Origin: Alphaproteobacteria bacterium
GTDB lineage: Bacteria; Pseudomonadota; Alphaproteobacteria; SP197
Direction of reading: 5' to 3'
Assembly: GCA_964291265.2 (NCBI GenBank)
Contig: OZ219747.1
Coordinates: 1,728,001 to 1,792,000 of the forward strand
Length of the DNA stretch: 64,000 bases
Shown here: positions 1 through 64,000 of the stretch, one piece after another
Numbering within the stretch: the first letter of the stretch is position 1
How the letters are laid out: each line of letters opens with the position of its first letter
Position numbers and translations under genes: made by a program
Notes under the pieces: generated by a model
Databases searched by the model: none
What the model was told of the DNA's origin: nothing
The model's input: the letters and a program-made list of their open reading frames with translations, nothing else

Positions 1-77
1 GCCTCGACCTCGTGTTCCCACAGTACCGAAAGCGGTTCACCCTGGGCATCGTCATCGAGGCAGTTGAGATCGACTAG
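1..77 (+). CDS. 3' end of an unidentified gene entering the window (...LDLVFPQYRKRFTLGIVIEAVEID*)
   Basis: Open frame 3 ending TAG at 75-77; too short to identify. Confidence 0.35.
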   Translation, partial: LDLVFPQYRKRFTLGIVIEAVEID

Positions 78-330
78 CGTCGCGTCACTGCCACCGGGAG
101 ATTGCGTCACGTGCTCGACAAGGTACCGGCGTTGGCGCACGAGAGCGATCCGGCCGGGTTCGGGCAACACAGCGTTCATGCGGTCAGTCGATCGTCCTTC
201 ACACCGGCACTCGTACGATGCCAACTGAATGCACCGAGGCCGGGGAGGTCGTCAAGGAATCGACCCGTGCAAGACACCGTGCGGCACGTGGATCGGGTCA
301 TCCATCCCGCGCAGTGAGGTGATGCTGATC

Positions 331-1494
331 TCATGGTCGTGGTGGATTGCGCGTTACCGAACGACACATGGCGTCGATTCCTTCGCCGATCCGTTCGGCA
401 GCGGCTTCGACTTCACTGTCCGCCACGTGTGCGTATCGCAGGGTCATCGAAACCTGCCGGTGACCAAGGAACCTCGCCACGATCGGAAGCGGCACACCGT
501 TGAGGACAGCCTGGCTGGCGAAATTGTGTCGCAGGTCATGCAGACGCACATCCTCGATACCAGCCCGTTTGCGGAGGTCGAACCAGAGTGGGGCGGAGCT
601 TGGAGTGGGCAAGGTCGGATTGGAGGGCGAAGGAAAGACATAGTCGCTGCCGAAGTGGGACTGACGAGCGATGATCTGACGAGCCTCACTGTTGAGGTAG
701 ATTTTCCGCGGCCCTGTCTTGCTGTCCGCAAGATTGAGAGTGTCCGTGTCGACCTCGCACCATTTGAGCGTCCGGATCTCGTTGAAACGGCATCCCGTAT
801 AGTAGAGCATGCGGATCACGTCTGCCTGCGCCGCTCGCGAGGGGCGTTCGGTAACCATTCGGTCAAGTTCGGCGTGCAGCCGACGGGCTTCGTCCCGGGA
901 CAGGAACCGGTTGAAACGACGTTGCGGGTTGCGGCGAATGCCTCTGGCAGGGTTGGTCTCGAGATGGCCGTGGCTCTTGGCGTGATTGAGGATCTGGCAC
1001 AACGTATCGAGAGCGTGATTGGCGCCGCCTGGCGCCGTTCCGCTGTAGTGGTCGAACCATGCCATCACCTCCTTGCGTGTGATTCGGTCAAGCGGCCTGG
1101 CGCCAAAGGTCGGCAGGAGTTGAGTTTTGAGTGTAGTTCCGGTGGTCCGCCGGGTGGACAACTTGAAGCGGTCGAAACACTCGGGCCGCCAGACATCTGC
1201 GACAAAGTCGCCGAAGAGAGGGGACGGTGGCGTGTCCGTCACGGATTCCACGGCGCCGGACTGAATGGCGAGACACCGGGAGCGGGCCTCGTCGACAGTT
1301 ATGTGCGTCGCGGAACCCACAGTCCTGCGTTTCGAGGAGCCGTTGCCGTTGTCCATGAGAACGAACGACTTGTAACCGGAAGGCCGCACCCTGACACCAA
1401 GGCCTGTGACCCGCGTATCCCAGACAGTGAATTCGCCCGGTGCGGCCACCAGCCGGGAAACGGCACGATCACTCAGACGCATCTTGCGTGTCAT
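331..1494 (-). CDS. Tyrosine recombinase/integrase with N-terminal arm-binding domain (second gene of pair 1)
   Basis: VWDTRVTGLGVRVRPSG arm domain; TGCR, SKTG, HDLRH, LGH and RYAH catalytic motifs; ATG 1494 overlaps the upstream stop (ATGA). Confidence 0.93.
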   Translation of the reverse strand: MTRKMRLSDRAVSRLVAAPGEFTVWDTRVTGLGVRVRPSGYKSFVLMDNGNGSSKRRTVGSATHITVDEARSRCLAIQSGAVESVTDTPPSPLFGDFVADVWRPECFDRFKLSTRRTTGTTLKTQLLPTFGARPLDRITRKEVMAWFDHYSGTAPGGANHALDTLCQILNHAKSHGHLETNPARGIRRNPQRRFNRFLSRDEARRLHAELDRMVTERPSRAAQADVIRMLYYTGCRFNEIRTLKWCEVDTDTLNLADSKTGPRKIYLNSEARQIIARQSHFGSDYVFPSPSNPTLPTPSSAPLWFDLRKRAGIEDVRLHDLRHNFASQAVLNGVPLPIVARFLGHRQVSMTLRYAHVADSEVEAAAERIGEGIDAMCRSVTRNPPRP

Positions 1495-2627
1495 GCCTGA
1501 TCCCTCCCGCCCAGGATCGCACCGAGAGCCTCCGCCGCCTCGTGGACCGAGGCGTCGGCAAAATGCGTGTACTTCAGAGTGGTGGCGGGATTGCTGTGGC
1601 CCAGAAGCCGGCCGATGGTGAGGACCGTCTCGCCATGGGCGAGGGCCACGGAGGCATATGTATGTCGCAGATCGTGAAGGCGAACATCCGTGATACCTGC
1701 TTCTGTACGCACGTTCCGCCAGAAGTAGCCGAGCATGTCCTTCGACAGGCAACGGTCCCCGCGACGGGACGGGAAGATCCAGGAGCCGCTTCGGGGCAGC
1801 CCATCCAGGATCCGGCGCGCATGCGATGACAACCAGACCGTGCGGGGGCCTGCCTTGCTGTCACGCAGGTAGAGCTTGCCCTCGCGATAGTCCAACCACT
1901 TGAGTGTCAGGATCTCGGACTTCCGGGCGCCGGTGAGAAGCAGCAACCGCACGATTGCGGCCAGGAGAGATTGCTTCGCAGGCCTCTTGTCGAGAACGTC
2001 GCTCAACCGCCGGATCTCGTCGTGGTTGAGGAACCTCTCACGATTGCGCCGGCGGTAACGCTTGATGCCGGTACATGGGTTGGATCCCTCCGGGCGATAG
2101 CCGTAGACCTCCGCCTGGCGAAGGATCACCGACAGGACCGGCGCCGAGCGGTCGGCAGCCACAGGCGTCGCATGGAGCGACGCGAACCAGCGCTGAACGT
2201 CGTGTCGCGTGATCTCGTCTATCGCGCGGCCCTTGAACCGCGGCAAGATCTGGTTCCTGTAGTAGACGCGGTTGACCTCCAGCGTGCTCGGCTTCCAATG
2301 CCACTGGTAGCGCCGGAAGACCTCGTCCGCGACATCCTCGAACAGGAGGGATGCGGCGGCGACAGGCGAAGCCTCGTCACATCGGGACCGTGACGCCAGG
2401 AGAGATGTCACCTGCTCCCGGGCGCACTCCAGGGTCATGGTCCCGGCGTCGCCTATCGAGTGCCAGACCCTCTTGCCGTCGACCTGACTGTGGAGGAAGT
2501 AGCTCTTGCGGCCTGATGGCAGGACACGGACACCAAAGCCCCGGATGACGGAGTCGCGAATGTCACGGGTCTTTCCGGTTGGCTTGAGGGCATCGACCCG
2601 TCGTTGCGTGAGGCGATTCTTCGGCAT
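1491..2627 (-). CDS. Tyrosine recombinase/integrase with arm-binding domain (first gene of pair 1)
   Basis: GFGVRVLPSG; TGAR, SKAG, HDLRH, LGH, KYTH motifs. Confidence 0.93.
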   Translation of the reverse strand: MPKNRLTQRRVDALKPTGKTRDIRDSVIRGFGVRVLPSGRKSYFLHSQVDGKRVWHSIGDAGTMTLECAREQVTSLLASRSRCDEASPVAAASLLFEDVADEVFRRYQWHWKPSTLEVNRVYYRNQILPRFKGRAIDEITRHDVQRWFASLHATPVAADRSAPVLSVILRQAEVYGYRPEGSNPCTGIKRYRRRNRERFLNHDEIRRLSDVLDKRPAKQSLLAAIVRLLLLTGARKSEILTLKWLDYREGKLYLRDSKAGPRTVWLSSHARRILDGLPRSGSWIFPSRRGDRCLSKDMLGYFWRNVRTEAGITDVRLHDLRHTYASVALAHGETVLTIGRLLGHSNPATTLKYTHFADASVHEAAEALGAILGGRDQA

Positions 2628-2929
2628 AGCATTCTCTCCGATTCCTGTTGCACCGGGGGTACGGAAACGGCATGAATCCGCTTCCCCGGCAGAATCTCGT
2701 GAGAGAGAACGCTTTTTGTTTCAGTGGGTTACGGTTCCGTTCAGCACCGAAGGTGCGGAAGAGGTGTACGCGGAATTCGAGGAAAGGACCGGAGACGGCA
2801 TCGGTGGATCTTCCGGGGCGCCAGCCGCCGTTGCCGCGCGACTTCCAGACACCGGTCCGTTTCGCCTGACCGGAGTATGTCACGGACGGCGCCCGGCGAG
2901 GACTGGTGCGTGCCGGAGACCGCCTGACG

Positions 2930-3814
2930 TCAGCCGTTGCGCCGCCACGCGGCAAGGGCGTCGTTGAAGCGTTTGAGATAATCCTCCGTGTAGGCGACAT
3001 AGTCGACATCCAGGGACGAGTGGGTCTCCTGGACCATGCTCCACATGGCCTCGCGCAACAGCGATGCGCAGACCAGGGCCCCGAGGCTCCGCCTCACCTC
3101 GTCGGTGACCGGCCGGCCCAGAACCAGTTCCGCGACGTTGTCCCGGGCACCGGCGTCGAGATGACTGTTGGAGGCAAGGTTGGCGATGTCGAAGAGGGCC
3201 GTGTTGTAGCCGGCGTACTCCCAGTCGACGAGCCACAGTCTCTCACCGTCATCGAGGACGTTCGCGGCCAGGAGATCGTTGTGGCAGAGAACCGGATTGA
3301 TCGGGCCGACGGCCGCTTCCAGATCCTGCGCTGCCCCGAGGAACCGCGGCACCTGCGCCAGCAGGCGATGATGGTCGTCGTGGAGACGATGCCCGTAGTC
3401 GCGGATGACGTGGAACACCCAGAAGAACGGGGCCCGGCCCCGCAGATGACGCGCCCCGTCGCGGTGGAGACGAGCCAGCAGGTCCGCCATGCGTTCGAGA
3501 TTGCCGGGATCACGCACATCGGCATCGTTGAAGGTGTGGCCGTCGATCCAGCGCACCACCAGGACCCCCTTGGCCGAATAATGGACTTCTGGGGCGAGGC
3601 CCGCCGCGTGCGCCGCGCGGCTGCAGGCGGCCTCATGGGTCCGGCGGATGCCGTGGACGGGAATGTTGCTGCCCATCCGCACCAGGAAACTGCCTGCGCC
3701 GTCGTCGACGCGGAAGTTGAGGTTGGTGATACCCCCTTCGATCGGGCGGGGTGTGACCGGTCCGTGCCAACAGGGCAGTCCGGCGGCCCTGACAACGGCC
3801 TCGTCAGGTGTCAT
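2930..3814 (-). CDS. Choline/ethanolamine kinase-family phosphotransferase
   Basis: GGITNLN, CHNDLLAANV, LVDWEYAG motifs. Confidence 0.88.
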   Translation of the reverse strand: MTPDEAVVRAAGLPCWHGPVTPRPIEGGITNLNFRVDDGAGSFLVRMGSNIPVHGIRRTHEAACSRAAHAAGLAPEVHYSAKGVLVVRWIDGHTFNDADVRDPGNLERMADLLARLHRDGARHLRGRAPFFWVFHVIRDYGHRLHDDHHRLLAQVPRFLGAAQDLEAAVGPINPVLCHNDLLAANVLDDGERLWLVDWEYAGYNTALFDIANLASNSHLDAGARDNVAELVLGRPVTDEVRRSLGALVCASLLREAMWSMVQETHSSLDVDYVAYTEDYLKRFNDALAAWRRNG

Positions 3815-4295
3815 GGTGATCGTCTCCTTTCGCCGCCGGACGGGCTGCCGCGGAGTAGCGCGGTGTGTCCGTGGCCGGGGCCGGCTGGCCGATATCGGCG
3901 AGGCGGCCCTCGATGGCATCGGTCTCGAGGCGAATGAGGCCACCGTTGCGGAAGACGAGGGATACGGAACCGGCCGACTCCCGGCGGCCTTCGCTGACGA
4001 TGGTCATCAGCTCCGCATCCCCATCGCCCCCCAGGCCATCGAGGTCCCAGGCGTCGACTCTGACGACGCGGTCGAGAACAAGCGCACAGTCGACCTGCAT
4101 GTCCTCACCGCCGGGGAGTTCGTAGCAGAATCGCCGGAACAGGGCGGCAAACCGGTGGTCTTCCTCTACCCAGGTAACCTCGGCCAGGGGCATGCGCGCG
4201 CTCTGCAAGACGGTGGCGAAAACCTCCAGATCGTCATCGTCGACAGCCTTGAGGCGCAACTGCCTGGGGCTTGTATCCTTGACTGGATGGCTCAT
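3804..4295 (-). CDS. DUF2948-family protein
   Basis: LRLKAVDDDDLEVFATVLQ N-terminus and RLADIGQP C-terminus; downstream of murA as usual in Alphaproteobacteria. Confidence 0.8.
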   Translation of the reverse strand: MSHPVKDTSPRQLRLKAVDDDDLEVFATVLQSARMPLAEVTWVEEDHRFAALFRRFCYELPGGEDMQVDCALVLDRVVRVDAWDLDGLGGDGDAELMTIVSEGRRESAGSVSLVFRNGGLIRLETDAIEGRLADIGQPAPATDTPRYSAAARPAAKGDDHHDT

Positions 4296-4316
4296 GCCGC
4301 CAGTCTCCGAGTCATG

Positions 4317-4900
4317 TCACGAACCTCCGGAGTGTCCGGCGGCAACACTCCTTGCTCCGCGCAGGTACGCCGGTCGGCGACGTCTGATGTCGCGGGCCGC
4401 GTTCAGTTCCGCATGGTCCACATGACCGCGCGCCACGCACTTGAGTGTCGCTTGCAAGGGGCGCGTATCGGCGTCCACCGCTCCACACTCCGCACACGTT
4501 CGGCCGGGATGCGCCGCGTTCACCACGACGAATCGCGCAGCCCTGCAGCCGATCGTCGCCTGCACGCCGCTCCAGCCGGTGGCAAGGATGGCGCGATGGA
4601 AGCCGGCCTTCCAACGCACGTTGGCGCCCGGCTCCTCGACGGTTTTCTTCGCGGCACGCGTCCTGTCGGCGGTCTTCAGGCCTTCCACGACGACCGTTCT
4701 CCCCGCTGCGCTTCCGCGAGACCTGGTGCTGCCAGGCGCGCCGCGTCATCGCGATCCTGCGCACCGTCCGGGCATGGCGCCGCCGGGTGCGCTCACGCCG
4801 CTGGCCCCCGGTCGGCACCCCGAAGGATCGTTGCCGCGCACCCGCCTGATACTCGGGGCACGGCGCGCGGGGGTGGCATCTGCCGCAGCCACGGCGTGAC
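4317..4900 (-). pseudogene. tnpB: Decayed TnpB (IS200/IS605) remnant
   Basis: VVEGL, KAGFHRAILATGW, TCAECGAVD zinc ribbon, HAELNAARDI; frameshifted upstream, 5' limit approximate. Confidence 0.75.
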
Positions 4901-5207
4901 ACGTCGCAAGCCGATGAAGGCCTTGAAGGACGCCCGTCGGTCACGCCGCTGACACGAGCTGCTCCTGGTCGAGCACGGCTTTCCAGGCGGAGCGGCAGAC
5001 GCCTGCGGGAGAAGCCAGCTCGCGCTCCTTCTTGCGGGATCCGGGAAGCAGCCGACAGACGATCCGTCGGCATGCGGCATCGTCCGCCATGCGTTCTCTG
5101 CCCTCCATCGGCCGTCCGTTGGAGGGGACAGGCGACCACGAACCACCCGTGCATCGCCCTGCAACATCGCCATTCAGTCAAGGGCATGGTTGTCACATGG
5201 AATCATG

Positions 5208-6470
5208 TCAGCCGGGAATCCTCTCGATCATGGCTCCGCATCCCGAGAGTTTCTCCACCAACCGTTCGTAACCGCGATCGAGGTGATAGACCCGGTTGAC
5301 CATGGTTTCGCCCTCGGCAGTCAGCCCGGCAAGGATCAGACAAACGGAAGCGCGGAGATCCGTGGCCATGACCGGAGCCCCCTTCAGCCTGTCGACTCCG
5401 CGGACGATGGCTGTTCCGCCGCTGACATCGATGTCCGCTCCCATGCGCATGAGTTCGGGCACATGCATGAAACGGTTCTCGAAAATGCTCTCGTGTATTC
5501 GCGACATGCCGCATGCCGTGGTCATGAGCGCCATGAACTGTGCCTGAAGGTCCGTGGCAAAGCCGGGGAAGGGGCGGGTCGTGACATCGACTCCCTTGAG
5601 GATGCCGTCGGCGCGCCGGACATCGATACCGCCGTTCTGGTCCTCGATCGAGACGCCTGCCCGACGCAGGGCGGTGGCGACATCGCCGAAGTGGTCTTCC
5701 GAGGCGCCGACGAGTCGGAGGCGTCCGCCGGTGGCAGCCGCTGCCATGGCATAGGTGCCGGCCTCGATGCGGTCAGGAAGCATGCGATGGGTGGCGCCTC
5801 CCAGGCGGGCGACACCATTGATGCGGATCTCGCTGGTTCCGGCGCCGGAAATGTCGGCGCCCATCGCGTTGAGGCAATCGGCAAGATCGCCGATTTCCGG
5901 TTCCATGGCGGCATTGCCGATGAGGGTGGTGCCTCGGGCCAGTGTTGCCGTCATCATGACGTGCTCGGTGGCGCCCACCGAGACCTGTGGAAAGATGAAC
6001 TCGGCACCGTCGAGGCCGCCTGGCGCCTCGCCCACGAGATACCCTTCCCTCAGTTCGATGGTCGCGCCAAGCGCCTCGAGTCCGGCGATGTGGAGATCCA
6101 CAGGCCGCGTGCCGATGGCGCAACCGCCGGGGAGCGAGACCTCGGCGTGACCGCAGCGGGCAAGGAGCGGGCCGAAGACCAGGATCGAGGCCCGCATCTT
6201 GCGGACCAGGTCATAGGGTGCCTTCATCGAGGTCAGCGACGAGGCATCCAGTGTCATGCGTCCGTCACGGTGCCCCTCCACACGGACCCCGAGCTCGGCA
6301 AGCAGGTGCGCGAGAACGCTGACATCCACGACGTTCGGCTGGTTCGAGAGAACGAGGGGTTCGTCACTCAGCAGGGAGGCGACCATGAGCTTGAGCGCCG
6401 TGTTCTTGGCGCCCGCTATGGTGATCGTGCCCTCGAGTGGTATGCCGCCCTCGAGGCGTATGCTGTCCAC
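5208..6470 (-). CDS. murA: UDP-N-acetylglucosamine 1-carboxyvinyltransferase
   Basis: [33 protein letters not shown]. Confidence 0.98.
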
Positions 6471-6501
6471 GTCCCTGCTCCCGGAATCCCTAGCGCGCCC
6501 C

Positions 6502-6717
6502 TCATAGACCTTTCGGGTCGCGACAAGTCAACCGTGATCCTGTGGTTGAATCGTGGCCCTGCGGCGTATCGCGTTCCCGGGTGTTCTCCTCGTCGGTGTC
6601 CTGCCGGGCTGGCCGGCAGCGCGCCCGAGACTGTTCCTTGCGCCGTTTCAGGTTGGCGCGCAGGGCTTCGGCGAGGCGCCTGGCCCTGGAATCGGGTGTT
6701 CCGGTCCCCCTGCCCAC
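6502..6717 (-). CDS. Small conserved alphaproteobacterial protein upstream of murA
   Basis: [19 protein letters not shown] motif; GTG start uncertain. Confidence 0.6.
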
Positions 6718-6788
6718 GATCAGCGCCCCCGAACTTGATTTCCGCCTGTTCACTGTGGCAGGTTCCGGCCACCTGCCCGGCGCCCAAC

Positions 6789-6863
6789 GCCGCCGTAGCT
6801 CAGTGGTAGAGCGCACCCTTGGTAAGGGTGAGGTCCTCAGTTCAATCCTGAGCGGCGGCACCA
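6789..6863 (+). tRNA. tRNA-Thr(GGT)
   Basis: GCCGCCG acceptor stem, AGTGGTA D-loop, CACCC-TTGGTAA-GGGTG anticodon arm, GTTCAATC T-loop, encoded CCA; 75 nt. Confidence 0.97.
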
Positions 6864-6971
6864 TACCCCCGACGATAACCGATACCGTGCTCCGGTACCA
6901 TGACCGCTGCGAATTGAACGTGGCGTTGCGAGGTGCGTGATGGTGGCGGCTTCTCCAGGGAGGTGGCGGTC

Positions 6972-7618
6972 ATGATGCCGACGCCGACAGAGCTTGAACG
7001 CATGACCCTTTTCGTCGTCGCCGAGATGACAAGGCGGGGCAGGGCGCGTGGCTGCGAGTTCAATCACCCGGAAGCCCATGCCTGCATTGCCGATACCCTG
7101 CTCCAAGGAGCGCGGGAAGGATGCAGTGTCGCCGACCTGGCAGGCTGGGGCGCAACGCCGCTCTCCGGCGACGACGTCATGCCAGGCATGGCGGCACTGC
7201 ATCCGATCATTCAGGTCGAGAGGCTGTTTCCGGATGGCGCCAGGCTCATCACGGTGCACCGGCCCCTTCGACCACATGCCGATGTCCCTCCACCGGGAGA
7301 GGTGATGATGCCGGATCGGGCATCACGTTCAACGCCGGCCGCCGGCGGGGCGCTCTCGTGGTGCTGAACACGGGTGACCGGCCCGTCCAGGTGGGGCACC
7401 ACCATCACGTCTTCGAGGTCAACCCCGATCTCGACTTCGAGCGCGAGGCGGCATTCGGCATGCGCCTCGACATCGCGGCTGGAGAGGCTGTTCGCTTCGA
7501 ACCCGGCGAGAGCCGTGCCGTCACCATCGTGGCCTATGGCGGTGATGGCGCGGTGAGTGGGTGCCTTGTCGAAGGGTCCCTGCGGGAGGCTCGCAGACGC
7601 GGTTTGAGGGTGGCGTGA
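6972..7618 (+). pseudogene. ureAB: Urease gamma/beta fusion pseudogene
   Basis: [25 protein letters not shown] then a frameshift into [19 protein letters not shown] and [15 protein letters not shown]. Confidence 0.85.
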
Positions 7619-7619
7619 C

Positions 7620-8580
7620 ATGACCTCCATGTCGAGTGCGCACTATGCCGGAACCTGCGGGCCGACCACGGGCGATCGGGTCATACTTGGCGACACGAGT
7701 CTTGCGGCCGCCGTCACAAGGGCTCTCCTCGTGGCGGGCGACGAACCGACGACCATCGGGCGGGAAAGAGCCATCGGGACGACGTGCGCTCGCCATGACG
7801 GGGGAACCCTCAATCTCGTCATCCACAACGCGCTGATCATCGGAATCGCAGAAGACCGACATCGGTGTGCGTGAGGGCGGCATCGCGGGGGGCGGCAAGG
7901 CGGGCAATCGGCGAATCATGGACGGCGTCCATCCCGGGCTGGTCTGTGGACCCTCGACCGTCGTCGCCCATGGCGAACGCCCGATTGCCACGCCGAGCGG
8001 AATCGATGTCCATGTCCACTTCAAGTCCCCCGATCCGGTGCGCCACGCCCTTGCCACCGGCTTCACCACCCTCGTGGGCGGCGGCCACGGGCTGCTCTTC
8101 AACATCAATTCCGGCGGCGCCTGGACGACCGGGCGCATGCTGCAGGCCACCGACGCCCTGCCGATGAACGTCGGCTTTCTCGGACGCGGCAGCACGAGCC
8201 GGACCACGGGGGTACTCGAACACGTCGCATCCGGCATCATCGGCATCAAGGTGCACGAGGACTACGGGGTGAGCCCGGCTGTCATCGACACGGCGCTCGG
8301 CGTTGCCGACGATGACGACTTCCAGGTGCAACGCCACACGGACACGCTGAACGAATCGGGTTTCCACGAATCCTGGCAGGTCGAACCTGGCGAAGCCCCT
8401 CAACGGCCATCGGACCGACGCGCAGGCTCACCAGGGCCGACATGCTCCACAACGATGCCCTGCCGGAAATCCGCGTCGATCCACAGGCATTCGAGGTCAT
8501 GGTGGACGGCCAGATGGCCTGGTGCGAACCGGTGGATCGCATGGCCCGGGGACAGCTCTACCTTCTCGGGCAGCTCCTAG
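7620..8580 (+). pseudogene. ureC: Urease alpha subunit pseudogene, frameshifted and internally deleted
   Basis: GPTTGDRVILGDT, GIDVHVHF, IKVHEDYG, HTDTLNESGF then a jump to the C-terminal HNDALPEIRVDP. Confidence 0.88.
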
Positions 8581-9509
8581 CTGTCGTCGAGGAACCGCAG
8601 GTACTGTCCCTCGAAATCGAAGGAAAGGAGCGTCTTGTAGGCATCCATGATGCGCCGCGTCACCGGACCGGGAATGGTGCCGCAGACCGTTGCGCGGCTG
8701 TCGACAGAGCGCACGGGACAGACGCACAGGCTGGTCGACGACAGGAAAATCTCGTCGGCGGTGTAGGCATCGAAGAGATCGAGGCTGGTCTCGTGCACCG
8801 GAATTCCGAGATCGGCTGCCAGGTCCATGACGGTGGAACGGCTGACGCCCTCGAGCACCATGTCGCCTCGCGGCGTGAAGAGTTCGCCCCGGCGCACGAT
8901 CCACAGGTTCTGTCCCGCTCCCTCGTTGAGATGTCCGTTGATGTCCAGCAGTCCGGCCCAGGCCTCGGGATTCACCGCCTTCACCTGTCGGTCCGCGAGG
9001 AAGACGTTGATGTAGTTCGTGAGCTTGGCGCGGGGGCTCTGGGACTCGGGCGGTGTTCGACGGATGGAAGAGATGCCGATGTCGATGCCGTCGCGGAACA
9101 GCCGCGCCCGAGGCCTGAAGGGGATGGGCTGGACATGGACGATCACCGTGGGACCGGTGCGCAGGTTGGGTTCGTCACCGACCCAGTCGGCGCCGCGCGA
9201 GACGTTCTGGAAGACCCAGTAGTCCTCTCCCTCGGGCAGGAGAGGAAGGTTGCGGGAGACCACCTCTTCGGTGATCGCAGCCATGTCTGCCGGCGTTTCG
9301 TTCACCTCGATTCCGAGGTAACGCAGGGACCGGTAGAGACGATGGATGTGTTCCGCGAGGCGAAACAGCCTGCCGTTGACCGTGCGTTCCGTGTCGAAGG
9401 CACCGTCTCCCCAGCGGAAACCGCGGTCGCGGAAGGGGACGACGACATGGCTTTCCGGAACGTAGTGGCCGTTGAAATAGGCGATTCGCTCGTTCGGACG
9501 ATCGGTCAT
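8577..9509 (-). CDS. Class IV aminotransferase (branched-chain/D-amino acid type)
   Basis: DRGFRWGDGAFD, HIHRL, EGAGQNLW, LEGVSR. Confidence 0.9.
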   Translation of the reverse strand: MTDRPNERIAYFNGHYVPESHVVVPFRDRGFRWGDGAFDTERTVNGRLFRLAEHIHRLYRSLRYLGIEVNETPADMAAITEEVVSRNLPLLPEGEDYWVFQNVSRGADWVGDEPNLRTGPTVIVHVQPIPFRPRARLFRDGIDIGISSIRRTPPESQSPRAKLTNYINVFLADRQVKAVNPEAWAGLLDINGHLNEGAGQNLWIVRRGELFTPRGDMVLEGVSRSTVMDLAADLGIPVHETSLDLFDAYTADEIFLSSTSLCVCPVRSVDSRATVCGTIPGPVTRRIMDAYKTLLSFDFEGQYLRFLDDS

Positions 9510-9631
9510 CAGTTCCCTCCGGCAGGACTTCAGCGAGTCCCGAGAGTGTGCGAGACCGCCGGAGTGGGCAAGCCATGAAGGGCCATCGGTCGCATGACAT
9601 GCCGGCACATGGCACCGATCATGGAATCATC

Positions 9632-9700
9632 TCCACTATATGAGGGACATCCCTCAATATGTGGTGCTGTTGATAAATCAGGTTGAACATATGGTGGATC
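9632..9700 (+). promoter_or_regulatory. Putative NrdR boxes upstream of nrdJ
   Basis: CCACTATATGAGGG, CTCAATATGTGGTG and AACATATGGTGG resemble the acaCwAtATaTwGtg consensus in an AT-rich stretch. Confidence 0.6.
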
Positions 9701-9771
9701 CAATGTCACACTAATCGTTCGCCAGTTGCTTCAGGGAACTGTGACGAGGCCAATCTCCGGGAGCTGGATGG

Positions 9772-12700
9772 ATGCGGATCAGGCGCCACTTCACCACCGC
9801 AGGCAAGGATGCCTATCACGGCATAGGCTTTCGCAAGGCGATGAGCGAGATCCGAAATCCCGATGGCTCGGTCGTTTTCCGGCAGGAGGGAATCGAGGTT
9901 CCCGACACCTGGTCCCAGGTCGCCTGCGACATCATTGCCCAGAAGTACTTCCGCAAGGCGGGTGTGCCCGACAGCCTGCAGGTGGTCGAGGAAGGGTCGG
10001 TTCCCGGCTGGCTCAGCCGTCGCGAAGCCGCACCGGGTGCCGGCACGACCGGTGAAACGGACAGTCGGCAGGTCTTTGACCGCATGGCCGGAACCTGGGC
10101 CTACTGGGGCTGGAAGGGCGGTTACTTCGACCGGGAAGCGGATGCGCGCACCTTCTTCGACGAGGTGCGGTTCATGCTGGCCTCGCAGGTTGCGGCGCCC
10201 AACTCACCGCAGTGGTTCAACACCGGCCTTCACTGGGCCTACGGCATCTCGGGCCCGGCGCAGGGTCACTACTACGTCAACCACGAGACGGGCCGTCTCA
10301 ACCGTTCGACCAATGCCTACGAGCGGCCCCAGCCCCACGCCTGTTTCATCCAGAGCGTGACCGACGACCTGGTCAACGAGAACGGCATCATGGACCTTTG
10401 GGTGCGGGAGGCGCGTCTCTTCAAGTTCGGATCCGGCACCGGGTCGAATTTCTCGGCCCTGAGGGGCGAGGGCGAACCGCTGTCGGGTGGCGGCCGTTCA
10501 TCGGGCCTCATGAGTTTCCTCAAGGTGGGCGACAGGGCGGCAGGGGCCATCAAGTCCGGTGGCACGACACGCCGCGCCGCCAAGATGGTGGTCGTCGACA
10601 TCGATCACCCCGATGTCGAGAACTTCATCTCCTGGAAGATGGTCGAGGAACAGAAGGTGGCGGCGCTCGTCGCCGGGTCGAAGCAGTGCCACAGGCACCT
10701 CAATGCCGTGATGCAGGCATGCCACGAGGGAGACCGTCACGACGAAACCAGGTTCAATCCGAAAGCAAATTCCTCTCTGCGCAAGGCCGTTCTGGCATGT
10801 CGCCGGGCGATGGTTCCGGAGGCCGGAATCCAGCGAGTGCTCCAGCTGGCGCGCCAGGGCTACCGCACGGTCGAGTTTCCGGTGCTGGACACGGACTGGG
10901 ATTCGGAAGCCTACAGGACCGTTTCGGGACAGAACGCCAACAATTCGGTCAGGGTGACCAACGATTTCCTCGACGCCGTCGAGGCCGACCGCAACTGGGA
11001 CCTGATACGCCGCACCGACGGCACGGTGTCGAGGTCCGTGAAGGCGCGGGATCTGTGGGACAGGATCGCCTTTGCGGCCTGGGCTTCGGCGGATCCCGGA
11101 CTCCAGTACGACACGACGATCAACGAGTGGCACACCTGCCCCGGGTCGGGACGGATCAATGCCTCCAATCCCTGTTCGGAGTACATGTTCCTCGATGACA
11201 CGGCGTGCAATCTCGCTTCCCTCAATCTCCTCAAGTTCCGGCAGGACGATGGCCGCTTCGATATCGCCGCCTTCGAGCATGCGGTCCGGTTGTGGACCAT
11301 CGTGCTGGAGATATCGGTCATGATGGCCCAGTTCCCGTCCCGGGAGATCGCCAGGCGGTCATACGACTTCCGGTCTCTGGGACTCGGCTATGCCAACCTC
11401 GGCGGTCTGCTGATGGCATCGGGCCACTCGTACGACTCCGTGGCAGGCCGGGCCTTCTGCGGCGCGGTCAGCGCCATCATGACCGGCGTCGGTTACGCCA
11501 CGAGCGCCGAGATGGCCGGCGAGCTCGGATCCTTCCCCGGCTTCGCCCGTAACCGGGACGACATGCTGCGGGTCATGCGCAACCACCGCCGGGCCGCCAT
11601 CAGCGGACAGGACAACTACGAAGGATTGTCGGTGTTGCCGGTGGCCATCGATCACGCAGCACTGCCTCTGCCCGAACTCGGTGAGGCGGCGGTCCGAGCG
11701 TGGGACGAGGCTCTCCGGCTCGGTGAACTGCACGGCTACCGCAATGCCCAGGCGACGGTGATCGCGCCGACGGGAACCATCGGCCTTGTCATGGACTGCG
11801 ACACCACGGGCATCGAACCCGACTTCGCGCTGGTGAAGTTCAAGAAGCTGGCCGGTGGCGGCTACTTCAAGATCATCAACCGGACGGTGCCGGTGGCCCT
11901 GGCTTCTCTGGGTTACGCCGAACACGAAATCACGGCGATGATCACCCACGCAGTCGGCCATGGAACGCTCGCCGGTGCGCCGTCGGTAAATCACGAGACT
12001 CTTCGCGCCAGGGGATTCACGGACGAAGTCCTGGAGAAGGTCGAAAGTTCGCTTGAGGCGGCATTCGACATCCGTTTCGTCTTCAACAGATGGACCCTCG
12101 GCGAGGACTTCTGTACCGAAACGCTGGTAATCGATGCCAAGGACCTGGACGACCCTGCCTTCGATCTCCTGGCGGCCATCGGCTTCAGCCGGGCCGACAT
12201 CGAGGCCGCCAACGGCTTCTGCTGTGGCGCCATGACCCTCGAGGGGGCACCGCACATTCGTGATGAGCATCTGGCAGTCTTCGACTGCGCCAATCCCTGC
12301 GGCCGCGAGGGCAGGCGGTTCCTGTCGACCGAAAGTCACATCAGGATGATGGCGTCCGCCCAGCCCTTCATTTCGGGCGCCATATCCAAGACGATCAACA
12401 TGCCTGCCAACGCCTCGGTCGAGGAGTGCCGCGACACCTACAAGCTCTCCTGGCGTCTCGGCCTCAAGGCCAATGCACTCTACCGCGACGGTTCGAAACT
12501 CTCGCAACCCCTGTCTGCCGTGCATCTCGGCGGTCTGGCAGAGGAACTCGAGGACGCGCAGGACCGCCCCGAGGCGATCCGCAAGGTTGTCACCACCATC
12601 GTGCGCAACGAGCGCCGGCGCCTCGACAATCGCCGCCGCGGCTATACCCAGAAGGCCATTGTCGGTGGCCACAAGGTCTACCTGAAGACCGGCGAATACG

Positions 12701-13320
12701 TCGACGGCAGTCTGGGCGAGATCTTCATCGACATGCACAAGGAAGGAGCCGCCTTCCGCAGCCTGATGAACAATTTCGCCATCGCCGTGTCGATCGGCCT
12801 GCAATACGGCGTGCCGCTCGAAGAATTCGTGGACGCCTATACCTTCACCCGCTTCGAGCCCAGCGGCATGGTCGAGGGCAACGACACGATCAAGATGTCG
12901 ACGTCCATCCTCGACTACATTTTCAGGGAACTGGCGATCAGCTATCTCGCTCGCAACGACCTCGCCCATGTCGAGCCTGGCGACCTGATGCCGGACACGG
13001 TGGGTCGCGGCGATGCCGGCGAGGAGTTCGCCGAACGTGATGACGGCATGGCCGAGGTGCAGAGCCTTCTCGAACAGGTGGCCAGCAAGGGCTACATGCG
13101 GGGCCGTCACCTCCAGGTTCTCGAAGGCGGGCGCCAGGCCGAACCGATCAGGATGGCTGCAACTCAACACGAAACGATTGCAGGCGTCACCGCAGTCGAT
13201 GCGGCACGCATGCAAGGCTATGAGGGAGACCCGTGCGAAGAATGCGGCAACCTCACGCTGGTCCGCAACGGGACCTGTCTCAAGTGCGTCACGTGTGGTG
13301 CGACAAGTGGATGCTCTTGA
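9772..13320 (+). CDS. nrdJ: Class II (B12-dependent) ribonucleotide reductase
   Basis: [29 protein letters not shown]-terminal TSCPD-type domain and CxxC ribbon ending GCS. Confidence 0.97.
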
Positions 13321-13400
13321 ATCCCGTTGCAGGCGTGGGCGGTCAGGCCTGGCGATCGGCCGGCTGACTGCCTGATTTCATGGTGTGTCCTCCCCAACTT

Positions 13401-13432
13401 GGGGGGTGGGTTCCGACCTGCCCCCCTTTTTT
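13401..13432 (+). terminator. Rho-independent terminator
   Basis: GGGGGGTGGG/CCTGCCCCCC hairpin followed by T6. Confidence 0.75.
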
Positions 13433-13581
13433 GTTCCCGTGGCCCGCTTCCATCGCTCTTGGCATGGCACGGCGCTCTTTCGTCTGTTCACCGAACATCC
13501 GCTGAAAGGCAGCGCCGGTGCGGCGAGTTGTCATGGCGGTCAATCTATGCTGCACTGCACAATGACCAGTTCGGGGTGGGT

Positions 13582-14433
13582 ATGACGCCTGTACGCACCG
13601 TGGCGGCGCTGCGCCGTCAACTGGATGAATGGCGGGTGGCCGGTGACACCATCGCCCTCGTACCCACGATGGGCGCCCTGCACGATGGACACCTCGCCCT
13701 TGTTCGGGCGGCGAGGGAAGGCGCCTGTCGCGTGGTGACGAGTCTCTTCGTCAACCCCGCCCAGTTCGCCGCCGGTGAGGATTTCGCCAGCTATCCAAGG
13801 GACGAGACGGCAGACATGGAAGGCTTTCGCGCTGCCGGCGTCGATCTTGTCTATGCCCCGGGAATCGAGGACATGTACCCCCCGGGCTTTGCCACGTCTG
13901 TCACGCCAGGCGCCGCCGCACGGGGGCTCGAGGCCGATTGCCGGGAAGGCTTCTTTTCGGGCGTTGCCATCGTGGTGCTCAAGCTCTTCATGCAGACCGG
14001 CGCCGACATGGCAGTGTTCGGGGAAAAGGACTACCAGCAGCTTGTCGTCGTGAAGCAGATGGTTCGCGACCTCGATCTTCGGATTGACATCGTTGCGGTG
14101 CCCACGGTGCGCGAGGCGAACGGTCTCGCCATGTCCTCGCGCAATGCCTATCTCGGTGCGGCAGAGCGCGACCGCGCAGCCGGACTCTTCCGCATCCTGA
14201 TGGAGACGCGCGGTGTCCTTGGCGAAGGAGAACCTCCGGACATGGCGATCCGGAACGCCTCGAGGCGCCTCGAGGCCGCCTTCGATGCCGTCGACTATCT
14301 TTCGCTGCGCGATCCCGTCACCCTCGGAGTGGTCGAGTCGCGGGCCAGTGCGGCAAGGCTGCTGTCGGCGGTGCGTCTCGGAGGAACCCGGTTGATCGAC
14401 AACGTGGCGGTGATGCTGCCGGGAGGAGGCTGA
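13582..14433 (+). CDS. panC: Pantoate-beta-alanine ligase
   Basis: VPTMGALHDGH, FGEKDYQQ, GLAMSSRN, RLIDN. Confidence 0.96.
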   Translation: MTPVRTVAALRRQLDEWRVAGDTIALVPTMGALHDGHLALVRAAREGACRVVTSLFVNPAQFAAGEDFASYPRDETADMEGFRAAGVDLVYAPGIEDMYPPGFATSVTPGAAARGLEADCREGFFSGVAIVVLKLFMQTGADMAVFGEKDYQQLVVVKQMVRDLDLRIDIVAVPTVREANGLAMSSRNAYLGAAERDRAAGLFRILMETRGVLGEGEPPDMAIRNASRRLEAAFDAVDYLSLRDPVTLGVVESRASAARLLSAVRLGGTRLIDNVAVMLPGGG

Positions 14434-14437
14434 AACC

Positions 14438-15271
14438 ATGGTGCCCGGTCTTCCGGAGAAACCGGATCCACGCGGACTGCTTGGCCCCCGGGGTGGCACG
14501 CCGATCGTCGGATTGACCGCCTACACGGCGCCCATGGCCGCCAGGATCGACCGGCATGTGGATTTCATCCTGGTCGGCGATTCGGTCGCCATGGTGCTCT
14601 ACGGCATGGAGACAACGCGGACCATCGACATCGACACGATGATCCGTCATGGCCGGGCTGTCGCGAGGGCAGCCGCCAGTACCCTGGTCGTCATCGACAT
14701 GCCCTTCGGCACCTATGAGCATAACCGGGACGTGGCCCTTTCCAATGCCCGGCGCATGCTCGCGGAGACGGGCTGCGATGCCGTGAAGATGGAGGGCGGG
14801 GACAGCCTTGCCGGGACAGTCGAGGCTGCGGTGGCCGACGGCATTCCCGTGATGGGCCATGTCGGACTGATGCCGCAGCGAGCGCGGAGCGTCGCCCAGA
14901 TGCGTTCCAGGGGCCATTCGGATACCACCCGGCGGCGCATCCTGAAGGATGCCCGGGCGATTGCCCGGGCCGGAGCCTTTGCCATCGTTGTCGAGGGAGT
15001 CGTCGAGAGCGTGGCGCGCGACATCACGCAGGCCTCGTCCGTACCCGTCATCGGGATCGGGGCATCGGTCGCCTGCGACGGGCAGATCCTCGTCACCGAG
15101 GATATGACCGGCATGTTCGACACCTTCACACCGAAGTTCGTGAAGCGCTATGCCGAGGTCGGAAAGATCGTGGAGGCGGCGGTCATGGCCTATGCCTGCG
15201 ATGTCCGCAACCGCCGCTTTCCGGGCCCCGAGCACACCTTCGCCAAGCGGCCAAGGAGGACCGCGGATTGA
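14438..15271 (+). CDS. panB: 3-methyl-2-oxobutanoate hydroxymethyltransferase
   Basis: LVGDS, DMPFG, VKMEGG, GHVGLMPQ, DGQILV. Confidence 0.96.
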   Translation: MVPGLPEKPDPRGLLGPRGGTPIVGLTAYTAPMAARIDRHVDFILVGDSVAMVLYGMETTRTIDIDTMIRHGRAVARAAASTLVVIDMPFGTYEHNRDVALSNARRMLAETGCDAVKMEGGDSLAGTVEAAVADGIPVMGHVGLMPQRARSVAQMRSRGHSDTTRRRILKDARAIARAGAFAIVVEGVVESVARDITQASSVPVIGIGASVACDGQILVTEDMTGMFDTFTPKFVKRYAEVGKIVEAAVMAYACDVRNRRFPGPEHTFAKRPRRTAD

Positions 15272-15825
15272 GGAGCCGGACTGAGGAGCAGTTCCCGACC
15301 TTGACCCGCCCGACGGAAACCGGAGGACGACCGGATCCAGTCGCACTGGATCCGCATGCGGCATGACTCCAGCGCCGTCTGTCATCGATTGCCAGCACCA
15401 CGCCGGCATGGCTGGTGCAGGCCGGAGGTGCCGGGGCCGACCAGGAAGAAGGATCGCGCCCTCCTTGCAGGCCTTGCTGCGTCCCCGATGTCCGCGCTGT
15501 GGGTGCTTGTGCATCCGGCCACTCGGACCGTTGATGGCATTGAATGAACATGCAGGAAGGCGCCGAAGTCGACGGATCACGTCCGCCGCCAAGGGGCGAG
15601 GCACCCGACGGATGGTGACGGGTTCCCTCAACCCATTCGGCCTTGGCTGGCTGGCAGGTATCGCGCACGACCTCGACCGGCAGCGGGAACGGACAATCTC
15701 TGGTGCCGAACGATTCAGGGAGCGCCGGATCTCTCGTTTTGCGGGGATGCGCCAGCCGCGCCTTCTCCGCCGCGGTCCGCGTCGGCAGTTTCGAGACCGG
15801 CTCACCCTGCGGATCGTGGTCCTCC

Positions 15826-17463
15826 AGCCTCCCATCGGTGGATGTGAAGGATGTTGGCGTCCCATGCCCTGGGCTGTGCCTGCCGGCGTCTTGCCGTAGA
15901 CTGGCACGAGAAGTACGGGGTGATGAGGCTGGTTCTGGCGTACACGTATGTGGACCCCGAGCACAGCGGCGCGAGCTACCGGGCGGCGGGCTGGGAGCGC
16001 TGTGAGGAGATGACCTCGGGTCGACCTCCCGGGGCCACCGGCCCGGGCGTGCGGCGGTCCGTATGGATGAAGCCCCTGACGCCTGACTGGCGCGCCGTGC
16101 TGTGCCGGGAGCCTGAGCGTGTCATGGGCCAGGCGGCGCCCCTTGTCGGTGATGACAGGACCGACTGGGCGATGAGGGAGTACGCCCGCAGCAGCCACAG
16201 TGACGTGCGCATCCGCGAGCGCCTTGTCACCATGGGCCGGGCGTGGAACGATCGTCCCGGCGCGATCCTGCCGGTGATCTTCCCCGGCGAGGCGGAGCAG
16301 AAGGCGGCCTACCGCCTGTTGTCGAATCCGAGGGTGACGATGGAGCATATCCTTGAGGGGCACCAGGAAGCGATGGTGGAACGCTGCCGTTCGCAGCGCC
16401 TGATTCTTGCCATCCAGGACACGACGTTCTTGAATTACAATGGCTTGGAGGCGACCAAGGGTCTTGTTGACATCGGCGGCGGCGGCTCGGGCGCCCTTGG
16501 CATGGCGGCCCATGCCGGGGTTGCCTTCAGCGAAGGCGGCTCATCCCTCGGCCTGTTCCATCTCGACGCCGACTTCCGTCTCAAGCCGGATCAGAAGAAG
16601 GACGAGCCAGACGACAAGGAGAGCCGGCGCTGGCTCGACGGGTACGACAAGGCCGTGGAACTGGCCGCTGCCTGTCCTTCGACAAGGGTGTTGGTGATCT
16701 GTGACCGTGAAGGCGACATCTGGGACCTGCTGGCCCGGAGCACGGAGCACGAGGCCGGTCTGCTGGTGCGTGTCAAGCGCTCGACACGGCGCCGCGTGAT
16801 CACCGCAACGGGCGCATGCCGGGACCTTTGGGACTACATGGCCGATGAGCCGTGCATGGCGACGAAGCAGATCGACATCGCAGCCTGCGGAGGGCCGCGT
16901 CGTCGCAAGGAGCGCAAGGGCGTACGCCTCGAAGTCCGTGCGGCAAGGGTCGACCTGGCTGCGCCGGACAAGAAGCCTCAGACAACGCCGCCGCTCTCCA
17001 TGATGGCCGTGCGGGTCACGGAACCCGCCCCACCGCCAGGCCGCGATCCTCAGGACTGGATGCTTCTCACCACCGAAGGCGACGTCACCGCAGACGATGC
17101 CCTCAAGACCGTCTCCTTCTACGAGAGGCGATGGTGGATCGAAGAGTACTTCAAGGCCCTGAAGGTCGGCACCCGGATCAAGGACCGGCGCCTCAACCAG
17201 GCCGACGATCTGAGGAAGTGCCTGGCCTTCGACGCCATCACCGCATGCCGCGTCATGACCGTCGAGCGTCTCGCACGCTCAGAGCCAGCCTGAGCCCGCA
17301 AGCCGCATCGTCCACCAAGGACGAGATCACGGTCCTTGCCCATCCACAACCGGCCGACAGCGCATGTCGCGTGGATCTCCCGATCCCGAACCGACCATCG
17401 AAGCCTTGCCGTCGAGGTCGCACGCCTGGCGGGCGTCATCCCCGGAAAGCGCCAACCCCTGCC
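15826..17463 (+). pseudogene. IS4-family (Tn5/IS50-like) transposase with DUF4338-like N-terminus, frameshifted and 3'-interrupted
   Basis: KAAYRLLSN, IQDTT, KESRRW, ICDREGDI, YERRWWIEEYFKALK; frameshifts at both ends; stops abruptly at KRQPLP. Confidence 0.85.
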
Positions 17464-17496
17464 GTCGGGTAGACGATTGGCGCGTGCATCCATAAG
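17464..17496 (-). ncRNA. Group II intron 3' terminus (distal domain VI)
   Basis: Minus strand reads CTTATGGATGCACGCGCCAATCGTCTACCCGAC, a typical bulged-A and AC end; joins 39672 via CATAAG. Confidence 0.7.
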
Positions 17497-17799
17497 CCGA
17501 AGTTCCAGGGCTGATCAGGCGCAAGTATATGATATGAATGACATTCAATGGATCTCAGAGGCGTCTGACTGGGTACATTACGGCTTTACACCGAGGAGTT
17601 TGAGTGTTCTTCTCTGGAGCGGCGTGGGCCGCGTAGTGATCTGTGTCGGCGGCGATTTAGAACGGCGGGATATTGGCGGAGAACCGCTCTTTTGGGCGCT
17701 GATCGTGTGAGTGGGTGACCACGACAGGAGAACGTGCGGCATTGGACGAAGGTCCGCCCGGTCTTTGTTTTCTGCCTATTGTTGGATCCCATTGGTCTT

Positions 17800-18135
17800 G
17801 CATTGACGTTGACGATGTCGTTCCGGTCGGCGTTTTCTGGCGTTCGGCGTTTGTGGAACGTGATGTGGGAGGGGAGCTTCAGGCTTTTGCGCGTGGTTTC
17901 GTTCTGGCGTTCTCCGTCCTCGTCGTGGTTCGTCGGGCGGGACGATCTCGAGGCTGGAGAGCTGACGGTTTCTGTTGCGCTGGGCGAAGAGGCTGCGTGC
18001 GTTGCGGTTGCGGCGGCGCAGGGTGCGGCAGGCGTCGAGTGTTTTCGGGCGGATGCTGCGACCTGTGAGCCAGTCCGGCGGCGGATCGGGCGTTGCTGCG
18101 GCTCAGCGGCTGCGGCAGTCTCGTGATGCGGTGTC
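17800..18135 (-). pseudogene. Internally deleted, diverged copy of the toprim gene
   Basis: Block-wise DNA similarity to 18935-19515 (e.g. GTGGGAGGGGAGCTTCA, GTGAGCCAGTCCGG). Confidence 0.7.
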
Positions 18136-18740
18136 GTTTGGACGGCCCGGGGGTTTCCCCGGGGAGGCTGAGAAGCGCGTCGGGGTGAGACGTTCTCATT
18201 CCTGGATGGTAACGCGTGACCGCGTTCAAGGGTCTTGCGGGATCACGTATCCCTTCCGTAGCCGCGTGGCGGTTCGATGTCCTCGAGGGCCTCGATGTCG
18301 GCATCGGCGACGATCTGCAGGCGTTCTCCGTAAGGCGTGTCACGGAGGGTTTCGGGGATGCTGTCGAGGCGGTCACGCCATTCGTCCTGCAGGGTGCGGC
18401 AGGCGTTGAGTGTTTTCGGGCGGATGCTGCGACCTGTGAGCCAGCCCGGCCAGCGGCTGCGGCAGTCTCGTGATGCGGTGTCGTTTGGACGGCCCGGGGG
18501 TTTCCCGGGGAGGCTGAGAAGCGCGTCGGGGTGAGACGTTCTCATTCCTGGATGGTAACGCGTGACCGCGTTCAAGGGTCTTGCGGGATCACGTATCCCT
18601 TCCGTAGCCGCGTGGCGGTTCGATGTCCTCGAGGGCCTCGATGTCGGCATCGGCGACGCTCTGCAGGCGTTCTCCGTAAGGCGTGTCACGGAGGCTTTCG
18701 GGGATGCTGTCGAGGTGGTCACGCCATTCGTCCTGCAGGG
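18018..18740. repeat. Near-identical tandem duplication of about 350-370 bp
   Basis: Copies start at 18018 and 18389 (GCAGGGTGCGGCAGGCG); copy 2 has a short deletion; junction at GCAGGG. Confidence 0.92.
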
Positions 18741-18909
18741 CGCGCAGTTCGGCCACGGCGTCGTTCCAGCGTTGCGGTCGCGAGCGCCGGTCACGGTGCT
18801 TTGGGGTGTGGACGGGAGGGATGCCGGCCTTGCGCCGTTCCCGGTATCGCCGCTGCTTTTCGGCGGGCGTGAGGGGCATGAGTGGTCTCCTTGTGACGGA
18901 CGTGGTCAT
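18589..18909 (-). CDS. Small mobile-element-associated hypothetical protein (AEKQRRYRER...PPRGYGRD)
   Basis: ATGA coupling to the toprim stop; motif style seen in mobile-element hypothetical proteins. Confidence 0.7.
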   Translation of the reverse strand: MTTSVTRRPLMPLTPAEKQRRYRERRKAGIPPVHTPKHRDRRSRPQRWNDAVAELRALQDEWRDHLDSIPESLRDTPYGERLQSVADADIEALEDIEPPRGYGRDT

Positions 18910-19799
18910 GATCTCGCTTGTGGTTCTTTGGTCCTGGCGTTGACGACGTCGTTCCAGTCGGCGTTTTCCGGCGGTCTGCGTCTGTGGAACGAGACGTGGG
19001 AGGGGAGCTTCATCTTTTTGCGCAGGGTTTCGGCCTGTCGCTCTCCGGCCTCGTCGTGGTCCTGGGCGAGGACGATGGTCCTGACGTTGGGCAGGCTGCT
19101 TGCGGCGAGGCTGATCTGTTCGTGCTGTCTTCGCGAGGGTGCCCCGGCGGTGGAGAGGAAGGCGTGGCTGGGGGGACATTGGTCGATCTGGGCCAGGCTG
19201 AGGGCGTCGACGGCGCTTTCGGTGATGACGAGGGCCTCGAGGTCCGCGGCGGTTCCGGCGCGGACGGCGAACAGGCTTCGGGTTCCACCGGTGGCGAAGC
19301 GTTTCGGTCCGTCGGGGGGACCGATCTCGAAGCCGGTGAGCTTTCGCTTCCTGTTGCGATGGGCGAAGAGGACGCGTCCGTTGTGGTCGCGGCGGACCAG
19401 GGGGCGGCAGGTGTCGAGGGTCTCCGGGAGGATGCCGCGCCCGGTGAGCCAGTCCGGGGCCGCATCGGGCGTTGCCGCGGCCCAGAGGCTGCGGAAGTCG
19501 CGTGGCGCGGTGTCGGGTGCTGCGAAGCGGGTGCAGATGTCGGCGAAGGCCAGTCCGCGGTTGAGCATGAAGTCGATGACGGTTCCGTTGTCTTCATCGT
19601 TCTGGGTGTTGAAGTAGACCCAGTGTCCGTTGTTGAGGCACTTCGTGACGAGCTTCGGCAGGCCGGGTGCGCACAGGACGGGGTTGGCGCGTGTCGAGGC
19701 CTGTTCGTCGCGGACGTATCCCCAGTCGGCGGCGATGCGTTCGAACGGCATGCGCTTGACGGCGTCGAAGTCGACGCGGCGGGGTTTATCGGGTTTCAC
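18906..19799 (-). CDS. DUF3991/toprim (primase-like) domain protein
   Basis: DNGTVIDF, WLTGRGI, ITESAVDALS, LAQDHDEAGE, DWND. Confidence 0.82.
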   Translation of the reverse strand: MKPDKPRRVDFDAVKRMPFERIAADWGYVRDEQASTRANPVLCAPGLPKLVTKCLNNGHWVYFNTQNDEDNGTVIDFMLNRGLAFADICTRFAAPDTAPRDFRSLWAAATPDAAPDWLTGRGILPETLDTCRPLVRRDHNGRVLFAHRNRKRKLTGFEIGPPDGPKRFATGGTRSLFAVRAGTAADLEALVITESAVDALSLAQIDQCPPSHAFLSTAGAPSRRQHEQISLAASSLPNVRTIVLAQDHDEAGERQAETLRKKMKLPSHVSFHRRRPPENADWNDVVNARTKEPQARS

Positions 19800-20487
19800 G
19801 CCTGAGCCGCCAGGAGTCGCTGTCGATGGAGATGAGGGTTGCGTCGTGCATGAGCCGGTCGACGGTGCCGGCGATGCCGGAGGCGCTGGGGAAGACGCGG
19901 TCCCACTGGGCGAAGGCGAGGCTTGTCGTGACCATGGTCGAGCGGCGCTGATAGCGCCGCGAGACGATGGCGTAGAGGATGTCGGCATGGTGGCTTTCGA
20001 GGGTCACGTAGCCGATTTCGTCGAGGATGAGCAGGCGGGGCCTGGCGAGGATCGCGAGGCGGCGGCGCAGCTCGCTGCGCGAGACGGTCTCGGCGAGTGC
20101 CTCGAGCAGTTCCGGCGCCTTCTCGAAGCGGACGGTGTGGCCGTGCAGCAGGGCCTGGTGCGCCACGTTGGCGGCGATCATGGTCTTTCCGGTGCCCTGC
20201 CCGCCGACGAGCACGGCGTTGTCCGCACGGTCGACGAAGCCGAGGCCGAGGAGCGCTTCGACATGAGCCCGGCTGATGTCGCGCGGCCATGTCCAGTCGA
20301 AGTCCGCCAGGGGCTTGAAGGCGGGCAGCCGCGCCGCGGCGCGGCGGCGCTCGTGGCTGCGGGCCCTGCGGGCCTGTTCCTCGCCGCTGACCACCTCCTC
20401 GATCCATGCGGTCCCGGCGACCTCGTCCCAGCGTTCGACGAGCCCGTGGAGGCCGAGCGCCCGGGCACGCTCCCTGAGCTCGCTCAT
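19786..20487 (-). CDS. istB: IS21 helper ATPase
   Basis: DFDWTWPR, GGQGTGKT Walker A, LLILDEIGY Walker B, VDRLMH; ATGA overlap with istA. Confidence 0.92.
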   Translation of the reverse strand: MSELRERARALGLHGLVERWDEVAGTAWIEEVVSGEEQARRARSHERRRAAARLPAFKPLADFDWTWPRDISRAHVEALLGLGFVDRADNAVLVGGQGTGKTMIAANVAHQALLHGHTVRFEKAPELLEALAETVSRSELRRRLAILARPRLLILDEIGYVTLESHHADILYAIVSRRYQRRSTMVTTSLAFAQWDRVFPSASGIAGTVDRLMHDATLISIDSDSWRLRRETR

Positions 20488-21977
20488 GTCTTGTTCCTGG
20501 CGCTGGCTTCGGGCCTGTCGTAGGCGTCGAGAGCGGTCCCCCGCGGCGTCGTGCCACGGCCGCCGCGGCCGTCGTCGGCGATGCTGAGGGGCGGCAGGCC
20601 CTGCTCCCGGCGGCGCTCCTCGATGATGACGCGCACGGTTTCGGGGTGGCACGAGCCGCGCTCCAGCGCCGTGGCGACAGCCCGGTCGAGAGCGTCGGCG
20701 CCGTGCGCGTTGAGAAGCGTCTCCAGCATCCGGGCGCAGGAGGCCACGTTGCGCCCGTTGGTCCCGGCGCGCGCCAGCATCTCCTCGGCCCGCGGCACGG
20801 TGCGCAGGACCCGGTCGCGGACGCTCATGGAGCGGGCCCGCCGCTTGCCCGCGGCGATCGCCCTGGCATGCTCCGGATCGGTGACGGCCTGCTTCCTGTC
20901 GTAGGAGCGTCGGTGGCGCGCGACCTCGTCGGCGCCGTCGAGGATGCGAACCTCGTCGCGGTCGGCGACCAGCGTCAGCAGGGCCTTGGAGAAGCCGGGG
21001 GGAACGCTGTAGTCGTTGGTGTCGAAGCGGGCGTGGCAGGTCTTGTCGATGCGCACCGGGCGGACCTCGTGATGCGGGAAGGGGTCGACGGGAAGGACGA
21101 TCAGGTGCTCCCTCTCCCGGGCGAAGGCGTCCCGCACCAGGAGACTGTCGTCGTCCGGCCAGGGCCGCTCCGCGGCGGCGCCGAAGCACCACTCCCGAAC
21201 TGCGGCGTTGAGCTCGCCGAGCGGGACCGTGATGTCGCGCCCGGCGAAGAACCCGGTGCGCGCGAAGCGCACACGGCGTTCCACGCGGCCCTTCTCCTGC
21301 GGGCTCCTGGGCCAGGCGGCGCTCGGTTCGAAGGCATAGTGGGCCGCAAGGCCGAGCAGCATCGGATGATAGGTGACCGCCTTGCCGCGGCGCGTCACCA
21401 CGGCACTCTTCAGGTTGTCGTACAGAAGCCTCCGCGGCACACCCCCGAATGCCGCGAAAGCCTCGACATGGCCTTGCAGGAAGCTGGCCATCCGCGCGTC
21501 GTGGAACAGGCTCAGGACAGTCTGGCGCGAGTAGCTGAGGGTGACGAGAAGCCCCATGAGCCTGCGCTCCGCCCGGCCGATGCGGACCTTCCCGAACTCG
21601 GCCCAGTCAACCTGCGCCTGCTCGCCCGGAAGGAAGCTCAGCCGCAGCGACGGCTCGGGCCTCTTCACCGGCCTCAGCCCGAGGCGGCGCAGGTCGTGAC
21701 GGAAGTGATCCTCGCCGCCGCGGTAGCCCAGAGCCACGACCTGTCGCCAGAGCGTGCTGGCCGGAAGGTCCGGCGACGCCTCAAGACGCTCCCCGAGGAA
21801 GGCAACGAAGGGGTCGATGAGCTTGGCCCGCGGCCGCCGCTCCTGCCCCGACGCCTTGAGCGCCCGCGTCACCGTGCCGTGGTGCACGCCGAGATGCCGG
21901 GCAATCGTCCCCACAGCCCAGCCCTCGGCCCGCGACAGCCGCACGATCGTCGCCCGCGTGTCCTCGTCGATCGCCAT
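20484..21977 (-). CDS. istA: IS21-family transposase
   Basis: N-terminal HTH, PGEQAQVDW, LYDNLKS, EKGRVER, NDYSVP. Confidence 0.94.
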   Translation of the reverse strand: MAIDEDTRATIVRLSRAEGWAVGTIARHLGVHHGTVTRALKASGQERRPRAKLIDPFVAFLGERLEASPDLPASTLWRQVVALGYRGGEDHFRHDLRRLGLRPVKRPEPSLRLSFLPGEQAQVDWAEFGKVRIGRAERRLMGLLVTLSYSRQTVLSLFHDARMASFLQGHVEAFAAFGGVPRRLLYDNLKSAVVTRRGKAVTYHPMLLGLAAHYAFEPSAAWPRSPQEKGRVERRVRFARTGFFAGRDITVPLGELNAAVREWCFGAAAERPWPDDDSLLVRDAFAREREHLIVLPVDPFPHHEVRPVRIDKTCHARFDTNDYSVPPGFSKALLTLVADRDEVRILDGADEVARHRRSYDRKQAVTDPEHARAIAAGKRRARSMSVRDRVLRTVPRAEEMLARAGTNGRNVASCARMLETLLNAHGADALDRAVATALERGSCHPETVRVIIEERRREQGLPPLSIADDGRGGRGTTPRGTALDAYDRPEASARNKT

Positions 21978-22009
21978 GAACTCCCTCCCTTTGGTTCCTC
22001 AACGCCGCA

Positions 22010-22540
22010 TCACAGGTCCCTCAGCACCACATGCGTCACGACCCGTCCGCATCTGGCGCACCGAAGCGGCGATTCGCGTCGCTCTTGCGCCTTCACAACC
22101 GCAGGTAGGGAGGTCGGCAGCAGTCGGGAAGGGTGGTCCGTAACGATTTCTTCAGAACCGGCGTCTCCAGACACCGCCGGAACGTCGCCAAGCAGCACCA
22201 CAGCAGACGTCTGCGTGTCCATGATCTCGGCAAGCATCGCCGCCCTGGCCTTCAACGCACGCGCCTCCTCCGCCTTGCGGAGCCGGTAACGCCGCTGGCG
22301 GTGACGGCCCGTCTCACGGCCCTTCAGCGTGCTCTGGTAGCGACGACGCGACGCGCGGCGCCGCTCGATCCGGGACCGCTCCCTGCACTCCTTGGAGCAA
22401 TACACATGCCCCCGGTCACACGACCGGCAGAGAACAACCTGCCGCTGACACCGCCTGCAGTTGAACAGTCGTCCTGTCGTGCACACCGTCCGTCTCGAGA
22501 GCGGGGGTGGACCCGGACGCAAAATGGCTCGACAATACAC
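22010..22540 (-). CDS. Cys-rich zinc-binding hypothetical protein upstream of istA
   Basis: CRRC...CRSCDRGHVYCSKEC, basic helix, C-terminal CARC; start may be GTG 22486. Confidence 0.7.
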   Translation of the reverse strand: MYCRAILRPGPPPLSRRTVCTTGRLFNCRRCQRQVVLCRSCDRGHVYCSKECRERSRIERRRASRRRYQSTLKGRETGRHRQRRYRLRKAEEARALKARAAMLAEIMDTQTSAVVLLGDVPAVSGDAGSEEIVTDHPSRLLPTSLPAVVKAQERRESPLRCARCGRVVTHVVLRDL

Positions 22541-22861
22541 GGGAGTTCGGTCCCCCGTGACCGGCTCGTCCGGGTGCTGCGCCGGGGGGCGTCACAACTC
22601 CGCCCGGCATCGCATCGCTCTTTCTCTTGATGCCGATCTAGCATCCACCCGGGGCGGCGGCAAAGACGCCGCCCCGGGACCGGACAACGCGACCCGCCCA
22701 CAGGGAAGACAAACAATCCCGCGAGTGCCTCGGAACCGGAACCCTCCCGGCAACCGTCACCAAGACCGAAGCAGAGGTCGACGGAACCCGAACCGGACCA
22801 AAACGACAATAGGAAAAGACGGCGGCGCTCGGGGAGACAACCAGCCGAACACTCAAACCAC

Positions 22862-22896
22862 GACAACAGGACGTGACAATAGGACCTGACAACAGG
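22862..22896. repeat. Three GACAAYAGG motifs at 13-bp period
   Basis: Copies at 22862, 22875, 22888; another at 22805. Confidence 0.8.
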
Positions 22897-23207
22897 GAAG
22901 AAACACGACCCTGACAAAGCGCGGCAAATCGCCGAAATCCCGCCGTTCTATGCAGCCATCAACGTAACTACTCACCCCCTACTGATGACGGATCGTTTTT
23001 CCTGACGGGTTCGGATCCGGCATTGTCTCTTGCCGCCTTCACTTGCTCGCTTCCGATGATCGGATGTGCGTGTTCCGACTGACAAGAAGCGGATCGATCT
23101 TCGGCTTCAGCTCCACGTTCCGGCCTTATATGGCCAGGTTTTGTCCCCGTGATGATGCAATCATCCACAGCGGTTGGCTGCCTTTCCAATCCTCTGGAGA
23201 TATGCGC

Positions 23208-23236
23208 TTGACATTGTAGGAGGGGCACTCTACATG
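23208..23236 (+). promoter_or_regulatory. Possible sigma70 promoter of the MTase-tnpC operon
   Basis: TTGACA-17 nt-TACATG; the -10 is weak. Confidence 0.35.
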
Positions 23237-23270
23237 CTGGCCATCGGGGCGGTTTGCGTCGGAGATATTG

Positions 23271-23351
23271 ATGGCGGCATGGTATGGATCGAAGGCGACG
23301 ACGGGTCTGAGCCAGGCGATCGTCGCGGCCATGCCGCCGCATGACGTGTAG
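23271..23351 (+). pseudogene. 5' fragment of the split Dam-like adenine methyltransferase (MAAWYGSKATTGLSQAIVAAMPPHDV*)
   Basis: GGAG RBS; YGSK and MPPHDV motifs continue in frame into YIEAFLGGG across the 37280-37291 repeat. Confidence 0.92.
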
Positions 23352-23758
23352 CAGAATTAGGGGTGAGGTTGTGCCACTTTGTTCGACTGATTTACGTTCA
23401 ATGGTCTCTCGTTTCAGCGTTATCCTACCTCTGGTTATCGTCATGTCAACCCATGCATGCGCTGGCGTAGAGTCCATGCAACGGGGGGATTCCCGCGACG
23501 GATTGTGACACCTGGGGACATGCTGGGATCATCGAAGGACGAGAGCGACGGAACGACAGCGGCGCCGGGCCGATATCCCGCTCTGCATGGGGCATGAGCG
23601 GACATGCCATGAGATCACGTACGGTTATCCTGCTACAACGCCTTGTCATGGGTGTTTCATGGGGGTATAATCACTCCATTCTTCCCTCGATTGCCCACTT
23701 GCATGGACTGTCAAGGGACTGTTTCCCACACCAAGCACTCACGACACGGGAGAATCCC

Positions 23759-24088
23759 ATGGCCGGAAGACCTGCGGGCGAGAAGCGCAAGGCGCGTTCC
23801 GTGATGGCGACCGACAGCGAGTGGCAACGCATCCGTGAGGGCGCCGCGGCAGCCCGCCTGTCGATCTCGGACCACGTGTTGAAGGTGCTCCTGGCGCCGC
23901 CGTCACCACCGTTGCAAGCCGCGGGCACGTTCCTCTCGGCCCGGGTGCAGCGCCGGGTGGCGCGCGCCGTGCTGGTTCTGGAGTGCATCGAGAAGATGCG
24001 CCTCGATCGCGCCGAGCTGGGCTCGGCATGGGAAGAGATCGCCGCCGAGGTCGATGGATGGCTCGACGACGAGGCGGCGCTGGGATGA
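23759..24088 (+). CDS. Ribbon-helix-helix / MobC-like protein 1
   Basis: RSVMATDSEWQRIREGAAAARLSISDHV pattern; GGAG RBS. Confidence 0.7.
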   Translation: MAGRPAGEKRKARSVMATDSEWQRIREGAAAARLSISDHVLKVLLAPPSPPLQAAGTFLSARVQRRVARAVLVLECIEKMRLDRAELGSAWEEIAAEVDGWLDDEAALG

Positions 24089-24101
24089 CCGGGAGGACGC
24101 C

Positions 24102-24434
24102 ATGAAGCTCGCGCGGCGGCACTGCATCTACTGTGATCCTCGGACATGGGAGAAGATCCGCAGGCGCGCCCGCAAGGCGGGCATGCCGGTCTCGCGTTTC
24201 GGGGTGCTGTGCTGTCTCAAGGCTGTTGAGGAGGGCACGGCCGAGGCGGTTCAACCGTCCGGCCATGCCCTCGTGATACCGCCGGACCGGCAGCGTCGGC
24301 TCCACGACGACATCGAGGCCATCTGGAACACAGGCCACGTCATGCTGGACGAGTCGGGGGAGACGAAGATCGGCGTGCTGACGAGCAACGTGCTGCGCTT
24401 CCTGCGGCTGACCGAACCGGAGGAAGAAGAATGA
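24102..24434 (+). CDS. Ribbon-helix-helix / MobC-like protein 2
   Basis: HCIYCDPRTWEKIRRRARKAGMPVSRFG; GGAGG RBS. Confidence 0.7.
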   Translation: MKLARRHCIYCDPRTWEKIRRRARKAGMPVSRFGVLCCLKAVEEGTAEAVQPSGHALVIPPDRQRRLHDDIEAIWNTGHVMLDESGETKIGVLTSNVLRFLRLTEPEEEE

Positions 24435-24853
24435 GGACACCGCGCCAGCGGCAGCAGGGCATGTCGCATTCGATCTCCTGCACGGACGAGGAATGGGAGA
24501 TGATCTGCGAGGGCGCGGCCCGGGCGGGGATCGGCGCTTCGGCATGGTTCACACGGTGTGCGCTTGACGTGAACCCGCTGTCGGGGAAGGCGCGTCCCCT
24601 GGTCCTCGACGAAAGGCAACAGGAGAACCTGGTCAAGGCGATCACGCGCCTTGCCGAGCCGTTTTCGGGTCATCCGGAGAGACTGTCCCGCATCTGGGAG
24701 GATGTCCGGTATCTCCTGCGGAAACGCGTTCGGGCGCTGATGCGACAGGGCCGGTCCGACGAAGCGCGCGCCAGGCTTCGGGAGGCGTTCGGCGACAAGC
24801 GGGCCGCCTGGATCGAAAGCTGGGCGCGGCAGCGGCGCCATGGCGATGACTGA
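24431..24853 (+). CDS. Ribbon-helix-helix / MobC-like protein 3
   Basis: HSISCTDEEWEMICEGAARAGIGASAWF; ATGA coupling. Confidence 0.7.
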   Translation: MRTPRQRQQGMSHSISCTDEEWEMICEGAARAGIGASAWFTRCALDVNPLSGKARPLVLDERQQENLVKAITRLAEPFSGHPERLSRIWEDVRYLLRKRVRALMRQGRSDEARARLREAFGDKRAAWIESWARQRRHGDD

Positions 24854-24858
24854 GAGGA

Positions 24859-27800
24859 TCACATGGACATGTGAGGCCCCTTCTGATGAAGGATGTGCCG
24901 TTGCTCCCTCAGCTCGTCGGCCTGCTCGCGGCTCCTGATGAAGCGCTCCTTCTCGTTCGCCCAAGGCGCCCGGTAGCAGCCGCGCCCGACGAGCTGACGG
25001 CGCTCGATCTCCACCTCGTGGACGGCGTCCCGTCCGTTGACGCTCCGCACCTGCAGGGTGCAGAGATCCTCGGCCTCGGTCTTGCCCGCGACAATCCGCA
25101 GAAGGACGCCTTCGCAGTGGCGTGGTTCGACGGCCACGCCGGGATCGATGTCATAGCGGCCGGGTATCCCGGTGGAAGGATCGGGCATCATGGTCCAGCG
25201 GAGCTGGTCTCCGACGACGACCTTGTGGCTGCAGGCGATGCGATACCAGTCGTCCGGCGTGGATCTCTCGCGGGCCAGGGCCGCATCGCGCAGCCTCTCG
25301 TCGCTCCAGGTGGCGCGGTGCACCGAGTGGCGCAGCAGGTCCGTGCATGCCACACGCTCGACCCGCCCCTTCCATGAGCCGTTGTCATGCTGCACGGCGC
25401 CGACGCGCTCGACGAGGAGCGTGTCCTTGCCGTGGCGTCCGCCGGTCTCGCCCGGCCACACCACCACCAGTTCCTGCACGGACCCGTCATGGGCGAGGCG
25501 CAGCCGGTCGCCGGTCACAAGCTGGCTCTTTCCGCGCCAGTCGATGGTGAACGCGCCACCGGGCGGGCGATTGCGCAACCGGTCGGCTTCTTCGCGCACC
25601 ATGGCGGCGATGAAGTCCAGGTCACGGCGAGCCTCGGCGAGCCTCTCCGTCACCTCGGCAAGGCCGGTCTCGAGTCGCTCCTTCAGGGCGGGAAGACAAG
25701 GCAGGTGCCGCGCGTAGCAATCCAGGTCCAGCAGGTCCTGGGCCCCGTCATGCCAGGCCTCGGCCTTCTTCTGCCAGCGTGGCCAGGCGTCCAGCAGGGT
25801 GATCGGCAGGTTGCCCTTGCCGGGCGCCTCTCGAAGCGCGCGATGCTCGCGGTCGAGACCCGCCATCTCCTTCGCCTGCGCCTCGATCCGGGCGCATTCT
25901 TTAGTGCAGGAGGCGTGTTCGGTGACGACGGGTTCGAGGCGCCGCCTTGCCACGGCGGGAAGACTGCGGTCGTCGGCCAGTTCACGCACGTCGTCGAACA
26001 CCGCGCCATAGCCTGCCGCATGAAAGGGGAGAACACCGTCACGCCTTGCCTGTCGGTGCAGCGCCTTGAGGTCCCTCGTCACCTCGAGGAACCGTTCGAA
26101 CGGTCTGTGCCGTTCCAGCTTGCCCAGCGCCCTCGAGATTCGTTCCGCGGCAGCGGAATCGAGATGGGGACGGTGCCGTTCACTCGCAAGCAGACCGCGG
26201 CCCCTTGCGGCGAGCTGGCGGGCAAGCGCGGCGAGCGAAGGGTAGTCCTCAAGGTCGGTGATGACGGTGTCGCGGCCCTTGCGGGAGCGGTCCCGCGCCT
26301 CGGCGTCAAGGACGCGCCAACGCCGGGTGTGTTCGCGGGCCTCGTCGAGGAACCGGGCGATGTCGCCGCGGCATGCCCGGCCTTCCGCATCGCCTGCCAG
26401 AACGCTGCGCGCCTGACGGGCGGCGGCCTCAGGCAAATCGTCGTGCTCCAGGAGCGCACTGGCCCGCGTGACAAGGCCGTGCCAGCCTACCATGCCGAAG
26501 GGAATCCGCTCCTCGGCACGCGCCTTCGTCAGAAGCCGGTGGTGGGCTGCATCGAACCGCGCCCAGGCGGCGTCGGTTCCGGCCAGCCTCTCGCAAACGC
26601 TCAGGCGTTCGCCCGCATCGCCCGCCTGCGCCTCGAGATGGGGTTGCCACAGGTCGGGCCTCCTCAGCATCGCCCGCCACTGCCGCCGGGCCTTGAGCCA
26701 GCGGTCCCGCCACGCCGGCCAACCGGGCCGTTCCGCCGTCGGCCGCTCCGGGGCTTCGGCCGCCAGCCGGCGGTAGCTGTCGAGCAGCCTGCCGGTCTCC
26801 GCGGCCAGGGCCGCCACCCTGTGCTCGCGATCCCGGGCCTGCGCCTCGTCGGCAAGCACGGCGCGCACGGACGAGCGCACCGGCTGCGGCACGTTCTTCA
26901 TCGCCGCCAGCACGCGCGCCCGGGCCACGAGATCGTCATGACCCTCGACATGGTAGGGGATCGTGTTCCGGGCGGCGGCGCGTGCGTCAACGGCCCGACG
27001 CTGCGCCTCGAACCGGGCACAGGCCTCGTCACATGTCCGGGCTTCCCGGAGTGCACCGAGACATGCCGTGATCGCGCGGGAGAGCTTCGGCCGGGCGGCA
27101 AGGACGGGCCGGACCTCATGGTCCTCGCACATCTCCTGCCAGGCGGCCTCGATCGACGAGACGGCCGTGATCCACTCCGCGTAGCCGGCCGTCTCCACCA
27201 CGAGACGGGCCTCGCCGACGGCCTCTTCAACCAGGTCCCGACGCAGGTGAAGCAGCCTGCCGGCTTCGCCGTGCAGCGCCTCGATGTCGTGCAGGGGATC
27301 GCGGACCTTCCCGCCTTTCCCGTCGTCCGGGGCGCCTGCCTCCTCAGGCGGCGGACCTTCGGCCACGAGCGCTCCGCCCTCGTCTTTGTGTCGCACTTCG
27401 TGGCGCATCGCGGCCTTCTCCCCGGGCGAAGGCCGGCGCATCGTCTTCTCCGGGACCGCGGCCCGGAGCTCGTCGGGCGTGACGCCGATCGCCTCCAGGG
27501 CCGTCGCCCTCTCGCCGGTGTTCGCCTCCAGCGTCTCGATCAGCTGCTCGCCGTTGTCGGTCAGCACCATGACATGATCGCGGGCACGGCTGATCTCGAC
27601 ATAGAAGGTCGCCTGGTCGGTCAACAGGCCGTGTCCGGAATCGAGGACCGCGATGACGCCGTCCGCCGTGCTGCCCTGGGCCCCGTGCACCGTCGAACTC
27701 CAGGCATGGTCGATGTGGCGCAGCTGGGGATCCTCGTGCTTGAGCGACAGCATGCCGCCATCGGCGGTGCGCAGTCGCACCCGCCTGCCGGTGATCGCCA

Positions 27801-30213
27801 CGATCTCCGCCTGTTCGCCGTTCACCAGGGCGCGCTCCTTGTCGTTGCGCGTCCAGCGGATGCGGTCGCCGGCTCTGAGTTCGATGGCACGGGGCTCGTA
27901 GACCTCCAGGCGGTAGCGGATGTGTCCCTCCGGCCTGATCCGGCGGCTTGTGCCGTCGGGATGGGAGAGTAGCACATGGTCGCCCTCGATGCCGGTCACC
28001 GTGCAGGCCTCGTCGGCCTTCACCCGGTAGTTCACGAGGTCCTGGTGGAACACCACCACGTCGCCTTCCCCGTAGTTGCGCACATCCGCCTTCTCGGCGC
28101 GCGTCATGCCGAGCCCGACCAGGCGTTCGAGCTGCAGGACCTGTCCGTGCAGCACGCCCTCGGCCGCCAGGCCCTCGCGGACCGTCCGGTTGATGTCGGC
28201 GCGCAAGGCGTGGGTCGGGGCCAGGAGCAGCGTGCGGGCGCGGGCGTCTGCATCCAGCTCCAGCCAGGCCCGCGCCGCCTTCTCCGCCAGGTCGTCGTGC
28301 GCCACCTCGACGAGGCCGGCGCCCAGGAGACGCACCGCCTCGCCGGGTTCGCCCTCCAGGACCGACAGGACCGCCGCCTTCAGATCCGGGCTGCGCTGGC
28401 GGCGGATGTCGCTCATCTGCGCCGTCGCCATCCCGGCCTGCTGCAACTGCCGGAACGGCTGGCCGGCATCGACCGGGCGGAGCTGGCCGGTGTCGCCCAC
28501 CAGCACCAGGCGGGCGATGTCGAGGTTCCGCGCGATGCGCAACAGGGAACGCATCTGCGCCGTCGACACCATCGATGCCTCGTCCAGCACCACGACCGAC
28601 CCGGCGAAGAGCTCGAGAAGCTTCCTGTCAGGACTCCGTCCGATGTCCTCGGCGTCTGCCGCCTGGCAACGCGTGAGGAACCATTGCAGGGTGCGCGCAT
28701 GGATGCCCGCTTCGCGCTCCAGGACGCGCGATGCCGCAGCCGAGGGAGCAAGGCCGATGATCCGGCGTTCCCCGGCGAGAGCGCGGACCTGGCGCAGCAT
28801 GGTGGTCTTGCCGGTCCCGGCACGGCCCTGGACGCCGATGATCCGGTCCCTGGAGAGGAGAATGGCCCGCACCGCGTCGCACTGCCCCTCGGTCAGGCCC
28901 GATCCCGCCAGACGTGCCGCGATATCCCCGTCGCGGGCCAGGGTCCCGGCCCGGCCGAGGCCGGCCTTCATCATGGCGATCACCGCGCGTTCCGCCTTCA
29001 GGGTCCGGTCGGTGACGAAGGCGCGGTCGGCGCGCCGCAACGAGGCGTCGACCAGGTGGCCGTCCCTCACCAACTGCTCGATCGCCTGCCTGATCTCATC
29101 CAGCGCATGGCGCCCCGGCGAGTGGGCCAGCGCCAGCGTCTCGAGCTCGTGCGCCGCGAACACCGATTGCCGCTCCTCGAGGTGTTCCGTCGTGCGGGCC
29201 ACGATCTCCAGGGCCGACAGGTCCTCGCCCGCCTCTGTCGGCCGACGAGCCCGGGCGGCCGCCAGGTCGGCGTCGAGGCCGAGATCACGTACCCGCTCCG
29301 CCCACACCGTCTCCAGCATCGCCCGCAGCGGTTCGTCCTTGCGCCGCCGCGTGGCCAGCGTCGCCACCTGCGACGCGGCCGTGCTGTGCTCCCAGCCCCT
29401 CTCGCGCAGGTAGGCGAGGATCTCGCTGCGCCGCGTCGAGAACGCATCCCGCAGCCTCCGGTCGTAGCCCGCGATCTCGAAGCTCGGGATCCGTCCCGCC
29501 ATGGCGGGACGGACATCGTAGCCCCGTTCCATCAGCCGCCGCGACAGCTCGTTGCGGTAGTAGGCGCCGATCTGCCGGGCATGGCGGTGGAGCAGGGTGG
29601 CCTCGATGCTGCGCCAGCGCCCCTGCGGGTCGCGCGTCATGTTCGCGATCACGGCATGGGTGTGAAGCTGGGGGTCGAGATTGCGGCTCGCGACATGGCG
29701 GAACGTGGCCGCGACCATGTGGGGCGCCTTGATCCGTGGACGCCGGCGCGTCGCGGGATCCCAGCCGCGGGTCTCCAGGAGGTTGGCCTCGATCCAGTCC
29801 AGGGTCGCCCGCACCGCCGCGTCGTGGGCCTGCACCACGCCGCGGTCGCCATGGGGATGGCGCTTCGTCGGCAGCAGGGCCGCAAGGGAAACGGACTTGG
29901 GCGCCGAGAAGGTGATGTCAAGCCCCGGACGGTGCTCATGGGCGCCATCGCGCCTGCGCCCAAGGCGGATGCCGCAACCGGGCACATGGCCGGCCAGGAG
30001 AGACTCGAACTTGCCGGCGGCGACATGGAGGTCGGGCCGCAGACCCAGGGCCATCGCTCCCCTGCCGTGCCAGAAGCTGGCGTTGCGGTGTTCCGCGTTC
30101 TTGGCCCGGCCGGCATCGCCCTTCGCCCCGGCGGCCGTATAGTAGCCGCCCTCGCGGCGCAGGTAGTCGGCCGTGGCCGACGCCGATGTCAGGTTGCGGA
30201 CCGACGCAACCAT
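24859..30213 (-). CDS. MOBF (TrwC/TraI-like) relaxase-helicase with long C-terminal extension
   Basis: DYL..GGYY, DITFSAPKSVS, DPQLHTH, FSTRR, GRAGTGKT, VLDEASM, TVHGAQG, YVEISRAR. Confidence 0.93.
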   Translation of the reverse strand: MVASVRNLTSASATADYLRREGGYYTAAGAKGDAGRAKNAEHRNASFWHGRGAMALGLRPDLHVAAGKFESLLAGHVPGCGIRLGRRRDGAHEHRPGLDITFSAPKSVSLAALLPTKRHPHGDRGVVQAHDAAVRATLDWIEANLLETRGWDPATRRRPRIKAPHMVAATFRHVASRNLDPQLHTHAVIANMTRDPQGRWRSIEATLLHRHARQIGAYYRNELSRRLMERGYDVRPAMAGRIPSFEIAGYDRRLRDAFSTRRSEILAYLRERGWEHSTAASQVATLATRRRKDEPLRAMLETVWAERVRDLGLDADLAAARARRPTEAGEDLSALEIVARTTEHLEERQSVFAAHELETLALAHSPGRHALDEIRQAIEQLVRDGHLVDASLRRADRAFVTDRTLKAERAVIAMMKAGLGRAGTLARDGDIAARLAGSGLTEGQCDAVRAILLSRDRIIGVQGRAGTGKTTMLRQVRALAGERRIIGLAPSAAASRVLEREAGIHARTLQWFLTRCQAADAEDIGRSPDRKLLELFAGSVVVLDEASMVSTAQMRSLLRIARNLDIARLVLVGDTGQLRPVDAGQPFRQLQQAGMATAQMSDIRRQRSPDLKAAVLSVLEGEPGEAVRLLGAGLVEVAHDDLAEKAARAWLELDADARARTLLLAPTHALRADINRTVREGLAAEGVLHGQVLQLERLVGLGMTRAEKADVRNYGEGDVVVFHQDLVNYRVKADEACTVTGIEGDHVLLSHPDGTSRRIRPEGHIRYRLEVYEPRAIELRAGDRIRWTRNDKERALVNGEQAEIVAITGRRVRLRTADGGMLSLKHEDPQLRHIDHAWSSTVHGAQGSTADGVIAVLDSGHGLLTDQATFYVEISRARDHVMVLTDNGEQLIETLEANTGERATALEAIGVTPDELRAAVPEKTMRRPSPGEKAAMRHEVRHKDEGGALVAEGPPPEEAGAPDDGKGGKVRDPLHDIEALHGEAGRLLHLRRDLVEEAVGEARLVVETAGYAEWITAVSSIEAAWQEMCEDHEVRPVLAARPKLSRAITACLGALREARTCDEACARFEAQRRAVDARAAARNTIPYHVEGHDDLVARARVLAAMKNVPQPVRSSVRAVLADEAQARDREHRVAALAAETGRLLDSYRRLAAEAPERPTAERPGWPAWRDRWLKARRQWRAMLRRPDLWQPHLEAQAGDAGERLSVCERLAGTDAAWARFDAAHHRLLTKARAEERIPFGMVGWHGLVTRASALLEHDDLPEAAARQARSVLAGDAEGRACRGDIARFLDEAREHTRRWRVLDAEARDRSRKGRDTVITDLEDYPSLAALARQLAARGRGLLASERHRPHLDSAAAERISRALGKLERHRPFERFLEVTRDLKALHRQARRDGVLPFHAAGYGAVFDDVRELADDRSLPAVARRRLEPVVTEHASCTKECARIEAQAKEMAGLDREHRALREAPGKGNLPITLLDAWPRWQKKAEAWHDGAQDLLDLDCYARHLPCLPALKERLETGLAEVTERLAEARRDLDFIAAMVREEADRLRNRPPGGAFTIDWRGKSQLVTGDRLRLAHDGSVQELVVVWPGETGGRHGKDTLLVERVGAVQHDNGSWKGRVERVACTDLLRHSVHRATWSDERLRDAALARERSTPDDWYRIACSHKVVVGDQLRWTMMPDPSTGIPGRYDIDPGVAVEPRHCEGVLLRIVAGKTEAEDLCTLQVRSVNGRDAVHEVEIERRQLVGRGCYRAPWANEKERFIRSREQADELREQRHILHQKGPHMSM

Positions 30214-30637
30214 GGATCGTCATCCCGGCGCAAGGCCTCGGGCCATGCGATGGCCGGAGAACGAAGCAACCTCGTGCAAGACGTCTCGGGGGCGTGGCGC
30301 ATGATCCTCGGGATGGAGCGGACTCGGACAGCGCCCATCATACCGTCCACGTCCGCACGGCGGGAAACCGACAACAAGCCGCACTGCACCATGCATCGCC
30401 ATGTTCGGAGCGGACAGGGGACATGCCGCCGGTCCGGCATGCCTTGTGGTCGGCACGACCACGAAGAAAGGGATGGCGTCCATGTCCCCCTTCGGCAAGG
30501 GTAACCGGCGCCGCGCACGTCCCTCAACAGGAACTGCTATCATCGATCGGCATGGACCGGTCGCCGCGGCGGCCGGACCGTCACGGATGCGGACGGCATC
30601 CCGATCGACGAGACCCGGAACCCTGCAGGCGACGACG

Positions 30638-31960
30638 ATGGCGCTTCACCTTGTTCACCACGATCTCTCCCCGGCATATGAACTGACGGAGGACGAACAG
30701 CAGGCCCTGCGCCGGATGGCCGACGGCGATCGGAGCGAGGATCTCCACGCGCCCGTCCTCGAGATCCTGGTGCGGGCGCACACGGAACGCCTGTGGCTCG
30801 CCTGCGACTGCCGGGGCGAGAGCGGCAGGCCTCCGGTCAACGGACCCTGTCGCAACCGCTCAGGCCGCTACTACTGGCGCCGCCTGCCACCACCGCACGT
30901 GGCGCATGCCAAAGGCTGCGTCTACTCCAGCATCACCGTCACGCGCCAGGCCGGGGACCCGGAAACCCGGGCGCCGGTGGAACCGTCCGACGACAGGTTC
31001 TTCACGGTTCTCCCGATCGAGCCGGAGGATGAGCAGGTCGCCGAACCGGACGCCCTGCCGGACCACCGCGGGTCGCGGCACACAAACCGCCCCTCGAAGC
31101 TGCGCCAGAGGCTGTTCGAACTCATGGTGTATGCCGGCCTCAACCGTCTTCCCGATGCCGAAACCGCGAACGCCAGGGAATGGTCGAGGCGGATCAGGCA
31201 GGCCGCAAGGGGGATCGAGATCGCGCCCGAACGCTCGCTGGGTGACCTCGTCTTCCCCTACCGGCGCATGTGGCGGATGGACTGGATCGACGCTCACATG
31301 CAGGACCTCGCAAGAACCTGGCCGGATGGTCACCGGCCCCAGGCGTTCGTCTGTGGAGCCGTCCGGGGCGTGGACGATCAAGGCGTCACCGGCGCCAGGG
31401 GATCACGCCTCGACGTCGCCTCCCGGGTCACGCGGCCCATGATTGGCGGCAAGGCGGTGCGCCCGCCTTGCCTCTTCATGGGCGTGGTGGGCCTGGCGGA
31501 AGACGCCACCTCCTTCGCCTGCCTCTCCGGCCATGCCCAGCCCATCGTCGCCATGAACTGCCCGGTGCCGGTGGAATCCAGCGCCGAGCGCAAGGCGTTC
31601 GGCACGCTGAGGAAGACCCTCAGGATCATGAGGCGCGAGTTCGATGCCGTGAGGTTCACCCTCGAGAAACCGCTGTTCGAAACCGACACGCAGTACGGGC
31701 CGTGCCTTCCCGACTTCGTCATCCGGGCTCACCCCGATGCCTGGGAGGGTCGGGACAGCGTCGACTTCATGATCGAGGTCATGGGCTTCGAGGACGAGGG
31801 CTACCGCCGGCGCAAGGAAGACACCCACCAGGCCATGAGAACCCTCGGCACGATGTGCCTCATGGAAGCGAACTGGTTCGACAGGCCCCGGGGGCTGGCA
31901 GCGGCAGGAACCAACGTCACCGACAAGATCCGCGCCGTGCTTCGAAGACGGCTGGCCTGA
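30638..31960 (+). CDS. DUF1173-like protein with Cys/His motif and C-terminal PD-(D/E)xK-like region
   Basis: WLACDC, HAKGC, PVESSAER, LPDFVI...IEVMGF...YRRRK; start uncertain. Confidence 0.6.
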   Translation: MALHLVHHDLSPAYELTEDEQQALRRMADGDRSEDLHAPVLEILVRAHTERLWLACDCRGESGRPPVNGPCRNRSGRYYWRRLPPPHVAHAKGCVYSSITVTRQAGDPETRAPVEPSDDRFFTVLPIEPEDEQVAEPDALPDHRGSRHTNRPSKLRQRLFELMVYAGLNRLPDAETANAREWSRRIRQAARGIEIAPERSLGDLVFPYRRMWRMDWIDAHMQDLARTWPDGHRPQAFVCGAVRGVDDQGVTGARGSRLDVASRVTRPMIGGKAVRPPCLFMGVVGLAEDATSFACLSGHAQPIVAMNCPVPVESSAERKAFGTLRKTLRIMRREFDAVRFTLEKPLFETDTQYGPCLPDFVIRAHPDAWEGRDSVDFMIEVMGFEDEGYRRRKEDTHQAMRTLGTMCLMEANWFDRPRGLAAAGTNVTDKIRAVLRRRLA

Positions 31961-32236
31961 CGTCTGCGTGGGAGCCGGGGCAAGGGCATGCGAGCCAGCT
32001 CCACCGAGGATTCAAGCCAGCCATTCAGCCGTCCATTGAACCTCTGTAGTAGTTTTCGTGAATCACCTGCATCGGTATCGAAAGTCACAGGGTGCGTTGT
32101 CGCTGCGCCCTGTCTTCGGAAGACCACGTCGGTGGAGGACAGCGCCACTGCCCGGATGCGAAGTCCGTGGAGACGGGTGCAGGGACGTCGCGCCCGCAGG
32201 AACGACACGCTGTTCAAATCAAACGGAATGGTTTCA

Positions 32237-32479
32237 TCAGTACTGCCGATCGGCTATAGCGCAAACAACAGACCGGCGCTGGTGGGAGGCGTGGGGCTGC
32301 TTCGCTCGTTCGACGGGTGGTTGCCATTGATCCAACAACAGACCCGCCTTCTTCGCGTCTTCGTAGCTCTCGATGTCCTCGTGCCCGACTCGCTTCGATC
32401 GCCAATGTCCGTCGATACCAGAAAACCCATTTCCTTTGAGAATTTTCCCGCACACGGGACACTCCTTACCGCCCTTCAT
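32237..32479 (-). CDS. Small CxxC...H...H zinc-finger-like protein
   Basis: CPVCGKILKGNGFSGIDGHWRSKRVGH; GGAGG RBS; homologue at 57785. Confidence 0.65.
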   Translation of the reverse strand: MKGGKECPVCGKILKGNGFSGIDGHWRSKRVGHEDIESYEDAKKAGLLLDQWQPPVERAKQPHASHQRRSVVCAIADRQY

Positions 32480-32834
32480 CGTCCGCCCTCCCGTCACACG
32501 GGAAATGCGCCCGTAGGGCTGAGGTGACCACGACTAGGGGGTGGTGGTCAAGCTCTTCGGGATTTCTTCGCATCCATATTCGCACGGCATCCCGAATGTC
32601 CCCGCTGGTGCTGCCAGATGTGCAGAACTTCAACTGTGGATCGAAACCGGTGTAGTCCCAAATGTTTTCTAATGCATCTCGAACACCGATGACGTACATC
32701 ATAAAAGCCCCTTCCAACGCTATGTCGTCAGAAGTCGCCCAATCCAACAAATGGTTGCCATCTTGAAAGGCCAGTGTCTCTTTCGGTACTGCAACCAAGG
32801 CTGTGCATATCGCGCCGATCAGCCATTTTCTCAC
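32466..32834 (-). CDS. Rap1a/Tai-family immunity-like secreted protein
   Basis: Signal peptide, DGNHL, YVIGVRD, FC, NPEELDH, ALRAHFPC. Confidence 0.75.
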   Translation of the reverse strand: MRKWLIGAICTALVAVPKETLAFQDGNHLLDWATSDDIALEGAFMMYVIGVRDALENIWDYTGFDPQLKFCTSGSTSGDIRDAVRIWMRRNPEELDHHPLVVVTSALRAHFPCDGRADDEGR

Positions 32835-32968
32835 TCGGCATCTCCGAGACGGCGGTGCAACGCGGTCCGGTACGGACTTGGTGCGGCGGAACAGGGCGAG
32901 GACCGGCTTCTCGAGCGTCGCGCCCACGAGATCGTGCTGCTTCGGATCAGACATAGAAACGCCTCTGA

Positions 32969-34192
32969 TCATTGCACCGCCCTCCATTGAGCCATGGTCT
33001 TGCCGCCCTTACTCCGGTTGCAACCGGAACAAAGCAGTTGAAGGTTGTCGGGGTGATCAGTTCCACCCTTCGACCTGGGTAGAATATGATCCACATCCAT
33101 CACGCGAAACGGGAAGTGCGTGTTGCATCCCACACAGACGCCCTCCTGTTCCCCATAGAGGCGATGACGGTGCGTCCGGTAGTTGGGAAGATCGCCAAGG
33201 TCCGAGCGCTTCGGTGGGTCTGTGATCGCAATTGCGCCGCCCCATAGATTGCCGCCAAGATGCTTCCCGCCCTTCTCGTTGGCGCGATCTTCCGCAATCC
33301 TCTCATTGACCAACTTCACGGCCAGCGCCGACAGGTCGATGCCTGCCCACTGCCGCCCCATGCGATCTGCAGCTACCAACGCCGTCGCACAGCCGCAGAA
33401 CGGATCAAGCACTATGTCGCCGGGGTTGCTAGAAGCGCGGATTACGCGCTCTAGCAGTGCCAGAGGCTTCTGCGTCGGGTAACCAAGGCGCTCCGAGGAA
33501 GATCGCCCGATTGCGTTCATGTCCCAAACATCGCGCATTGAGGCCATAGTATACCAACGGCCAAATTCATCCTGATATTTCTCGACTCCTTTAAATCCAG
33601 GCGGCGCGCTTGTTGAATAAGATCTTTCTTTTTGAACGTTGAAAACGTGTTTGCTATGCTTCGCCGCATAGTACAGCAGAATGTCGTGCTTACGCCCGAA
33701 CCAACGCTTGCTAACACCGCCGGTTCGATAGGACCATACAATTTCGTTCAAGAAATTCTTATGCCCGAAAACTCCATCCATAAGCAGCTTAAGGTAGTGC
33801 GAAGCAGTGGGATCGCAATGCAGATAGATGCTCCCGGACGGCTTCAGAATGCGACTCATTTCCAGTAATCGCACGGCCATGAAGATGAGATATGACTGCA
33901 TACCCTTGCCGTGCGACTGGCGAGCGGCCTCGATCACGGAGTAGGCGGCGGGGTTGCGGTCTGCCAGTTCGCCATGCTCGTGGACGTCGATATCGTCCAA
34001 GGTCCACGCGTCTTTGAAAGCAGCGCCCGCTGCTTTGCTTCCTATCGGCGCCTCGTAGTGGCGATTGCTGTTGAACGGTGGGTCGAGATAGATCAAATCG
34101 ATACAGCCATCGTTCATGCCGCGCATGATCGACAGGTTGTCGCCAGTCCAGACCGTGCTGCTGGCGAAGTTCGCGAAGTTCGGTTCAGGCAT
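32969..34192 (-). CDS. N6/N4 DNA methyltransferase fused to a C-terminal HNH endonuclease
   Basis: IYLDPPF, YPTQKP, LDPFCGCAT; CVGC...DHILPRSKGG...NLQLLCSGCNRSK. Confidence 0.92.
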   Translation of the reverse strand: MPEPNFANFASSTVWTGDNLSIMRGMNDGCIDLIYLDPPFNSNRHYEAPIGSKAAGAAFKDAWTLDDIDVHEHGELADRNPAAYSVIEAARQSHGKGMQSYLIFMAVRLLEMSRILKPSGSIYLHCDPTASHYLKLLMDGVFGHKNFLNEIVWSYRTGGVSKRWFGRKHDILLYYAAKHSKHVFNVQKERSYSTSAPPGFKGVEKYQDEFGRWYTMASMRDVWDMNAIGRSSSERLGYPTQKPLALLERVIRASSNPGDIVLDPFCGCATALVAADRMGRQWAGIDLSALAVKLVNERIAEDRANEKGGKHLGGNLWGGAIAITDPPKRSDLGDLPNYRTHRHRLYGEQEGVCVGCNTHFPFRVMDVDHILPRSKGGTDHPDNLQLLCSGCNRSKGGKTMAQWRAVQ

Positions 34193-34197
34193 CGTTT

Positions 34198-34665
34198 TCA
34201 ATCTTCAATCGGCCGTTGCGTGATGGATAGAGAGGCTTCGCCAGTAATCGTCCCCGACATTGCTATTTCGAGCCGCATCGGTGTCGCAAGCCTAAGTGTG
34301 CCATCCGCCATAATGACGACTGTCGTCCGGTCTGGGAGTGCCGCATAGCGATGCCCATCTCGGAGCGGATACGTCGGAAGCTGATTGACGGTCTCCATCA
34401 GGCTGGCTAACTGCGCAGACTCCCGTGCCTCGAGCGCCATCTGTAGTGCGGTGCGAAGCGCCTTTTCTGATCCGACAGTTTCGATATTCAGCACCTGCTG
34501 TATCGAGGGCGACACAGAATTCTTCGCCTCAAGAGCCGCAATGCGCTTGCGAAGGCCCCAAAACCCGACCATCGTTAGAAGACTGCCTGACAGGAACCAC
34601 CCGACCCGTATGAACACTTCGGTGAATGTGGCACCCAAAATTGCTTGATATGTGAACTCTTCCAT
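34198..34665 (-). CDS. Hypothetical protein with N-terminal membrane anchor
   Basis: 155-aa ORF with a hydrophobic segment, abutting the MTase-HNH gene. Confidence 0.55.
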   Translation of the reverse strand: MEEFTYQAILGATFTEVFIRVGWFLSGSLLTMVGFWGLRKRIAALEAKNSVSPSIQQVLNIETVGSEKALRTALQMALEARESAQLASLMETVNQLPTYPLRDGHRYAALPDRTTVVIMADGTLRLATPMRLEIAMSGTITGEASLSITQRPIED

Positions 34666-34885
34666 CTGCGCATCATACCGCCTTCTGCCGCACCATCAAC
34701 CTCTTTGTAATCCCCTTGATTTAAGTAGGCTTGACTTTCTGACTGATGAGGCTCGCACCCAAGCTCTACGCCTTGAGGAATTCTCTCGTTGACGCCCTCA
34801 TTACGCATTGAACATCTCGGTTGGAGAACATGCAGATACGCTATCAATGGTTGGTGTACCCGTCCAGACTCCTTGCGCCGTCGGA

Positions 34886-36046
34886 TCACGAATCAGACAG
34901 ATCACAGAGCCGAGCAATGGCGGCTCCTGTGCGCTCGGCGGCGGCTTCCACGTCCCTGTCCTGGACATGCGCATAGCGCAGTGTCATGGAACAGCGGCTG
35001 TGGCCCAGGAGCCTGGCGACGATCGGCAATGGAATACCGCTCATGACCGCATGCGAGGCAAATGTGTGACGCAAGTCATGCAAGCGAACATCCTCGAGAC
35101 CGGCTTCCTTGCGAACCCTGTACCAAAGTCCGAGTTCACGTCCGCGTGGTCTCGCAGGATCACGCGGCGAGGGAAAGACCCAGGCGCTGCCCACCCTTGG
35201 CTGGCGCTCGACAAGTTCCCGGGCAACGGCTGGCAGCCAGACTTCGCGCGGTCCGGTCTTTGAATCCGTCAATCTGAGCGTGGCGCCATGGACCTCGCAC
35301 CATCGCAATCCGACGATTTCGTTGCGTCGGCACCCGGTCAGGAGGAGCAGGCGGATCATGTCAGCCTGGGCCTGGCGCGAGGGACGCTTCGCGACCAACC
35401 TGTCCAGTGTCCTGTAGAGACGGGCGACTTCCTCCCTGGACAGGAACCGCGTCAGGGCCGGGCGTCTGTTTCGCTTTACGCCCCGCGTTGGATCGTTGCT
35501 GACATGGCCGCTCTCGACGGCAAACTTCATGATGCGGCGCAACGTTCCCAGCGTCTCGTTGGCGCCGCCCGGTGCAACCTGACTGTAGTCATGGAACCAC
35601 GCCTCGACATGACGAGGCCCGATGTGATCGAGTCGCAGGGAACCGAATGACGGCAGCAATCGCCCCTTCAGTTCGCGGACAAGGCGTGCGCGTCGCTGAG
35701 GTTTGCAGTGGTCGAGGACTGCTTCCTTCCATGGCCCTTCGGCGAAAGCGGAAAAGAGCGGGACGATCGTCTCAGCCTTGCCATCGCCGGACTGCTCCCG
35801 GGCCATGAGGGTCAGACAGTCTCGACGTGCCTCCTCGACGGTCTTCAGTGCGACGGGTCCGATGGTCACGCGCGCCGGGCTGTCGTTCCTGAAGCCCTGC
35901 CAGACATAGCTGCGATGGCCCGAGGGCCGAACCCGCACGCCAAGGCCGGCGATGCGAGTGTCCCAGACCGTATACTCGACCTCGCGTGGGCGGAGCTTCT
36001 CGACGGCAGCGTCCGTCAACCTCACCTTCCTCGTGCCGGTTCTCAT
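34886..36046 (-). CDS. Tyrosine integrase (second gene of pair 2)
   Basis: VWDTRIAGLGVRVRPSG; TGCR, SKTG, HDLRH, LGH, RYAH; ATGA overlap. Confidence 0.93.
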   Translation of the reverse strand: MRTGTRKVRLTDAAVEKLRPREVEYTVWDTRIAGLGVRVRPSGHRSYVWQGFRNDSPARVTIGPVALKTVEEARRDCLTLMAREQSGDGKAETIVPLFSAFAEGPWKEAVLDHCKPQRRARLVRELKGRLLPSFGSLRLDHIGPRHVEAWFHDYSQVAPGGANETLGTLRRIMKFAVESGHVSNDPTRGVKRNRRPALTRFLSREEVARLYRTLDRLVAKRPSRQAQADMIRLLLLTGCRRNEIVGLRWCEVHGATLRLTDSKTGPREVWLPAVARELVERQPRVGSAWVFPSPRDPARPRGRELGLWYRVRKEAGLEDVRLHDLRHTFASHAVMSGIPLPIVARLLGHSRCSMTLRYAHVQDRDVEAAAERTGAAIARLCDLSDS

Positions 36047-37164
36047 GCCAGGCCCTCCGACAGGACCGGCGCCACGACATCGATGGCCTCGCGAACGGCC
36101 CCGTCGCCGAGATGCGTATAGCGCAGGGTCGTGGACGCCCTGCCGTGACCGAGAAGCTTGCCGATAGTGAGAATTGTCTCGCCATTCTGGAGTGCGACAC
36201 TGGCATAGCTGTGGCGAAGGTCGTGCAGGCGGATGTCGTCCAATCCGGCCTCCGCGCGGACCTGCCGCCAGAATCCGTCGAGATGACACCTCTTCGGTGT
36301 CGTTGCCGAAAAGACCCATATGTTGTTCCGCGGCAGGTTGTCGAGCACGTCGCGCGCGGCTTGCGCCAACCAGATCGTGCGTGGGCCAGTCTTGCTGTCC
36401 GTCAGGAACAATCTGCCTTCACGGTAGTCCGTCCACCTGAGCATGATGATCTCGCTCTTGCGGCAGCCCGTGAGGAGAAGCATCTGCATGGCGGCCGTGT
36501 GCAGGGGACGCCTTGACCGGTGGCGCGCCAGGACAGCTGCAAGACTGCGGTACTCCTCCGGCAGGAGGAACCGTTCGCGCCTGGTCTCGCGGTAGCGGCG
36601 GATACCGGCACAAGGGTTGCTGTTCTCCGGCCTCAAGCCCCAGGCTTCGGCCTTCTGCATGATGACGGAAAGGACCGGCGCAGACCGGTTTGCCGCCGCC
36701 GGCGTTGCATGGAGAGAACGGAACCATGTTGCGACATCCTGCCGGGTGATGGCGCTGATCATGCGACCCGCGAAGAACGGCAGGATCTGTCTGCGAAGGT
36801 AGATCCGGTTGACCCTGAGGGTGTCGGGTTTCCAGAGCCGTTCGTGGTGGACAAGGACTTCCTGTGCGACGGTCTCGAAGAGTGCGTCCCTCTCGACCCC
36901 GGGGTCCGCAGGGCCGCCGTTCCTGTACGCCGCCAGCATGGCGCGTGCCCGTTGACGCGCCTGCGCCACGGTCACGGCGCCGGCATCGTCGAAGGTCTTC
37001 CAGATCCTCCGGCCCTCGTGCTGGGAGTGAATGAAGTAGCGTCTGGTGCCCGAGGGCATGATGCGGATACCGAAGCCCTTCAGTTCGGTATCGCGTGCGT
37101 CCAGGATGACCTTCCCTGGCTTGAGCTTGTCAACCCGGTGCTGGGTGAGGTGCGTTGTGGCCAT
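36043..37164 (-). CDS. Tyrosine integrase (first gene of pair 2)
   Basis: GGAGG RBS; GFGIRIMPSG; TGCR, SKTG, HDLRH, LGH, RYTH. Confidence 0.93.
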   Translation of the reverse strand: MATTHLTQHRVDKLKPGKVILDARDTELKGFGIRIMPSGTRRYFIHSQHEGRRIWKTFDDAGAVTVAQARQRARAMLAAYRNGGPADPGVERDALFETVAQEVLVHHERLWKPDTLRVNRIYLRRQILPFFAGRMISAITRQDVATWFRSLHATPAAANRSAPVLSVIMQKAEAWGLRPENSNPCAGIRRYRETRRERFLLPEEYRSLAAVLARHRSRRPLHTAAMQMLLLTGCRKSEIIMLRWTDYREGRLFLTDSKTGPRTIWLAQAARDVLDNLPRNNIWVFSATTPKRCHLDGFWRQVRAEAGLDDIRLHDLRHSYASVALQNGETILTIGKLLGHGRASTTLRYTHLGDGAVREAIDVVAPVLSEGLA

Positions 37165-37279
37165 GTTGCCTCCGGTGTTCTGTGACATCGGGGGAAGAAA
37201 GGCATCGCCTTTCCCTCTGATGTTGCAGAAACGAGAGGAGTTAAGTATGTTATATCAGTTGATTAGCACCACAGGTGCG

Positions 37280-37886
37280 GCATGACGTGTACATCGAGGC
37301 GTTCCTTGGGGGCGGCGCGATCATGAAGCGCAAGCCACCGGCGCTGCGCAGCATCGGCATTGACCTCAACCGCCGGGCGATCGACACCTTCCGCTGTGAC
37401 TATCCGGTGGAGCTTCACCAAGGCTGCGCCCTGCGTTTTCTCGAGACCTTCGCCTTCCAGGGCCGCGAGCTGGTCTACTGCGACCCGCCTTACGTGCAGT
37501 CGACGCGCCGGTCGCAGCGCCGCTACCGCTTCGACTGCACGGACGACGACCATGTTGCGCTCCTTGACATCCTGACGTCGCTGCCCTGCCAGGTGATGAT
37601 CTCCGGCTATCCCTCGCGGCTCTACGACACGCACCTCGCCGGCTGGCGCTCGGCCGAGGTCCAGGTCAACAACCAGGCCTGCGTTGTCACCGAGAAGCTG
37701 TGGTTCAACTTCGCACCGGGCCGACCGCACTGGCATACGTGTGCGGGCAGGAACTCGATCGACCGCCAGCGCATCAAGCGCCTCGCAGAGAGCTGGGCGC
37801 GGCGCTACCGGACGATGCCCGAAGGCGAGCGGCTCGCCGTGCTGGCGGCAGTCATGGCGGTGGAGGCGTCGTCATGGCGAGCGTGA
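37280..37886 (+). pseudogene. 3' part of the split Dam-like (D12 class) adenine methyltransferase
   Basis: HDVYIEAFLGGGA (motif I), YCDPPY (motif IV), MISGY, TEKLW; N-terminus lies at 23271. Confidence 0.92.
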
Positions 37887-39352
37887 ACGGCACGTCTGTG
37901 CGCCAGGAGGCCGACATCTTCCAGAAGCAGTTCCAGGATCTCCGCAAGCAGGGCAAGGTCAACCAGGAGTGCGAGGAGCTCTTCCGCGGCATGCTGATGC
38001 TGATAAAGCTGTTGCTGACCGTGCTCATGGAGAAGATCACACGTAAGACAAGCCGGAACTCCGGTCTGCCGCCATCGCAGACTGACAAGGACGAGAGCGC
38101 GAGGCGCACCGGGAGCAACGGCAAGGGCCCGAAGCCGAACCAGCAGACGGGCGACAACCTGCGCACGACCACCGTCGAGGAGACGATCGTCGTTGATGCC
38201 TGCGACGCCTGCGGCGCCGACCTCCACGACGTTGACCCCGTCGACCGGGAGTGCCGCGTCCTCTACGACATCGTGTTCGAAGTCGTCGAGCGCCGCGTCG
38301 AAGCCGAGATCAAGGAATGTCCGAAGTGCCGGGCCCGGACCAAGGGCCGGTTCCCAGACAACATGCCGGGCCCCCTGCAGTACGGCGTCAGCATCCAGGC
38401 CCTCGTCATCAACCTGCTGATCGCCCAGATGCTGTCCCTGCGTCGTGCCGTCTCGCTCGTGCACGCGATCTCCGGCATCAAGCTCTCCGAGGCGACCTGC
38501 CTCGGCTATGTCCGGCGCTTTCACGATGCCCTCGCATCATGGGAGGAGGCCGCCGTGGCCCATCTCCTGCAACAACCGGCCCTGCATGTCGACGAGACCG
38601 GCTTCCGGGTCGCCGGCAAGACCCAATGGCTCCATGTCGTCACCGACGGCACCCTGACGTGCAAGTTCCCGCACCCCAAGCGCGGCCGGGAGGCGATCGA
38701 AGAGATCGGCATCATCCCGCGCTACAAGGGCGTCCTGATCCACGACTGCTGGGCTGCCTACATGGGCTACGATCAATGCCGCCACCAACTGTGCGGCAGC
38801 CATCTCCTGCGCGAACTGACCTTCGTCGTCGAGTCCAACGGCTACCGCTGGGCGCGACTGATGAAAAGCCTGCTGCGCGAGGTCTCCCGCAGGGTCAACA
38901 AGAGCGCATCCAAGACCTTGAACGAGGCCGACCGCCGGGCCGTGCGCAAGCGCTACCGCACCATCCTCACCCAGGGCGCCAAGGAACTGCCCGACATCCC
39001 GCCACGGACGAAAGGAAAACGTGGACGCATCGCAAAGTCCGACGCGCACAACCTGCATGAACGTCTCGTGAAACACGAGAAGTCCGTCCTGCGCTTCATG
39101 AAGGACCCCAACGTCAGTTTCACCAACAATACCGGAGAGCAGAAGATCAGGATGACAAAGGTCAAGATCAAGGTGTCCGGATGTTTCCGCACCATGCCCC
39201 ACGCCAAAGCATGGTGCCGAGGCTCAAGCTACCTCACCACCATGGACGCACTCGGCTACAACCCTCACGTCGCCATCCACATCGCCCTCGACGGAAAGGC
39301 CGTAGACATCCTCAACCAACACTACGGACAACCAGACCCTAACAAGGGGTGA
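37874..39352 (+). CDS. tnpC: IS66-family transposase
   Basis: SRNSGLPPS, CDAC/CPKC finger, HVDETG, IHDCW, HQLCGSHLLREL, FTNNTGEQKIR. Confidence 0.94.
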   Translation: MASVNGTSVRQEADIFQKQFQDLRKQGKVNQECEELFRGMLMLIKLLLTVLMEKITRKTSRNSGLPPSQTDKDESARRTGSNGKGPKPNQQTGDNLRTTTVEETIVVDACDACGADLHDVDPVDRECRVLYDIVFEVVERRVEAEIKECPKCRARTKGRFPDNMPGPLQYGVSIQALVINLLIAQMLSLRRAVSLVHAISGIKLSEATCLGYVRRFHDALASWEEAAVAHLLQQPALHVDETGFRVAGKTQWLHVVTDGTLTCKFPHPKRGREAIEEIGIIPRYKGVLIHDCWAAYMGYDQCRHQLCGSHLLRELTFVVESNGYRWARLMKSLLREVSRRVNKSASKTLNEADRRAVRKRYRTILTQGAKELPDIPPRTKGKRGRIAKSDAHNLHERLVKHEKSVLRFMKDPNVSFTNNTGEQKIRMTKVKIKVSGCFRTMPHAKAWCRGSSYLTTMDALGYNPHVAIHIALDGKAVDILNQHYGQPDPNKG

Positions 39353-39671
39353 GTAGTTACCCATCAACAATCTGGAAGGGCCCGGCGCCTGGCGAAGTGG
39401 AGCGCCACGGTGTTGCGTGTGATGGTGCGCTTCTTGACCTTTCCGACTTCGCGCCGGGGGCTCGTGGAGCATGATGGCGGGTGGAGGGGACTGGTTGAGG
39501 AGGGCTTTGATGCACATGGCTACCGTGCATGGGCGTACCGCGGACGTATGTCAAGCACAAGGTGCATTCATACATGGGTACACAGTGAAGCCTGATGAAT
39601 CCAACAAATAACGCAAAATCAGTGAGTTGTTGTGAAGATCAGCAGGAAATCGTCCGGAACTTCGGCATAAG

Positions 39672-39995
39672 CGGAAGCTCTGTCCGTCACCGCCCTTTCG
39701 ATTGCGGGCGGGTTCGCATTTCTCCCATAGGCCACGTTTTCAACAGCCCCCTGAAATTCCGTACGTCCGGTTCCCGGGTACGGCTTCAAGCATCAGGCAC
39801 CCGCAGGAGTTCGGTGCGGTGCTTTCCGCCGGACATGCCACGGTCAAGGCTGACCCAACCTTAACCCACGGCGTCTCCTGAGCGTTTTCTCCGTCCTTGT
39901 CGCCCGCGGTGCGATTGCTGTCCGCATTGAGCTGTACTCCTTCCACAGGTGGAGGGAAACGGGGCCAGCGTTCCTCTCCCTCTGGAGCGCCGACC
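39672..39995 (-). ncRNA. ORF-less, 5'-truncated group II intron remnant (late domain I to proximal domain VI)
   Basis: Domain V GAAGCCGTACCCGGGAACCGGACGTACGGAATTTC (39753-39787) with AGC triad, then G-run and extended domain VI with GCAATCGAAAG; no RT ORF; 5' limit approximate. Confidence 0.78.
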
Positions 39996-40191
39996 GCGCC
40001 ACCCCGCTCACGGCCAGACTCCGCCTCTCGGTGGCGCCGGGCGGTGTGACAGAGCCGGTGGATGGCAGCTCCTGCGGCGGCTATGTAAACCGGCTGGTGC
40101 GTCCTCCCCAGTTGAAGGCTCGCGCTGTTGTCTTGATTGCATCGCAGTCGCCGATAGAATGCAGCCAGCCGGCGTCCGGGTGAATAGGGGC

Positions 40192-40437
40192 ATGGCGAGC
40201 ATCACGATCCGCAATCTCGATGAAGACGTGAAGACGCGGTTGCGTGCAAGGGCCGCGAAGCACCATCGCTCGATGGAGGAAGAGGCGCGCATCATCCTGC
40301 GCGATGCGGTGAACGGCGGGCGGGCCGCGCCCCGGAACCTCGCGAAATTCGCCCGCGAATGCTTCGCGCCGTTGGGCGGCGTCGAGATTGTGCTTCCCAC
40401 GCGGGCCGCAATGCGCGAGCGAGCCGACTTTTCCTGA
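40192..40437 (+). CDS. FitA-like RHH antitoxin
   Basis: MASITIRNLDEDVKTRLRARAAKHHRSMEEEARIIL. Confidence 0.88.
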   Translation: MASITIRNLDEDVKTRLRARAAKHHRSMEEEARIILRDAVNGGRAAPRNLAKFARECFAPLGGVEIVLPTRAAMRERADFS

Positions 40438-40447
40438 GCCGCACGGA

Positions 40448-40715
40448 ATGCATATCATGGACACCAATGTGGCCTCCGAGCTGATGCGGCCTTCACCGGT
40501 TCCCGCCGTCTCGGCGTGGATTGTCGGTCGGGACAGCGAAGAGCTGTACCTGTCGGTCGTGAGCGAGTCCGAGCTTTGGTACGGTGTCGCGATCGTGCCG
40601 GCGTTCCGCCGGACGTCCGATCGCCCGCTCGCGCGGCATGGCGGTGGCGGTCCGCAATGTGCGCGACCTCGAGGATACCGGCATCGAGATTGCCGATCCC
40701 TGGACGGCGGCATGA
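40448..40715 (+). pseudogene. FitB/VapC PIN toxin, internally deleted
   Basis: DTNVASELMRP...SELWYG then a jump to IARSRGMAVAVRNVRD...DPW in another frame. Confidence 0.82.
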
Positions 40716-41079
40716 GCGGCACGACACAAGCCATTGTCCGCGTGAAGGTCGACAAGCCGTTAAAGGACGCGGTCTGGAACCTGACTTACGGTTCGAACGT
40801 GCCGTTCGAACACGCGTTGCCGGACGGAGTACAGACCGACTATGTTCCCTGCGGTCGGCAGGGTCCGTCCATAACGGCCAAGCGCGTGGGCGTTCATCCC
40901 ATCCCAGCACAGGACCGGGGATGACAACATTGCGAACAGCGCCGCGCACCTTTCGTGTTCCTGTCGAACGGCGAGGAGGCGCGTTCCTCCTTGCTACCGT
41001 CCGAGGCCAGGGAGCACGAACGCGCGACGATCAGGATTGGGGAGTTGTCGTGATGACGCGGGTGTTGGCAGGGCTCATT

Positions 41080-41350
41080 CTGGCCCCGGCCAATGTGGGA
41101 ACGGATCAAGAGCCCGATCTCAAGCTTCGCGCGCGGCAGAACGTCATTCTTGAGCCGGGGCATCTGTCTCGGGATGCTCGGCCAGAGACGTGCCTGCGTC
41201 CTTGTCGAAGGAGATATGGAAATACCCGCCGATTGCGACGGAGTTGTTTACACCACGCTGGACGATGCAACCGTCTGGAAGATAAGACTTGTTCAGGAAT
41301 CGAGGGCCGCCGGCCTTGATGTCGACGCCAACAGAATAGTTTCGCCATGA
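41080..41350 (+). pseudogene. TIR-like nucleotide-binding domain remnant
   Basis: RARQNVILE then a frameshift to GMLG...EIPADCDGVVY...WKIRLVQE. Confidence 0.72.
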
Positions 41351-41652
41351 ATACGCAACTGTCTATCCCCAAATCCGAGCTGGCTGAGTTCTGCAAGGAG
41401 CATGGCATCCGGCGTCTGGCAGTTTTCGGCTCGGCGTTACGGGCGGATTTCGGCCCCGAGAGCGACCTTGACTTGCTGGTCGAATTTGCACAAGGTCGGA
41501 CCCCCGGATTGTTGGGCATAGCCGGCATGGAGATCGAGTTGTCGTGTCTGTTCGGGGGCCGCAAGGTGGATCTGAGAACTCCGGAAGATCTCAGCCGGTA
41601 TTTCCGCCAGGAAGTCCTCGACGCGGCTGAAGTCCAATATGCGCAAGGATGA
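41347..41652 (+). CDS. MNT-type nucleotidyltransferase antitoxin
   Basis: [27 protein letters not shown]. Confidence 0.9.
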
Positions 41653-42001
41653 CGAGATCCGATTGCTGCACATGCTGGATGCCGCGCGGGAAGCGGTGGC
41701 CTTCGCTCGTGGGCGGACGCGCGGCGACCTCGACAATGATCGCCAGCTGGTTCTGGCGCTGGCCAAGGATGTAGAGATCGTCGGCGAGGCAGCAGTCCAG
41801 GTCACCATGCCCACACGCCAGTGTTTCCCGGAAATACCGTGGGAAAAGATCGTCGGAATGCGCAATCGGCTTGTCCATGCATATTTCGACATCAACCTTG
41901 ATATCGTCTGGAATACGGTAATGGGAGACTTGCCGGAACTGATTTCTCTACTCGAATCGATCATTCCGTTCGAGCGTGACCCGACACCGGAGTCGAACTA
42001 G
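41639..42001 (+). CDS. HEPN (DUF86) ribonuclease toxin
   Basis: [21 protein letters not shown] (RX4HXY). Confidence 0.9.
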
Positions 42002-42359
42002 TGGCGCGCGACCATCGACCGCCTGATCGTCAGTTCTTCCTGAGGAAAGCCAACGCAGTCGTGGGCTCATGGGCACGTAGCCAGAGTCTGACAGTTGTGT
42101 TTCTGGTCATGGCGAGAAAGTTGTATGCGGGCTTCTTGTGGCTTGTTGGCGATGCGGCGAAACTGCTTGGCCCAACTGGTTCAGTAGAGGCCTCATCATC
42201 GGACGCCTTGGAGATGGTGCTTGTACGGGCAAGGGTCCTTGTACGCGTGGTCTCCACCATTTTCACGGCAAACGGGTGGTCGATGAAGATGTGCGTCGAG
42301 CCGGGGTGATCTTCCAGCGTGCTCCGATTGTCAGGACGACAAATGTTGCGGGCTTGCTG

Positions 42360-43050
42360 AGTTAAGGTCGCTCGAACCCGCTCGCCTTGAAACACGGCGT
42401 CTGGCTGTTCTCGTTGACGATGCGCTCAACATCATCCAACAGCGCCTCTGGGGACCTCCGCATCGATCTCGACGGTGAAGCGAATCTCTACTGCGCGGCA
42501 GCGTCTTCATGTGTTGCAGCATCCCATCCGCCACTCGGTCCATGTCCCGTCCGGCGCGCTCGGCGTCAATTTCGACTGTGCTCAAGAACTTGGGGGCGGC
42601 GTTTTCTGTCTCGCCCTGGTATTGCCGTCTGCGCCCGCTCTCGCAGTGGTGCCGTCGCCGAACGCAGGTCCCGTAGTACCGTCTTCGCCAGCGGCGTAAG
42701 AGTTGGACCACGGCGTCCGCCGCCTGCTGCACCCTTGCCATATCGGCGTTGCGAGCACACTTGGTCGGTCGATGATGACAGAAACGCCATCAGTCAGTCT
42801 CAAGCCGACATATCGGTCCTTGTCCTCGTCGAAGTGACCTGCATGGGCGAAGTTGTCGAATACAGGTTCGCTGATTCCTGCCTGAGCGACCTCCATCAGG
42901 ACTTGAGAATCCCGCAACCGCGCCAGATGCAGGTAGGATGCCAGATACTCCGAGAGCTTCTTCGTCCCGACATGATCTGTATTCTGCCATGGGTAGGTGT
43001 TAAGAGAACGCGCGTGAGGCGCGCGTGTTGATGGCTGGATTTTCGTCAGG
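42360..43050 (-). pseudogene. C-terminal remnant of a DUF499-type AAA+ protein
   Basis: YLASYLHLARLRD, RYVGL, TVEIDAERAGRDMDRVA, VERIVNEN across frameshifts; limits approximate. Confidence 0.62.
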
Positions 43051-43637
43051 AGAGGTTCCTCGTGTGCCAGTTTCCTGGAACAGCGGACCGTCAGCGGGTC
43101 ATGACCCTGAAACCTGCTCACGGACCGTTCGATCTTGCGGCTCTTGGGGTCTGACCGGTGCGGGACAGGCGCTCTGTGCCAAGTCTCGAGAGTACGCGCG
43201 GCGACGGCCTTTTCGAACTCGTCGCGCCTCTCTCGGCCTGCTTGCGCCGAAAGGCGTCGAGGTTCAGATGCTCGTGTTCGTCGGCGATGGACGACTACGC
43301 CATACAGAAGCGAACCGTTTGGCGAGATTGAGGCAGGCACTGTTGGTCTGGTGCGAGGAACACAAGCACATTGCGGGGGATGTGCCGTGCGCCGCCGCGC
43401 ATTCAATGCTCAGTTCGAGAGGTTTCGTCTGCATGGCCCATTTAAAGGAACGCCATCGACCACGATGCCACCGCAACTTTCGCCACCCGCATGTATCAAC
43501 CCCGCCGGACATTCAAGCGCAGAACGGCAGGTCCGCCAGACAGGCCCGACATGGACGGTGGCAGGCTGTTCCGTTTAGCAGGAACCGGGCGAGGGAGAGA
43601 GCCGGCCCTGGTGTTCAGATGTCTGGCGATACCGGCG

Positions 43638-44534
43638 TTACGCGAGACAATCGCAGACCACCTGGTTGTAGGCGGGAGCGTGATCGATCATCCCGGAGCG
43701 GGCATAGGTCGCGATGTTGCGCTTCCAGCGCTCCGGATCGGTGGCGACGGCGTGTTCGAGCCCCGCATCGCCGGCGACAAGAGGGACCATCATCTCGAGA
43801 ATTCGGCGGTTCTCGCAGGCATCCGCGTGTTCCCGTGAATGGGCGGCTACCAGCCGGGCGCACTCGTCAAGGTTGGTCATGGCCTCCCGCCAACCCTCCT
43901 TGCAGGCGGCAAGGAAACGACCGAGGGCCGGACCGTGAGCGTCAGTCATGGTGTCGGTCGTGAACATCATCTGCGCCCAGGGTCGAAGGTGGTCGTGGCG
44001 TATGGGAATGAGGCGCGTTGCGTGTCCGAGGCGCCGAAGTTGGTGGGGTTCCGTCGTGGCATAGCCTTGCACGGCGTCAAAGGTCCCGTCGAGGAGATGG
44101 TCGAGCGTCCAGCCTTCGACCGTGGTTTGCATGGATCCGGAATCGATGCCATGCAGTTCCAGGATTGTTTCCAGGAGATGAACGCCGTCCCGGTGCATGG
44201 CAATCCGTCGCCCGGCGACATCCGCGAGACACTCCATCCCGCGTTGGGGCAGCGTGACGAGGTGGATCGGAGAATCCTGCATTGTCGCACCAATGGCCTT
44301 GATCCCTTGTCCGGCCGCCACGGCACGAACGATGAGATTGTCCTCCATGCATCCGGCACGGCATTCGCCGGCGAGTACGAGATCGAGTGTCGGGGTGTCG
44401 GGGTTCTCCTCCGGTGGCACCAGGCGCACATCGAGGCCCTCCGCGGCAAACAGGCCCTCCTCGCGGGCCCAGAGCAGACCGGCGAACTGACAGTTGACGC
44501 TCCAATCGAGACAGAAGTCGAGAGCAAGGGTCAC
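43638..44534 (-). CDS. NMT1/THI5-like ABC substrate-binding protein
   Basis: LDWSVNCQFAG...GLFAAEGLDV, FDAVQGY. Confidence 0.82.
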   Translation of the reverse strand: MTLALDFCLDWSVNCQFAGLLWAREEGLFAAEGLDVRLVPPEENPDTPTLDLVLAGECRAGCMEDNLIVRAVAAGQGIKAIGATMQDSPIHLVTLPQRGMECLADVAGRRIAMHRDGVHLLETILELHGIDSGSMQTTVEGWTLDHLLDGTFDAVQGYATTEPHQLRRLGHATRLIPIRHDHLRPWAQMMFTTDTMTDAHGPALGRFLAACKEGWREAMTNLDECARLVAAHSREHADACENRRILEMMVPLVAGDAGLEHAVATDPERWKRNIATYARSGMIDHAPAYNQVVCDCLA

Positions 44535-44601
44535 GTCTTCGCCTTTCCCGGCCTGCCGCGATCGGCCGGGAGGTCGCGCGTTGCTGAGAGAGCGGTCGAC
44601 G

Positions 44602-44967
44602 TCATCGCGAGACAGGCTCGAAGTAGATCGCGAGAAACTCGTAGTCATCCGAAGGCCACCCGAAGTAGTGGTCATGGTCGCCCCGGAAGGCTTCCAGGCT
44701 CACAGTGCCGTCGGCGGCCGGATCGCGTTGCCACAGCGCGTCGGGAATCGCTCCCCAGGTACAGAGTTCGACGGCCGTGATCCTGATGCGGCAGCGGGGA
44801 GTCCCGTTGGCGTCGTAAACCGTGTAGACCGCACCGCAGTGGATCGACGTGTTGTGGAAGTCCAGTTCCTCGCTCCACTCAAGTGGTCTGACCGTCGCCG
44901 TCTTGACGCCTTCGATGATCTGTTCGATCAGCACGGAGTCGTTCCATTGCATGCGGTGCTCACCCAT
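44602..44967 (-). CDS. ASCH-domain protein
   Basis: IIEGVKTAT, VYDANGTPRCRIRIT. Confidence 0.78.
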   Translation of the reverse strand: MGEHRMQWNDSVLIEQIIEGVKTATVRPLEWSEELDFHNTSIHCGAVYTVYDANGTPRCRIRITAVELCTWGAIPDALWQRDPAADGTVSLEAFRGDHDHYFGWPSDDYEFLAIYFEPVSR

Positions 44968-45359
44968 CGTTGAAGCACTCCGTGCCGCGTCCGACTGCCT
45001 CATCGCGTTCGGTTCCTAGAAGACGAAGTCTGCCGTGGACAAGGAGCGCCTTCAACCGTCCGGACGAGCCGCCCCAGCCCCCCGCCTTTCCAACCCGGCG
45101 CCGGCTTCGCGGCGCACCATCGTTCTTCACATAGCCGCCTTTCTCGAAACAGCCTGCGCCAGCGCTGGCGAGGCAACCATCGCCGAGACGGATCATGGGG
45201 TGCGTGCCCGTCCAAGCGGCAAGACGGGCGCAGGCGACGTCAGAACCGGGGGCGAACGGAAGGTCTTGTCGCCCTGTCACCGCTTGGCCGCCGACGTCCC
45301 TGTCCGCCCTGCCATCACGCGCCGGCAGCATGCACGGTCACGCCGTGCAACCATGGCGC

Positions 45360-45800
45360 ATGATCTTCCTGTCCTCTCGTCTCCGGGGCCTGCGCCAACT
45401 GTACGAGAGCAATTCGTCCCGGCGCCGAGACAGGATCTGGTGGAACGGGTACGCGGCATCCCGGCCGTGCCGGCACTGGCGCAGACCATGGAGGGTGTCA
45501 TCCGCGAGGCGGGTCCACCGTCTGCCGGGGGGGGGGGCGGAACGAGTGGAACGTTTCCGTCCCGGAAAACCGGCGGATCACCTTCGAGGAACTGGCCGGC
45601 GCAATCACGCGTGTGAATCCGGAGCACCGCCACTGATGACCAGTGGCGGCATCAAGATGGGCATGGCCGCCGCGTTCCGGGATCTTCATGCGGATCGAGG
45701 TCCTCGAGGAGCTGGGGATGAGCGTTTCGGCGGCGGCGCGGATTCACGGCGTAAGCCGGCTGGTGCTTTCGGCCTCAGCCTGGACCCGCTGTCGTGAATG
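45360..45800 (+). pseudogene. Decayed HigB/HigA toxin-antitoxin pair
   Basis: RLRGLRQLYE toxin start; FMRIEVLEELGMSVSAAARI antitoxin fragment. Confidence 0.6.
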
Positions 45801-45928
45801 CAGGCGGGAGCCGACGGGATCGACAATCGGTGACATCAGCCCGCATGACCGCCGGGCGCAGACCCTTGCGTCGTCTGTGCGGCGCGGAGCCCGGTCATGC
45901 ACGAGAGCGTCTCCGCTGTCGAATGACA

Positions 45929-46486
45929 CTACGTCACCGGCGCTCCGAAGAGCGTGCCGTGAAGGGCCGCCAGAAGCCCGGCGACAATCAGGCCGCCGGT
46001 GACGGCAGCGGCATCCATGGTGATGCGAGGCGCTGGCTCCTTGGGCGGGCCCTTGCCTCGCGCCACCGCGCTGACGATCTCAACCACCGCGAACAGTGCG
46101 AAGCCGCCGAACAGCACGATGGAGCGTACGTCACCATTGGAGAGGAGATGAGCGAAGGCCCACAGCAGCAACCCAAGCAGCATCGGATGCCCGACCACGG
46201 CTCGAATGTGGGTGGGCATGTTGGACGCGGCGAACAGCACGAACGCGACAGGCACCAGGACCATCGAGGCTTGATGTCCCCAGGCGGGAGGCTCGTAGAC
46301 CACTTCGATGGGGGAACGCGCGAAGCCCCACACAACGGCCGCCAGGGAGAGCAGCACGACCGCGCTGAACACACCGCGATAGGGAATCGCTCCTATCCGC
46401 TCCACCAGGTTGGCGCGCAATCGCGGGACGCTTGGAATCAGGTGGATTGCGATGAACAGCACGAGACCGGCGACCAACAGTGACAT
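45929..46486 (-). CDS. NnrU-family membrane protein
   Basis: GLVLFIAIH, HPMLLG, WAFAHLLSNGD. Confidence 0.88.
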   Translation of the reverse strand: MSLLVAGLVLFIAIHLIPSVPRLRANLVERIGAIPYRGVFSAVVLLSLAAVVWGFARSPIEVVYEPPAWGHQASMVLVPVAFVLFAASNMPTHIRAVVGHPMLLGLLLWAFAHLLSNGDVRSIVLFGGFALFAVVEIVSAVARGKGPPKEPAPRITMDAAAVTGGLIVAGLLAALHGTLFGAPVT

Positions 46487-46720
46487 GGGTGTGCTCCTTG
46501 GTTCAGTTGTCGGCCACGGTGACCGGACCGACGGATTCCCGCGAGGGTCCCGGGCCGGCGTGGACTGAGTGATCCCGCGCCGATGCTACCAGTCTCTTGT
46601 GCCGTCGTGGCCAGATGCGCGTCAAGCGAGACCGGACAGACGGACCTCTCTCTCGAAGCTGAAAGGAACTGCCTGCGGGCAGTCCAGGCGCTCGACGCCA
46701 AGGCAGGCACCTACAGCGTG

Positions 46721-47710
46721 TCATCTGTGAACGTCCTTCTGCAACCACGCGGTCGGGCTTGACCCGACGATGCGCAGAAACTCGCGGTTGAAGTTGGATC
46801 TTGTCTGGAACCCGGATGAGAGCATGGCCTCCGTGACCGTCTTTCCGTCAAGAAGGGCCGACTTCGCGGCTTCGATGCGGGCCGCGTTGATGAACCGCGA
46901 GACGTTCTCGTCTGTCGAACGGTTGACCGCGGCCGACACCTCCTTGGCCGGGAGGCGCAGCCTGCGCGCCAGTCTCGCCAGGGTGAGATCCGGATCGAGC
47001 CAGGGGCGATCCCTTGCCATCAGCGTCTCGAGGCGTTGCATCACAAGCCTGTCGTCGCCGGAGTGGTCTTCGATCGACGAAGCCGGCCTTCGCGAATCCG
47101 TGACCCGCGCACTCGAGAGACCGAGGACTCCAACGACGAGCAGGTTGGCAAGGGAAGAGACGCTGATGATCCATGGCGTCAGGCGCGGCACCCCGAACTC
47201 CATGGCGACGGCGATCAGCACGTCGGCCATGGCGGACGCGATCAACGCGATCCCGACGATCTGCCAGATCCGCCGGGGCCACTCCCCGGCCTCGAGGATG
47301 GCATGGACCAGGCCGTCGCCGTTGCGCCAGCCGACCCACAGGATCGCGATGCCGTATCCCGCGAACTGCGCCGGTATGAGCACATCGACGGCTGGCGGTT
47401 GGAGAAGCCACGCTGCGGGCACGGCGGCGGTGGCCGCCAGGTGCATCACATCGCGCCATCGGGGATGCCGTCCGGCGGTCATCCGGAAGGCGATCCATGC
47501 GGCGGGTGGAATCAACGTGGCGGTCACGGGTTGAAGCGTCGCCATGGCGCGAAGCCCGTAGTGCTGGTTGAGCGAGATGATCATCGCCTGAACGGCGCAG
47601 AGCCCCAGCAGCGCCGCGAGCGGCCCATGTCTGCGATCAGACAGCACGAGACGCAGGAACATGAAGCCCAGGACAAGCGCAACGACGAGGGGGATGGGAA
47701 GGCTGGGCAT
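46721..47710 (-). CDS. AraC-family regulator with membrane N-terminus
   Basis: Multiple TM segments; DPDLTLARLA, SGFQTRSNFNREF. Confidence 0.9.
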   Translation of the reverse strand: MPSLPIPLVVALVLGFMFLRLVLSDRRHGPLAALLGLCAVQAMIISLNQHYGLRAMATLQPVTATLIPPAAWIAFRMTAGRHPRWRDVMHLAATAAVPAAWLLQPPAVDVLIPAQFAGYGIAILWVGWRNGDGLVHAILEAGEWPRRIWQIVGIALIASAMADVLIAVAMEFGVPRLTPWIISVSSLANLLVVGVLGLSSARVTDSRRPASSIEDHSGDDRLVMQRLETLMARDRPWLDPDLTLARLARRLRLPAKEVSAAVNRSTDENVSRFINAARIEAAKSALLDGKTVTEAMLSSGFQTRSNFNREFLRIVGSSPTAWLQKDVHR

Positions 47711-47827
47711 CAGCGTCGATCCGATGTCTCAAAACCGGTTTCAGGTGACCTTGATCCGGTTCAAGGACGCCGGGCGGCGAGAATTGCAGCATTGAAGGGG
47801 TGTCTCAATCCACACAGGAGATCTTCC

Positions 47828-48844
47828 ATGCGAGTCTTGTCCCTGCTTTTCGTGTTGTCGCTGTTCCCCGCCCTTGCGGCCGAGGCTGATCCGGCAGGGT
47901 ACCGGAAGCTGTCGATCCCGGCACCCCATCACGGACGGATGATGCAGGGGGCCATGTGGTATCCGGCCGGGCAACCCGGACACGAAGTGGAGGTTGCCGG
48001 GAATCCGGTGTTCTTCGGCGTGACCGTTTCCGAAGATGGCACGATGGCCGACGGACAACACCCGCTGGTCATGATGAGCCATGGGCTCGGTGGTCGCGCC
48101 CATTCACTGGCATGGTTGGCTGCAGGTCTTGCCGAGCGCGGAGCCATCGTGATCGCTGTCAACCACCCCAACTCCACCTGGAGAGATTTCGACTGGCGGG
48201 GCATGCTCGATCACTGGACCCGGGTCGAGGATCTCGTTCTCGCGCTCGACTGGGCCCTTGCCGATCCCGGCGTCGCCCCGCACGTGGACCGGGATCGCGT
48301 GATGGCGGCCGGTTTTTCCTATGGCGGCTGGACCGCGCTCTCCATGGCAGGGCTGCGCGGCAACCTTGATGGTTTCGCGGCGTTTTGTCAGGAGTATCGG
48401 GCTCGTTCCTCCGTCTGTCAGGATCTTGACCAGGTCGGGATCAGTCTCGGTGCACTGTCTGCGGAGACCTGGGATGCATCATACAAGGACGACAGGATCA
48501 CCCGCGTCGCCGCCATCGATCCAGGGCTGATCTGGGGACTCGAGAGACGCCACGCCATCGATCTTGTCCATGACGTCACGCTTGTCGGCCTGGGAGAGGG
48601 TGATCACCGTCTTGCCGACACCGATTTCGATGCCAAGGGGCTTGCAGGGTTGTTGCCCGATGCCGACATCCTGCGCCTGACACCGGCAGGTCACTTCTCC
48701 GCCCTTCCACTCTGCCGGCCCGGAGCCGAAGCGATTCTGGAAGCGGAAGGGGAGGATCCTGTCTGCACCGATCCCGACGGCACCGACCGTGCCGGCCTGC
48801 ACGCTGTCATCGTCGACAGACTGGCGGCAGACCTTGATCTGTAG
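47828..48844 (+). CDS. Secreted alpha/beta hydrolase (dienelactone hydrolase-like)
   Basis: Signal peptide, SHGLGG, GFSYGG, GHFS; divergent from the AraC gene. Confidence 0.85.
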   Translation: MRVLSLLFVLSLFPALAAEADPAGYRKLSIPAPHHGRMMQGAMWYPAGQPGHEVEVAGNPVFFGVTVSEDGTMADGQHPLVMMSHGLGGRAHSLAWLAAGLAERGAIVIAVNHPNSTWRDFDWRGMLDHWTRVEDLVLALDWALADPGVAPHVDRDRVMAAGFSYGGWTALSMAGLRGNLDGFAAFCQEYRARSSVCQDLDQVGISLGALSAETWDASYKDDRITRVAAIDPGLIWGLERRHAIDLVHDVTLVGLGEGDHRLADTDFDAKGLAGLLPDADILRLTPAGHFSALPLCRPGAEAILEAEGEDPVCTDPDGTDRAGLHAVIVDRLAADLDL

Positions 48845-48854
48845 CGTGACGTTC

Positions 48855-48882
48855 AGGTCCCCGGCCTCGAGGCCGGGGACCT
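48855..48882. repeat. Perfect 28-bp palindrome (terminator- or REP-like)
   Basis: AGGTCCCCGGCCTC-GAGGCCGGGGACCT just after the hydrolase stop. Confidence 0.75.
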
Positions 48883-49459
48883 TCTCTCTTCCGGGCGCGT
48901 GTCCGGCAGCCTCCGTCGTCGTCTTCATGCCTGCAACAGTCTGATCGATCAGCACAGAGCGCATGCGCCGTTCCACCCTCGTTGACGCACTCCGTGTCGC
49001 GTGTGCGCGGCCGGTCTTCCTCGTGGCGTACGGCTTGCAGAAGGCGCACTTTGCTCGACCACCTGGACCGGACCCGTGAATCCGGCATTCCTTTGTTCCG
49101 CTGCACGCCAGCGACTCGAGCTGGTGATGTCCTCGCGAAGCCCCGGCGGAGCAAACCGCAACGGCCATCGGCAACGAGCCGGGGACCAGGCGTGCAGGAC
49201 AGGCCGGGCCGTCTGCAACGCAATCACTGTTGCAATCGGCGCTTGTCTTGACCTGCCTTCGGCATGGCGAGCCGCAGGCGATCAGAAGGCGTTCGGCTAC
49301 CACGTTCATCCCTGCACGTGCCGGCAGGCAAGAAGCCAGGATGGCCGGGAATGGTGGACGCCGGATTCGTGCCGGCAGTGACCGGCGAGTCCTTCTCCCG
49401 TCGTTGATCGCCGCAGGGCGGGCGCATAGGATCAATGGCGGCTGAAGCGGGCGGGGACC

Positions 49460-50218
49460 ATGACGCATCGCGTGGAGTATGAAGCTTCCCCCAGGCGGGT
49501 GAGGGCAGTGTTGCGGGACGAGACGATCGTCGACAGCACGAACGTCCTTCTGGTGCGCGAGACGGGCCATGTTCCGGTCTACTACTTTCCCCGGGATGAT
49601 GTGGTCATGGAGCAGTTGACCCCCACGGCGAAGAGCACGCATTGCCCGTGGAAGGGGCATGCATGCTACTGGACCATCAATGCCGGCGGCGCGGCGGCAG
49701 AGAATGCGGCCTGGGCCTATCCCGATCCTCTGGAAGAGGCATCGGCGCTGCAGGATCGCATCGCCTTCTACTGGCAGGGTCTCGACCACTGGTACGAGGA
49801 GGACGAGGAAGTCTTCGTCCATGCCCGGGACCCGCGCGTCAGGGTCGACGCGTTGCTGAGCCACCGGCCTGTCGAGGTGATCCATGCCGGCGTGGTGCTG
49901 GCGCAGAGCGACCGGGCGCAGTTCCTTTTCGAAACCGATCTTCCAACCCGTTACTACATTCCGCCAGACGACGTGCGTCGGGACCTCCTTGTCGAATCGC
50001 CGACCACCACGCGCTGTCCCTACAAGGGGGCGGCCACGCACCTTTCGCTCATCATCGATGGCGTTACCCATGACGACATCGCCTGGGTCTATCCCGATCC
50101 GATTCCGGAATGTTTGCGCATCGCCGGTCACATCGCCTTCTACAACGAGCGCGTCGACCGGATCCTGGTGGACGGAAAGCCCGTCGAACTGCCGCAGACA
50201 GCGTGGTCGCGCGGCTGA
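49460..50218 (+). CDS. Tandem DUF427-domain protein
   Basis: Two YY.P..DV / CP(W/Y)KG / AW.YP repeats. Confidence 0.9.
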   Translation: MTHRVEYEASPRRVRAVLRDETIVDSTNVLLVRETGHVPVYYFPRDDVVMEQLTPTAKSTHCPWKGHACYWTINAGGAAAENAAWAYPDPLEEASALQDRIAFYWQGLDHWYEEDEEVFVHARDPRVRVDALLSHRPVEVIHAGVVLAQSDRAQFLFETDLPTRYYIPPDDVRRDLLVESPTTTRCPYKGAATHLSLIIDGVTHDDIAWVYPDPIPECLRIAGHIAFYNERVDRILVDGKPVELPQTAWSRG

Positions 50219-50225
50219 CGGCCGT

Positions 50226-51995
50226 TCAGGAAGGCCTGGCGAGGCGGATCCCGAGTTCTCTCATCTGCCGTTCGGACACCTCTCCCGGGGCTCCCATCAT
50301 CAGGTCCTGGGCCTGCTGGTTCATCGGAAAGAGCGTGACTTCGCGGATGTTCGTTTCGCCTGCGAGCAGCATGACGATGCGGTCGATTCCGGGGGCAATG
50401 CCGCCGTGCGGGGGACATCCGTAGCGGAAGGCCTCGTGGAGGGCGCCGAACCGTGCCTCGACCTCGCTCGCCGGGTAGCCGGCGATCTCGAAGGCCTTGA
50501 TCATGGTAGCGGGCTCGTGATTGCGGATGGCGCCGCTGGAGAGTTCGACGCCGTTGCACACGATGTCGTACTGGTACGCCAGGATGTCGAGGGGATCCCT
50601 GGTCTCCAGAGCCTCGAGGCCGCCCTGGGGCATGGAAAAGGGATTGTGGCTGAAATCGATCCTCCTTGTCTCGGGATCGTACTCGTACATCGGGTAGTCG
50701 ACGATCCAGCAGAACCGGAAAACGTCCCGCTCGGCGAGAGAAAGTTCTTCGCAGACACGGGTGCGCACGAGACCGGCAATGCGTTCGGCCGCATCCCTTG
50801 CATCGCACGAAAAGAACACGGCATCGCCGTCACCGACCCCGGCGAGTGACCGGATTGCGTCGAGTTCACTGTCTTTCAGAAGACGTGCGACTGGTCCCTT
50901 GCCCGCTCCGCCCTGGAAAGCGATCCAGGCCAGGCCGCCTGCCCCGTTCTCCTGGGCAAAGGTGATCATGCGGTCGAAGAAGCTGCGCGGCGCGGCCGCG
51001 CCTCCCGGCACGGGAATGGCACGGACCACCGCGCCTTCGCCGATCTGTCGGCGAAAGATCCTGAAATCGGAATCGGCAAAGGGCGCCGTGGCATCGGCGT
51101 TGACCAGGGGGTTGCGCAGGTCCGGCTTGTCGGTGCCATACTTCAGCATGGCTTCGTCATGGGCGATGCGGGGGAACGGCGACTCCGTGACCGCGCATGA
51201 CGTGAACTCCCTGAACAGCCCGCCGATGACGGGTTCGATGGCCGCGAACACATCCTCCTGTGTCACGAAGGCCAATTCCACGTCGAGCTGGTAGAACTCC
51301 CCGGGCGAACGGTCAGCGCGCGCATCCTCGTCGCGGAAACAGGGCGCGATCTGGAAGTAGCGGTCGAAGCCGGAAGCCATGACAAGCTGCTTGAACTGCT
51401 GCGGCGCCTGGGGGAGGGCGTAGAACGAGCCGTGGTGCAGGCGGCTGGGGACCAGGAAGTCCCGCGCCCCTTCCGGACTCGATGCGGTCAGTATAGGGGT
51501 CTGGAACTCCAGGAATCGGCCCTGGATCATGCGCCGGCGTATGGAATCGATGATCCTCGAGCGCAATACGATATTCGCGTGCATCGACGGTCTGCGCAGG
51601 TCGAGAAACCTGTACCGCAGACGCATGTCCTCCGGATAGTCGACCTCGCCGAACACGGGCATCGGCAAGGGTTCGGCCTCTGACAACATGGTGAACACCC
51701 GGATGCGCACCTCGACCTCGCCGGTGTCGATCTCCGGGTTCACGGTGTCGGCGCCACGGGACACCAGTTCGCCCTCGATGGTGACCACGCTCTCCGGGCG
51801 GGTCCGCTCCACCACGGCAAACCCCGGGTCATCGGCCTCGATGACGCACTGGGTCGTGCCGTACTGATCACGCAGATCGACGAAGAGGAGATTGCCGTGA
51901 TCCCTCTTGCGGTGAACCCAGCCGGAAAGGCGTACGGTTGCTCCGACATGGTCGCGGCGAAGTTCGCCGCAGGTATGTGTGCGATAACGGTGCAT
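50226..51995 (-). CDS. aspS: Aspartate-tRNA ligase
   Basis: YRTHTCG, RDHG, PEGARDF, CFRDED, PPHGGIA. Confidence 0.98.
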
Positions 51996-52274
51996 GAACG
52001 ACATTCCGGGAAGCAGATGCGATGACTAGACAACGCAACACTCCCTGTTTGTCAAGCGGCGGGAGCGATCCTCGTTCCGTCTTGTCACGACGCTGCACGG
52101 GCACGAGACCATGGCTGCGGCGTCAGCGCGCCGGCGAACCGGGCCCGTTGGAGGAGCGCCCGGTGGTGAACGGCCGAGTGGCGTCCGAAGGATGACAAGT
52201 CCCCGTCTTGCCGATGACGGCAACCGCGTTCCTCCCTGTGGACTTCCAGGGAAGGCGCCGTTAGAGAGTCCGTC

Positions 52275-53441
52275 ATGCGGGTTCTTGCCGACACGGAGAG
52301 TATCAGCGGCTTCTGCAGTCGTGTGCGGGGCGATGCCTGGATCACCGTCGATACGGAGTTCATTCCGGAGCGCACGTACTGGCCGCAGTTGTGCCTCGTC
52401 CAGATTGCCGGCTCCGGGGAGGCCGCGGTCATCGATGCCCTGGCGGACGGAGCCGATCTGACGCCCGTCTTCGATCTCATGACCGACAGGAATGTGCTCA
52501 AGGTGTTCCATGCGGGCCGCCAGGACCTGGAGCTTCTCTTCCATCTTGGCGGCTCTCTGCCGGCACCGGTCTTCGATACCCAGGTGGCGGCCATGGCCTG
52601 CGGTCATGGCGAGCAGGTCGGTTACGCCCGGATTGTCGAGGCGGTCACCGGCAGGTCCATCGGCAAGGGAGCGCAGATCACGGACTGGTCGAAACGGCCG
52701 CTCTCCCGGAAGCAGATCGCCTATGCCCTCGACGATGTGATCTGCCTTCGCCGGGTCTATGAACACCTCTCTTCCGTGCTGGCCAGCAAGGGCCGCGAGG
52801 CATGGGTTGGTGAGAGAATGGCATGGCTCAATGACCCGCAGACCTACCGGAATGACGTGTCCCAAGCCTGGATGCGCATCAGGAAGAAGCCCCGGCGGCC
52901 GCGCGAACTCGCGGTCTTGCGCGAAATCGCGGCATGGCGCGAGCGGCTGGCGCAGGAAACGAACCGTCCCCGCCGACGCATCATGACCGATGACGCCCTC
53001 GTGGCCATCGCCACCTCCCGGCCGCAGACCCAGGAAGCGCTCAAGGAGATCCGGCTGGTTCCGCACGGCATGGCGAGAGGCTCCCGGGGACACCAGGTCG
53101 TCCAGGCGGTCAATCGCGCCATGACGCTTGGCACGGACGCCCTGCCGCGGCTTGATGAAAGTCAGCCCGCGCGTGTGCCGCTCGTCCTTGCCGATCTCAT
53201 CCGCACCCTGATCAACGCCCGTTGCGAGGAACTCGGCGTGGCACAGGCGCTGATCGCCAGTTCAGACGAGATCCGCCGGTTCGCCGCCACGCCTCCGGGC
53301 GACAGCCCGCTGGCAAGTGGCTGGCGCTACGACCTGCTTGGACGGGACATCGAACGTCTGCGCGACGGAACGCTGGCGCTGTCCCTGGAAGGGGGAACGC
53401 TGAAACTGGTTCCGCTTCCAGGTCAGTCGCTTGCCGGATAG
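52275..53441 (+). CDS. rnd: Ribonuclease D
   Basis: VDTEF, FDTQVAA, DWSKRPL, YALDDV, HRDC region. Confidence 0.95.
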   Translation: MRVLADTESISGFCSRVRGDAWITVDTEFIPERTYWPQLCLVQIAGSGEAAVIDALADGADLTPVFDLMTDRNVLKVFHAGRQDLELLFHLGGSLPAPVFDTQVAAMACGHGEQVGYARIVEAVTGRSIGKGAQITDWSKRPLSRKQIAYALDDVICLRRVYEHLSSVLASKGREAWVGERMAWLNDPQTYRNDVSQAWMRIRKKPRRPRELAVLREIAAWRERLAQETNRPRRRIMTDDALVAIATSRPQTQEALKEIRLVPHGMARGSRGHQVVQAVNRAMTLGTDALPRLDESQPARVPLVLADLIRTLINARCEELGVAQALIASSDEIRRFAATPPGDSPLASGWRYDLLGRDIERLRDGTLALSLEGGTLKLVPLPGQSLAG

Positions 53442-55324
53442 CCGATGGTCGCCAGGACGTCCCTGATTTCGTCCAGCGTGGCGGGATCCTCGATGGTGGC
53501 CGGCATGGGCACGGTGTCACCGTCGGCGATCTGTCGCATGGAACGGCGCAGGATCTTGCCCGACCGGGTCTTGGGAAGTCGGGGAACGATCACCGCCTTG
53601 CGAAAGTTCGCCACGGCCCCGATATCGTTGCGCACCCGGCGTACGGCATCTTCCACGATTTCGGAATGGGTGGTGGTCGAGGTCGCTTTCAGCACCAGAA
53701 GTCCGACGGGGACCTGGCCGCGCAATGCGTCGGCCACGCCGATCACGGCGCATTCGGCGACATCGGGCAAGGCTGCCAGGATTTCTTCCATGGCGCCTGT
53801 CGACAGGCGGTGCCCGGCAACGTTCATGACATCGTCGGTGCGGCCCATGATGTAGAGATAGCCGTCGCTGTCGTACATGCCGGCATCACCGGTCGAATAG
53901 TACCCGGGGTACTCGTCGAGATAGCTCGAGACATAGCCCTCATCGTTGTTCCACAGGGTCGGCAGCGAACTCGGCGGCAGGGGGAGACGCACGCAGACGG
54001 CGCCCGTGGTGCCGGATGGCAGGCGATGTCCGCGGGCATCGAGCACGTCAATGGCGTATCCGGGTGTCGGCCGGCCCGGCGAGCCGTGCCGTACCGGGAG
54101 ATCGTCGATACCACGGCAATAGGCAGCCATCGCCCAACCCGTCTCGGTTTGCCACCAGTGGTCGACCACCGGCCGTGCCAGTGCCTCTTCTGCCCATGCG
54201 ATGGTGTCCGGATCGGCGCGTTCTCCGGCAAGGAAGAGGGTGCGAAAAGCGGAGAGATCCGCCGCCGCGAGGAAGTTGCCTTCCGGATCGTCTCGACAGA
54301 TGGCGCGGATCGCGGTCGGCGCCGTGAAGAGGGCCGCCACGCCATGACGCTCGATGACGCGCCAGAACACCCCGGCGTCGGGTGTGCCGACCGGCTTGCC
54401 CTCGAAGAGGATTGTCGGATTTCCGTGGAGGAGCGGTGCATAGACGATGTAGCTGTGACCGACGACCCAGCCGATATCGCTCGCCGCCCACCAGCACTCG
54501 CCGGGTGACATGTCATAGATCGCCTTCATGGTCCACATGAGTGCCACCGCGTGCCCGCCGTTGTCCCGCACGACGCCCTTCGGCTTGCCAGTGGTTCCGG
54601 AAGTATAGAGGATGTAGAGCGGGTCGGTGGCAGCCACAGGAACCCAGTCAACGGGTGTCGCCCGTGCCACTTCCTCGTACCAGTCATGGTCACGTCCTGT
54701 CTTCAGCTGGGCGGATTGCTGTTCCCGAGCCAGGACGATCATCGTTCCGGGTACGTGTGATGCGAGGGTGAATGCCTCCTCGAGTATGGGGAGATAGGGG
54801 ATGATGCGGCCCGGTTCCACGCCGCAGGTGGCGGTGAGAACCACTTTCGGCGTCGCGTCATCGAGGCGCTTGGCGACCTCCGCCGCGGCGAACCCGCCGA
54901 ACACCACCGAGTGGACGGCACCGATTCGGGCACAGGCCAGCATCGCTATGACAGCCTCGGGCACGGCAGGCATGTAGATCACGACACGGTCTCCACGGGT
55001 GACCGAGTGGTTGCTCAGGACACCGGCGAATGCAGCCACGTCGCGCTTGAGCTCGCTGTAGGTCAGCGTTCGCCTGGCGCCGGTGATCGGACTCTCCCAG
55101 ATCAGTGCGAGTTGATCGCCGCGTCCGTTGTCCACGTGACGATCGATGGCATTCCAGCACGTGTTGGTCTCACCCCCGGAGAACCAGCGATAGAAGGGCG
55201 CCCGGGTGTCGTCGAGCACCCGATCCCAGGGCCTAGTCCAGCAGATGTGACTGGCCAATTCCTCCCAGTAGCCGTCTGGATCTGCCAGCGATCGATGGTA
55301 GATGCCCTGATATGCCTGAGACAT
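53423..55324 (-). CDS. prpE: Propionyl-CoA synthetase-like acyl-CoA ligase
   Basis: YTSGTTGKPKGVVRDNGGH, DHWWQTETG, PKTRSGKILR. Confidence 0.88.
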   Translation of the reverse strand: MSQAYQGIYHRSLADPDGYWEELASHICWTRPWDRVLDDTRAPFYRWFSGGETNTCWNAIDRHVDNGRGDQLALIWESPITGARRTLTYSELKRDVAAFAGVLSNHSVTRGDRVVIYMPAVPEAVIAMLACARIGAVHSVVFGGFAAAEVAKRLDDATPKVVLTATCGVEPGRIIPYLPILEEAFTLASHVPGTMIVLAREQQSAQLKTGRDHDWYEEVARATPVDWVPVAATDPLYILYTSGTTGKPKGVVRDNGGHAVALMWTMKAIYDMSPGECWWAASDIGWVVGHSYIVYAPLLHGNPTILFEGKPVGTPDAGVFWRVIERHGVAALFTAPTAIRAICRDDPEGNFLAAADLSAFRTLFLAGERADPDTIAWAEEALARPVVDHWWQTETGWAMAAYCRGIDDLPVRHGSPGRPTPGYAIDVLDARGHRLPSGTTGAVCVRLPLPPSSLPTLWNNDEGYVSSYLDEYPGYYSTGDAGMYDSDGYLYIMGRTDDVMNVAGHRLSTGAMEEILAALPDVAECAVIGVADALRGQVPVGLLVLKATSTTTHSEIVEDAVRRVRNDIGAVANFRKAVIVPRLPKTRSGKILRRSMRQIADGDTVPMPATIEDPATLDEIRDVLATIGYPASD

Positions 55325-55445
55325 GGCTCCAGCCCCCGGTTCAACGGAACACATGGTAGGGTCCTTCGGTGCGCCCTGAAAGACACGGTCGGTGCCCGGT
55401 GTTCGGTCGATTGACGGGGCAGGCCCATCGGTGCGAGGAAGAATC

Positions 55446-56930
55446 ATGTCGACGAACCCGTCTCCCGACCTCGCGGAAGCGATCGACCGGCTCGCCGGCG
55501 CCCGCGTCATGGTGATCGGCGACGTCATGCTCGATCGTTTCATCTACGGTGACGTGGAGCGGATCTCTCCCGAAGCGCCTGTTCCCGTGCTGCGCGTCGA
55601 GACCGAGGCCGCCATGCCGGGAGGGGCCGGCAATGTCCTGCGCAACCTGGTCGCCATTGACGCGCGGGTGTGCTTCGTGGCCGTCGTGGGAGACGATCAG
55701 GTCGGCCGCGACCTGATTTCCATGATCGCCCGGGAAGAGGGCGTGGAGCCCTATGTGCTGGTGGAGCGCAACCGGGTTTCCACCCGCAAGGACCGGTTCG
55801 TCGACGGCGGACACCAGCTGTTGCGCGCCGATCATGAGACGGATCGCGCCATCTTGCCGGAGACGGCATCGAGGATCGTCGACATTGCCGCTCACGCCAT
55901 CCCGGGTGTCGATGTCCTCGTCCTGTCGGACTATGCCAAGGGCGTGATGACGGCGGAGGTCACCGGTGCCGTCATGGCCGCGGCGCGTCAGGCGGGCATC
56001 CCTGTCATCGTCGATCCCAAGAGCCATGCATTTCGGCGTTACCGCGGAGCCAGCGTTCTCACGCCCAACCGCCAGGAACTGGCCATGGCGGCCCGTATGG
56101 AGGTGAACGGGGATGAGGCCATTGTCACGGCGGCTCGTACGGTCATGGAAGAAACGGACGCCGGGTGCATCCTTGTCACGCGGAGCGCCGCCGGCATGTC
56201 CCTCGTCGAACGCAACGGCGCAGTTCTCCACCTGCCGGCGGAAGTGCGTGAGGTCTATGACGTTTCCGGGGCCGGAGACACCGTGGTCGCGGTGTTTGCT
56301 GCTGCCCTGGGGCAAGGGCTCGCGCCGGAGGTCGCGGCCCGCCTGGCCAATCTTGCCGGTGGTGTGGCGGTGAGCAAGAGCGGCACTGCGGTGGTCGGCA
56401 CCGACGACCTGCGGCATGTCCTGCACGGCCAGGCCTTCGAGAGCAACGAGGCGAAGATCGTGTCCATCGAGACGGCCCTGCACATGGTCGCCTCGTGGCG
56501 CGAATCCGCAGAGCGGATCGGCTTTACCAACGGCTGCTTCGATCTGCTCCATCCCGGCCATGTCTCGCTCCTGCGCCAGGCCCGCCGCCAGTGCGACCGG
56601 CTGGTGGTGGCGCTCAACAGCGATACCTCGGTTCAGGACCTCAAGGGTCCTCGCCGTCCCGTGCAGTCCGAGATTTCCAGGGCCCAGATCCTCGCCTCGA
56701 TGGCGGACGTGGACCTGGTGGTCGTCTTCAGCGAGGCCACGCCGCTGGCCCTGATCGAGCGCCTGCGACCGGAGGTCCTGGTGAAGGGGGCAGACTACCG
56801 GCTCGACGAGGTCGTCGGCGCCGATTTCGTGACCTCCTATGGCGGCCGGGTCCACCTTGCCGATCTTGTCGACGGGTTCAGCACGACCGCGACGGTGACG
56901 AGGATGTCGCCCGACTCCGACGGGGGATGA
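55446..56930 (+). CDS. hldE: Bifunctional heptose kinase/adenylyltransferase
   Basis: RISPEAPVPV, DVSGAGDT, FTNGCFDLLHPGH. Confidence 0.95.
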   Translation: MSTNPSPDLAEAIDRLAGARVMVIGDVMLDRFIYGDVERISPEAPVPVLRVETEAAMPGGAGNVLRNLVAIDARVCFVAVVGDDQVGRDLISMIAREEGVEPYVLVERNRVSTRKDRFVDGGHQLLRADHETDRAILPETASRIVDIAAHAIPGVDVLVLSDYAKGVMTAEVTGAVMAAARQAGIPVIVDPKSHAFRRYRGASVLTPNRQELAMAARMEVNGDEAIVTAARTVMEETDAGCILVTRSAAGMSLVERNGAVLHLPAEVREVYDVSGAGDTVVAVFAAALGQGLAPEVAARLANLAGGVAVSKSGTAVVGTDDLRHVLHGQAFESNEAKIVSIETALHMVASWRESAERIGFTNGCFDLLHPGHVSLLRQARRQCDRLVVALNSDTSVQDLKGPRRPVQSEISRAQILASMADVDLVVVFSEATPLALIERLRPEVLVKGADYRLDEVVGADFVTSYGGRVHLADLVDGFSTTATVTRMSPDSDGG

Positions 56931-56975
56931 CCGTCCCCGGCCGTCCCACGCCGAGGCTCGTTGTGTCCGGCAGGG

Positions 56976-57155
56976 TCAGGCAGGACTGCTCACGTTCGAC
57001 ATTCGTTCAATCTGCTCCTTGATCTGGAGTTTTCGGCGCTTGAGATCCGTGAGATGGGCCTGATCCGGTAGCGGGCGATGGGATTCATCATGGATTTCCT
57101 GCTCGAGTTCTGCATGCCGCGCTTCCAGGACAGCCAGATCATCGGGATGTGTCAT
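56976..57155 (-). CDS. DUF465/YdcH-family small protein
   Basis: RHAELE...RPLPD...LKRRKLQIKE; GAGG RBS. Confidence 0.85.
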   Translation of the reverse strand: MTHPDDLAVLEARHAELEQEIHDESHRPLPDQAHLTDLKRRKLQIKEQIERMSNVSSPA

Positions 57156-57365
57156 CGATTCCTCCACCAGGATACTTGTTGTCGGCTGCATGCCGAACAG
57201 GGCCGCAAGGCGAAAGACCTGTCCGGTCATGACCTGACGGGCAGTATAGGAAGGAAGGGGCGTGGTGGCCAATCAGGAACGCCTGCCTCCCGTGGGCAAC
57301 CGGCCATCCTGACCTGTCTCTGATACTCTCCCCTGCAGGCGAGATCCCGATGGAAGAGAGACCCC

Positions 57366-57752
57366 ATGCGCCACATCCTTGTTGCCGTTGTCACGATGAT
57401 CCTGTTGTTGTCGCCGCCATTGACCGCTGGCGATGGCAGCGCATTCGCCCCGCACGGTCTGAACCCTCTCCATGCCGAAGCCGAGTATCCCATCCCGGGG
57501 GGGGGACATCCCTTGCTGTTCTGCGGCGACAAGTTCATCTCGCTTCTCGTTGTGGGGTTCCTCAACTCGAATGTGCAGCACGTGATTCCTCTCGGGGAAC
57601 CAAGCATGAACGCCTTTCGCAAGAGCGATATCGAGCGAGTGCTCATGCCTTCGGGAATGAACACTCGTATCTTTGTCGCTACATTGGGGGAGAACTACTA
57701 TGGTGTCGAGACTTGGACAGACGCGCGCGCCATCCTCGAATGTCTGGATTGA
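57366..57752 (+). CDS. Hypothetical secreted protein
   Basis: Signal-peptide-like N-terminus; no recognised family. Confidence 0.55.
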   Translation: MRHILVAVVTMILLLSPPLTAGDGSAFAPHGLNPLHAEAEYPIPGGGHPLLFCGDKFISLLVVGFLNSNVQHVIPLGEPSMNAFRKSDIERVLMPSGMNTRIFVATLGENYYGVETWTDARAILECLD

Positions 57753-57784
57753 GAGCTCCATCCCGCCTTGCCTCGGGGGTGTCG

Positions 57785-57956
57785 TTGAACGCACCGAAGG
57801 TATGCCCCGTGCGGCCATGTGTTCCAGGGCAAGGGGTGGGAAGGCATCGATGCGCACTGGAAATGCAAGCACGGTGACATCATGTCCTATGAGGATGCGT
57901 GGCCATTGATCAGGGACAACAGGGACCTCAGCAGCCTGTCGGATTGGGCATCATGA
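57785..57956 (+). pseudogene. Frameshifted zinc-finger-like microprotein
   Basis: KVCPV then GHVFQGKGWEGIDAHWKCKHGDIMSYEDA in another frame; homologous to 32237-32479. Confidence 0.65.
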
Positions 57957-58257
57957 CCACGACATCGGAGGAACCACGTGCCCGGGTGCCCCTGAGACAC
58001 AAGCCAGCTTGTCGGGCACATCGCCGATGTAGCGACTCGCGGGACCGAGAAGTGACCGCCGCGCCCGAAGGCTTACGGTACAGCGCAAAGGCGGTTGAGG
58101 TGTGGTGTTGCGCGGGTGCAGACCCTTGCGTCCAGGCAAAACCGGGATCTTGCCGGGAAGGCTGCCGCTACGCGGTGGAGGGCGTGATGAGTCTCGCGCT
58201 TCTGGATCGGGAAGGGTTGATGGTTCATGCTACGCGGGGAAGGAGAGATCGCTGATC

Positions 58258-58755
58258 ATGCCGGAAGGGATGGCCAATACGCCGTGGTGGGTTGTCCTTG
58301 GGATCGTCGTTGCGGTGGTCACAGCACTCATCCGGGGCGCTCTTTGGGCCGGTAGCGTCAACACCAGGCTGGACTCGCTCAGCAAGACCGTCAGCGATGG
58401 CTTTGCTGAGGTCCGCGCGGACCTCAAGAAGATACTGGAGCGCCAGTCCCCGCCGCCTGCTGTGGAGGAGCGCAGCCCGATCCAGTTCACAGGCTTCGGG
58501 CGCGAGCTCTCGGCAACCGGTTCTGCGGGCGCGTGGGCACTGACGAATGCGTCCAACCTTGAAGCAGAAGCCGCCGGCAAGTAAGAGTTCGAGGTCTTCG
58601 AGTTGTGCGTCTCGTATGTCGGAAAGCAGTACGAGACTGATTCTGACTTTCAGCGCACCGTGAAAGCCGCGGCATATCAGCACGGGATCGAGCCCGATCA
58701 GGTCTTGAAGGAGTATCAGGTCGGATTGCGGGACCGCTTGCTGCCAGCCAACTAG
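58258..58755 (+). pseudogene. Membrane-anchored hypothetical protein with an internal stop
   Basis: Frame continues 56 sense codons past TAA 58582-58584 to TAG 58753-58755. Confidence 0.6.
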
Positions 58756-58826
58756 CCCACCCGCTTGGTCACTTGGATTGATCTTGACCGTTATGCTGGG
58801 GCATCGTTCTGCCCTGTGTTCCCCTC

Positions 58827-59190
58827 ATGAACACGCTCAGACGGCAGGAAGCGTACGCTGATCATCCGGCTTCTGGTCGAGGGTCACAGCATCCGCTCGA
58901 CTTCACGGATCGCGGACGTGGCGAAGAACGCCGTGATCGAGTTTGCTCATCAATGCTGGCAATGTCTGCGAGACACACCAGGCGGATGTGCTCCGCGATC
59001 TGCCGTGCGAGCTCATCCAGGTCGATGAGATTCGGGCGTTCATCCATGCGGTCTTCGCGTGACCTCCGCGGTGGGAGCTGGCGTGACGAACAAGCCTCCG
59101 GGACGTGGAGGATATCGTGGCGCTCGTCGAGGAAGCGGGCCCGTAACCCGGTCCACGCGGCCCCTGCAAGAGGAAGATGTCAGGATGGTC
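58827..59190 (+). pseudogene. IS1-like transposase remnant, internally deleted
   Basis: IIRLLVEGHSIRSTSRIADV N-terminal HTH, IQVDEI, DIVALVEE C-terminus in different frames. Confidence 0.62.
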
Positions 59191-59275
59191 CGTCATCTTC
59201 CTGTGCTCCGGCTGTTTCGCCGAATCGACAGGGTGTAGGATCGGGCGGAGCTGCCTGCGGAGGAGGTGACGGGTC

Positions 59276-59764
59276 ATGGTCGAAGTGGGCGTCATCATGG
59301 GAAGCCAGTCGGACTGGGATACCATGCGCCATGCCGCCGAAACACTGGGAGAGATCGGCATCCCGCATGAGGTCAGGATCGTTTCGGCCCATCGTACGCC
59401 CGACCGGCTCTTTGCCTATGCCGAGGCCGCCCGGGGCCGCGGCCTGAAGGTCATCATCGCCGGTGCCGGCGGCGCGGCGCACCTGCCGGGCATGGCGGCA
59501 GCCAAGACCTCGCTTCCGGTGCTCGGGGTTCCTGTCCGGAGCCGGGCGCTCAATGGCATCGACAGCCTGCTCTCCATCGTGCAGATGCCGGCCGGAGTGC
59601 CGGTCGGCACGCTTGCCATCGGCAGGTCGGGCGCCATCAATGCCGCTCTCCTGGCCGCCGCCATCGTCGGCCTCGTCAATCCGCACGTGGCCCGGGCCCT
59701 CGAGGACTGGCGGAGCGAGCAGACCGGATCCGTGGCCGAACATCCCGACGTCGATGGACGATGA
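59276..59764 (+). CDS. purE: N5-CAIR mutase
   Basis: [30 protein letters not shown]. Confidence 0.97.
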
Positions 59765-60830
59765 CAGGCGCGTGGTGCCGCCGGGTGGCGTCATCGGCAT
59801 CGTCGGTGGCGGCCAGCTCGGTCGCATGGCGGCCCTTGCCGCTGCGGCGCTGGGCTACCGTTGCCATGTGTTCTGTCCCGCAGAGGAGAGCCCGGCCGTG
59901 GAGGTGGCCCACGCCGCGACCATCGGGGCATACGATGATGCCGACAGTATCGAGACCTTCGCCTCGTCGGTGGATGTCATCACTTTCGAATTCGAGAACC
60001 TGCCGGTGGCATCCTTCCGGCACATGGCCCGGCATGCACCGGTGCGTCCCCACTGGCGTTGTCTGGAGATGACCCAGCACCGGGTGAGGGAGAAGGAATT
60101 CCTGATCGATCAGGGGTGCGCCACCGCACCCTACGCCGCCCTTCCCGGACCCGGTGAGAGACTCGCGACAACCGGCAGCCCGGCGATCCTCAAGACGGCG
60201 CGCATGGGCTATGACGGCAAGGGTCAGGTTCGCGTCGCGCGCCAGCAGGACCTCGAGGATGCCTGGGTGGCCATGGGGCGCCGGGATGCCATCCTGGAAG
60301 GCGTCGTCGACTTCATCATGGAGGTCTCGTCCATCGTCGCCCGCGACAACCATGGCGCCATCCGGGCATTCGATGTCGTTGCGAACACCCATCGCGACGG
60401 CATTCTGGCGGAAACCCGGGCGCCCGCGCCGCTCCCCGGGGAGGTGGCCGATGCCGCTGTCGCCATGGCCGGTCGTCTGGCCGAGGCTCTCGACCTCGTC
60501 GGTCTCCTGGCGGTGGAGATGTTCGTCGCTCCCGGCCATCGCCTTCTGGTGAACGAACTGGCCGCCAGACCCCACAACTCGGGGCACTGGACCATCGATG
60601 CCTGCCGCACCAGCCAGTTCGAACAGTTCATCCGCGCCGTGGCCGGATTGCCCCTGGGCGATCCGACCCGCCACAGCGACGCCGTGATGACCAATCTTCT
60701 GGGTGACGACGCATCATCCTGGCACGACATTCTCTCCAGTGGCGATGCCAAGCTCCACCTCTACGGCAAGACCCAGGCGCTGCCGGGCCGCAAGATGGGC
60801 CACGTCACGCGGCTCTGTCCACTGGAGTGA
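59754..60830 (+). CDS. purK: N5-CAIR synthase
   Basis: [32 protein letters not shown]. Confidence 0.96.
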
Positions 60831-61172
60831 GTCAGCGGTTGAGCGCCCTCCTGATGCTCGGCGGTCTGGATGCCTGTCTTCTGCCTCCTCGATTCACCCT
60901 GTTTCGTACCTGAGGAGGAGTAGGGGCCTCGAGCCACGGCTCGGCGGGGACTGTCGGCACTGCACGGCCGGCGGTCCGCGCTGGATCCTCGGGCTGACAC
61001 CGTGGGAACTGGACCAGGATCGATGGGCGAGCGCCCTCGCGCAGGCAATGTCATGACGCACCGCTCGACGTTGTGATCAGCCTCCGGATCGCGTGCGAGC
61101 CCTGTCGGGTGGAGGAAACCCGGTGCTGACGACACGTCGGCGGCGTGGCTGTTGAGGGCGATACCGACCCCG

Positions 61173-61817
61173 TCATCGGTTGGGTCGGCAGCCGGAAAAA
61201 GGCGACCGTGACATTGCGAATCGGACTATCGGCCCCGGTCGCAGCCGGGGTTTCAGCCTGCCGATGGACATGACATCGGCGATGCGGCGCTCGAGGAAGG
61301 CCCAGGTCCTTTCACGGCCGGGGCTGTCGTCGTTGAGCCAGCACAGCAGCGTGGCCGCATGGACGCCCGCCAGCAGCAGGCGCTTGGTGTAGTGATTGAA
61401 GTCGGTCGCCGTGTCACCGGCGGCATGCCAGATGGCGTCGGCCGTGCGCCAGAGCGCCCTGGCGCCGGAGGGGCCGGTCTTCACGGCCGTGGCCCTCAGC
61501 ACCGCCTCGCGATGTTCGCCATCGACCTCGAGGCGGACTCTCACCGCCGTGGCGATGCGGTCGCGCACCCTCATGTCGGCAAGGTTGATCCGGGAGAGCT
61601 CATCGAGCATGGCGCGGTCGCCCTCGGCGAGAAAGAAGGGCACCATCTCGTCGGCTCCTTCCGGAAACAGCCGCCGCGCCTCGCCCTCCGCCATGCCGGC
61701 ATCGGCGGCGCCGGCGTCGATCGATGCGCGGGTCCAGCCGTCGAAGGGCACGTGGGGGAGGGTGGCGGCGAGAAGGCGCCTGCGGAGTTCCTGCCTGGTG
61801 GCGGAAGCTGCCGTCAT
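61173..61817 (-). CDS. COQ9-family protein
   Basis: HVPFDGW, DAIWHAAGDTATDFNHYTKR, FLERRI. Confidence 0.9.
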   Translation of the reverse strand: MTAASATRQELRRRLLAATLPHVPFDGWTRASIDAGAADAGMAEGEARRLFPEGADEMVPFFLAEGDRAMLDELSRINLADMRVRDRIATAVRVRLEVDGEHREAVLRATAVKTGPSGARALWRTADAIWHAAGDTATDFNHYTKRLLLAGVHAATLLCWLNDDSPGRERTWAFLERRIADVMSIGRLKPRLRPGPIVRFAMSRSPFSGCRPNR

Positions 61818-62332
61818 GAGCCGTCCCCTTCGACGCGCCAGCGGCGCTCGGAACTGAAGATGAGGTGTCGCATGTCCGTCATCCTTTGCGGATAGAGGAT
61901 GCCGTCGAGATGGTCGAATTCGTGCTGGACCACCACCGCATGATGGCCGTCCACGGTCCTCGAGATCTCTGCACCCTCAGGCGTGGTGCCTGAATAGCTC
62001 ACCCTGGGCGCCCGCGGTACAAGCCCCTGCAACCCGGGAAGCGAGAGACATCCCTCCCAGCCTTCCACCCACTCGTCCGTGAGGATCTCGTGGCGGGGGT
62101 TGACGAGGGCCAGGACCGGTTTGTCCTCCGGGGCACCGGGAGGCATGAACACGACGATGCGCAAGGGGACATGAACCTGGGGAGCGGCGAGACCCACGCC
62201 GCCCGCATCGTGCATGGTCTCGATCATGTCCGCGACGAGCAGGCGCACCTCGGGCGCCGTCGGGTCCGCCACCTCCTCGGCGCGCCTGGCCAGCGCCGGA
62301 TGTCCCATGCGCGCGATCTTCAGCAAGGCCAC
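61814..62332 (-). CDS. def: Peptide deformylase
   Basis: GVGLAAPQ, EGCLS, QHEFDHLDG. Confidence 0.96.
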   Translation of the reverse strand: MALLKIARMGHPALARRAEEVADPTAPEVRLLVADMIETMHDAGGVGLAAPQVHVPLRIVVFMPPGAPEDKPVLALVNPRHEILTDEWVEGWEGCLSLPGLQGLVPRAPRVSYSGTTPEGAEISRTVDGHHAVVVQHEFDHLDGILYPQRMTDMRHLIFSSERRWRVEGDGS

Positions 62333-62864
62333 CGGGGGCACTCCTCGCCCATCACGATGTCCCCTTCAAGGCAACGGCAACCGACTCCGCTGCGGGCGGC
62401 CGCGAAATCCGGCATGTTCGATTCCCGTCAGGAAACGCGATCGCACACAGGCGGCGGGTGCAGGTCGAAAGCTCGCCTCCGGGACGCCCGAGGATCGAAC
62501 ACCGCCGCGCGCTCCGCAGAAACCCGGGGAAGAGATCGTTCAGCCCTGGGTTCAGCTCAACCCGTGCGGACGACGGACAACTGATCCCGCCTGCATGGAT
62601 CGGCATGATGGCGCCCCCGGTCAGCGGATCGATGACAGCCGGCTGCAGTGCCTCGGGCGTGGCGTCGGGAAAGTCCGGACGGGGGACATTGCCGAGAGAC
62701 GACGGCCCCTCGATCCGGTCGAGGCGGATATCCCCAAGCGTCACCATCATCGATTCCCTGCCCATGCACCCTTCACAAGCCCCTCGTTGCCATGGTAATA
62801 GCATATGGGCAAGTCTGTCACGATGCTGGCCGTTCCGAGCGGCCGAACCTTGAGGAGAAGACCC

Positions 62865-63074
62865 ATCGTTCACATCATTGTCCGCGACAACAATGTCGAC
62901 CAGGCCCTGCGGGCGCTGAAGAAAAAGCTGCAGCGCGAGGGCGTCTACCGTGAAATGAAACTGCGCCGTCACTTCGAGAAGCCCTCGGAGAAGAAGAAGC
63001 GCGAGCGCGCCGAAGGCGTGCGACGAGCCCGCAAGATGGCCCGCAAGCGGGCGCTGAGAGAAGGCAGCGCCTAG
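62865..63074 (+). CDS. rpsU: 30S ribosomal protein S21 (start codon uncertain)
   Basis: [29 protein letters not shown]. Confidence 0.95.
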
Positions 63075-63084
63075 ATTTGCAGCC

Positions 63085-63327
63085 ATGGCGACCACTTTCG
63101 ACACCCTGACCGCCGCCCGCGGGCTCGAAAGTGCGGGCATGGACCGCAAGCAGGCCGAGGCCGTTGTCGGAGCAGTTCGCGCCGGACAGGGCGATCTTGC
63201 CACCAAGGCGAACCTGGGCACCCGGGAATCGCGCGTCACGGTAGTGCTCTACCGCGTCGCCCTCGCAATCGTCGTTGCCAATGCGGCGGTGACGTTCGGC
63301 ATCATCCGCCTCCTAGTGAACCCGTAG
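63085..63327 (+). CDS. DUF1640/CCDC90-like small membrane-anchored protein
   Basis: FDTLTAARGLESAG...QAEAVV...LATKANL and C-terminal TM. Confidence 0.75.
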   Translation: MATTFDTLTAARGLESAGMDRKQAEAVVGAVRAGQGDLATKANLGTRESRVTVVLYRVALAIVVANAAVTFGIIRLLVNP

Positions 63328-63414
63328 GTTCCCGCCATTTGCGGGTCCCAGCGGCCCAATGGCATCCACATCGACACATGGATTCGAATGCCATTGGCCC
63401 GCGGCCCCATCTCC

Positions 63415-64000
63415 CTACAGTCCCTTCAGGATATCCTCGACCATCTTCCTCGCATCCGCGAACAGCATCATGGTGTTGTCGCGGTAGAACAGCGGGTTGT
63501 CGATTCCGGCATATCCCGGCGACAGCGATCGTTTGACCACCATGACGGCGGCCGCATTCTCCGCGTTGAGCACCGGCATGCCGGCGATCGGACAGGAGGG
63601 ATCGGTCTTGGCCAGGGGATTGCAGACATCGTTGGCGCCGATCACGAAGGCGACATCGGCCGTGGCGAACTGTGAGTTGATTTCCTCGAGCTCGAAGACC
63701 TCGTCGTAGGGGATGTTGGCTTCGGCCAGCAGGACGTTCATGTGCCCGGGCATGCGCCCGGCGACGGGATGGATGGCGTAGGCCACCTCGATGCCGTTGT
63801 CCTTGAGCTTGTCGGCCATGTCCCTCAGGGCGTGCTGCGCCTGGGCGACCGCCATGCCGTAGCCGGGAACGATGATCACCTTTCGGGCGTTCTGAAGGAC
63901 AAAGGCCGCATCGTCGGCGCTGCCCTGGTTCACCTTGCGCTGTCCGGATGCCGTGTGCACCGATCCGGCGCCACCGAATCCTCCCAGGATGACGTTGAAG
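63415..64000 (-). CDS. pntB: NAD(P) transhydrogenase beta subunit, 3' part (runs off the window)
   Basis: [41 protein letters not shown]. Confidence 0.96.

Follow-up and report, generated by a model that had tools for sequence, protein, structure and literature searches.

XerC and XerD, which act at the asymmetric dif site, are paralogues about 35-40% identical that are both catalytic, lack an arm domain, serve housekeeping functions and are encoded by non-adjacent genes; RIT elements carry three recombinase genes without an arm domain in 3.5 kb bounded by terminal inverted repeats, and lambda-type enzymes require the overlap to match the target. The paired integrase genes described here share with XerC/XerD two catalytic paralogues and an asymmetric site, a model for their possible mechanism, and share with RIT elements overlapping recombinase genes, but consist of two arm-type genes and show no RIT structure. 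The original prediction contrasted the pairs with XerCD, RIT elements and lambda, and overlooked the 'Tyr duo' MTnPi1-3 and the Tn554, SE and GInt groups.

The two-integrase kind is thus already in print, in MTnPi1-3 and also in Tn554, SEs and GInts; the present family is set apart by paired paralogues that are both DUF4102 sisters, by ACAC as the anchor and by ends that match. MTnPi1-3 of Prevotella intermedia are mobilizable, carry two tandem tyrosine integrases that their authors suspected to be both necessary, use TTAC-N5-AA sites and are listed in a review as 'Tyr duo', with Tn1806 cited alongside as a further tandem case (PMC4755523, PMC5704250). Our elements resemble them in two tandem integrase genes, a relaxase, several copies per genome (MTnPi being 16-18 kb) and a low-specificity site of a 4-base anchor and five free bases. 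The MTnPi integrases, compared here by published description, are described as without significant mutual homology, whereas the two types in our window are 34-37% identical; MTnPi att sites read TT(A/G)C-N5-AA, whereas ours read ACAC[C/G]-N5, lack the right-hand AA and are not AT-rich; and our hosts are Proteobacteria and Acidobacteriota, with no primase or excisionase match in the elements.

Domain composition (DUF4102 arm, core-binding and catalytic domains) is that of the IntSXT subgroup (P4/SXT), whose members, as described in PMC8138268, are single genes with fixed conserved targets (tRNA, guaA, prfC), in contrast to two genes and dozens of unrelated targets here. GInts, according to PMC5385486, likewise have an operon at one end, a far end that is short and conserved, cargo between them, direct repeats of 10-11 bases, several copies per genome and integration tuned by overlap identity; they differ in ginABCD, comprising three recombinase-like genes and ginD, where ours has two genes followed by unrelated cargo, and in fixed target genes and imperfect repeats, where our repeats are exact in 22 of 24 elements. 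Of the five groups into which PMC10214605 divides recombinase transposons, none has two arm-type enzymes alone. SEs and Tn554 share with our elements two catalytic tyrosine recombinases at one end and, with the element we call w1, the same polarity, the target allele lying at the integrase end; they pair one ordinary with one large recombinase, where ours are equal-sized arm-type enzymes of 373-387 aa, carry accessory genes (tfp, srap, tnpC), where ours have no conserved third gene, and leave at their distal end a 6-base footprint that differs from the target, where our ends match. A literature search, with subscription journals outside its coverage, returned no paper on this proteobacterial family, and passages of PMC5587801, PMC12884075, PMC9229058 and PMC6156455 contained nothing relevant.

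The window, the 64,000-nucleotide stretch analysed here, is C2:1728001-1792000 of a 4.8 Mb genome of 65% GC. It holds two intA-intB pairs on the minus strand, each with an ATGA overlap, exactly in the layout originally proposed (Table 1). First genes match each other at 53% identity (A1/A2) and second genes at 52% (B1/B2), against 34-37% between types, bearing out two subunit types. Every residue of the predicted R-K-HxxR-H-Y set was located in all four proteins (A1: R235 K258 H318 R321 H344 Y353; B1: R236 K259 H319 R322 H345 Y354; A2: R235 K258 H314 R317 H340 Y349; B2: R240 K263 H323 R326 H349 Y358). Each consists of an arm domain, a core-binding domain and a catalytic domain; Pfam Arm-DNA-bind_3 (DUF4102, PF13356) matches all four, three above the curated cut-off and B1 at 25.8 bits against a cut-off of 27, and the arm domain is fainter in distant second genes. 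A and B within the window pairs are homologous at E values of about 1e-50 to 1e-65. Scores of 50-69 bits against NCBIfam XerC/XerD models with cut-offs of about 330, together with the arm domain, rule out an assignment as XerC/D, and a PDB search matched only distant recombinases.

Table 1. Features of elements w1 and w2, by position in the window unless stated otherwise
Feature	Position	Strand	Remark
drmD start	1..224	-	first gene of class 1 DISARM in w1; runs off window
intB of w1 (B1)	331..1494	-	387 aa; ATGA overlap with intA
intA of w1 (A1)	1491..2627	-	378 aa; arm-type (DUF4102) tyrosine integrase
TGCAAC motif of w1	2647..2652	-	candidate second arm-type site (inferred)
CTCTC tract of w1	2701..2710	-	inverted counterpart of far-end GAGAG; candidate arm-type site (inferred)
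GCACC-N3-GGTGC palindrome of w1	2744..2756	.	inner edge of near end
Near-end direct repeat of w1	2758..2767	-	ACACC+TCTTC
3' remnant of host amidohydrolase gene	2768..2927 (end approximate)	+	cut by w1
Far-end repeat of w1	G000:C2:1695397 (outside window)		ACACC+CCTTC; one mismatch; 35.36 kb away
Whole element w2	23339..37290	-	13.94 kb; flanked on both sides by perfect 11-base repeats in direct orientation
Far-end direct repeat of w2	23339..23349	-	single copy in 16 empty IS copies of genome
TTGACA-16-TAGGAT promoter-like site, outward	23422..23449	-	100 bases inside far end of w2; would face intAB in circle
Two NikA-like mobilisation genes of w2	24054..24853	+	weak Pfam matches, below cut-off
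TrwC (MOBF) relaxase-helicase of w2	24859..30213	-	
w2 cargo: DNA methylase-HNH fusion and Rap1a-family protein	32466..34201	-	
intB of w2 (B2)	34886..36046	-	386 aa; ATGA overlap with intA
intA of w2 (A2)	36043..37164	-	373 aa
Palindrome at near end of w2	37266..37278	.	GCACC-N3-GGTGC
D12 adenine methylase gene 3' part (split by w2) and neighbouring IS66 transposase	37275..39352	+	
Near-end direct repeat of w2	37280..37290	-	ACACG+TCATG+C

The w1 pair forms the left end of a genuine inserted element that extends past the left window edge, where the second end repeat, which the original prediction proposed to seek upstream of the window, was found with one mismatch. As cargo it carries the full class 1 DISARM set of drmD, MI, A, B and C, and its relaxase is interrupted by an IS. 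Both flanks of the insertion site are joined without a gap in eight relatives, and the split amidohydrolase gene is unbroken (526 aa) in one relative. These empty orthologues have GCGC at the position of w1's ACAC and are therefore other species' alleles rather than the true target; at the mismatched base, the near end carries the base of seven of the eight and the far end differs. The w2 pair likewise marks the left end of a genuine insertion, whose target is the methylase gene of an IS66-linked repeat present in 16 empty copies in the genome, and mating-pore genes were absent among the w2 ORFs scanned.

Ten intact pairs, each with a -4 overlap, occur in the genome beside fragments; a full-length lone family member is absent. 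Matches occur in 14 of 22 same-genus genomes (up to 24 per genome), with up to about 16 elements per genome, and the named relatives are Alphaproteobacteria and Acidobacteriota MAGs. Among plasmids, 38 records matched; eight of the ten inspected carry a tandem pair (four Shewanella, two Vibrio, Photobacterium and Sphingobium) and two a single gene. On four Shewanella plasmids, identical or near-identical pairs occupy one site, bounded by exact copies of ACACCCCACG and joined to a different cargo in each of the four (6.8-11.0 kb), and the same site is empty on three others. The megaplasmid of S. oneidensis MR-1 (NC_004349.1) bears an 11.0-kb element (SO_RS22330/22335) with its repeats at 32329 and 43331. 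Among 400 sampled genomes from the phylum, with four candidates scored per genome, 13 gave matches and none of 14 loci had a full partner within 1.5 kb; the sample thus yielded solitary relatives only, so the family is patchy. The 24 delimited elements span 10-52 kb (median 22 kb); a TrwC homologue is present in 18 of 22, the four without it being the smallest, and defence loads across the family include DISARM, restriction systems and a retron. With an integrase module at one end, direct repeats at both and an empty site elsewhere, as expected of an integrative mobilizable element, these are likely to be integrative elements, most of them probably mobilizable judging from gene content. The proposed family of integrative elements is thereby substantiated through delimited repeats and through empty sites in IS copies, in relatives and on Shewanella plasmids.

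We collected flanks across the family to derive the attachment pattern. The near end reads ACAC, C or G, five variable bases (N5), zero or one base and CGCACC-N3-GGTGCT, about 120-140 bases upstream of intA; ACAC stands at -10 or -11 in 81 of 84 distinct palindrome-bearing near ends, placing the motif at the boundary of other copies, as anticipated. N5 takes 72 values among 81 elements, and the host flank outside the 84 near ends shows no consensus. Six more loci lack the palindrome, five of them a subfamily in one host gene at ACACC; among the genome's own ten pairs, eight have standard near ends, one has lost its near end to an IS66 and one distant pair bears a variant palindrome. The 23/28 match reported upstream of the two window pairs is present with both GCACC-N3-GGTGC palindromes, but only the palindrome and ACAC (GTGT on the plus strand) are conserved in the family: the inner bases of the supposed shared end motif are the variable 5-base overlap, and its last matched bases are host flank. 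As single-stranded DNA the palindrome folds weakly (z -2.1 and -0.5), and it shows compensatory changes and mismatches alike, compatible with either a hairpin or an operator. Neither core half is an inverted repeat of the other.

Our first far-end search, by repeat, gave 12 far ends. Given that a repeat search presupposes a match, we built an element-side matrix blind to N5 and scanned 30 other elements; at a score of at least 10, a threshold set after the scores had been seen and below which two training elements fell although top-ranked, it found a site in 12 of 30, with exact N5 in ten, and none in the other 18 over the 9-60 kb scanned. The exact-N5 far end of L072 ranked second behind another element's site, the L050 site scored 10.1 with three mismatches, the far end of g917 was not found within 60 kb, and a low-scoring candidate for L051 was dropped on a flank that disagreed with empty orthologues. 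The far end of L046 bears the N5 of a second element in the same genome, whose far end bears that of L046, a reciprocal swap likely due to inversion between two 99.6% identical RIT copies in the intB genes. Ends do swap between elements. Exact N5 at both ends characterizes 22 of the 24 delimited elements, w1 and L053 each having one mismatch.

Far ends share further features: TTG at -99 to -102, within one mismatch of TTGACA in 16 of 23 (background 2%); GAGA near -60 in 23 of 23 (background 4%); and TGCAAC near -160 in 17 of 21 (background 3%), also present in 21 of 21 near ends. Near ends bear CTCTC, the inverse of far-end GAGAG. These patterns suggest that CTCTC/GAGAG and TGCAAC are two classes of candidate arm site and TTGACA a putative outward promoter.

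To place the two integrases in their family, we built trees of 183 full-length proteins from all loci, 85 of them again by IQ-TREE. Paired genes form one clade (SH-aLRT 99) amid solitary DUF4102 integrases; 26 first genes form one clade within it (SH-aLRT 94), whose branch separates them from the second genes, which have an unresolved base and no clade of their own. Two tandem pairs of one genome (L106 and L107 in G030) sit among solitary integrases and were excluded from A/B counts. Grouping thus follows position and not locus, and first- and second-gene subgroups mirror each other from sphingomonads to Shewanella, indicating that the pair stems from one old duplication; with A and B 27-39% identical within pairs, the two are conserved subunit types, as proposed, and not local duplicates. 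No first gene (80 of 80 intact) and no second gene (76 of 76) has lost any residue of R-K-H-R-H-Y, consistent with both proteins being catalytic. Median dN/dS values of 0.21 for first and 0.24 for second genes (131 non-independent comparisons) indicate purifying selection on both, and 44 conserved positions are specific to A and 35 to B. For each of six seeming loners in the paired clade, the partner proved to be frameshifted, interrupted, a remnant or lost at a contig end. We rejected movement of elements after intB loss: four identical truncations are later RIT insertions. RIT behaves as a parasite of intB in these elements.

Whether IntA and IntB jointly carry out excision and integration on an asymmetric crossover site is, in our judgement, evenly balanced. 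Joint action is favoured because the core halves are unlike, ACAC being the sole half that is constant among targets, and because both enzymes are catalytic and coupled with no excisionase match (90 small ORFs of w1 and w2 gave no excisionase-type Pfam match). Circle formation would join the far-end promoter to intAB and surround the core with arm-like sites of the CTCTC/GAGAG and TGCAAC classes; the ACAC half-site would be bound by one integrase type and the CGCACC half-site by the other, the assignment of A and B being a guess, and each enzyme would cut one strand pair in the manner of XerC/XerD. Strand exchange would require the element's 5-base overlap to match the target, with occasional single mismatches leading to overlap drift, and transfer would combine the TrwC relaxase with a mating pore that is borrowed. 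The fuller version, an obligate heteromeric arm-type integrase with a half-site for each enzyme, no excisionase, ACAC[C/G] in the target and a changeable 5-base address in the element, we advance tentatively, as somewhat less than probable. Three contig sets, in which rare forms drop out, contain no circle junction, and the empty-site joint that they do contain can be accounted for by the genome's 16 empty IS copies.

Mirrored trees are explained by gene linkage alone, a point against joint action, and duties could instead be split by direction, one homo-oligomer integrating and the other excising or serving as directionality factor. This would account for two intact catalytic sets, two arm-like motif classes and no excisionase match, and MTnPi1-c, a precedent for joint action as well, is not excised without its second integrase (PMC4755523); it leaves unexplained the asymmetric core and the close coupling of start and stop codons (an overlap of -4 in 55 of 84 pairs), and in GInts, likewise a precedent for joint action, all gin genes are essential, each in both directions (PMC5385486), so that we regard it as rather unlikely. 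Still less likely is that one integrase moves the element alone while the other resolves circle dimers, captures cargo, inverts segments or the like: solitary relatives (31-39% identical) do act singly in islands and phages, and the one Shewanella plasmid site joins matching pairs to wholly different cargo, but the paired clade has no intact lone member, its six apparent ones having a damaged or cut-off partner, and no second recombination site was found within w1 or w2. Recent local duplication, decay or assembly artefact might be suspected in so repeat-rich a genome, yet it is hardly credible in view of the divergence of A from B within pairs and their grouping by position, the identical layout in complete plasmids of cultured strains, and contigs from a public run, possibly the source sample itself, that cover w2 with zero differences in the six longest pieces.

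The prediction of relaxed target choice holds across the family but not for single elements: each has its own exact 10-base flanking repeat and is therefore likely to depend on a matching overlap. On the main contig every such 10-mer has exact matches at 8-41 sites, sufficient for many targets. Where siblings at least 92% identical occupy different sites, N5 is changed at a single base in two of four independent cases, against 42 of 1,932 distant pairs. Alternatively, the enzymes might read ACAC only, and biased repair might copy the target's five bases into both ends, amounting to a true duplication of the target. In keeping with such copying, the empty allele recurs at either end of w2, g952, g2142 and g2108, which have empty copies within the genome (g3679 had no exact match among empty copies), N5 is random between elements at most 92% identical, and a heterologous coupling sequence of five bases is tolerated by IntDOT (PMC2817482). 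Against it, heteroduplexes left unrepaired in SEs and Tn554 produce ends that differ (PMC10214605), and the single-base differences seen among the closest siblings, as well as between the two ends in w1 and in L053, fit inheritance with drift. Heteroduplex resolution would predict ends such as those of w1, with the target allele at the near end and not the far end; the L053 empty orthologues are too divergent to assign the target allele to either end. An element-borne overlap must contend with w1 and g2108, which are 93-95% identical and have 16 kb in common at 95%, yet differ at four of five overlap bases, and with L072 and L074, 92% identical with three overlap bases different, gaps that require many hops or end swapping. 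Weighing both, we consider overlap matching probable and target copying unlikely; in GInts, overlap identity lifts integration tenfold (PMC5385486).

These elements make up an abundant and apparently undescribed family that bears defence cargo, splits host genes and seeds chromosome rearrangement. The megaplasmid of Shewanella oneidensis MR-1, a standard laboratory strain, offers a two-gene system with defined ends in which the division of the chemistry in multi-recombinase elements (Tn554, RIT, GInt, SE, MTnPi) is directly testable. If the overlap does set the target, the system would be a candidate tool for large insertions; and if both the heteromer and the 5-base address prove true, loads of 10-50 kb could be redirected by a change of five bases.

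Five of the eight elements with intact ends in the window's own genome (G000) sit within multi-copy IS or repeat elements, and two independent G000 elements occupy the identical site of one IS, about 29 copies of which are empty. In several genomes, a subfamily lacking the near-end palindrome sits at ACACCAGTGG of one host gene, a site that palindrome-bearing members also occupy. Genes of the family itself can be entered as well: at L004:7193, the start of one element's intB is the insertion point of another element, at an ACACC within the conserved EYTVW codons. At G000:C2:2366779, an element interrupts a helicase gene resembling drmA at the codons of its DEAH-like motif; drmA-like genes of this type are carried as cargo by other family members. 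The empty site in Shewanella (L225–L227, near 1510–1545) is followed by a palindrome with 10-base arms and TGGTTGTTTG, an arrangement also present at the near end of the element itself, and the Shewanella target may be an old element end.

Positions and loci of insertions, neighbouring elements and cargo
Feature	Position or loci	Remark
IS21-family element	window 19786-21977	same as the IS splitting the w1 relaxase
Plasmid cargo or neighbours	L146:20832-24865; L154:23228-25093; L156:29134-33741	include a bacteriocin-like cluster, a retron and a darobactin cluster
Elements inside multi-copy IS or repeats	G000:C2 953035, 2142636, 1765290, 3680041, 2108116	
ACACCAGTGG host-gene site	L054, L064, L068, L070, L042 (and L059, L130, L143)	

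In the alignment of near ends, those with a 10-base core have about 13 extra bases between the palindrome and the CTCTC tract compared with the 11-base-core group, placing CTCTC at position 50 versus 41–43; this spacing difference of about 13 bases is close to one helical turn. Tandem DUF4102 integrases also occur in a second, independent arrangement (L106 and L107, in G030), in which the gaps are 22–30 bases and the relatives are otherwise solitary integrases. In the Acidobacteriota pairs L009, L010 and L013, similarity begins only at residue about 90, and thus the arm domain may be absent from their proteins.

The intB gene of the paired-integrase elements also contains the target site of a RIT element, which occupies the same codon, about 228, in four diverged elements (L046, L056, L059 and L127 (G013)). 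These RIT copies, each 3.58 kb with three recombinases and inverted ends of about 90 bases, are 99.6–100% identical to one another and occur in both orientations. Two of the four host elements, L046 and L127, lie on opposite strands (G013:C1, about 2136500 and 4790) and have exchanged far ends, which points to a likely large inversion of the chromosome through their RIT copies.

Follow-up and report, generated by a model that had tools for sequence, protein, structure and literature searches.

How six layers of mobile DNA came to lie one inside another at a single locus, and whether such a stack requires newcomers to seek out or attack residents, is the question raised by an accessory island in the window, i.e. 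the whole stretch of 64,000 nucleotides that was analysed. In four of five same-genus genomes the island is missing and panB is joined straight to the DNA found here at about position 49395; in the fifth, about 1.3 kb lies between panB and the DNA of position ~49395. We propose, with a probability of about 0.78, that the stack arose from ordinary, loosely specific insertions together with survival in DNA that the host does not need, the intron remnant likely having once lain in an IS4 element. The features, in window coordinates, are as follows.

15283..49394, no strand: accessory island of ~34 kb between panB and a DUF427 gene, containing the entire stack; its cargo beside the stack, by Pfam, is toxin-antitoxin pairs (a FitA-like antitoxin with a degraded partner, and MNT/HepT), a TIR-domain fragment and others
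15829..17463, plus: layer 1, IS4-family fragment, element positions 622-2252 of 2379
17464..17496, minus: layer 2a, intron 3' end (last part of domain VI), including the left CATAAG at 17491-17496
17497..17643, plus: layer 3a, left part of the 438-bp IS1634 MITE, TIR CCGAAGTTCC, ending in ATCTG at 17639-17643
17644..22963, minus: layer 4, IS21-family element, its last base displaced to 39369
18906-19790, within IS21: Toprim passenger (Toprim_2)
19786-20487, within IS21: istB (NF038214, 192 bits, just under the cut-off of 200)
20484-21977, within IS21: istA (NF033546, above cut-off)
22964..23350, plus: layer 5a, IS66 left end (TIR GTAACTACTCACCCC) with the 5' portion of the Dam-like gene
23339..23350, no strand: far att of the IME, a 12-bp identity block reading, on the minus strand, ACAC + GTCATG
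23351..37279, minus: layer 6, IME (Pfam, NCBIfam)
23594-24853, IME: three NikA-like RHH genes
24859-30213, IME: MOBF relaxase-helicase
30401-31960, IME: 519-aa protein without an assigned family
32466-32987, IME: Rap1a-like gene
32969-34201, IME: N6/N4 MTase-HNH fusion
34886-36049, IME: intB
36043-37164, IME: intA
37280..37291, no strand: near att of the IME; after it, on the minus strand, comes the conserved end of the family, CGCACC-NNN-GGTGCT
37292..39360, plus: layer 5b, remaining Dam-like gene (DPPY; ends at 37886), IS66 transposase (37880-39352) and right TIR; profiles PF02086 and PF03050 (Pfam), NF033517 (NCBIfam)
39361..39374, plus: mixed junction of the IS66 duplication CCATCAAC, the IS21 terminal A displaced to 39369 and the IS21 duplication ATCTG
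39375..39671, plus: layer 3b, right part of the IS1634 MITE, with the right CATAAG duplication at 39666-39671
39672..39898, minus: layer 2b, domain V of the intron with the larger part of its extended domain VI

The initial annotation had read the locus as a nested stack whose insertion order is recovered by removing each inner layer, and the nesting is borne out. All four paired direct repeats are at the positions claimed, namely, CATAAG (17491/39666), ATCTG (17639/39370), CCATCAAC (22956/39361) and GCATGACGTGTA (23339/37280). In silico excision and comparison with the genome, the check proposed in that annotation, returned elements with free copies elsewhere: the 438-bp mini-element has 10 genome copies (78.5-100%, one identical at C2:3619537), the reconstructed IS21 of 5321 bp has 29 other full-length copies (98.0-99.6%), and the reconstructed IS66 of 2456 bp has 10 full-length free copies (96.3-99.6%). 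The stack thus comprises four mobile elements of known kinds, one exactly inside another, in the remains of an intron. Paired duplications establish the insertion order of layers 3-6; the IS4-intron step is represented by one of its two junctions, that at the 3' end.

Five of the six layers are multi-copy, and among the pieces listed for run X1 no public contig bridges the left junctions, both of which speak for an assembly artefact in a repeat-rich genome. One public contig extends 30 letters past the IME left boundary, just short of the 31 required, and lends the structure partial support. However, the four independent duplications, each specific to this locus, match across 13.9-22 kb, the genome was assembled in 2 contigs, the IME interior lies at single-copy depth (52-62) in public contigs, and reads over the empty MITE junction amount to one copy, which is what a single empty copy out of the two identical ones would give. 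A joined form that skips 13,941 bp in public contigs is accounted for by the free IS66 copies. The best public run may be the source sample, and run X2 contains a related IME, not the window locus. We therefore regard an artefact as scarcely credible.

The outermost layer, 95-96% identical to intact IS4 copies in the genome, has a transposase that scores above the NF033590 cut-off and is interrupted by a premature stop at 17293; the intact copies encode a transposase with an N-terminal DruA domain. The first 621 of 2379 bp, a 5' loss absent from the initial annotation, and the final 127 bp are missing. As had been claimed, IS4 is cut at 17463: its homology ends at 17463/17464, exactly where the minus-strand intron 3' end CTACCCGAC starts, a 3' end common to the other 3' ends of an ORF-less intron family. 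The remnant represents nt 627-888 of this 888-nt family at 85.6-87.1% identity, the 5' 626 nt being gone, and therefore the intron homology stops at 39898; the antisense intron is present as proposed, but not out to 39995. A short domain V fold was no better than shuffles (z=-0.42), so the identity of the intron comes from intact relatives, which have the ribozyme domains and 3' end motif of group II introns and match RF02003 at 65-68 bits (gathering score 49); the window copy is without domains I-IV, and Rfam searches of the window and of the remnant alone gave no intron match. The distal IS4 part and intron 5' end had been reported missing, and a genome search likewise recovered no 5' intron end attached to distal IS4 sequence; the isolated distal piece of IS4 at C2:4436628 has no intron end before it.

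The MITE inserted 27 nt from the intron 3' end, in the distal extension and off the branch point. It has terminal repeats in common with an autonomous partner of 1954 bp that encodes the IS1634 transposase (NF033559), no transposase of its own and a 6-bp duplication; the family target, NYTARN, is duplicated, and 12 other duplications mostly fit it. The IS21 element has istA and istB, TG...CA ends with repeated binding sites, internal repeats and a short duplication. IS66 landed 1 bp inside the IS21 end, splitting the right end, and the window copy is predicted to be immobilised, its end-binding repeats now being 16.4 kb from the terminal CA. The IS66 element, with a DDE transposase of its family, GTAA ends and an 8-bp duplication, encodes on its reconstructed sense strand a 224-aa Dam-like protein and the transposase alone; neither tnpA nor tnpB of the classic three-gene IS66 was found in it. 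The Dam-like protein has intact motifs of a putative methyltransferase and a TIGR00571 score far below cut-off. Its homologues carry DPPY in 80 of 80 cases and, at 59 of 73 informative loci, are followed immediately by an IS66 transposase gene; the gene is conserved and therefore probably matters to IS66. Excision of the IME, which broke the gene just before the SAM-binding motif, would restore the IS66.

We compared insertion sites genome-wide, with multi-copy DNA (at least two other copies; 22.3% of the genome) as a proxy for mobile DNA and with gene calls from a home-made hexamer caller, because of which the 'intergenic' class includes pseudogenes. The count excludes unpaired termini and all IS4 copies, none of seven of which could be paired by duplication. 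The 62 TSD-paired sites lie in repeats (35), unique intergenic DNA (21) and unique genes (6), giving insertion densities of 157:149:9.4; repeats and intergenic DNA do not differ (p=0.89), and unique genes are depleted about 16-fold. Genes hold 6 of the 27 non-repeat sites, compared with 252 of 300 random non-repeat positions (p=5e-11). With 63 sites and 8 definitions, mobile or repeated DNA was never hit more densely than unique intergenic DNA, and this held when the four young families were removed and when IS21 or IS66 was taken by itself. Further inserts lie inside 13 of the 62 paired elements.

Because mobile and intergenic DNA are hit equally and host genes rarely, a neutral pile-up is the most likely explanation. 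Purifying selection, and not an avoidance of coding sequence, would account for the depletion of genes, given that insertions reach transposase genes at the full rate. However, if host genes were actively avoided, for example under the influence of transcription or nucleoid proteins, the survivors could look the same, and in a neutral simulation, whose size mix is an assumption, a depth of at least 6 was reached in only 8-18% of 300 runs per size mix and a depth of at least 5 in 45-69%, placing the observed depth of 6 in the model's tail.

The initial annotation had instead suggested safe-haven targeting or inter-element conflict. Active targeting, in which one or more of these transposases or integrases recognise mobile DNA by its ends, bound transposase or sequence and insert there by preference, could be read from the IS21 sites with both flanks in repeats (15/32, compared with 20.5% of the genome, p=8e-4), from two of 16 IS66 sites overlapping another element's terminus (the second on an IS1634-family terminus), from IS1634-family copies directly side by side in two of eight cases, and from ORF-less introns that home into their own domain VI at other genome sites. 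However, the IS21 excess is gone when the comparison is made with unique intergenic DNA, a stricter both-flank definition puts repeats below intergenic density, IS21 entered other IS21 copies four times and each time at a different position, the duplicated NYTARN target accounts for the IS1634 neighbours, and the IS66 overlaps (12/400 at random) are too few to separate from chance. We thus consider active preference unlikely, and the genome-wide counts do not support one for the other copies; the safe haven stands in the passive sense that insertions survive in dispensable DNA.

The conflict reading holds that newcomers were selected to disable residents at functional sites, and the split IS21 right end and the break in a conserved Dam-like gene that probably matters to IS66 would fit it. 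The anatomy of hits in domain VI, a terminal repeat and an MTase gene is as had been described, but in compact elements an insertion can scarcely avoid a functional site: the gene calls cover 69% of repeat DNA, and domain VI makes up 114 of the 262 nt remaining of the window intron, where the hit lay off the branch point. Moreover, elements nest in both directions, with IS66 lying inside an IME end as well as inside IS66, and IS21 inside IS21, and one hit disables one of at least 11 IS66 or of 30 IS21 copies. IS21 did not use one position in IS21 repeatedly, and in the IME family an MTase gene is found at one of 33 flanks; only 9 of 80 Dam-like homologues have ACAC at the corresponding position. 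The conflict reading is very improbable and, together with the densities above, largely refuted by these observations, and MTase-specific IME integration was rejected on the last two counts. Equal densities in mobile and intergenic DNA and a 16-fold depletion of genes suffice for deep nesting, which needs neither targeting nor conflict; the stack is a clean teaching case, and the survey a within-genome test of an often assumed idea.

The innermost layer has an integrase, att repeats and a relaxase but no secretion system of its own, as expected of an IME; the T4SS ATPase PF03135 has no match in the whole genome. Its family occurs in 12 of 22 same-genus genomes, with up to 17 matches each, and the elements here are 14-52 kb long. 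intA is followed directly by intB in the window and at all 21 foreign loci, 13 of which show a relaxase within the fetched 20-40 kb. We located the ends from the conserved terminal motif, as an initial exact-repeat search was swamped by chance matches. The family site is ACAC plus a variable 6-mer, with 30 distinct overlaps among 31 IME ends. Eight elements had a far end recognisable from its own signature; the 6-mer is the same at both ends in six of them and has one mismatch in two. Eight further far ends, found by a filter requiring a 6-of-7 match, were left out as independent evidence. The one-mismatch ends and the overlaps common to close relatives argue, tentatively, for a carried overlap and not a true target-site duplication by the IME.

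The IME probably landed in the Dam-like gene because its integrases require no more than ACAC and a matching 6-bp overlap, a 10-mer that is found almost exclusively in multi-copy IS66. A carried overlap that matches a multi-copy IS or intron could funnel the IME there in every new host, a form of emergent targeting. In this genome, 20 of 23 copies of the matching target 10-mer are in repeats at IS66 positions, and 6 of 12 IME near ends have multi-copy flanks; end 6-mers agree as described, and pairs of elements at least 90% identical share at least 4 of 5 variable letters in 4 of 6 cases, compared with 15 of 522 more distant pairs. However, a single genome with three copies, two of which occupy one intron site, supplies three of the six close pairs; elements of 89-90% identity have 3-4 of the 5 letters different; and size-biased sampling of ACAC sites would produce the same flank counts without a carried overlap. 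We hold this account possible, at rather less than even odds; it concerns one layer only and is compatible with neutral pile-up as the main explanation. Still more tentatively, and with some doubt, the IME may represent a new mobilisable family, with two tandem Arm-type tyrosine integrases, a 4-bp ACAC half-site and a homology-matched 6-bp overlap that drifts by tolerated mismatches, i.e. a naturally re-programmable short-site integrase drawn to any multi-copy IS or intron that the overlap matches at the time; some nesting would thus be emergent and sequence-guided. This family is the most interesting by-product and may matter more than the stack: if overlap homology guides the IME, it would be a candidate retargetable integrase for large cargo and a model of site-specificity drift. 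Neither a MOBF element with twin Arm integrases and an ACAC-N6 site nor an IS66 with a Dam-like passenger was found in the literature searched, which was mostly without subscription papers and does not establish absence from print.

The component elements of the stack are of known kinds. The IS1634 MITE (through its autonomous partner), IS21 and IS66 layers are like their families in transposases above NCBIfam cut-offs, 6-, 5- and 8-bp duplications and terminal inverted repeats, and the IS4 layer in a transposase above its NCBIfam cut-off. They differ in the Toprim passenger and 5.3-kb length of IS21, in the Dam-like gene that replaces tnpA/tnpB in IS66, and in the fusion to DruA of the intact IS4 transposase. 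IS66 with a single transposase is what we take to be the ISBst12-like organisation. A possible counterpart, Upf31 of IncP-1beta plasmids, is, in the available text of its description, a Dam-like protein of about 225 aa for which no GATC methylation was found and autorepression was shown (PMC11997246); unlike it, the window gene is in an IS66 ahead of the transposase.

Nested elements and truncated, mobile-DNA-associated group II introns have been described (PMC8989519, PMC3852290, PMC4424553), and one survey marked about 434,000 of 1.8 million recombinase islands as nested (PMC8989519). Like the 'Russian doll' bacterial elements (PMC8989519, PMC3852290), the window stack consists of elements in elements that are separable in silico; unlike the cases in the accessible parts of those reports, it has a strict depth of six, four resolvable duplications, no resistance cargo seen, and a combination of four mechanisms (DDE, retrohoming, MITE and tyrosine recombinase). 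With the group II twintrons of Methanosarcina acetivorans (PMC4424553) it shares deep nesting that spares host genes and truncated bacterial introns amid mobile DNA; as the available text presents them, twintrons are of up to five introns with site-specific homing, whereas the inner layers here are unrelated and a preference is undetected.

The IME is like SE, Tn554, GInt and RIT elements in its two tyrosine recombinases, 6-bp joint spacer and few selected targets (PMC10214605, bioRxiv 2022.09.22.508988). In the accessible text of the same sources, SEs have the order intA-tfp-intB-srap, are without mobilisation genes and carry a 6-bp footprint that stems from the site they left, and no Tfp/Srap homologues were found in Alphaproteobacteria; unlike them, the IME has neighbouring intA and intB, which are alike in size and both Arm-type, together with a MOBF relaxase and 6-mers that usually match at both ends. 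The IME thus departs from the SE type in gene order, which is not that of the four core genes, and in its mobilisation gene (MOBF). The N-terminal PF13356, equivalent to DUF4102, points to the IntSXT group for its integrases and not to IntTn916; CTnDOT is a further low-specificity tyrosine-integrase element. With low-specificity tyrosine-integrase IMEs (Tn916-type, PMC8138268; site-promiscuous clades, PMC9580842) the IME shares an Arm-domain tyrosine integrase, many unrelated targets and a relaxase without a secretion system, and it is set apart from them, as far as the available portions of these papers describe them, by its two tandem integrases, fixed ACAC half-site and matched variable overlap.

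The four direct repeats that the initial annotation had described around the inner layers of the stack were all found in the window, as follows.

17491 and 39666: CATAAG, around the 438-bp mini-element
17639 and 39370: ATCTG, around the IS21 element
22956 and 39361: CCATCAAC, around the IS66 element
23339 and 37280: GCATGACGTGTA, around the twin-integrase IME (23351..37279, minus strand)

We excised the inner layers in silico by script and compared the reconstructed elements with genome copies, and this search for intact copies, as the initial annotation had proposed, recovered 10 full-length free copies of the 2456-bp IS66, 29 other full-length copies of the 5321-bp IS21, and 10 copies, one of them identical, of the 438-bp mini-element. 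Since the terminal A present at every other listed IS21 right end is displaced to 39369 in the window, IS66 inserted 1 base inside the IS21 end. Together, the duplications, the free copies after excision and the displaced A fix the order of the four inner layers, which is the order initially claimed. The outer two layers are relics, namely, an IS4 piece (positions 622-2252 of a 2379-bp element) and an intron piece, which corresponds to nt 627-888 of an 888-nt family and loses homology at 39898. They meet exactly at the intron 3' end, which is what retrohoming would leave. The distal IS4 part and the intron 5' end are missing, as previously noticed; the second IS4-intron junction is likewise absent at the locus, and none was found when it was sought elsewhere.

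All parts of the stack belong to known kinds. The transposases were assigned to IS4, IS21 and IS66 by NCBIfam, and the mini-element is an IS1634 MITE, since its ends are those of a 1954-bp element that codes for an IS1634 transposase. The intron family's intact members lack an ORF and match the group II model RF02003 above the gathering score; an Rfam search of the window remnant itself gave no match. In IS66, a 224-aa Dam-like gene precedes the transposase. Of its 80 metagenomic homologues, all of which keep DPPY, 73 lie on DNA that continues for 500 nt or more downstream, and in 59 of these the next gene is an IS66 transposase. Two adjacent Arm-domain tyrosine integrases, each showing R, H-x-x-R and H...Y as catalytic motifs, are encoded by the innermost element alongside a MOBF relaxase, three RHH proteins and an MTase-HNH fusion. 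It has no secretion genes and, judged by this gene content, is an IME. Its fusion gene (32969-34201), a low-GC cargo gene, encodes an N6/N4 DNA methylase with an HNH nuclease fused at the C terminus; in a related IME at another locus, in the public sequencing run X2, the stretch 32016-33217 is not covered. In the IS21 are a Toprim gene and internal partial duplications (17715-19799; offsets of 346 bp and 1379 bp) that are retained in its copies. An intact IS4 transposase of ~770 aa elsewhere in the genome (G000:C2:434277-436655, L136) has an N-terminal Druantia DruA domain fused to it.

The genome comprises 4.83 Mb in 2 contigs, with 22.3% of its bases having at least two other copies. As panB is directly joined to the DNA at window 49395 in four of five same-genus genomes, and separated from it by ~1.3 kb in the fifth, the stack lies within a 34-kb accessory island. 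The right side of this island (40192-42001) holds an MNT-HepT pair, a CAP12/Pycsar TIR fragment and a FitA-like antitoxin whose partner is degraded. Misassembly would be a hard way to obtain four locus-specific duplications matched across 14-22 kb. In run X1, a public sample that may be the source, the IME interior is at single-copy depth and one contig extends 30 letters beyond the IME left boundary; no piece bridging the left junctions was among those listed.

The nesting had been taken to suggest safe-haven targeting or inter-element conflict; the safe-haven idea is reviewed, with its selection as an open question, in PMC8598171. We mapped the sites of copies with two ends paired by a duplication (IS21 32, IS66 16, MITE 6, IS1634 8), leaving out unpaired termini and IS4 (0/7 paired). 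Compared with the whole genome, IS21 nesting looks enriched (15/32 vs 20.5%, p=8e-4). With multi-copy DNA as a proxy for mobile DNA and genes called by a home-made caller, the 62 sites fall into repeats (35; 22.3% of the genome), unique intergenic DNA (21; 14.1%) and unique genes (6; 63.6%), giving insertion densities of 157:149:9.4, with no difference between repeats and unique intergenic DNA (p=0.89). Called genes hold 6/27 non-repeat sites vs 252/300 random non-repeat positions (p=5e-11). When 63 sites, including the window IS21, were retested under eight definitions, repeats were never significantly above intergenic DNA, stricter definitions put them below it (p=0.017-0.14), and the depletion in genes persisted throughout. 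Because repeats are 69% coding, insertions do not avoid coding DNA per se, and the depletion in genes is probably due to purifying selection; in the treatment of PMC4072520, the insertions observed are the non-lethal ones. Thus, of the safe-haven proposal, passive survival in dispensable DNA stands, and targeting is not supported.

Further inserts occur inside 13 of the 62 paired elements. IS66 also lies in the end of another IME, and the same genome has IS66 in IS66, IS66 in IS1634 and IS21 in IS21, so nesting is reciprocal. In neutral simulations (no deletions, assumed size mixes, 300 runs each), a depth of at least 6 arose in 8-18% of runs and of at least 5 in 45-69%; the six-deep stack falls in the tail of what an ordinary process yields. 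Nested elements are described as common, under the name of Russian dolls, in PMC8989519 and PMC3852290, while PMC4424553 describes bacterial group II introns as mostly truncated and sited among mobile DNA, with twintrons five deep already known. Real self-targeting is represented by six ORF-less group II twintrons on contig C2 of the window's genome:

484944-486719 (L134): twintron
~1366526-1368300: twintron
3117383-3119158: twintron
4089561-4091336: twintron
3769211-3772762 (L135): tandem pair of twintrons

Each has an 888-nt intron inside the domain VI base of a 93% identical 888-nt intron, with differing outer sites. A single RT family turned up in the genome (17 copies), and it has no DNA similarity to these introns.

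Functional sites, which newcomers had been suggested to hit often, are difficult to avoid in elements this compact. Of the 262 intron bases that remain, 114 belong to domain VI, and the MITE inserted in its distal extension, 27 nt from the intron 3' end. Two of the 16 IS66 sites overlap another element's terminus (the window IS21 end, a striking hit, and one IS1634-family terminus), compared with 12/400 random sites near an end cluster, too few to call a preference; the second of these IS66 copies is at G000:C2:3684408-3686899, where its 8-bp duplication overlaps the terminus. Of 33 IME flanks, one alone belongs to an MTase gene. The genome has 23 occurrences of the 10-mer used by the window IME, 20 of them in repeats at IS66 positions, including the IME's own two att copies; landing in the Dam-like gene can be read simply from ACAC plus a variable stretch and these counts. 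IS1634-family elements directly adjoin another member's end at G000:C2:319250, 3515751 and 135678, which is likely due to re-creation of the target by the duplication.

The single lead that merits follow-up is the twin-integrase IME with its short variable att site. The first integrase gene, intA, was matched (E<=1e-80) in 12 of 22 same-genus genomes and in 0 of 38 others searched; intB follows it in 21/21 fetched loci, and a relaxase lies inside the fetched DNA in 13 of them. The family, expanded in the genus, has ends of the form ACAC-N6-(C/CC/AC)GCACY with a matched variable 6-mer:

G000:C2 2108127-2160233: family locus
G000:C2 2338090-2366768: family locus
G000:C2 3662064-3680030: family locus
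G013, G004, G005 and G015 (other genomes): family loci, L009-L048

ACAC, a variable stretch and then the conserved element end were seen at 29 of 31 near ends from four genomes, a set that excludes two further ends of the window's genome not fitting the pattern, and the seven-letter variable stretches differ in 30 of the 31. In the 8 elements with a far end located from its own signature, the 6-mer following ACAC is identical at both ends in 6 and differs by one letter in 2; empty target copies exist for two of the 8. At least 4 of 5 variable letters are common to 4 of the 6 pairs that are at least 90% identical (three of these six being non-independent) vs 15/522 other pairs. We infer that integration may proceed via lambda-like homology of the overlaps, in which mismatches are tolerated and the half-site is minimal; in the rival reading, the 6-mer is copied from the target. 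At L047 (G015:C1 near 1181500), a far-end-like TGCTACAC precedes the near end, as in a circle junction or tandem array, and the overlap is that of L006. The window also holds the start of a second twin-integrase IME (331-2758), which shares 95% identity with the C2:2108127 IME across 15.8 kb but has a different overlap.

As for known systems, the product of the IS66 Dam-like gene may be compared with Upf31, a Dam-like protein that, according to PMC11997246, represses its own expression and lacks GATC activity. Low specificity is typically exemplified by integrases of the Tn916 type (PMC8138268), and PMC9580842 mentions clades that are site-promiscuous; the twin-integrase family may already be catalogued among these. 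As described in PMC10214605 and bioRxiv 2022.09.22.508988, SEs and Tn554 have a pair of tyrosine recombinases and a 6-bp spacer in common with the IME, but the IME carries a relaxase and does not have the gene order of SEs.

What the first reader, a model, noticed from the sequence alone, without database searches (positions are those of the whole stretch)
23271..37886. Excision-reconstituted DNA methyltransferase: a 13.9-kb twin-integrase element splits a Dam-like gene
Seen: codons 1-26 (MAAWYGSK...MPPHDV) at 23271 end in TAG only because of the junction. GCATGACGTGTA recurs at 37280-37291 followed by C-ATC-GAG (YIEAFLGGG...DPPY). Recombination between the repeats gives an uninterrupted 675-nt, 224-aa ORF and a 13941-bp circle. 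Known: excision-controlled genes exist (skin/sigK, nifD, comK). Inference: integration state could switch host adenine methylation. It would also separate the overlapping IS66 tnpC from its upstream promoter.
Basis: partly seen in the sequence, partly recalled or inferred. Interest (0 to 1): 0.92.

Follow-up and report, generated by a model that had tools for sequence, protein, structure and literature searches.

The report
Twin-integrase element with drifting six-base target
The split methylase-like gene is only one of 17 copies carried by a jumping gene in this genome (12 are intact), so it is unlikely to be an on/off switch; the 13.9-kb insert belongs to a widespread family of two-integrase mobile elements that sit in many unrelated genes with a variable six-base target repeated at both ends, which likely lets their target choice drift.

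Summary
In detail: 12-bp repeats 13,941 bp apart split a 675-nt Dam-like gene. The switch reading fails. The gene is a passenger of a 2,456-bp IS66-type element; the genome has 16 other copies, 12 with the gene intact. The protein is 42% identical to plasmid Upf31, which in its one published test repressed its own promoter and showed no DNA methylation. The insert is a likely mobilizable integrative element (two coupled tyrosine integrases, MobF relaxase) of a family found in 14 of 22 genus genomes. Its right end reads GCACC-N3-GGTGCG, then a variable 6-mer, then GTGT; 74 ends carry 67 different 6-mers, and only 3 lie in this gene family, at three different positions. The same 6-mer usually recurs at the left end (23 of 33, chance 1.75), unlike Tn916, Tn554 or SEs. 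So the 12-bp repeat is a 6-bp duplicated overlap, the family's GTGT and two chance bases. Most likely mechanism: integration guided by a 6-bp overlap that tolerates a mismatch and drifts; de novo target duplication is not excluded. No excised circle was seen. The scan noted this two-integrase module before on other DNA.

The parts
22956..22963 (+). 8-bp target duplication of the IS66-type element, left copy (right copy 39361-39368)
22964..22980 (+). Left terminal inverted repeat of the IS66-type element
23208..23234 (+). TTGACA hexamer followed by a 5-bp inverted repeat (23215-23219 / 23230-23234); candidate promoter-operator of the methylase-like gene (inferred; not listed by the promoter scan at its thresholds)
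23271..23350 (+). 5' piece (codons 1-26) of the Upf31/Dam-like gene
23340..23345 (+). Left copy of the 6-bp overlap CATGAC
23346..23420 (+). Element's left end, starting GTGTAGCA (shared with sister elements); holds one arm of a 10-bp subterminal inverted repeat at 23406-23415
23759..24853 (+). Three small ORFs (23759-24088, 24102-24434, 24431-24853); the second and third give weak NikA-like ribbon-helix-helix hits below the Pfam cut-off
24859..30213 (-). TrwC/MobF relaxase-helicase, 1784 aa
30401..31960 (+). Cargo ORF resembling DUF1173 / endonuclease-like proteins (language-model look-alike only; start uncertain)
   Evidence: no Pfam hit
32466..32987 (-). Rap1a-domain cargo gene
32969..34201 (-). 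Cargo N6/N4 DNA methylase fused to an HNH domain, 410 aa
34886..36046 (-). Integrase B, 386 aa, arm-binding plus catalytic tyrosine-recombinase domains, catalytic motifs intact; start overlaps the stop of integrase A (ATGA)
36043..37164 (-). Integrase A, 373 aa, about 35% identical to integrase B, catalytic motifs intact
37228..37280 (+). Element's right end: other arm of the 10-bp inverted repeat (37228-37237) and the family motif GCACC-N3-GGTGCG(G) at 37266-37280
37281..37290 (+). Right copy of the overlap CATGAC followed by the target's GTGT
37292..37886 (+). 3' piece of the Upf31/Dam-like gene (FLGGG, DPPY, C-terminal helices)
37883..39352 (+). IS66-family transposase, 489 aa, start overlapping the stop of the methylase-like gene
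39344..39360 (+). Right terminal inverted repeat of the IS66-type element

Best explanation
A 13.9-kb element with two coupled tyrosine integrases and a MobF relaxase, likely an integrative mobilizable element, sits in one of 17 copies of an IS66-borne Upf31/Dam-like gene, and the gene break is most likely an incidental result of the family's very short target rather than a switch. Shown: the family's right end, a variable 6-mer and a fixed GTGT; the 6-mer usually repeated at the left end; many unrelated targets; 12 intact gene copies. Inferred (about 55%): the excised circle carries the 6-mer between its two ends, the integrases bind the element's arms and the GTGT half-site, and integration prefers a chromosomal site whose 6 bases match the circle's, with one mismatch tolerated; each mismatched event can reset the 6-mer, so target choice drifts along a lineage. 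Under this rule 17 of the 22 sites that matched CATGAC-GTGT in this genome lay in copies of this IS, which would explain the hit. Also inferred: transfer by a helper's conjugation machinery, and that the split protein is an autorepressor of the IS operon more than a host methylase.
For: 16 other IS copies, 12 with an intact gene, 10 fully intact with 8-bp duplications. Ten intA-intB pairs in the genome; resolved targets are a group II intron-like repeat (twice), two other IS-like repeats, a DEAH-type helicase gene and this IS. intA homologues in 14 of 22 genus genomes, up to 23 matches each. All 33 right ends found by a pattern that did not ask for GTGT have GTGT 6 or 7 bases on. 67 different 6-mers among 74 distinct ends. 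Own 6-mer plus GTGT on the element side in 23 of 33 relatives against 1.75 expected with other elements' 6-mers; 15 of 16 identical where the left junction was found from an empty site or gene continuity. Three one-mismatch end pairs. Closest element pairs in unrelated targets share the 6-mer within one base in 3 of 4 pairs at 93.6% identity or more, against 1.7% of random pairs. A read-derived variant begins exactly at GTGT (23346) behind a different 6-mer. Relaxase in 24 of 29 resolved elements. Methylase-family targets 3 of 74, at codons ~24, ~73 (opposite strand) and ~160. Upf31 match 42% over 220 aa, E 9e-62.
Against: No excised circle junction was seen, so current mobility is unshown (contigs only). 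Inheritance of the 6-mer rests on few pairs and a cut-off chosen after seeing the data: at 92.8% or more it is 3 of 7, and pairs at 90-94% differ as much as random pairs (3.58 vs 3.61 at positions 1-5); two left ends 94% alike differ at 3 of 6. Left junctions stayed unresolved for 7 of 33 relatives, for 9 of 10 further ends extended to 39 kb and for own element o917; these could hide non-matching ends. One-mismatch ends may be later point mutations. The split protein keeps DPPY in 112 of 120 homologues and a Dam-like fold, so methylase activity is not excluded.
Confidence: 0.85

Rival explanations
1. Same element family, different chemistry: the integrase pair inserts at almost any N6-GTGT site and the 6 target bases are duplicated afresh (donor overlap discarded, gaps filled from the target), a transposase-like target duplication made by tyrosine recombinases.
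For: 67 different 6-mers in 74 ends; 90-94% pairs as different as random; three sister elements with 89-94% alike left ends carry GCTATG, CGGTAG and AGGATG, each duplicated; no clear conservation left of the overlap in 29 targets.
Against: The closest pairs in unrelated targets share the 6-mer within one base far more often than chance (3 of 4, or 3 of 7; random rate 1.7%); two elements with different left ends chose the same site in a multicopy repeat; three end pairs differ by one base.
Confidence: 0.3
2. One reading: a regulated-gene-integrity switch in which excision turns on host adenine methylation.
For: Precise excision would restore a 224-aa ORF identical to intact copies; both integrases look intact; Dam-like motifs and fold.
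Against: 12 intact copies already present; target is IS cargo, not a single-copy host gene; family not dedicated to this gene or site; closest tested homologue did not methylate DNA (PMC11997246, section 10).
Confidence: 0.03
3. Tn916/CTnDOT-like transposition without overlap homology, with the matching ends here produced by chance or later repair.
For: Many unrelated targets; a single conserved half-site; last overlap base is G in 62 and C in 9 of 74, recalling IntDOT's need for identity next to the first cleavage (PMC2817482, abstract).
Against: That route leaves a donor-derived coupling sequence at one end (PMC5812530 passage; established knowledge); here 15 of 16 independently located pairs are identical and none differs by more than one base.
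Confidence: 0.08
4. A dead, fixed insertion: the element no longer moves.
For: No circle junction in three runs of one study; several decayed relatives in the genome.
Against: Integrases, relaxase and both ends are intact; the interrupted IS copy is 98-99.6% identical to intact copies, so the insertion is recent; contigs drop rare forms.
Confidence: 0.2

Closest known systems
Integrative mobilizable elements with P4/SXT-type arm-binding tyrosine integrases
   Same: Arm-DNA-bind_3 + Phage_int_M + Phage_integrase domains, direct repeat at both ends, MobF relaxase, no mating-pair genes among the ORFs scanned.
   Different: Two coupled integrases; target reduced to a variable 6-mer plus GTGT; 10-23 integrase matches per genome at unrelated sites instead of one conserved gene.
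Tn916 and CTnDOT (PMC5812530 passages; PMC2817482 abstract)
   Same: Tyrosine recombinase, many targets, short variable overlap.
   Different: They tolerate unlike overlaps and form heteroduplexes; here both ends nearly always carry the same 6-mer. They use one integrase (plus Xis for Tn916).
SEs, GInts, Tn554 (PMC10214605 passages)
   Same: Two tyrosine recombinases, 6-bp spacer at the ends.
   Different: Those carry the donor's 6 bp to one end (footprint, no duplication), use one ordinary and one large recombinase plus Tfp/Srap or TnpC, and lack mobilization genes; here two ordinary-sized integrases, duplication, and a relaxase in 24 of 29.
Regulated gene integrity elements (skin/sigK, nifD, comK; recalled, the TIGER paper was not held)
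   Same: Insert interrupts an ORF that precise excision would restore.
   Different: Target is one of 17 copies of IS cargo and the family has no fixed target.
Upf31 of IncP-1beta plasmid pBP136 (PMC11997246)
   Same: 224 aa / 675 nt, 42% identity over 220 aa, Dam-like N-terminal domain, helical C-terminal domain, W198 kept as W195, TTGACA-type site upstream.
   Different: Carried by an IS66-type element and coupled to its transposase; Y180 and F185 are not kept in this copy; no KorB context.
IS66 family, single-ORF (ISBst12-like, recalled) with a passenger gene
   Same: IS66 DDE transposase above the NCBIfam cut-off, terminal repeats starting GTAA, 8-bp duplication.
   Different: No tnpA/tnpB accessory genes; a methylase-like gene sits in their place, also in a second IS lineage with 33% transposase identity.

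Membership tests
Regulated gene integrity switch (skin/sigK type) | Precise excision restores the ORF | tested here: met
   (in silico only)
Regulated gene integrity switch (skin/sigK type) | Target is the cell's only functional copy | tested here: not met
   12 intact copies
Regulated gene integrity switch (skin/sigK type) | Integrase clade dedicated to that gene and site | tested here: not met
   3 of 74 ends, three positions
Regulated gene integrity switch (skin/sigK type) | Excision is regulated and changes a phenotype | not testable with these tools
   no RNA or raw-read run listed
Integrative mobilizable element | Intact site-specific recombinase at one end | tested here: met
Integrative mobilizable element | Relaxase without its own mating-pair genes | tested here: met
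   MobF above cut-off; no mating-pair family among the element ORFs scanned
Integrative mobilizable element | Direct repeats marking the ends | tested here: met
Integrative mobilizable element | Excises as a circle | tested here: inconclusive
   no circle junction listed in contigs
Integrative mobilizable element | Transfer in trans by a helper | not testable with these tools
   needs mating experiments
SE / GInt / Tn554 | One ordinary and one large recombinase plus Tfp/Srap or TnpC | tested here: not met
   373 and 386 aa, directly coupled; PMC10214605
SE / GInt / Tn554 | Donor-derived 6-bp footprint, no duplication | tested here: not met
   15 of 16 identical ends
Tn916 / CTnDOT type | Many unrelated target sites | tested here: met
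Tn916 / CTnDOT type | Unlike coupling sequences at the two ends | tested here: not met
IS66 family | IS66 DDE transposase | tested here: met
   NF033517 251 bits vs cut-off 180
IS66 family | Terminal inverted repeats and 8-bp duplication (feature recalled) | tested here: met
IS66 family | tnpA/tnpB accessory genes of canonical members (recalled) | tested here: not met
   only the methylase-like gene lies upstream
Dam / D12 adenine methyltransferase | SAM-binding and DPPY motifs, Dam-like fold | tested here: met
   PF02086 34.6 bits vs 22; top Foldseek hits E. coli Dam, TM 0.53
Dam / D12 adenine methyltransferase | Full-length Dam equivalence (TIGR00571) with the helical recognition domain between the motifs | tested here: not met
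   31 bits vs cut-off 115 for the 3' piece; only about 40 residues between the second motif and DPPY
Dam / D12 adenine methyltransferase | Methylates DNA | not testable with these tools
   nearest tested homologue negative, PMC11997246 section 10
Upf31-like autorepressor | Full-length similarity including the C-terminal domain | tested here: met
   42% over 220 aa, (the 675-bp pBP136 CDS was taken as upf31 from its length and position)
Upf31-like autorepressor | Aromatic residues needed for repression (Y180, F185, W198) | tested here: inconclusive
   W kept, Y and F not kept in this copy; family consensus has F
Upf31-like autorepressor | Represses its own promoter | not testable with these tools
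   needs a reporter assay

The most novel reading that the evidence does not exclude
A widespread two-integrase family inserts 10-50 kb cargoes at almost any N6-GTGT site and duplicates the six target bases afresh, so tyrosine recombinases would be making transposase-style target duplications; each hop would rewrite the element's own ends and leave it precisely excisable from any gene it hits.
Probability: 0.3. Interest if true: 0.8.

Novelty: new variant of a known kind. Interest (0 to 1): 0.45.

Why it matters
The proposed epigenetic switch is not there. What remains is a large family of mobile elements whose target rule differs from the described tyrosine-recombinase systems: neither one fixed site, nor unlike coupling sequences, nor a donor footprint. 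It explains why such elements so often look like 'excision-restored genes', gives a simple motif to map them, and offers a testable case of how site-specific integrases can become near-transposons. If the 6-mer guides targeting, specificity would be set by six DNA bases of the donor, which would be of use for integration tools.

Tried and rejected
tRNA or RNA-gene target: none near the element. A methylase-targeting clade: rejected, 3 of 74 ends at three positions. A separate fixed attB longer than 10 bp: no clear conservation left of the overlap or right of GTGT in 29 targets. Circle junction in public runs: none listed; three contig-only runs of one study, X1 may be the source sample; no RNA holder listed. 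Depth figures (element contigs 52-62, uninterrupted joint 900 in X1) fit the copy count but are not a copy-number measure. Sequence search of the methylase-like protein against PDB gave only spurious repeat-protein hits. Collection scans with the end motif are mostly chance: 40 of 247 matches had an integrase beside them, some of them duplicates. Distant integrase pairs on Shewanella and Vibrio plasmids (36-38%) lack the end motif, so I do not count them as members. The tree is the quick one, used only for grouping; two rows (L043, L045) were left out for short matches. Seven of 40 loci gave no motif; one search showed variant ends in four, three stayed unread. L402's left junction was not found. 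No complex prediction was run. Literature searches for a description of this module and of IS66 with a methylase passenger found none; the library lacks most subscription papers, the TIGER paper (gkaa156) was not held, and no supplements were read, so a description in a clade table could have been missed.
Full report
Observation. A 12-bp sequence lies at 23339-23350 and 37280-37291, 13,941 bp apart; the left piece reads 26 codons to a TAG; reading across the repeats gives a 675-nt, 224-aa ORF. The surrounding element is a 2,456-bp IS66-type unit (22964-39360 without the insert) with terminal inverted repeats and an 8-bp duplication, its transposase above the NCBIfam cut-off.

The target is multicopy IS cargo. 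The 12-mer occurs 18 times in the genome: the two junctions and 16 other copies of the same IS. Twelve of these have an intact 224-aa gene and 10 are intact throughout. A second IS lineage (63% gene, about 33% transposase identity) shows the same pairing here and in one other family's genome. Excision could therefore add one copy to twelve; it cannot switch a host function on. The protein has the D12 motifs and its model (mean pLDDT 82) is closest to E. coli Dam (TM 0.53), but with a short region between the motifs and a three-helix C-terminal tail. In PMC11997246 (passages, sections 10 and 14 read) Upf31 gave no GATC methylation and no SMRT signal and repressed its own promoter. Activity of this protein is untested; DPPY is kept in 112 of 120 homologues.

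The insert. From left to right: three small ORFs with weak ribbon-helix-helix hits, a 1784-aa MobF relaxase-helicase, cargo (DUF1173-like, Rap1a domain, an N6/N4 methylase-HNH fusion), and two coupled arm-binding tyrosine integrases of 386 and 373 aa with intact catalytic motifs. No mating-pair family was found among the ORFs scanned. The genome holds ten such integrase pairs and several remnants; homologues occur in 14 of 22 genus genomes with up to 23 matches, and 3550 proteins score E<=1e-40 among 8000 candidates scored. Of 247 motif matches in two collection scans 40 had an integrase beside them; the 17 distinct ones among the 80 titled genome loci are all from records titled as Alphaproteobacteria or groups within them.

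The end rule. Beside intA each element ends GCACC-N3-GGTGCG, then 6 or 7 bases, then GTGT. In one search the pattern did not ask for GTGT, yet 33 of 33 right ends had it. The 6 bases before GTGT take 67 values among 74 distinct ends, with G last in 62 and C in 9. The same 6-mer plus GTGT recurs on the element side in 23 of 33 relatives (1.75 expected), 24 after extension; two more differ by one base and seven stayed unresolved, two of them at contig ends. Of ten further ends extended to 39 kb only one was resolved. Where the left junction was located from an empty-site homologue or gene continuity, 15 of 16 were identical and one differed by one base. In the own genome six elements have identical ends and one (right end at window 2757) differs by one base. 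Left ends of the window's subfamily all start GTGTAGCA, and a variant in run X2 starts at 23346 behind another 6-mer. So the 12-bp repeat is CATGAC duplicated, the fixed GTGT, and one chance base on each side. Targets are unrelated; 3 of 74 lie in this methylase-like family, at three positions. Five of the 8 own elements with standard right ends lie in multicopy DNA, which holds 15% of candidate sites; selection for harmless sites or overlap guidance could each explain this.

Mechanism. Shown: anatomy, end rule, target spread. Inferred: excision to a circle and integration by the integrase pair. Two routes fit. (a) Overlap-guided integration with drift: the circle's 6-mer must match the target, one mismatch is tolerated, and mismatched events reset it. 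For: 3 of 4 pairs at 93.6% identity or more in unrelated targets are within one base (random rate 1.7%), three one-mismatch end pairs, two different elements in the same site of a multicopy repeat, and 17 of 22 matching sites in this genome lying in this IS. Against: the cut-off is post hoc (3 of 7 at 92.8%), pairs at 90-94% are as unlike as random, and kin are not independent. (b) Fresh duplication of any N6-GTGT target. I put (a) at about 55% and (b) at 30%. No circle junction was seen in three contig-only runs, which cannot show absence.

Comparison. It works like an integrative mobilizable element with relaxed specificity. It fails the tested defining features of regulated-gene-integrity switches, of SE/GInt/Tn554 (donor footprint, accessory proteins; PMC10214605, passages) and of Tn916/CTnDOT (unlike coupling sequences; PMC5812530 passages, PMC2817482 abstract). 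Passages of PMC8138268, PMC10111431 and PMC12884075 gave no matching description for the terms asked. Searches found no paper on this module; the TIGER paper was not held and is recalled only; supplements were not read. Earlier notes of this scan describe the same two-integrase module on other DNA, one with ACACC-containing sites (the reverse complement of GGTGT); these are unchecked AI notes and count as leads only.

Verdict. Real feature, wrong headline. Methylation switch about 3%. The value lies in the element family's target rule: new variant of a known kind, interest 0.45.

Noticed in passing
window 364-2757: A second member of the same twin-integrase family ends in this window; its left end lies about 35 kb away (G000:C2:1695394) and its two 6-mers differ by one base.
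   Followed up: partly
window 32969-34201 (-): The element carries its own N6/N4 DNA methylase fused to an HNH domain, a possible single-chain restriction-modification or defence gene in a low-GC stretch; if any methylation follows the element's presence, this gene is the better candidate.
   Followed up: partly
G000:C2:2191352-2194013: A 2.7-kb decayed sister element sits at the 3' end of a glutamine-synthetase-like gene; its left 6-mer GAGGTC matches the right 6-mer of an element in G004 (L399), while its own right junction no longer matches.
   Followed up: partly
L041, L050, L064, L069, L389, G000:C2:~4034780: A subgroup repeatedly occupies the same repeat-containing gene family with the 6-mer CCACTG, suggesting that some lineages have locked onto one site.
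   Followed up: partly
G000 whole genome: About 22% of the genome is repeated DNA and 15% is present in six or more copies, including about 30 copies of a group II intron-like repeat (identification recalled, not tested) with deep nesting of mobile elements.
   Followed up: no
window 41347-42001: Nucleotidyltransferase plus HepT-like gene pair, a toxin-antitoxin-type module (PADLOC PDC-S09 hit for the first gene).
   Followed up: no
window 18000-22000: Toprim-domain gene and an IS21-type istA/istB pair with long direct repeats just left of the IS.
   Followed up: no
L447-L449: Shewanella and Vibrio plasmids carry coupled integrase pairs at 36-38% identity with varied cargo but without this family's end motif.
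   Followed up: partly
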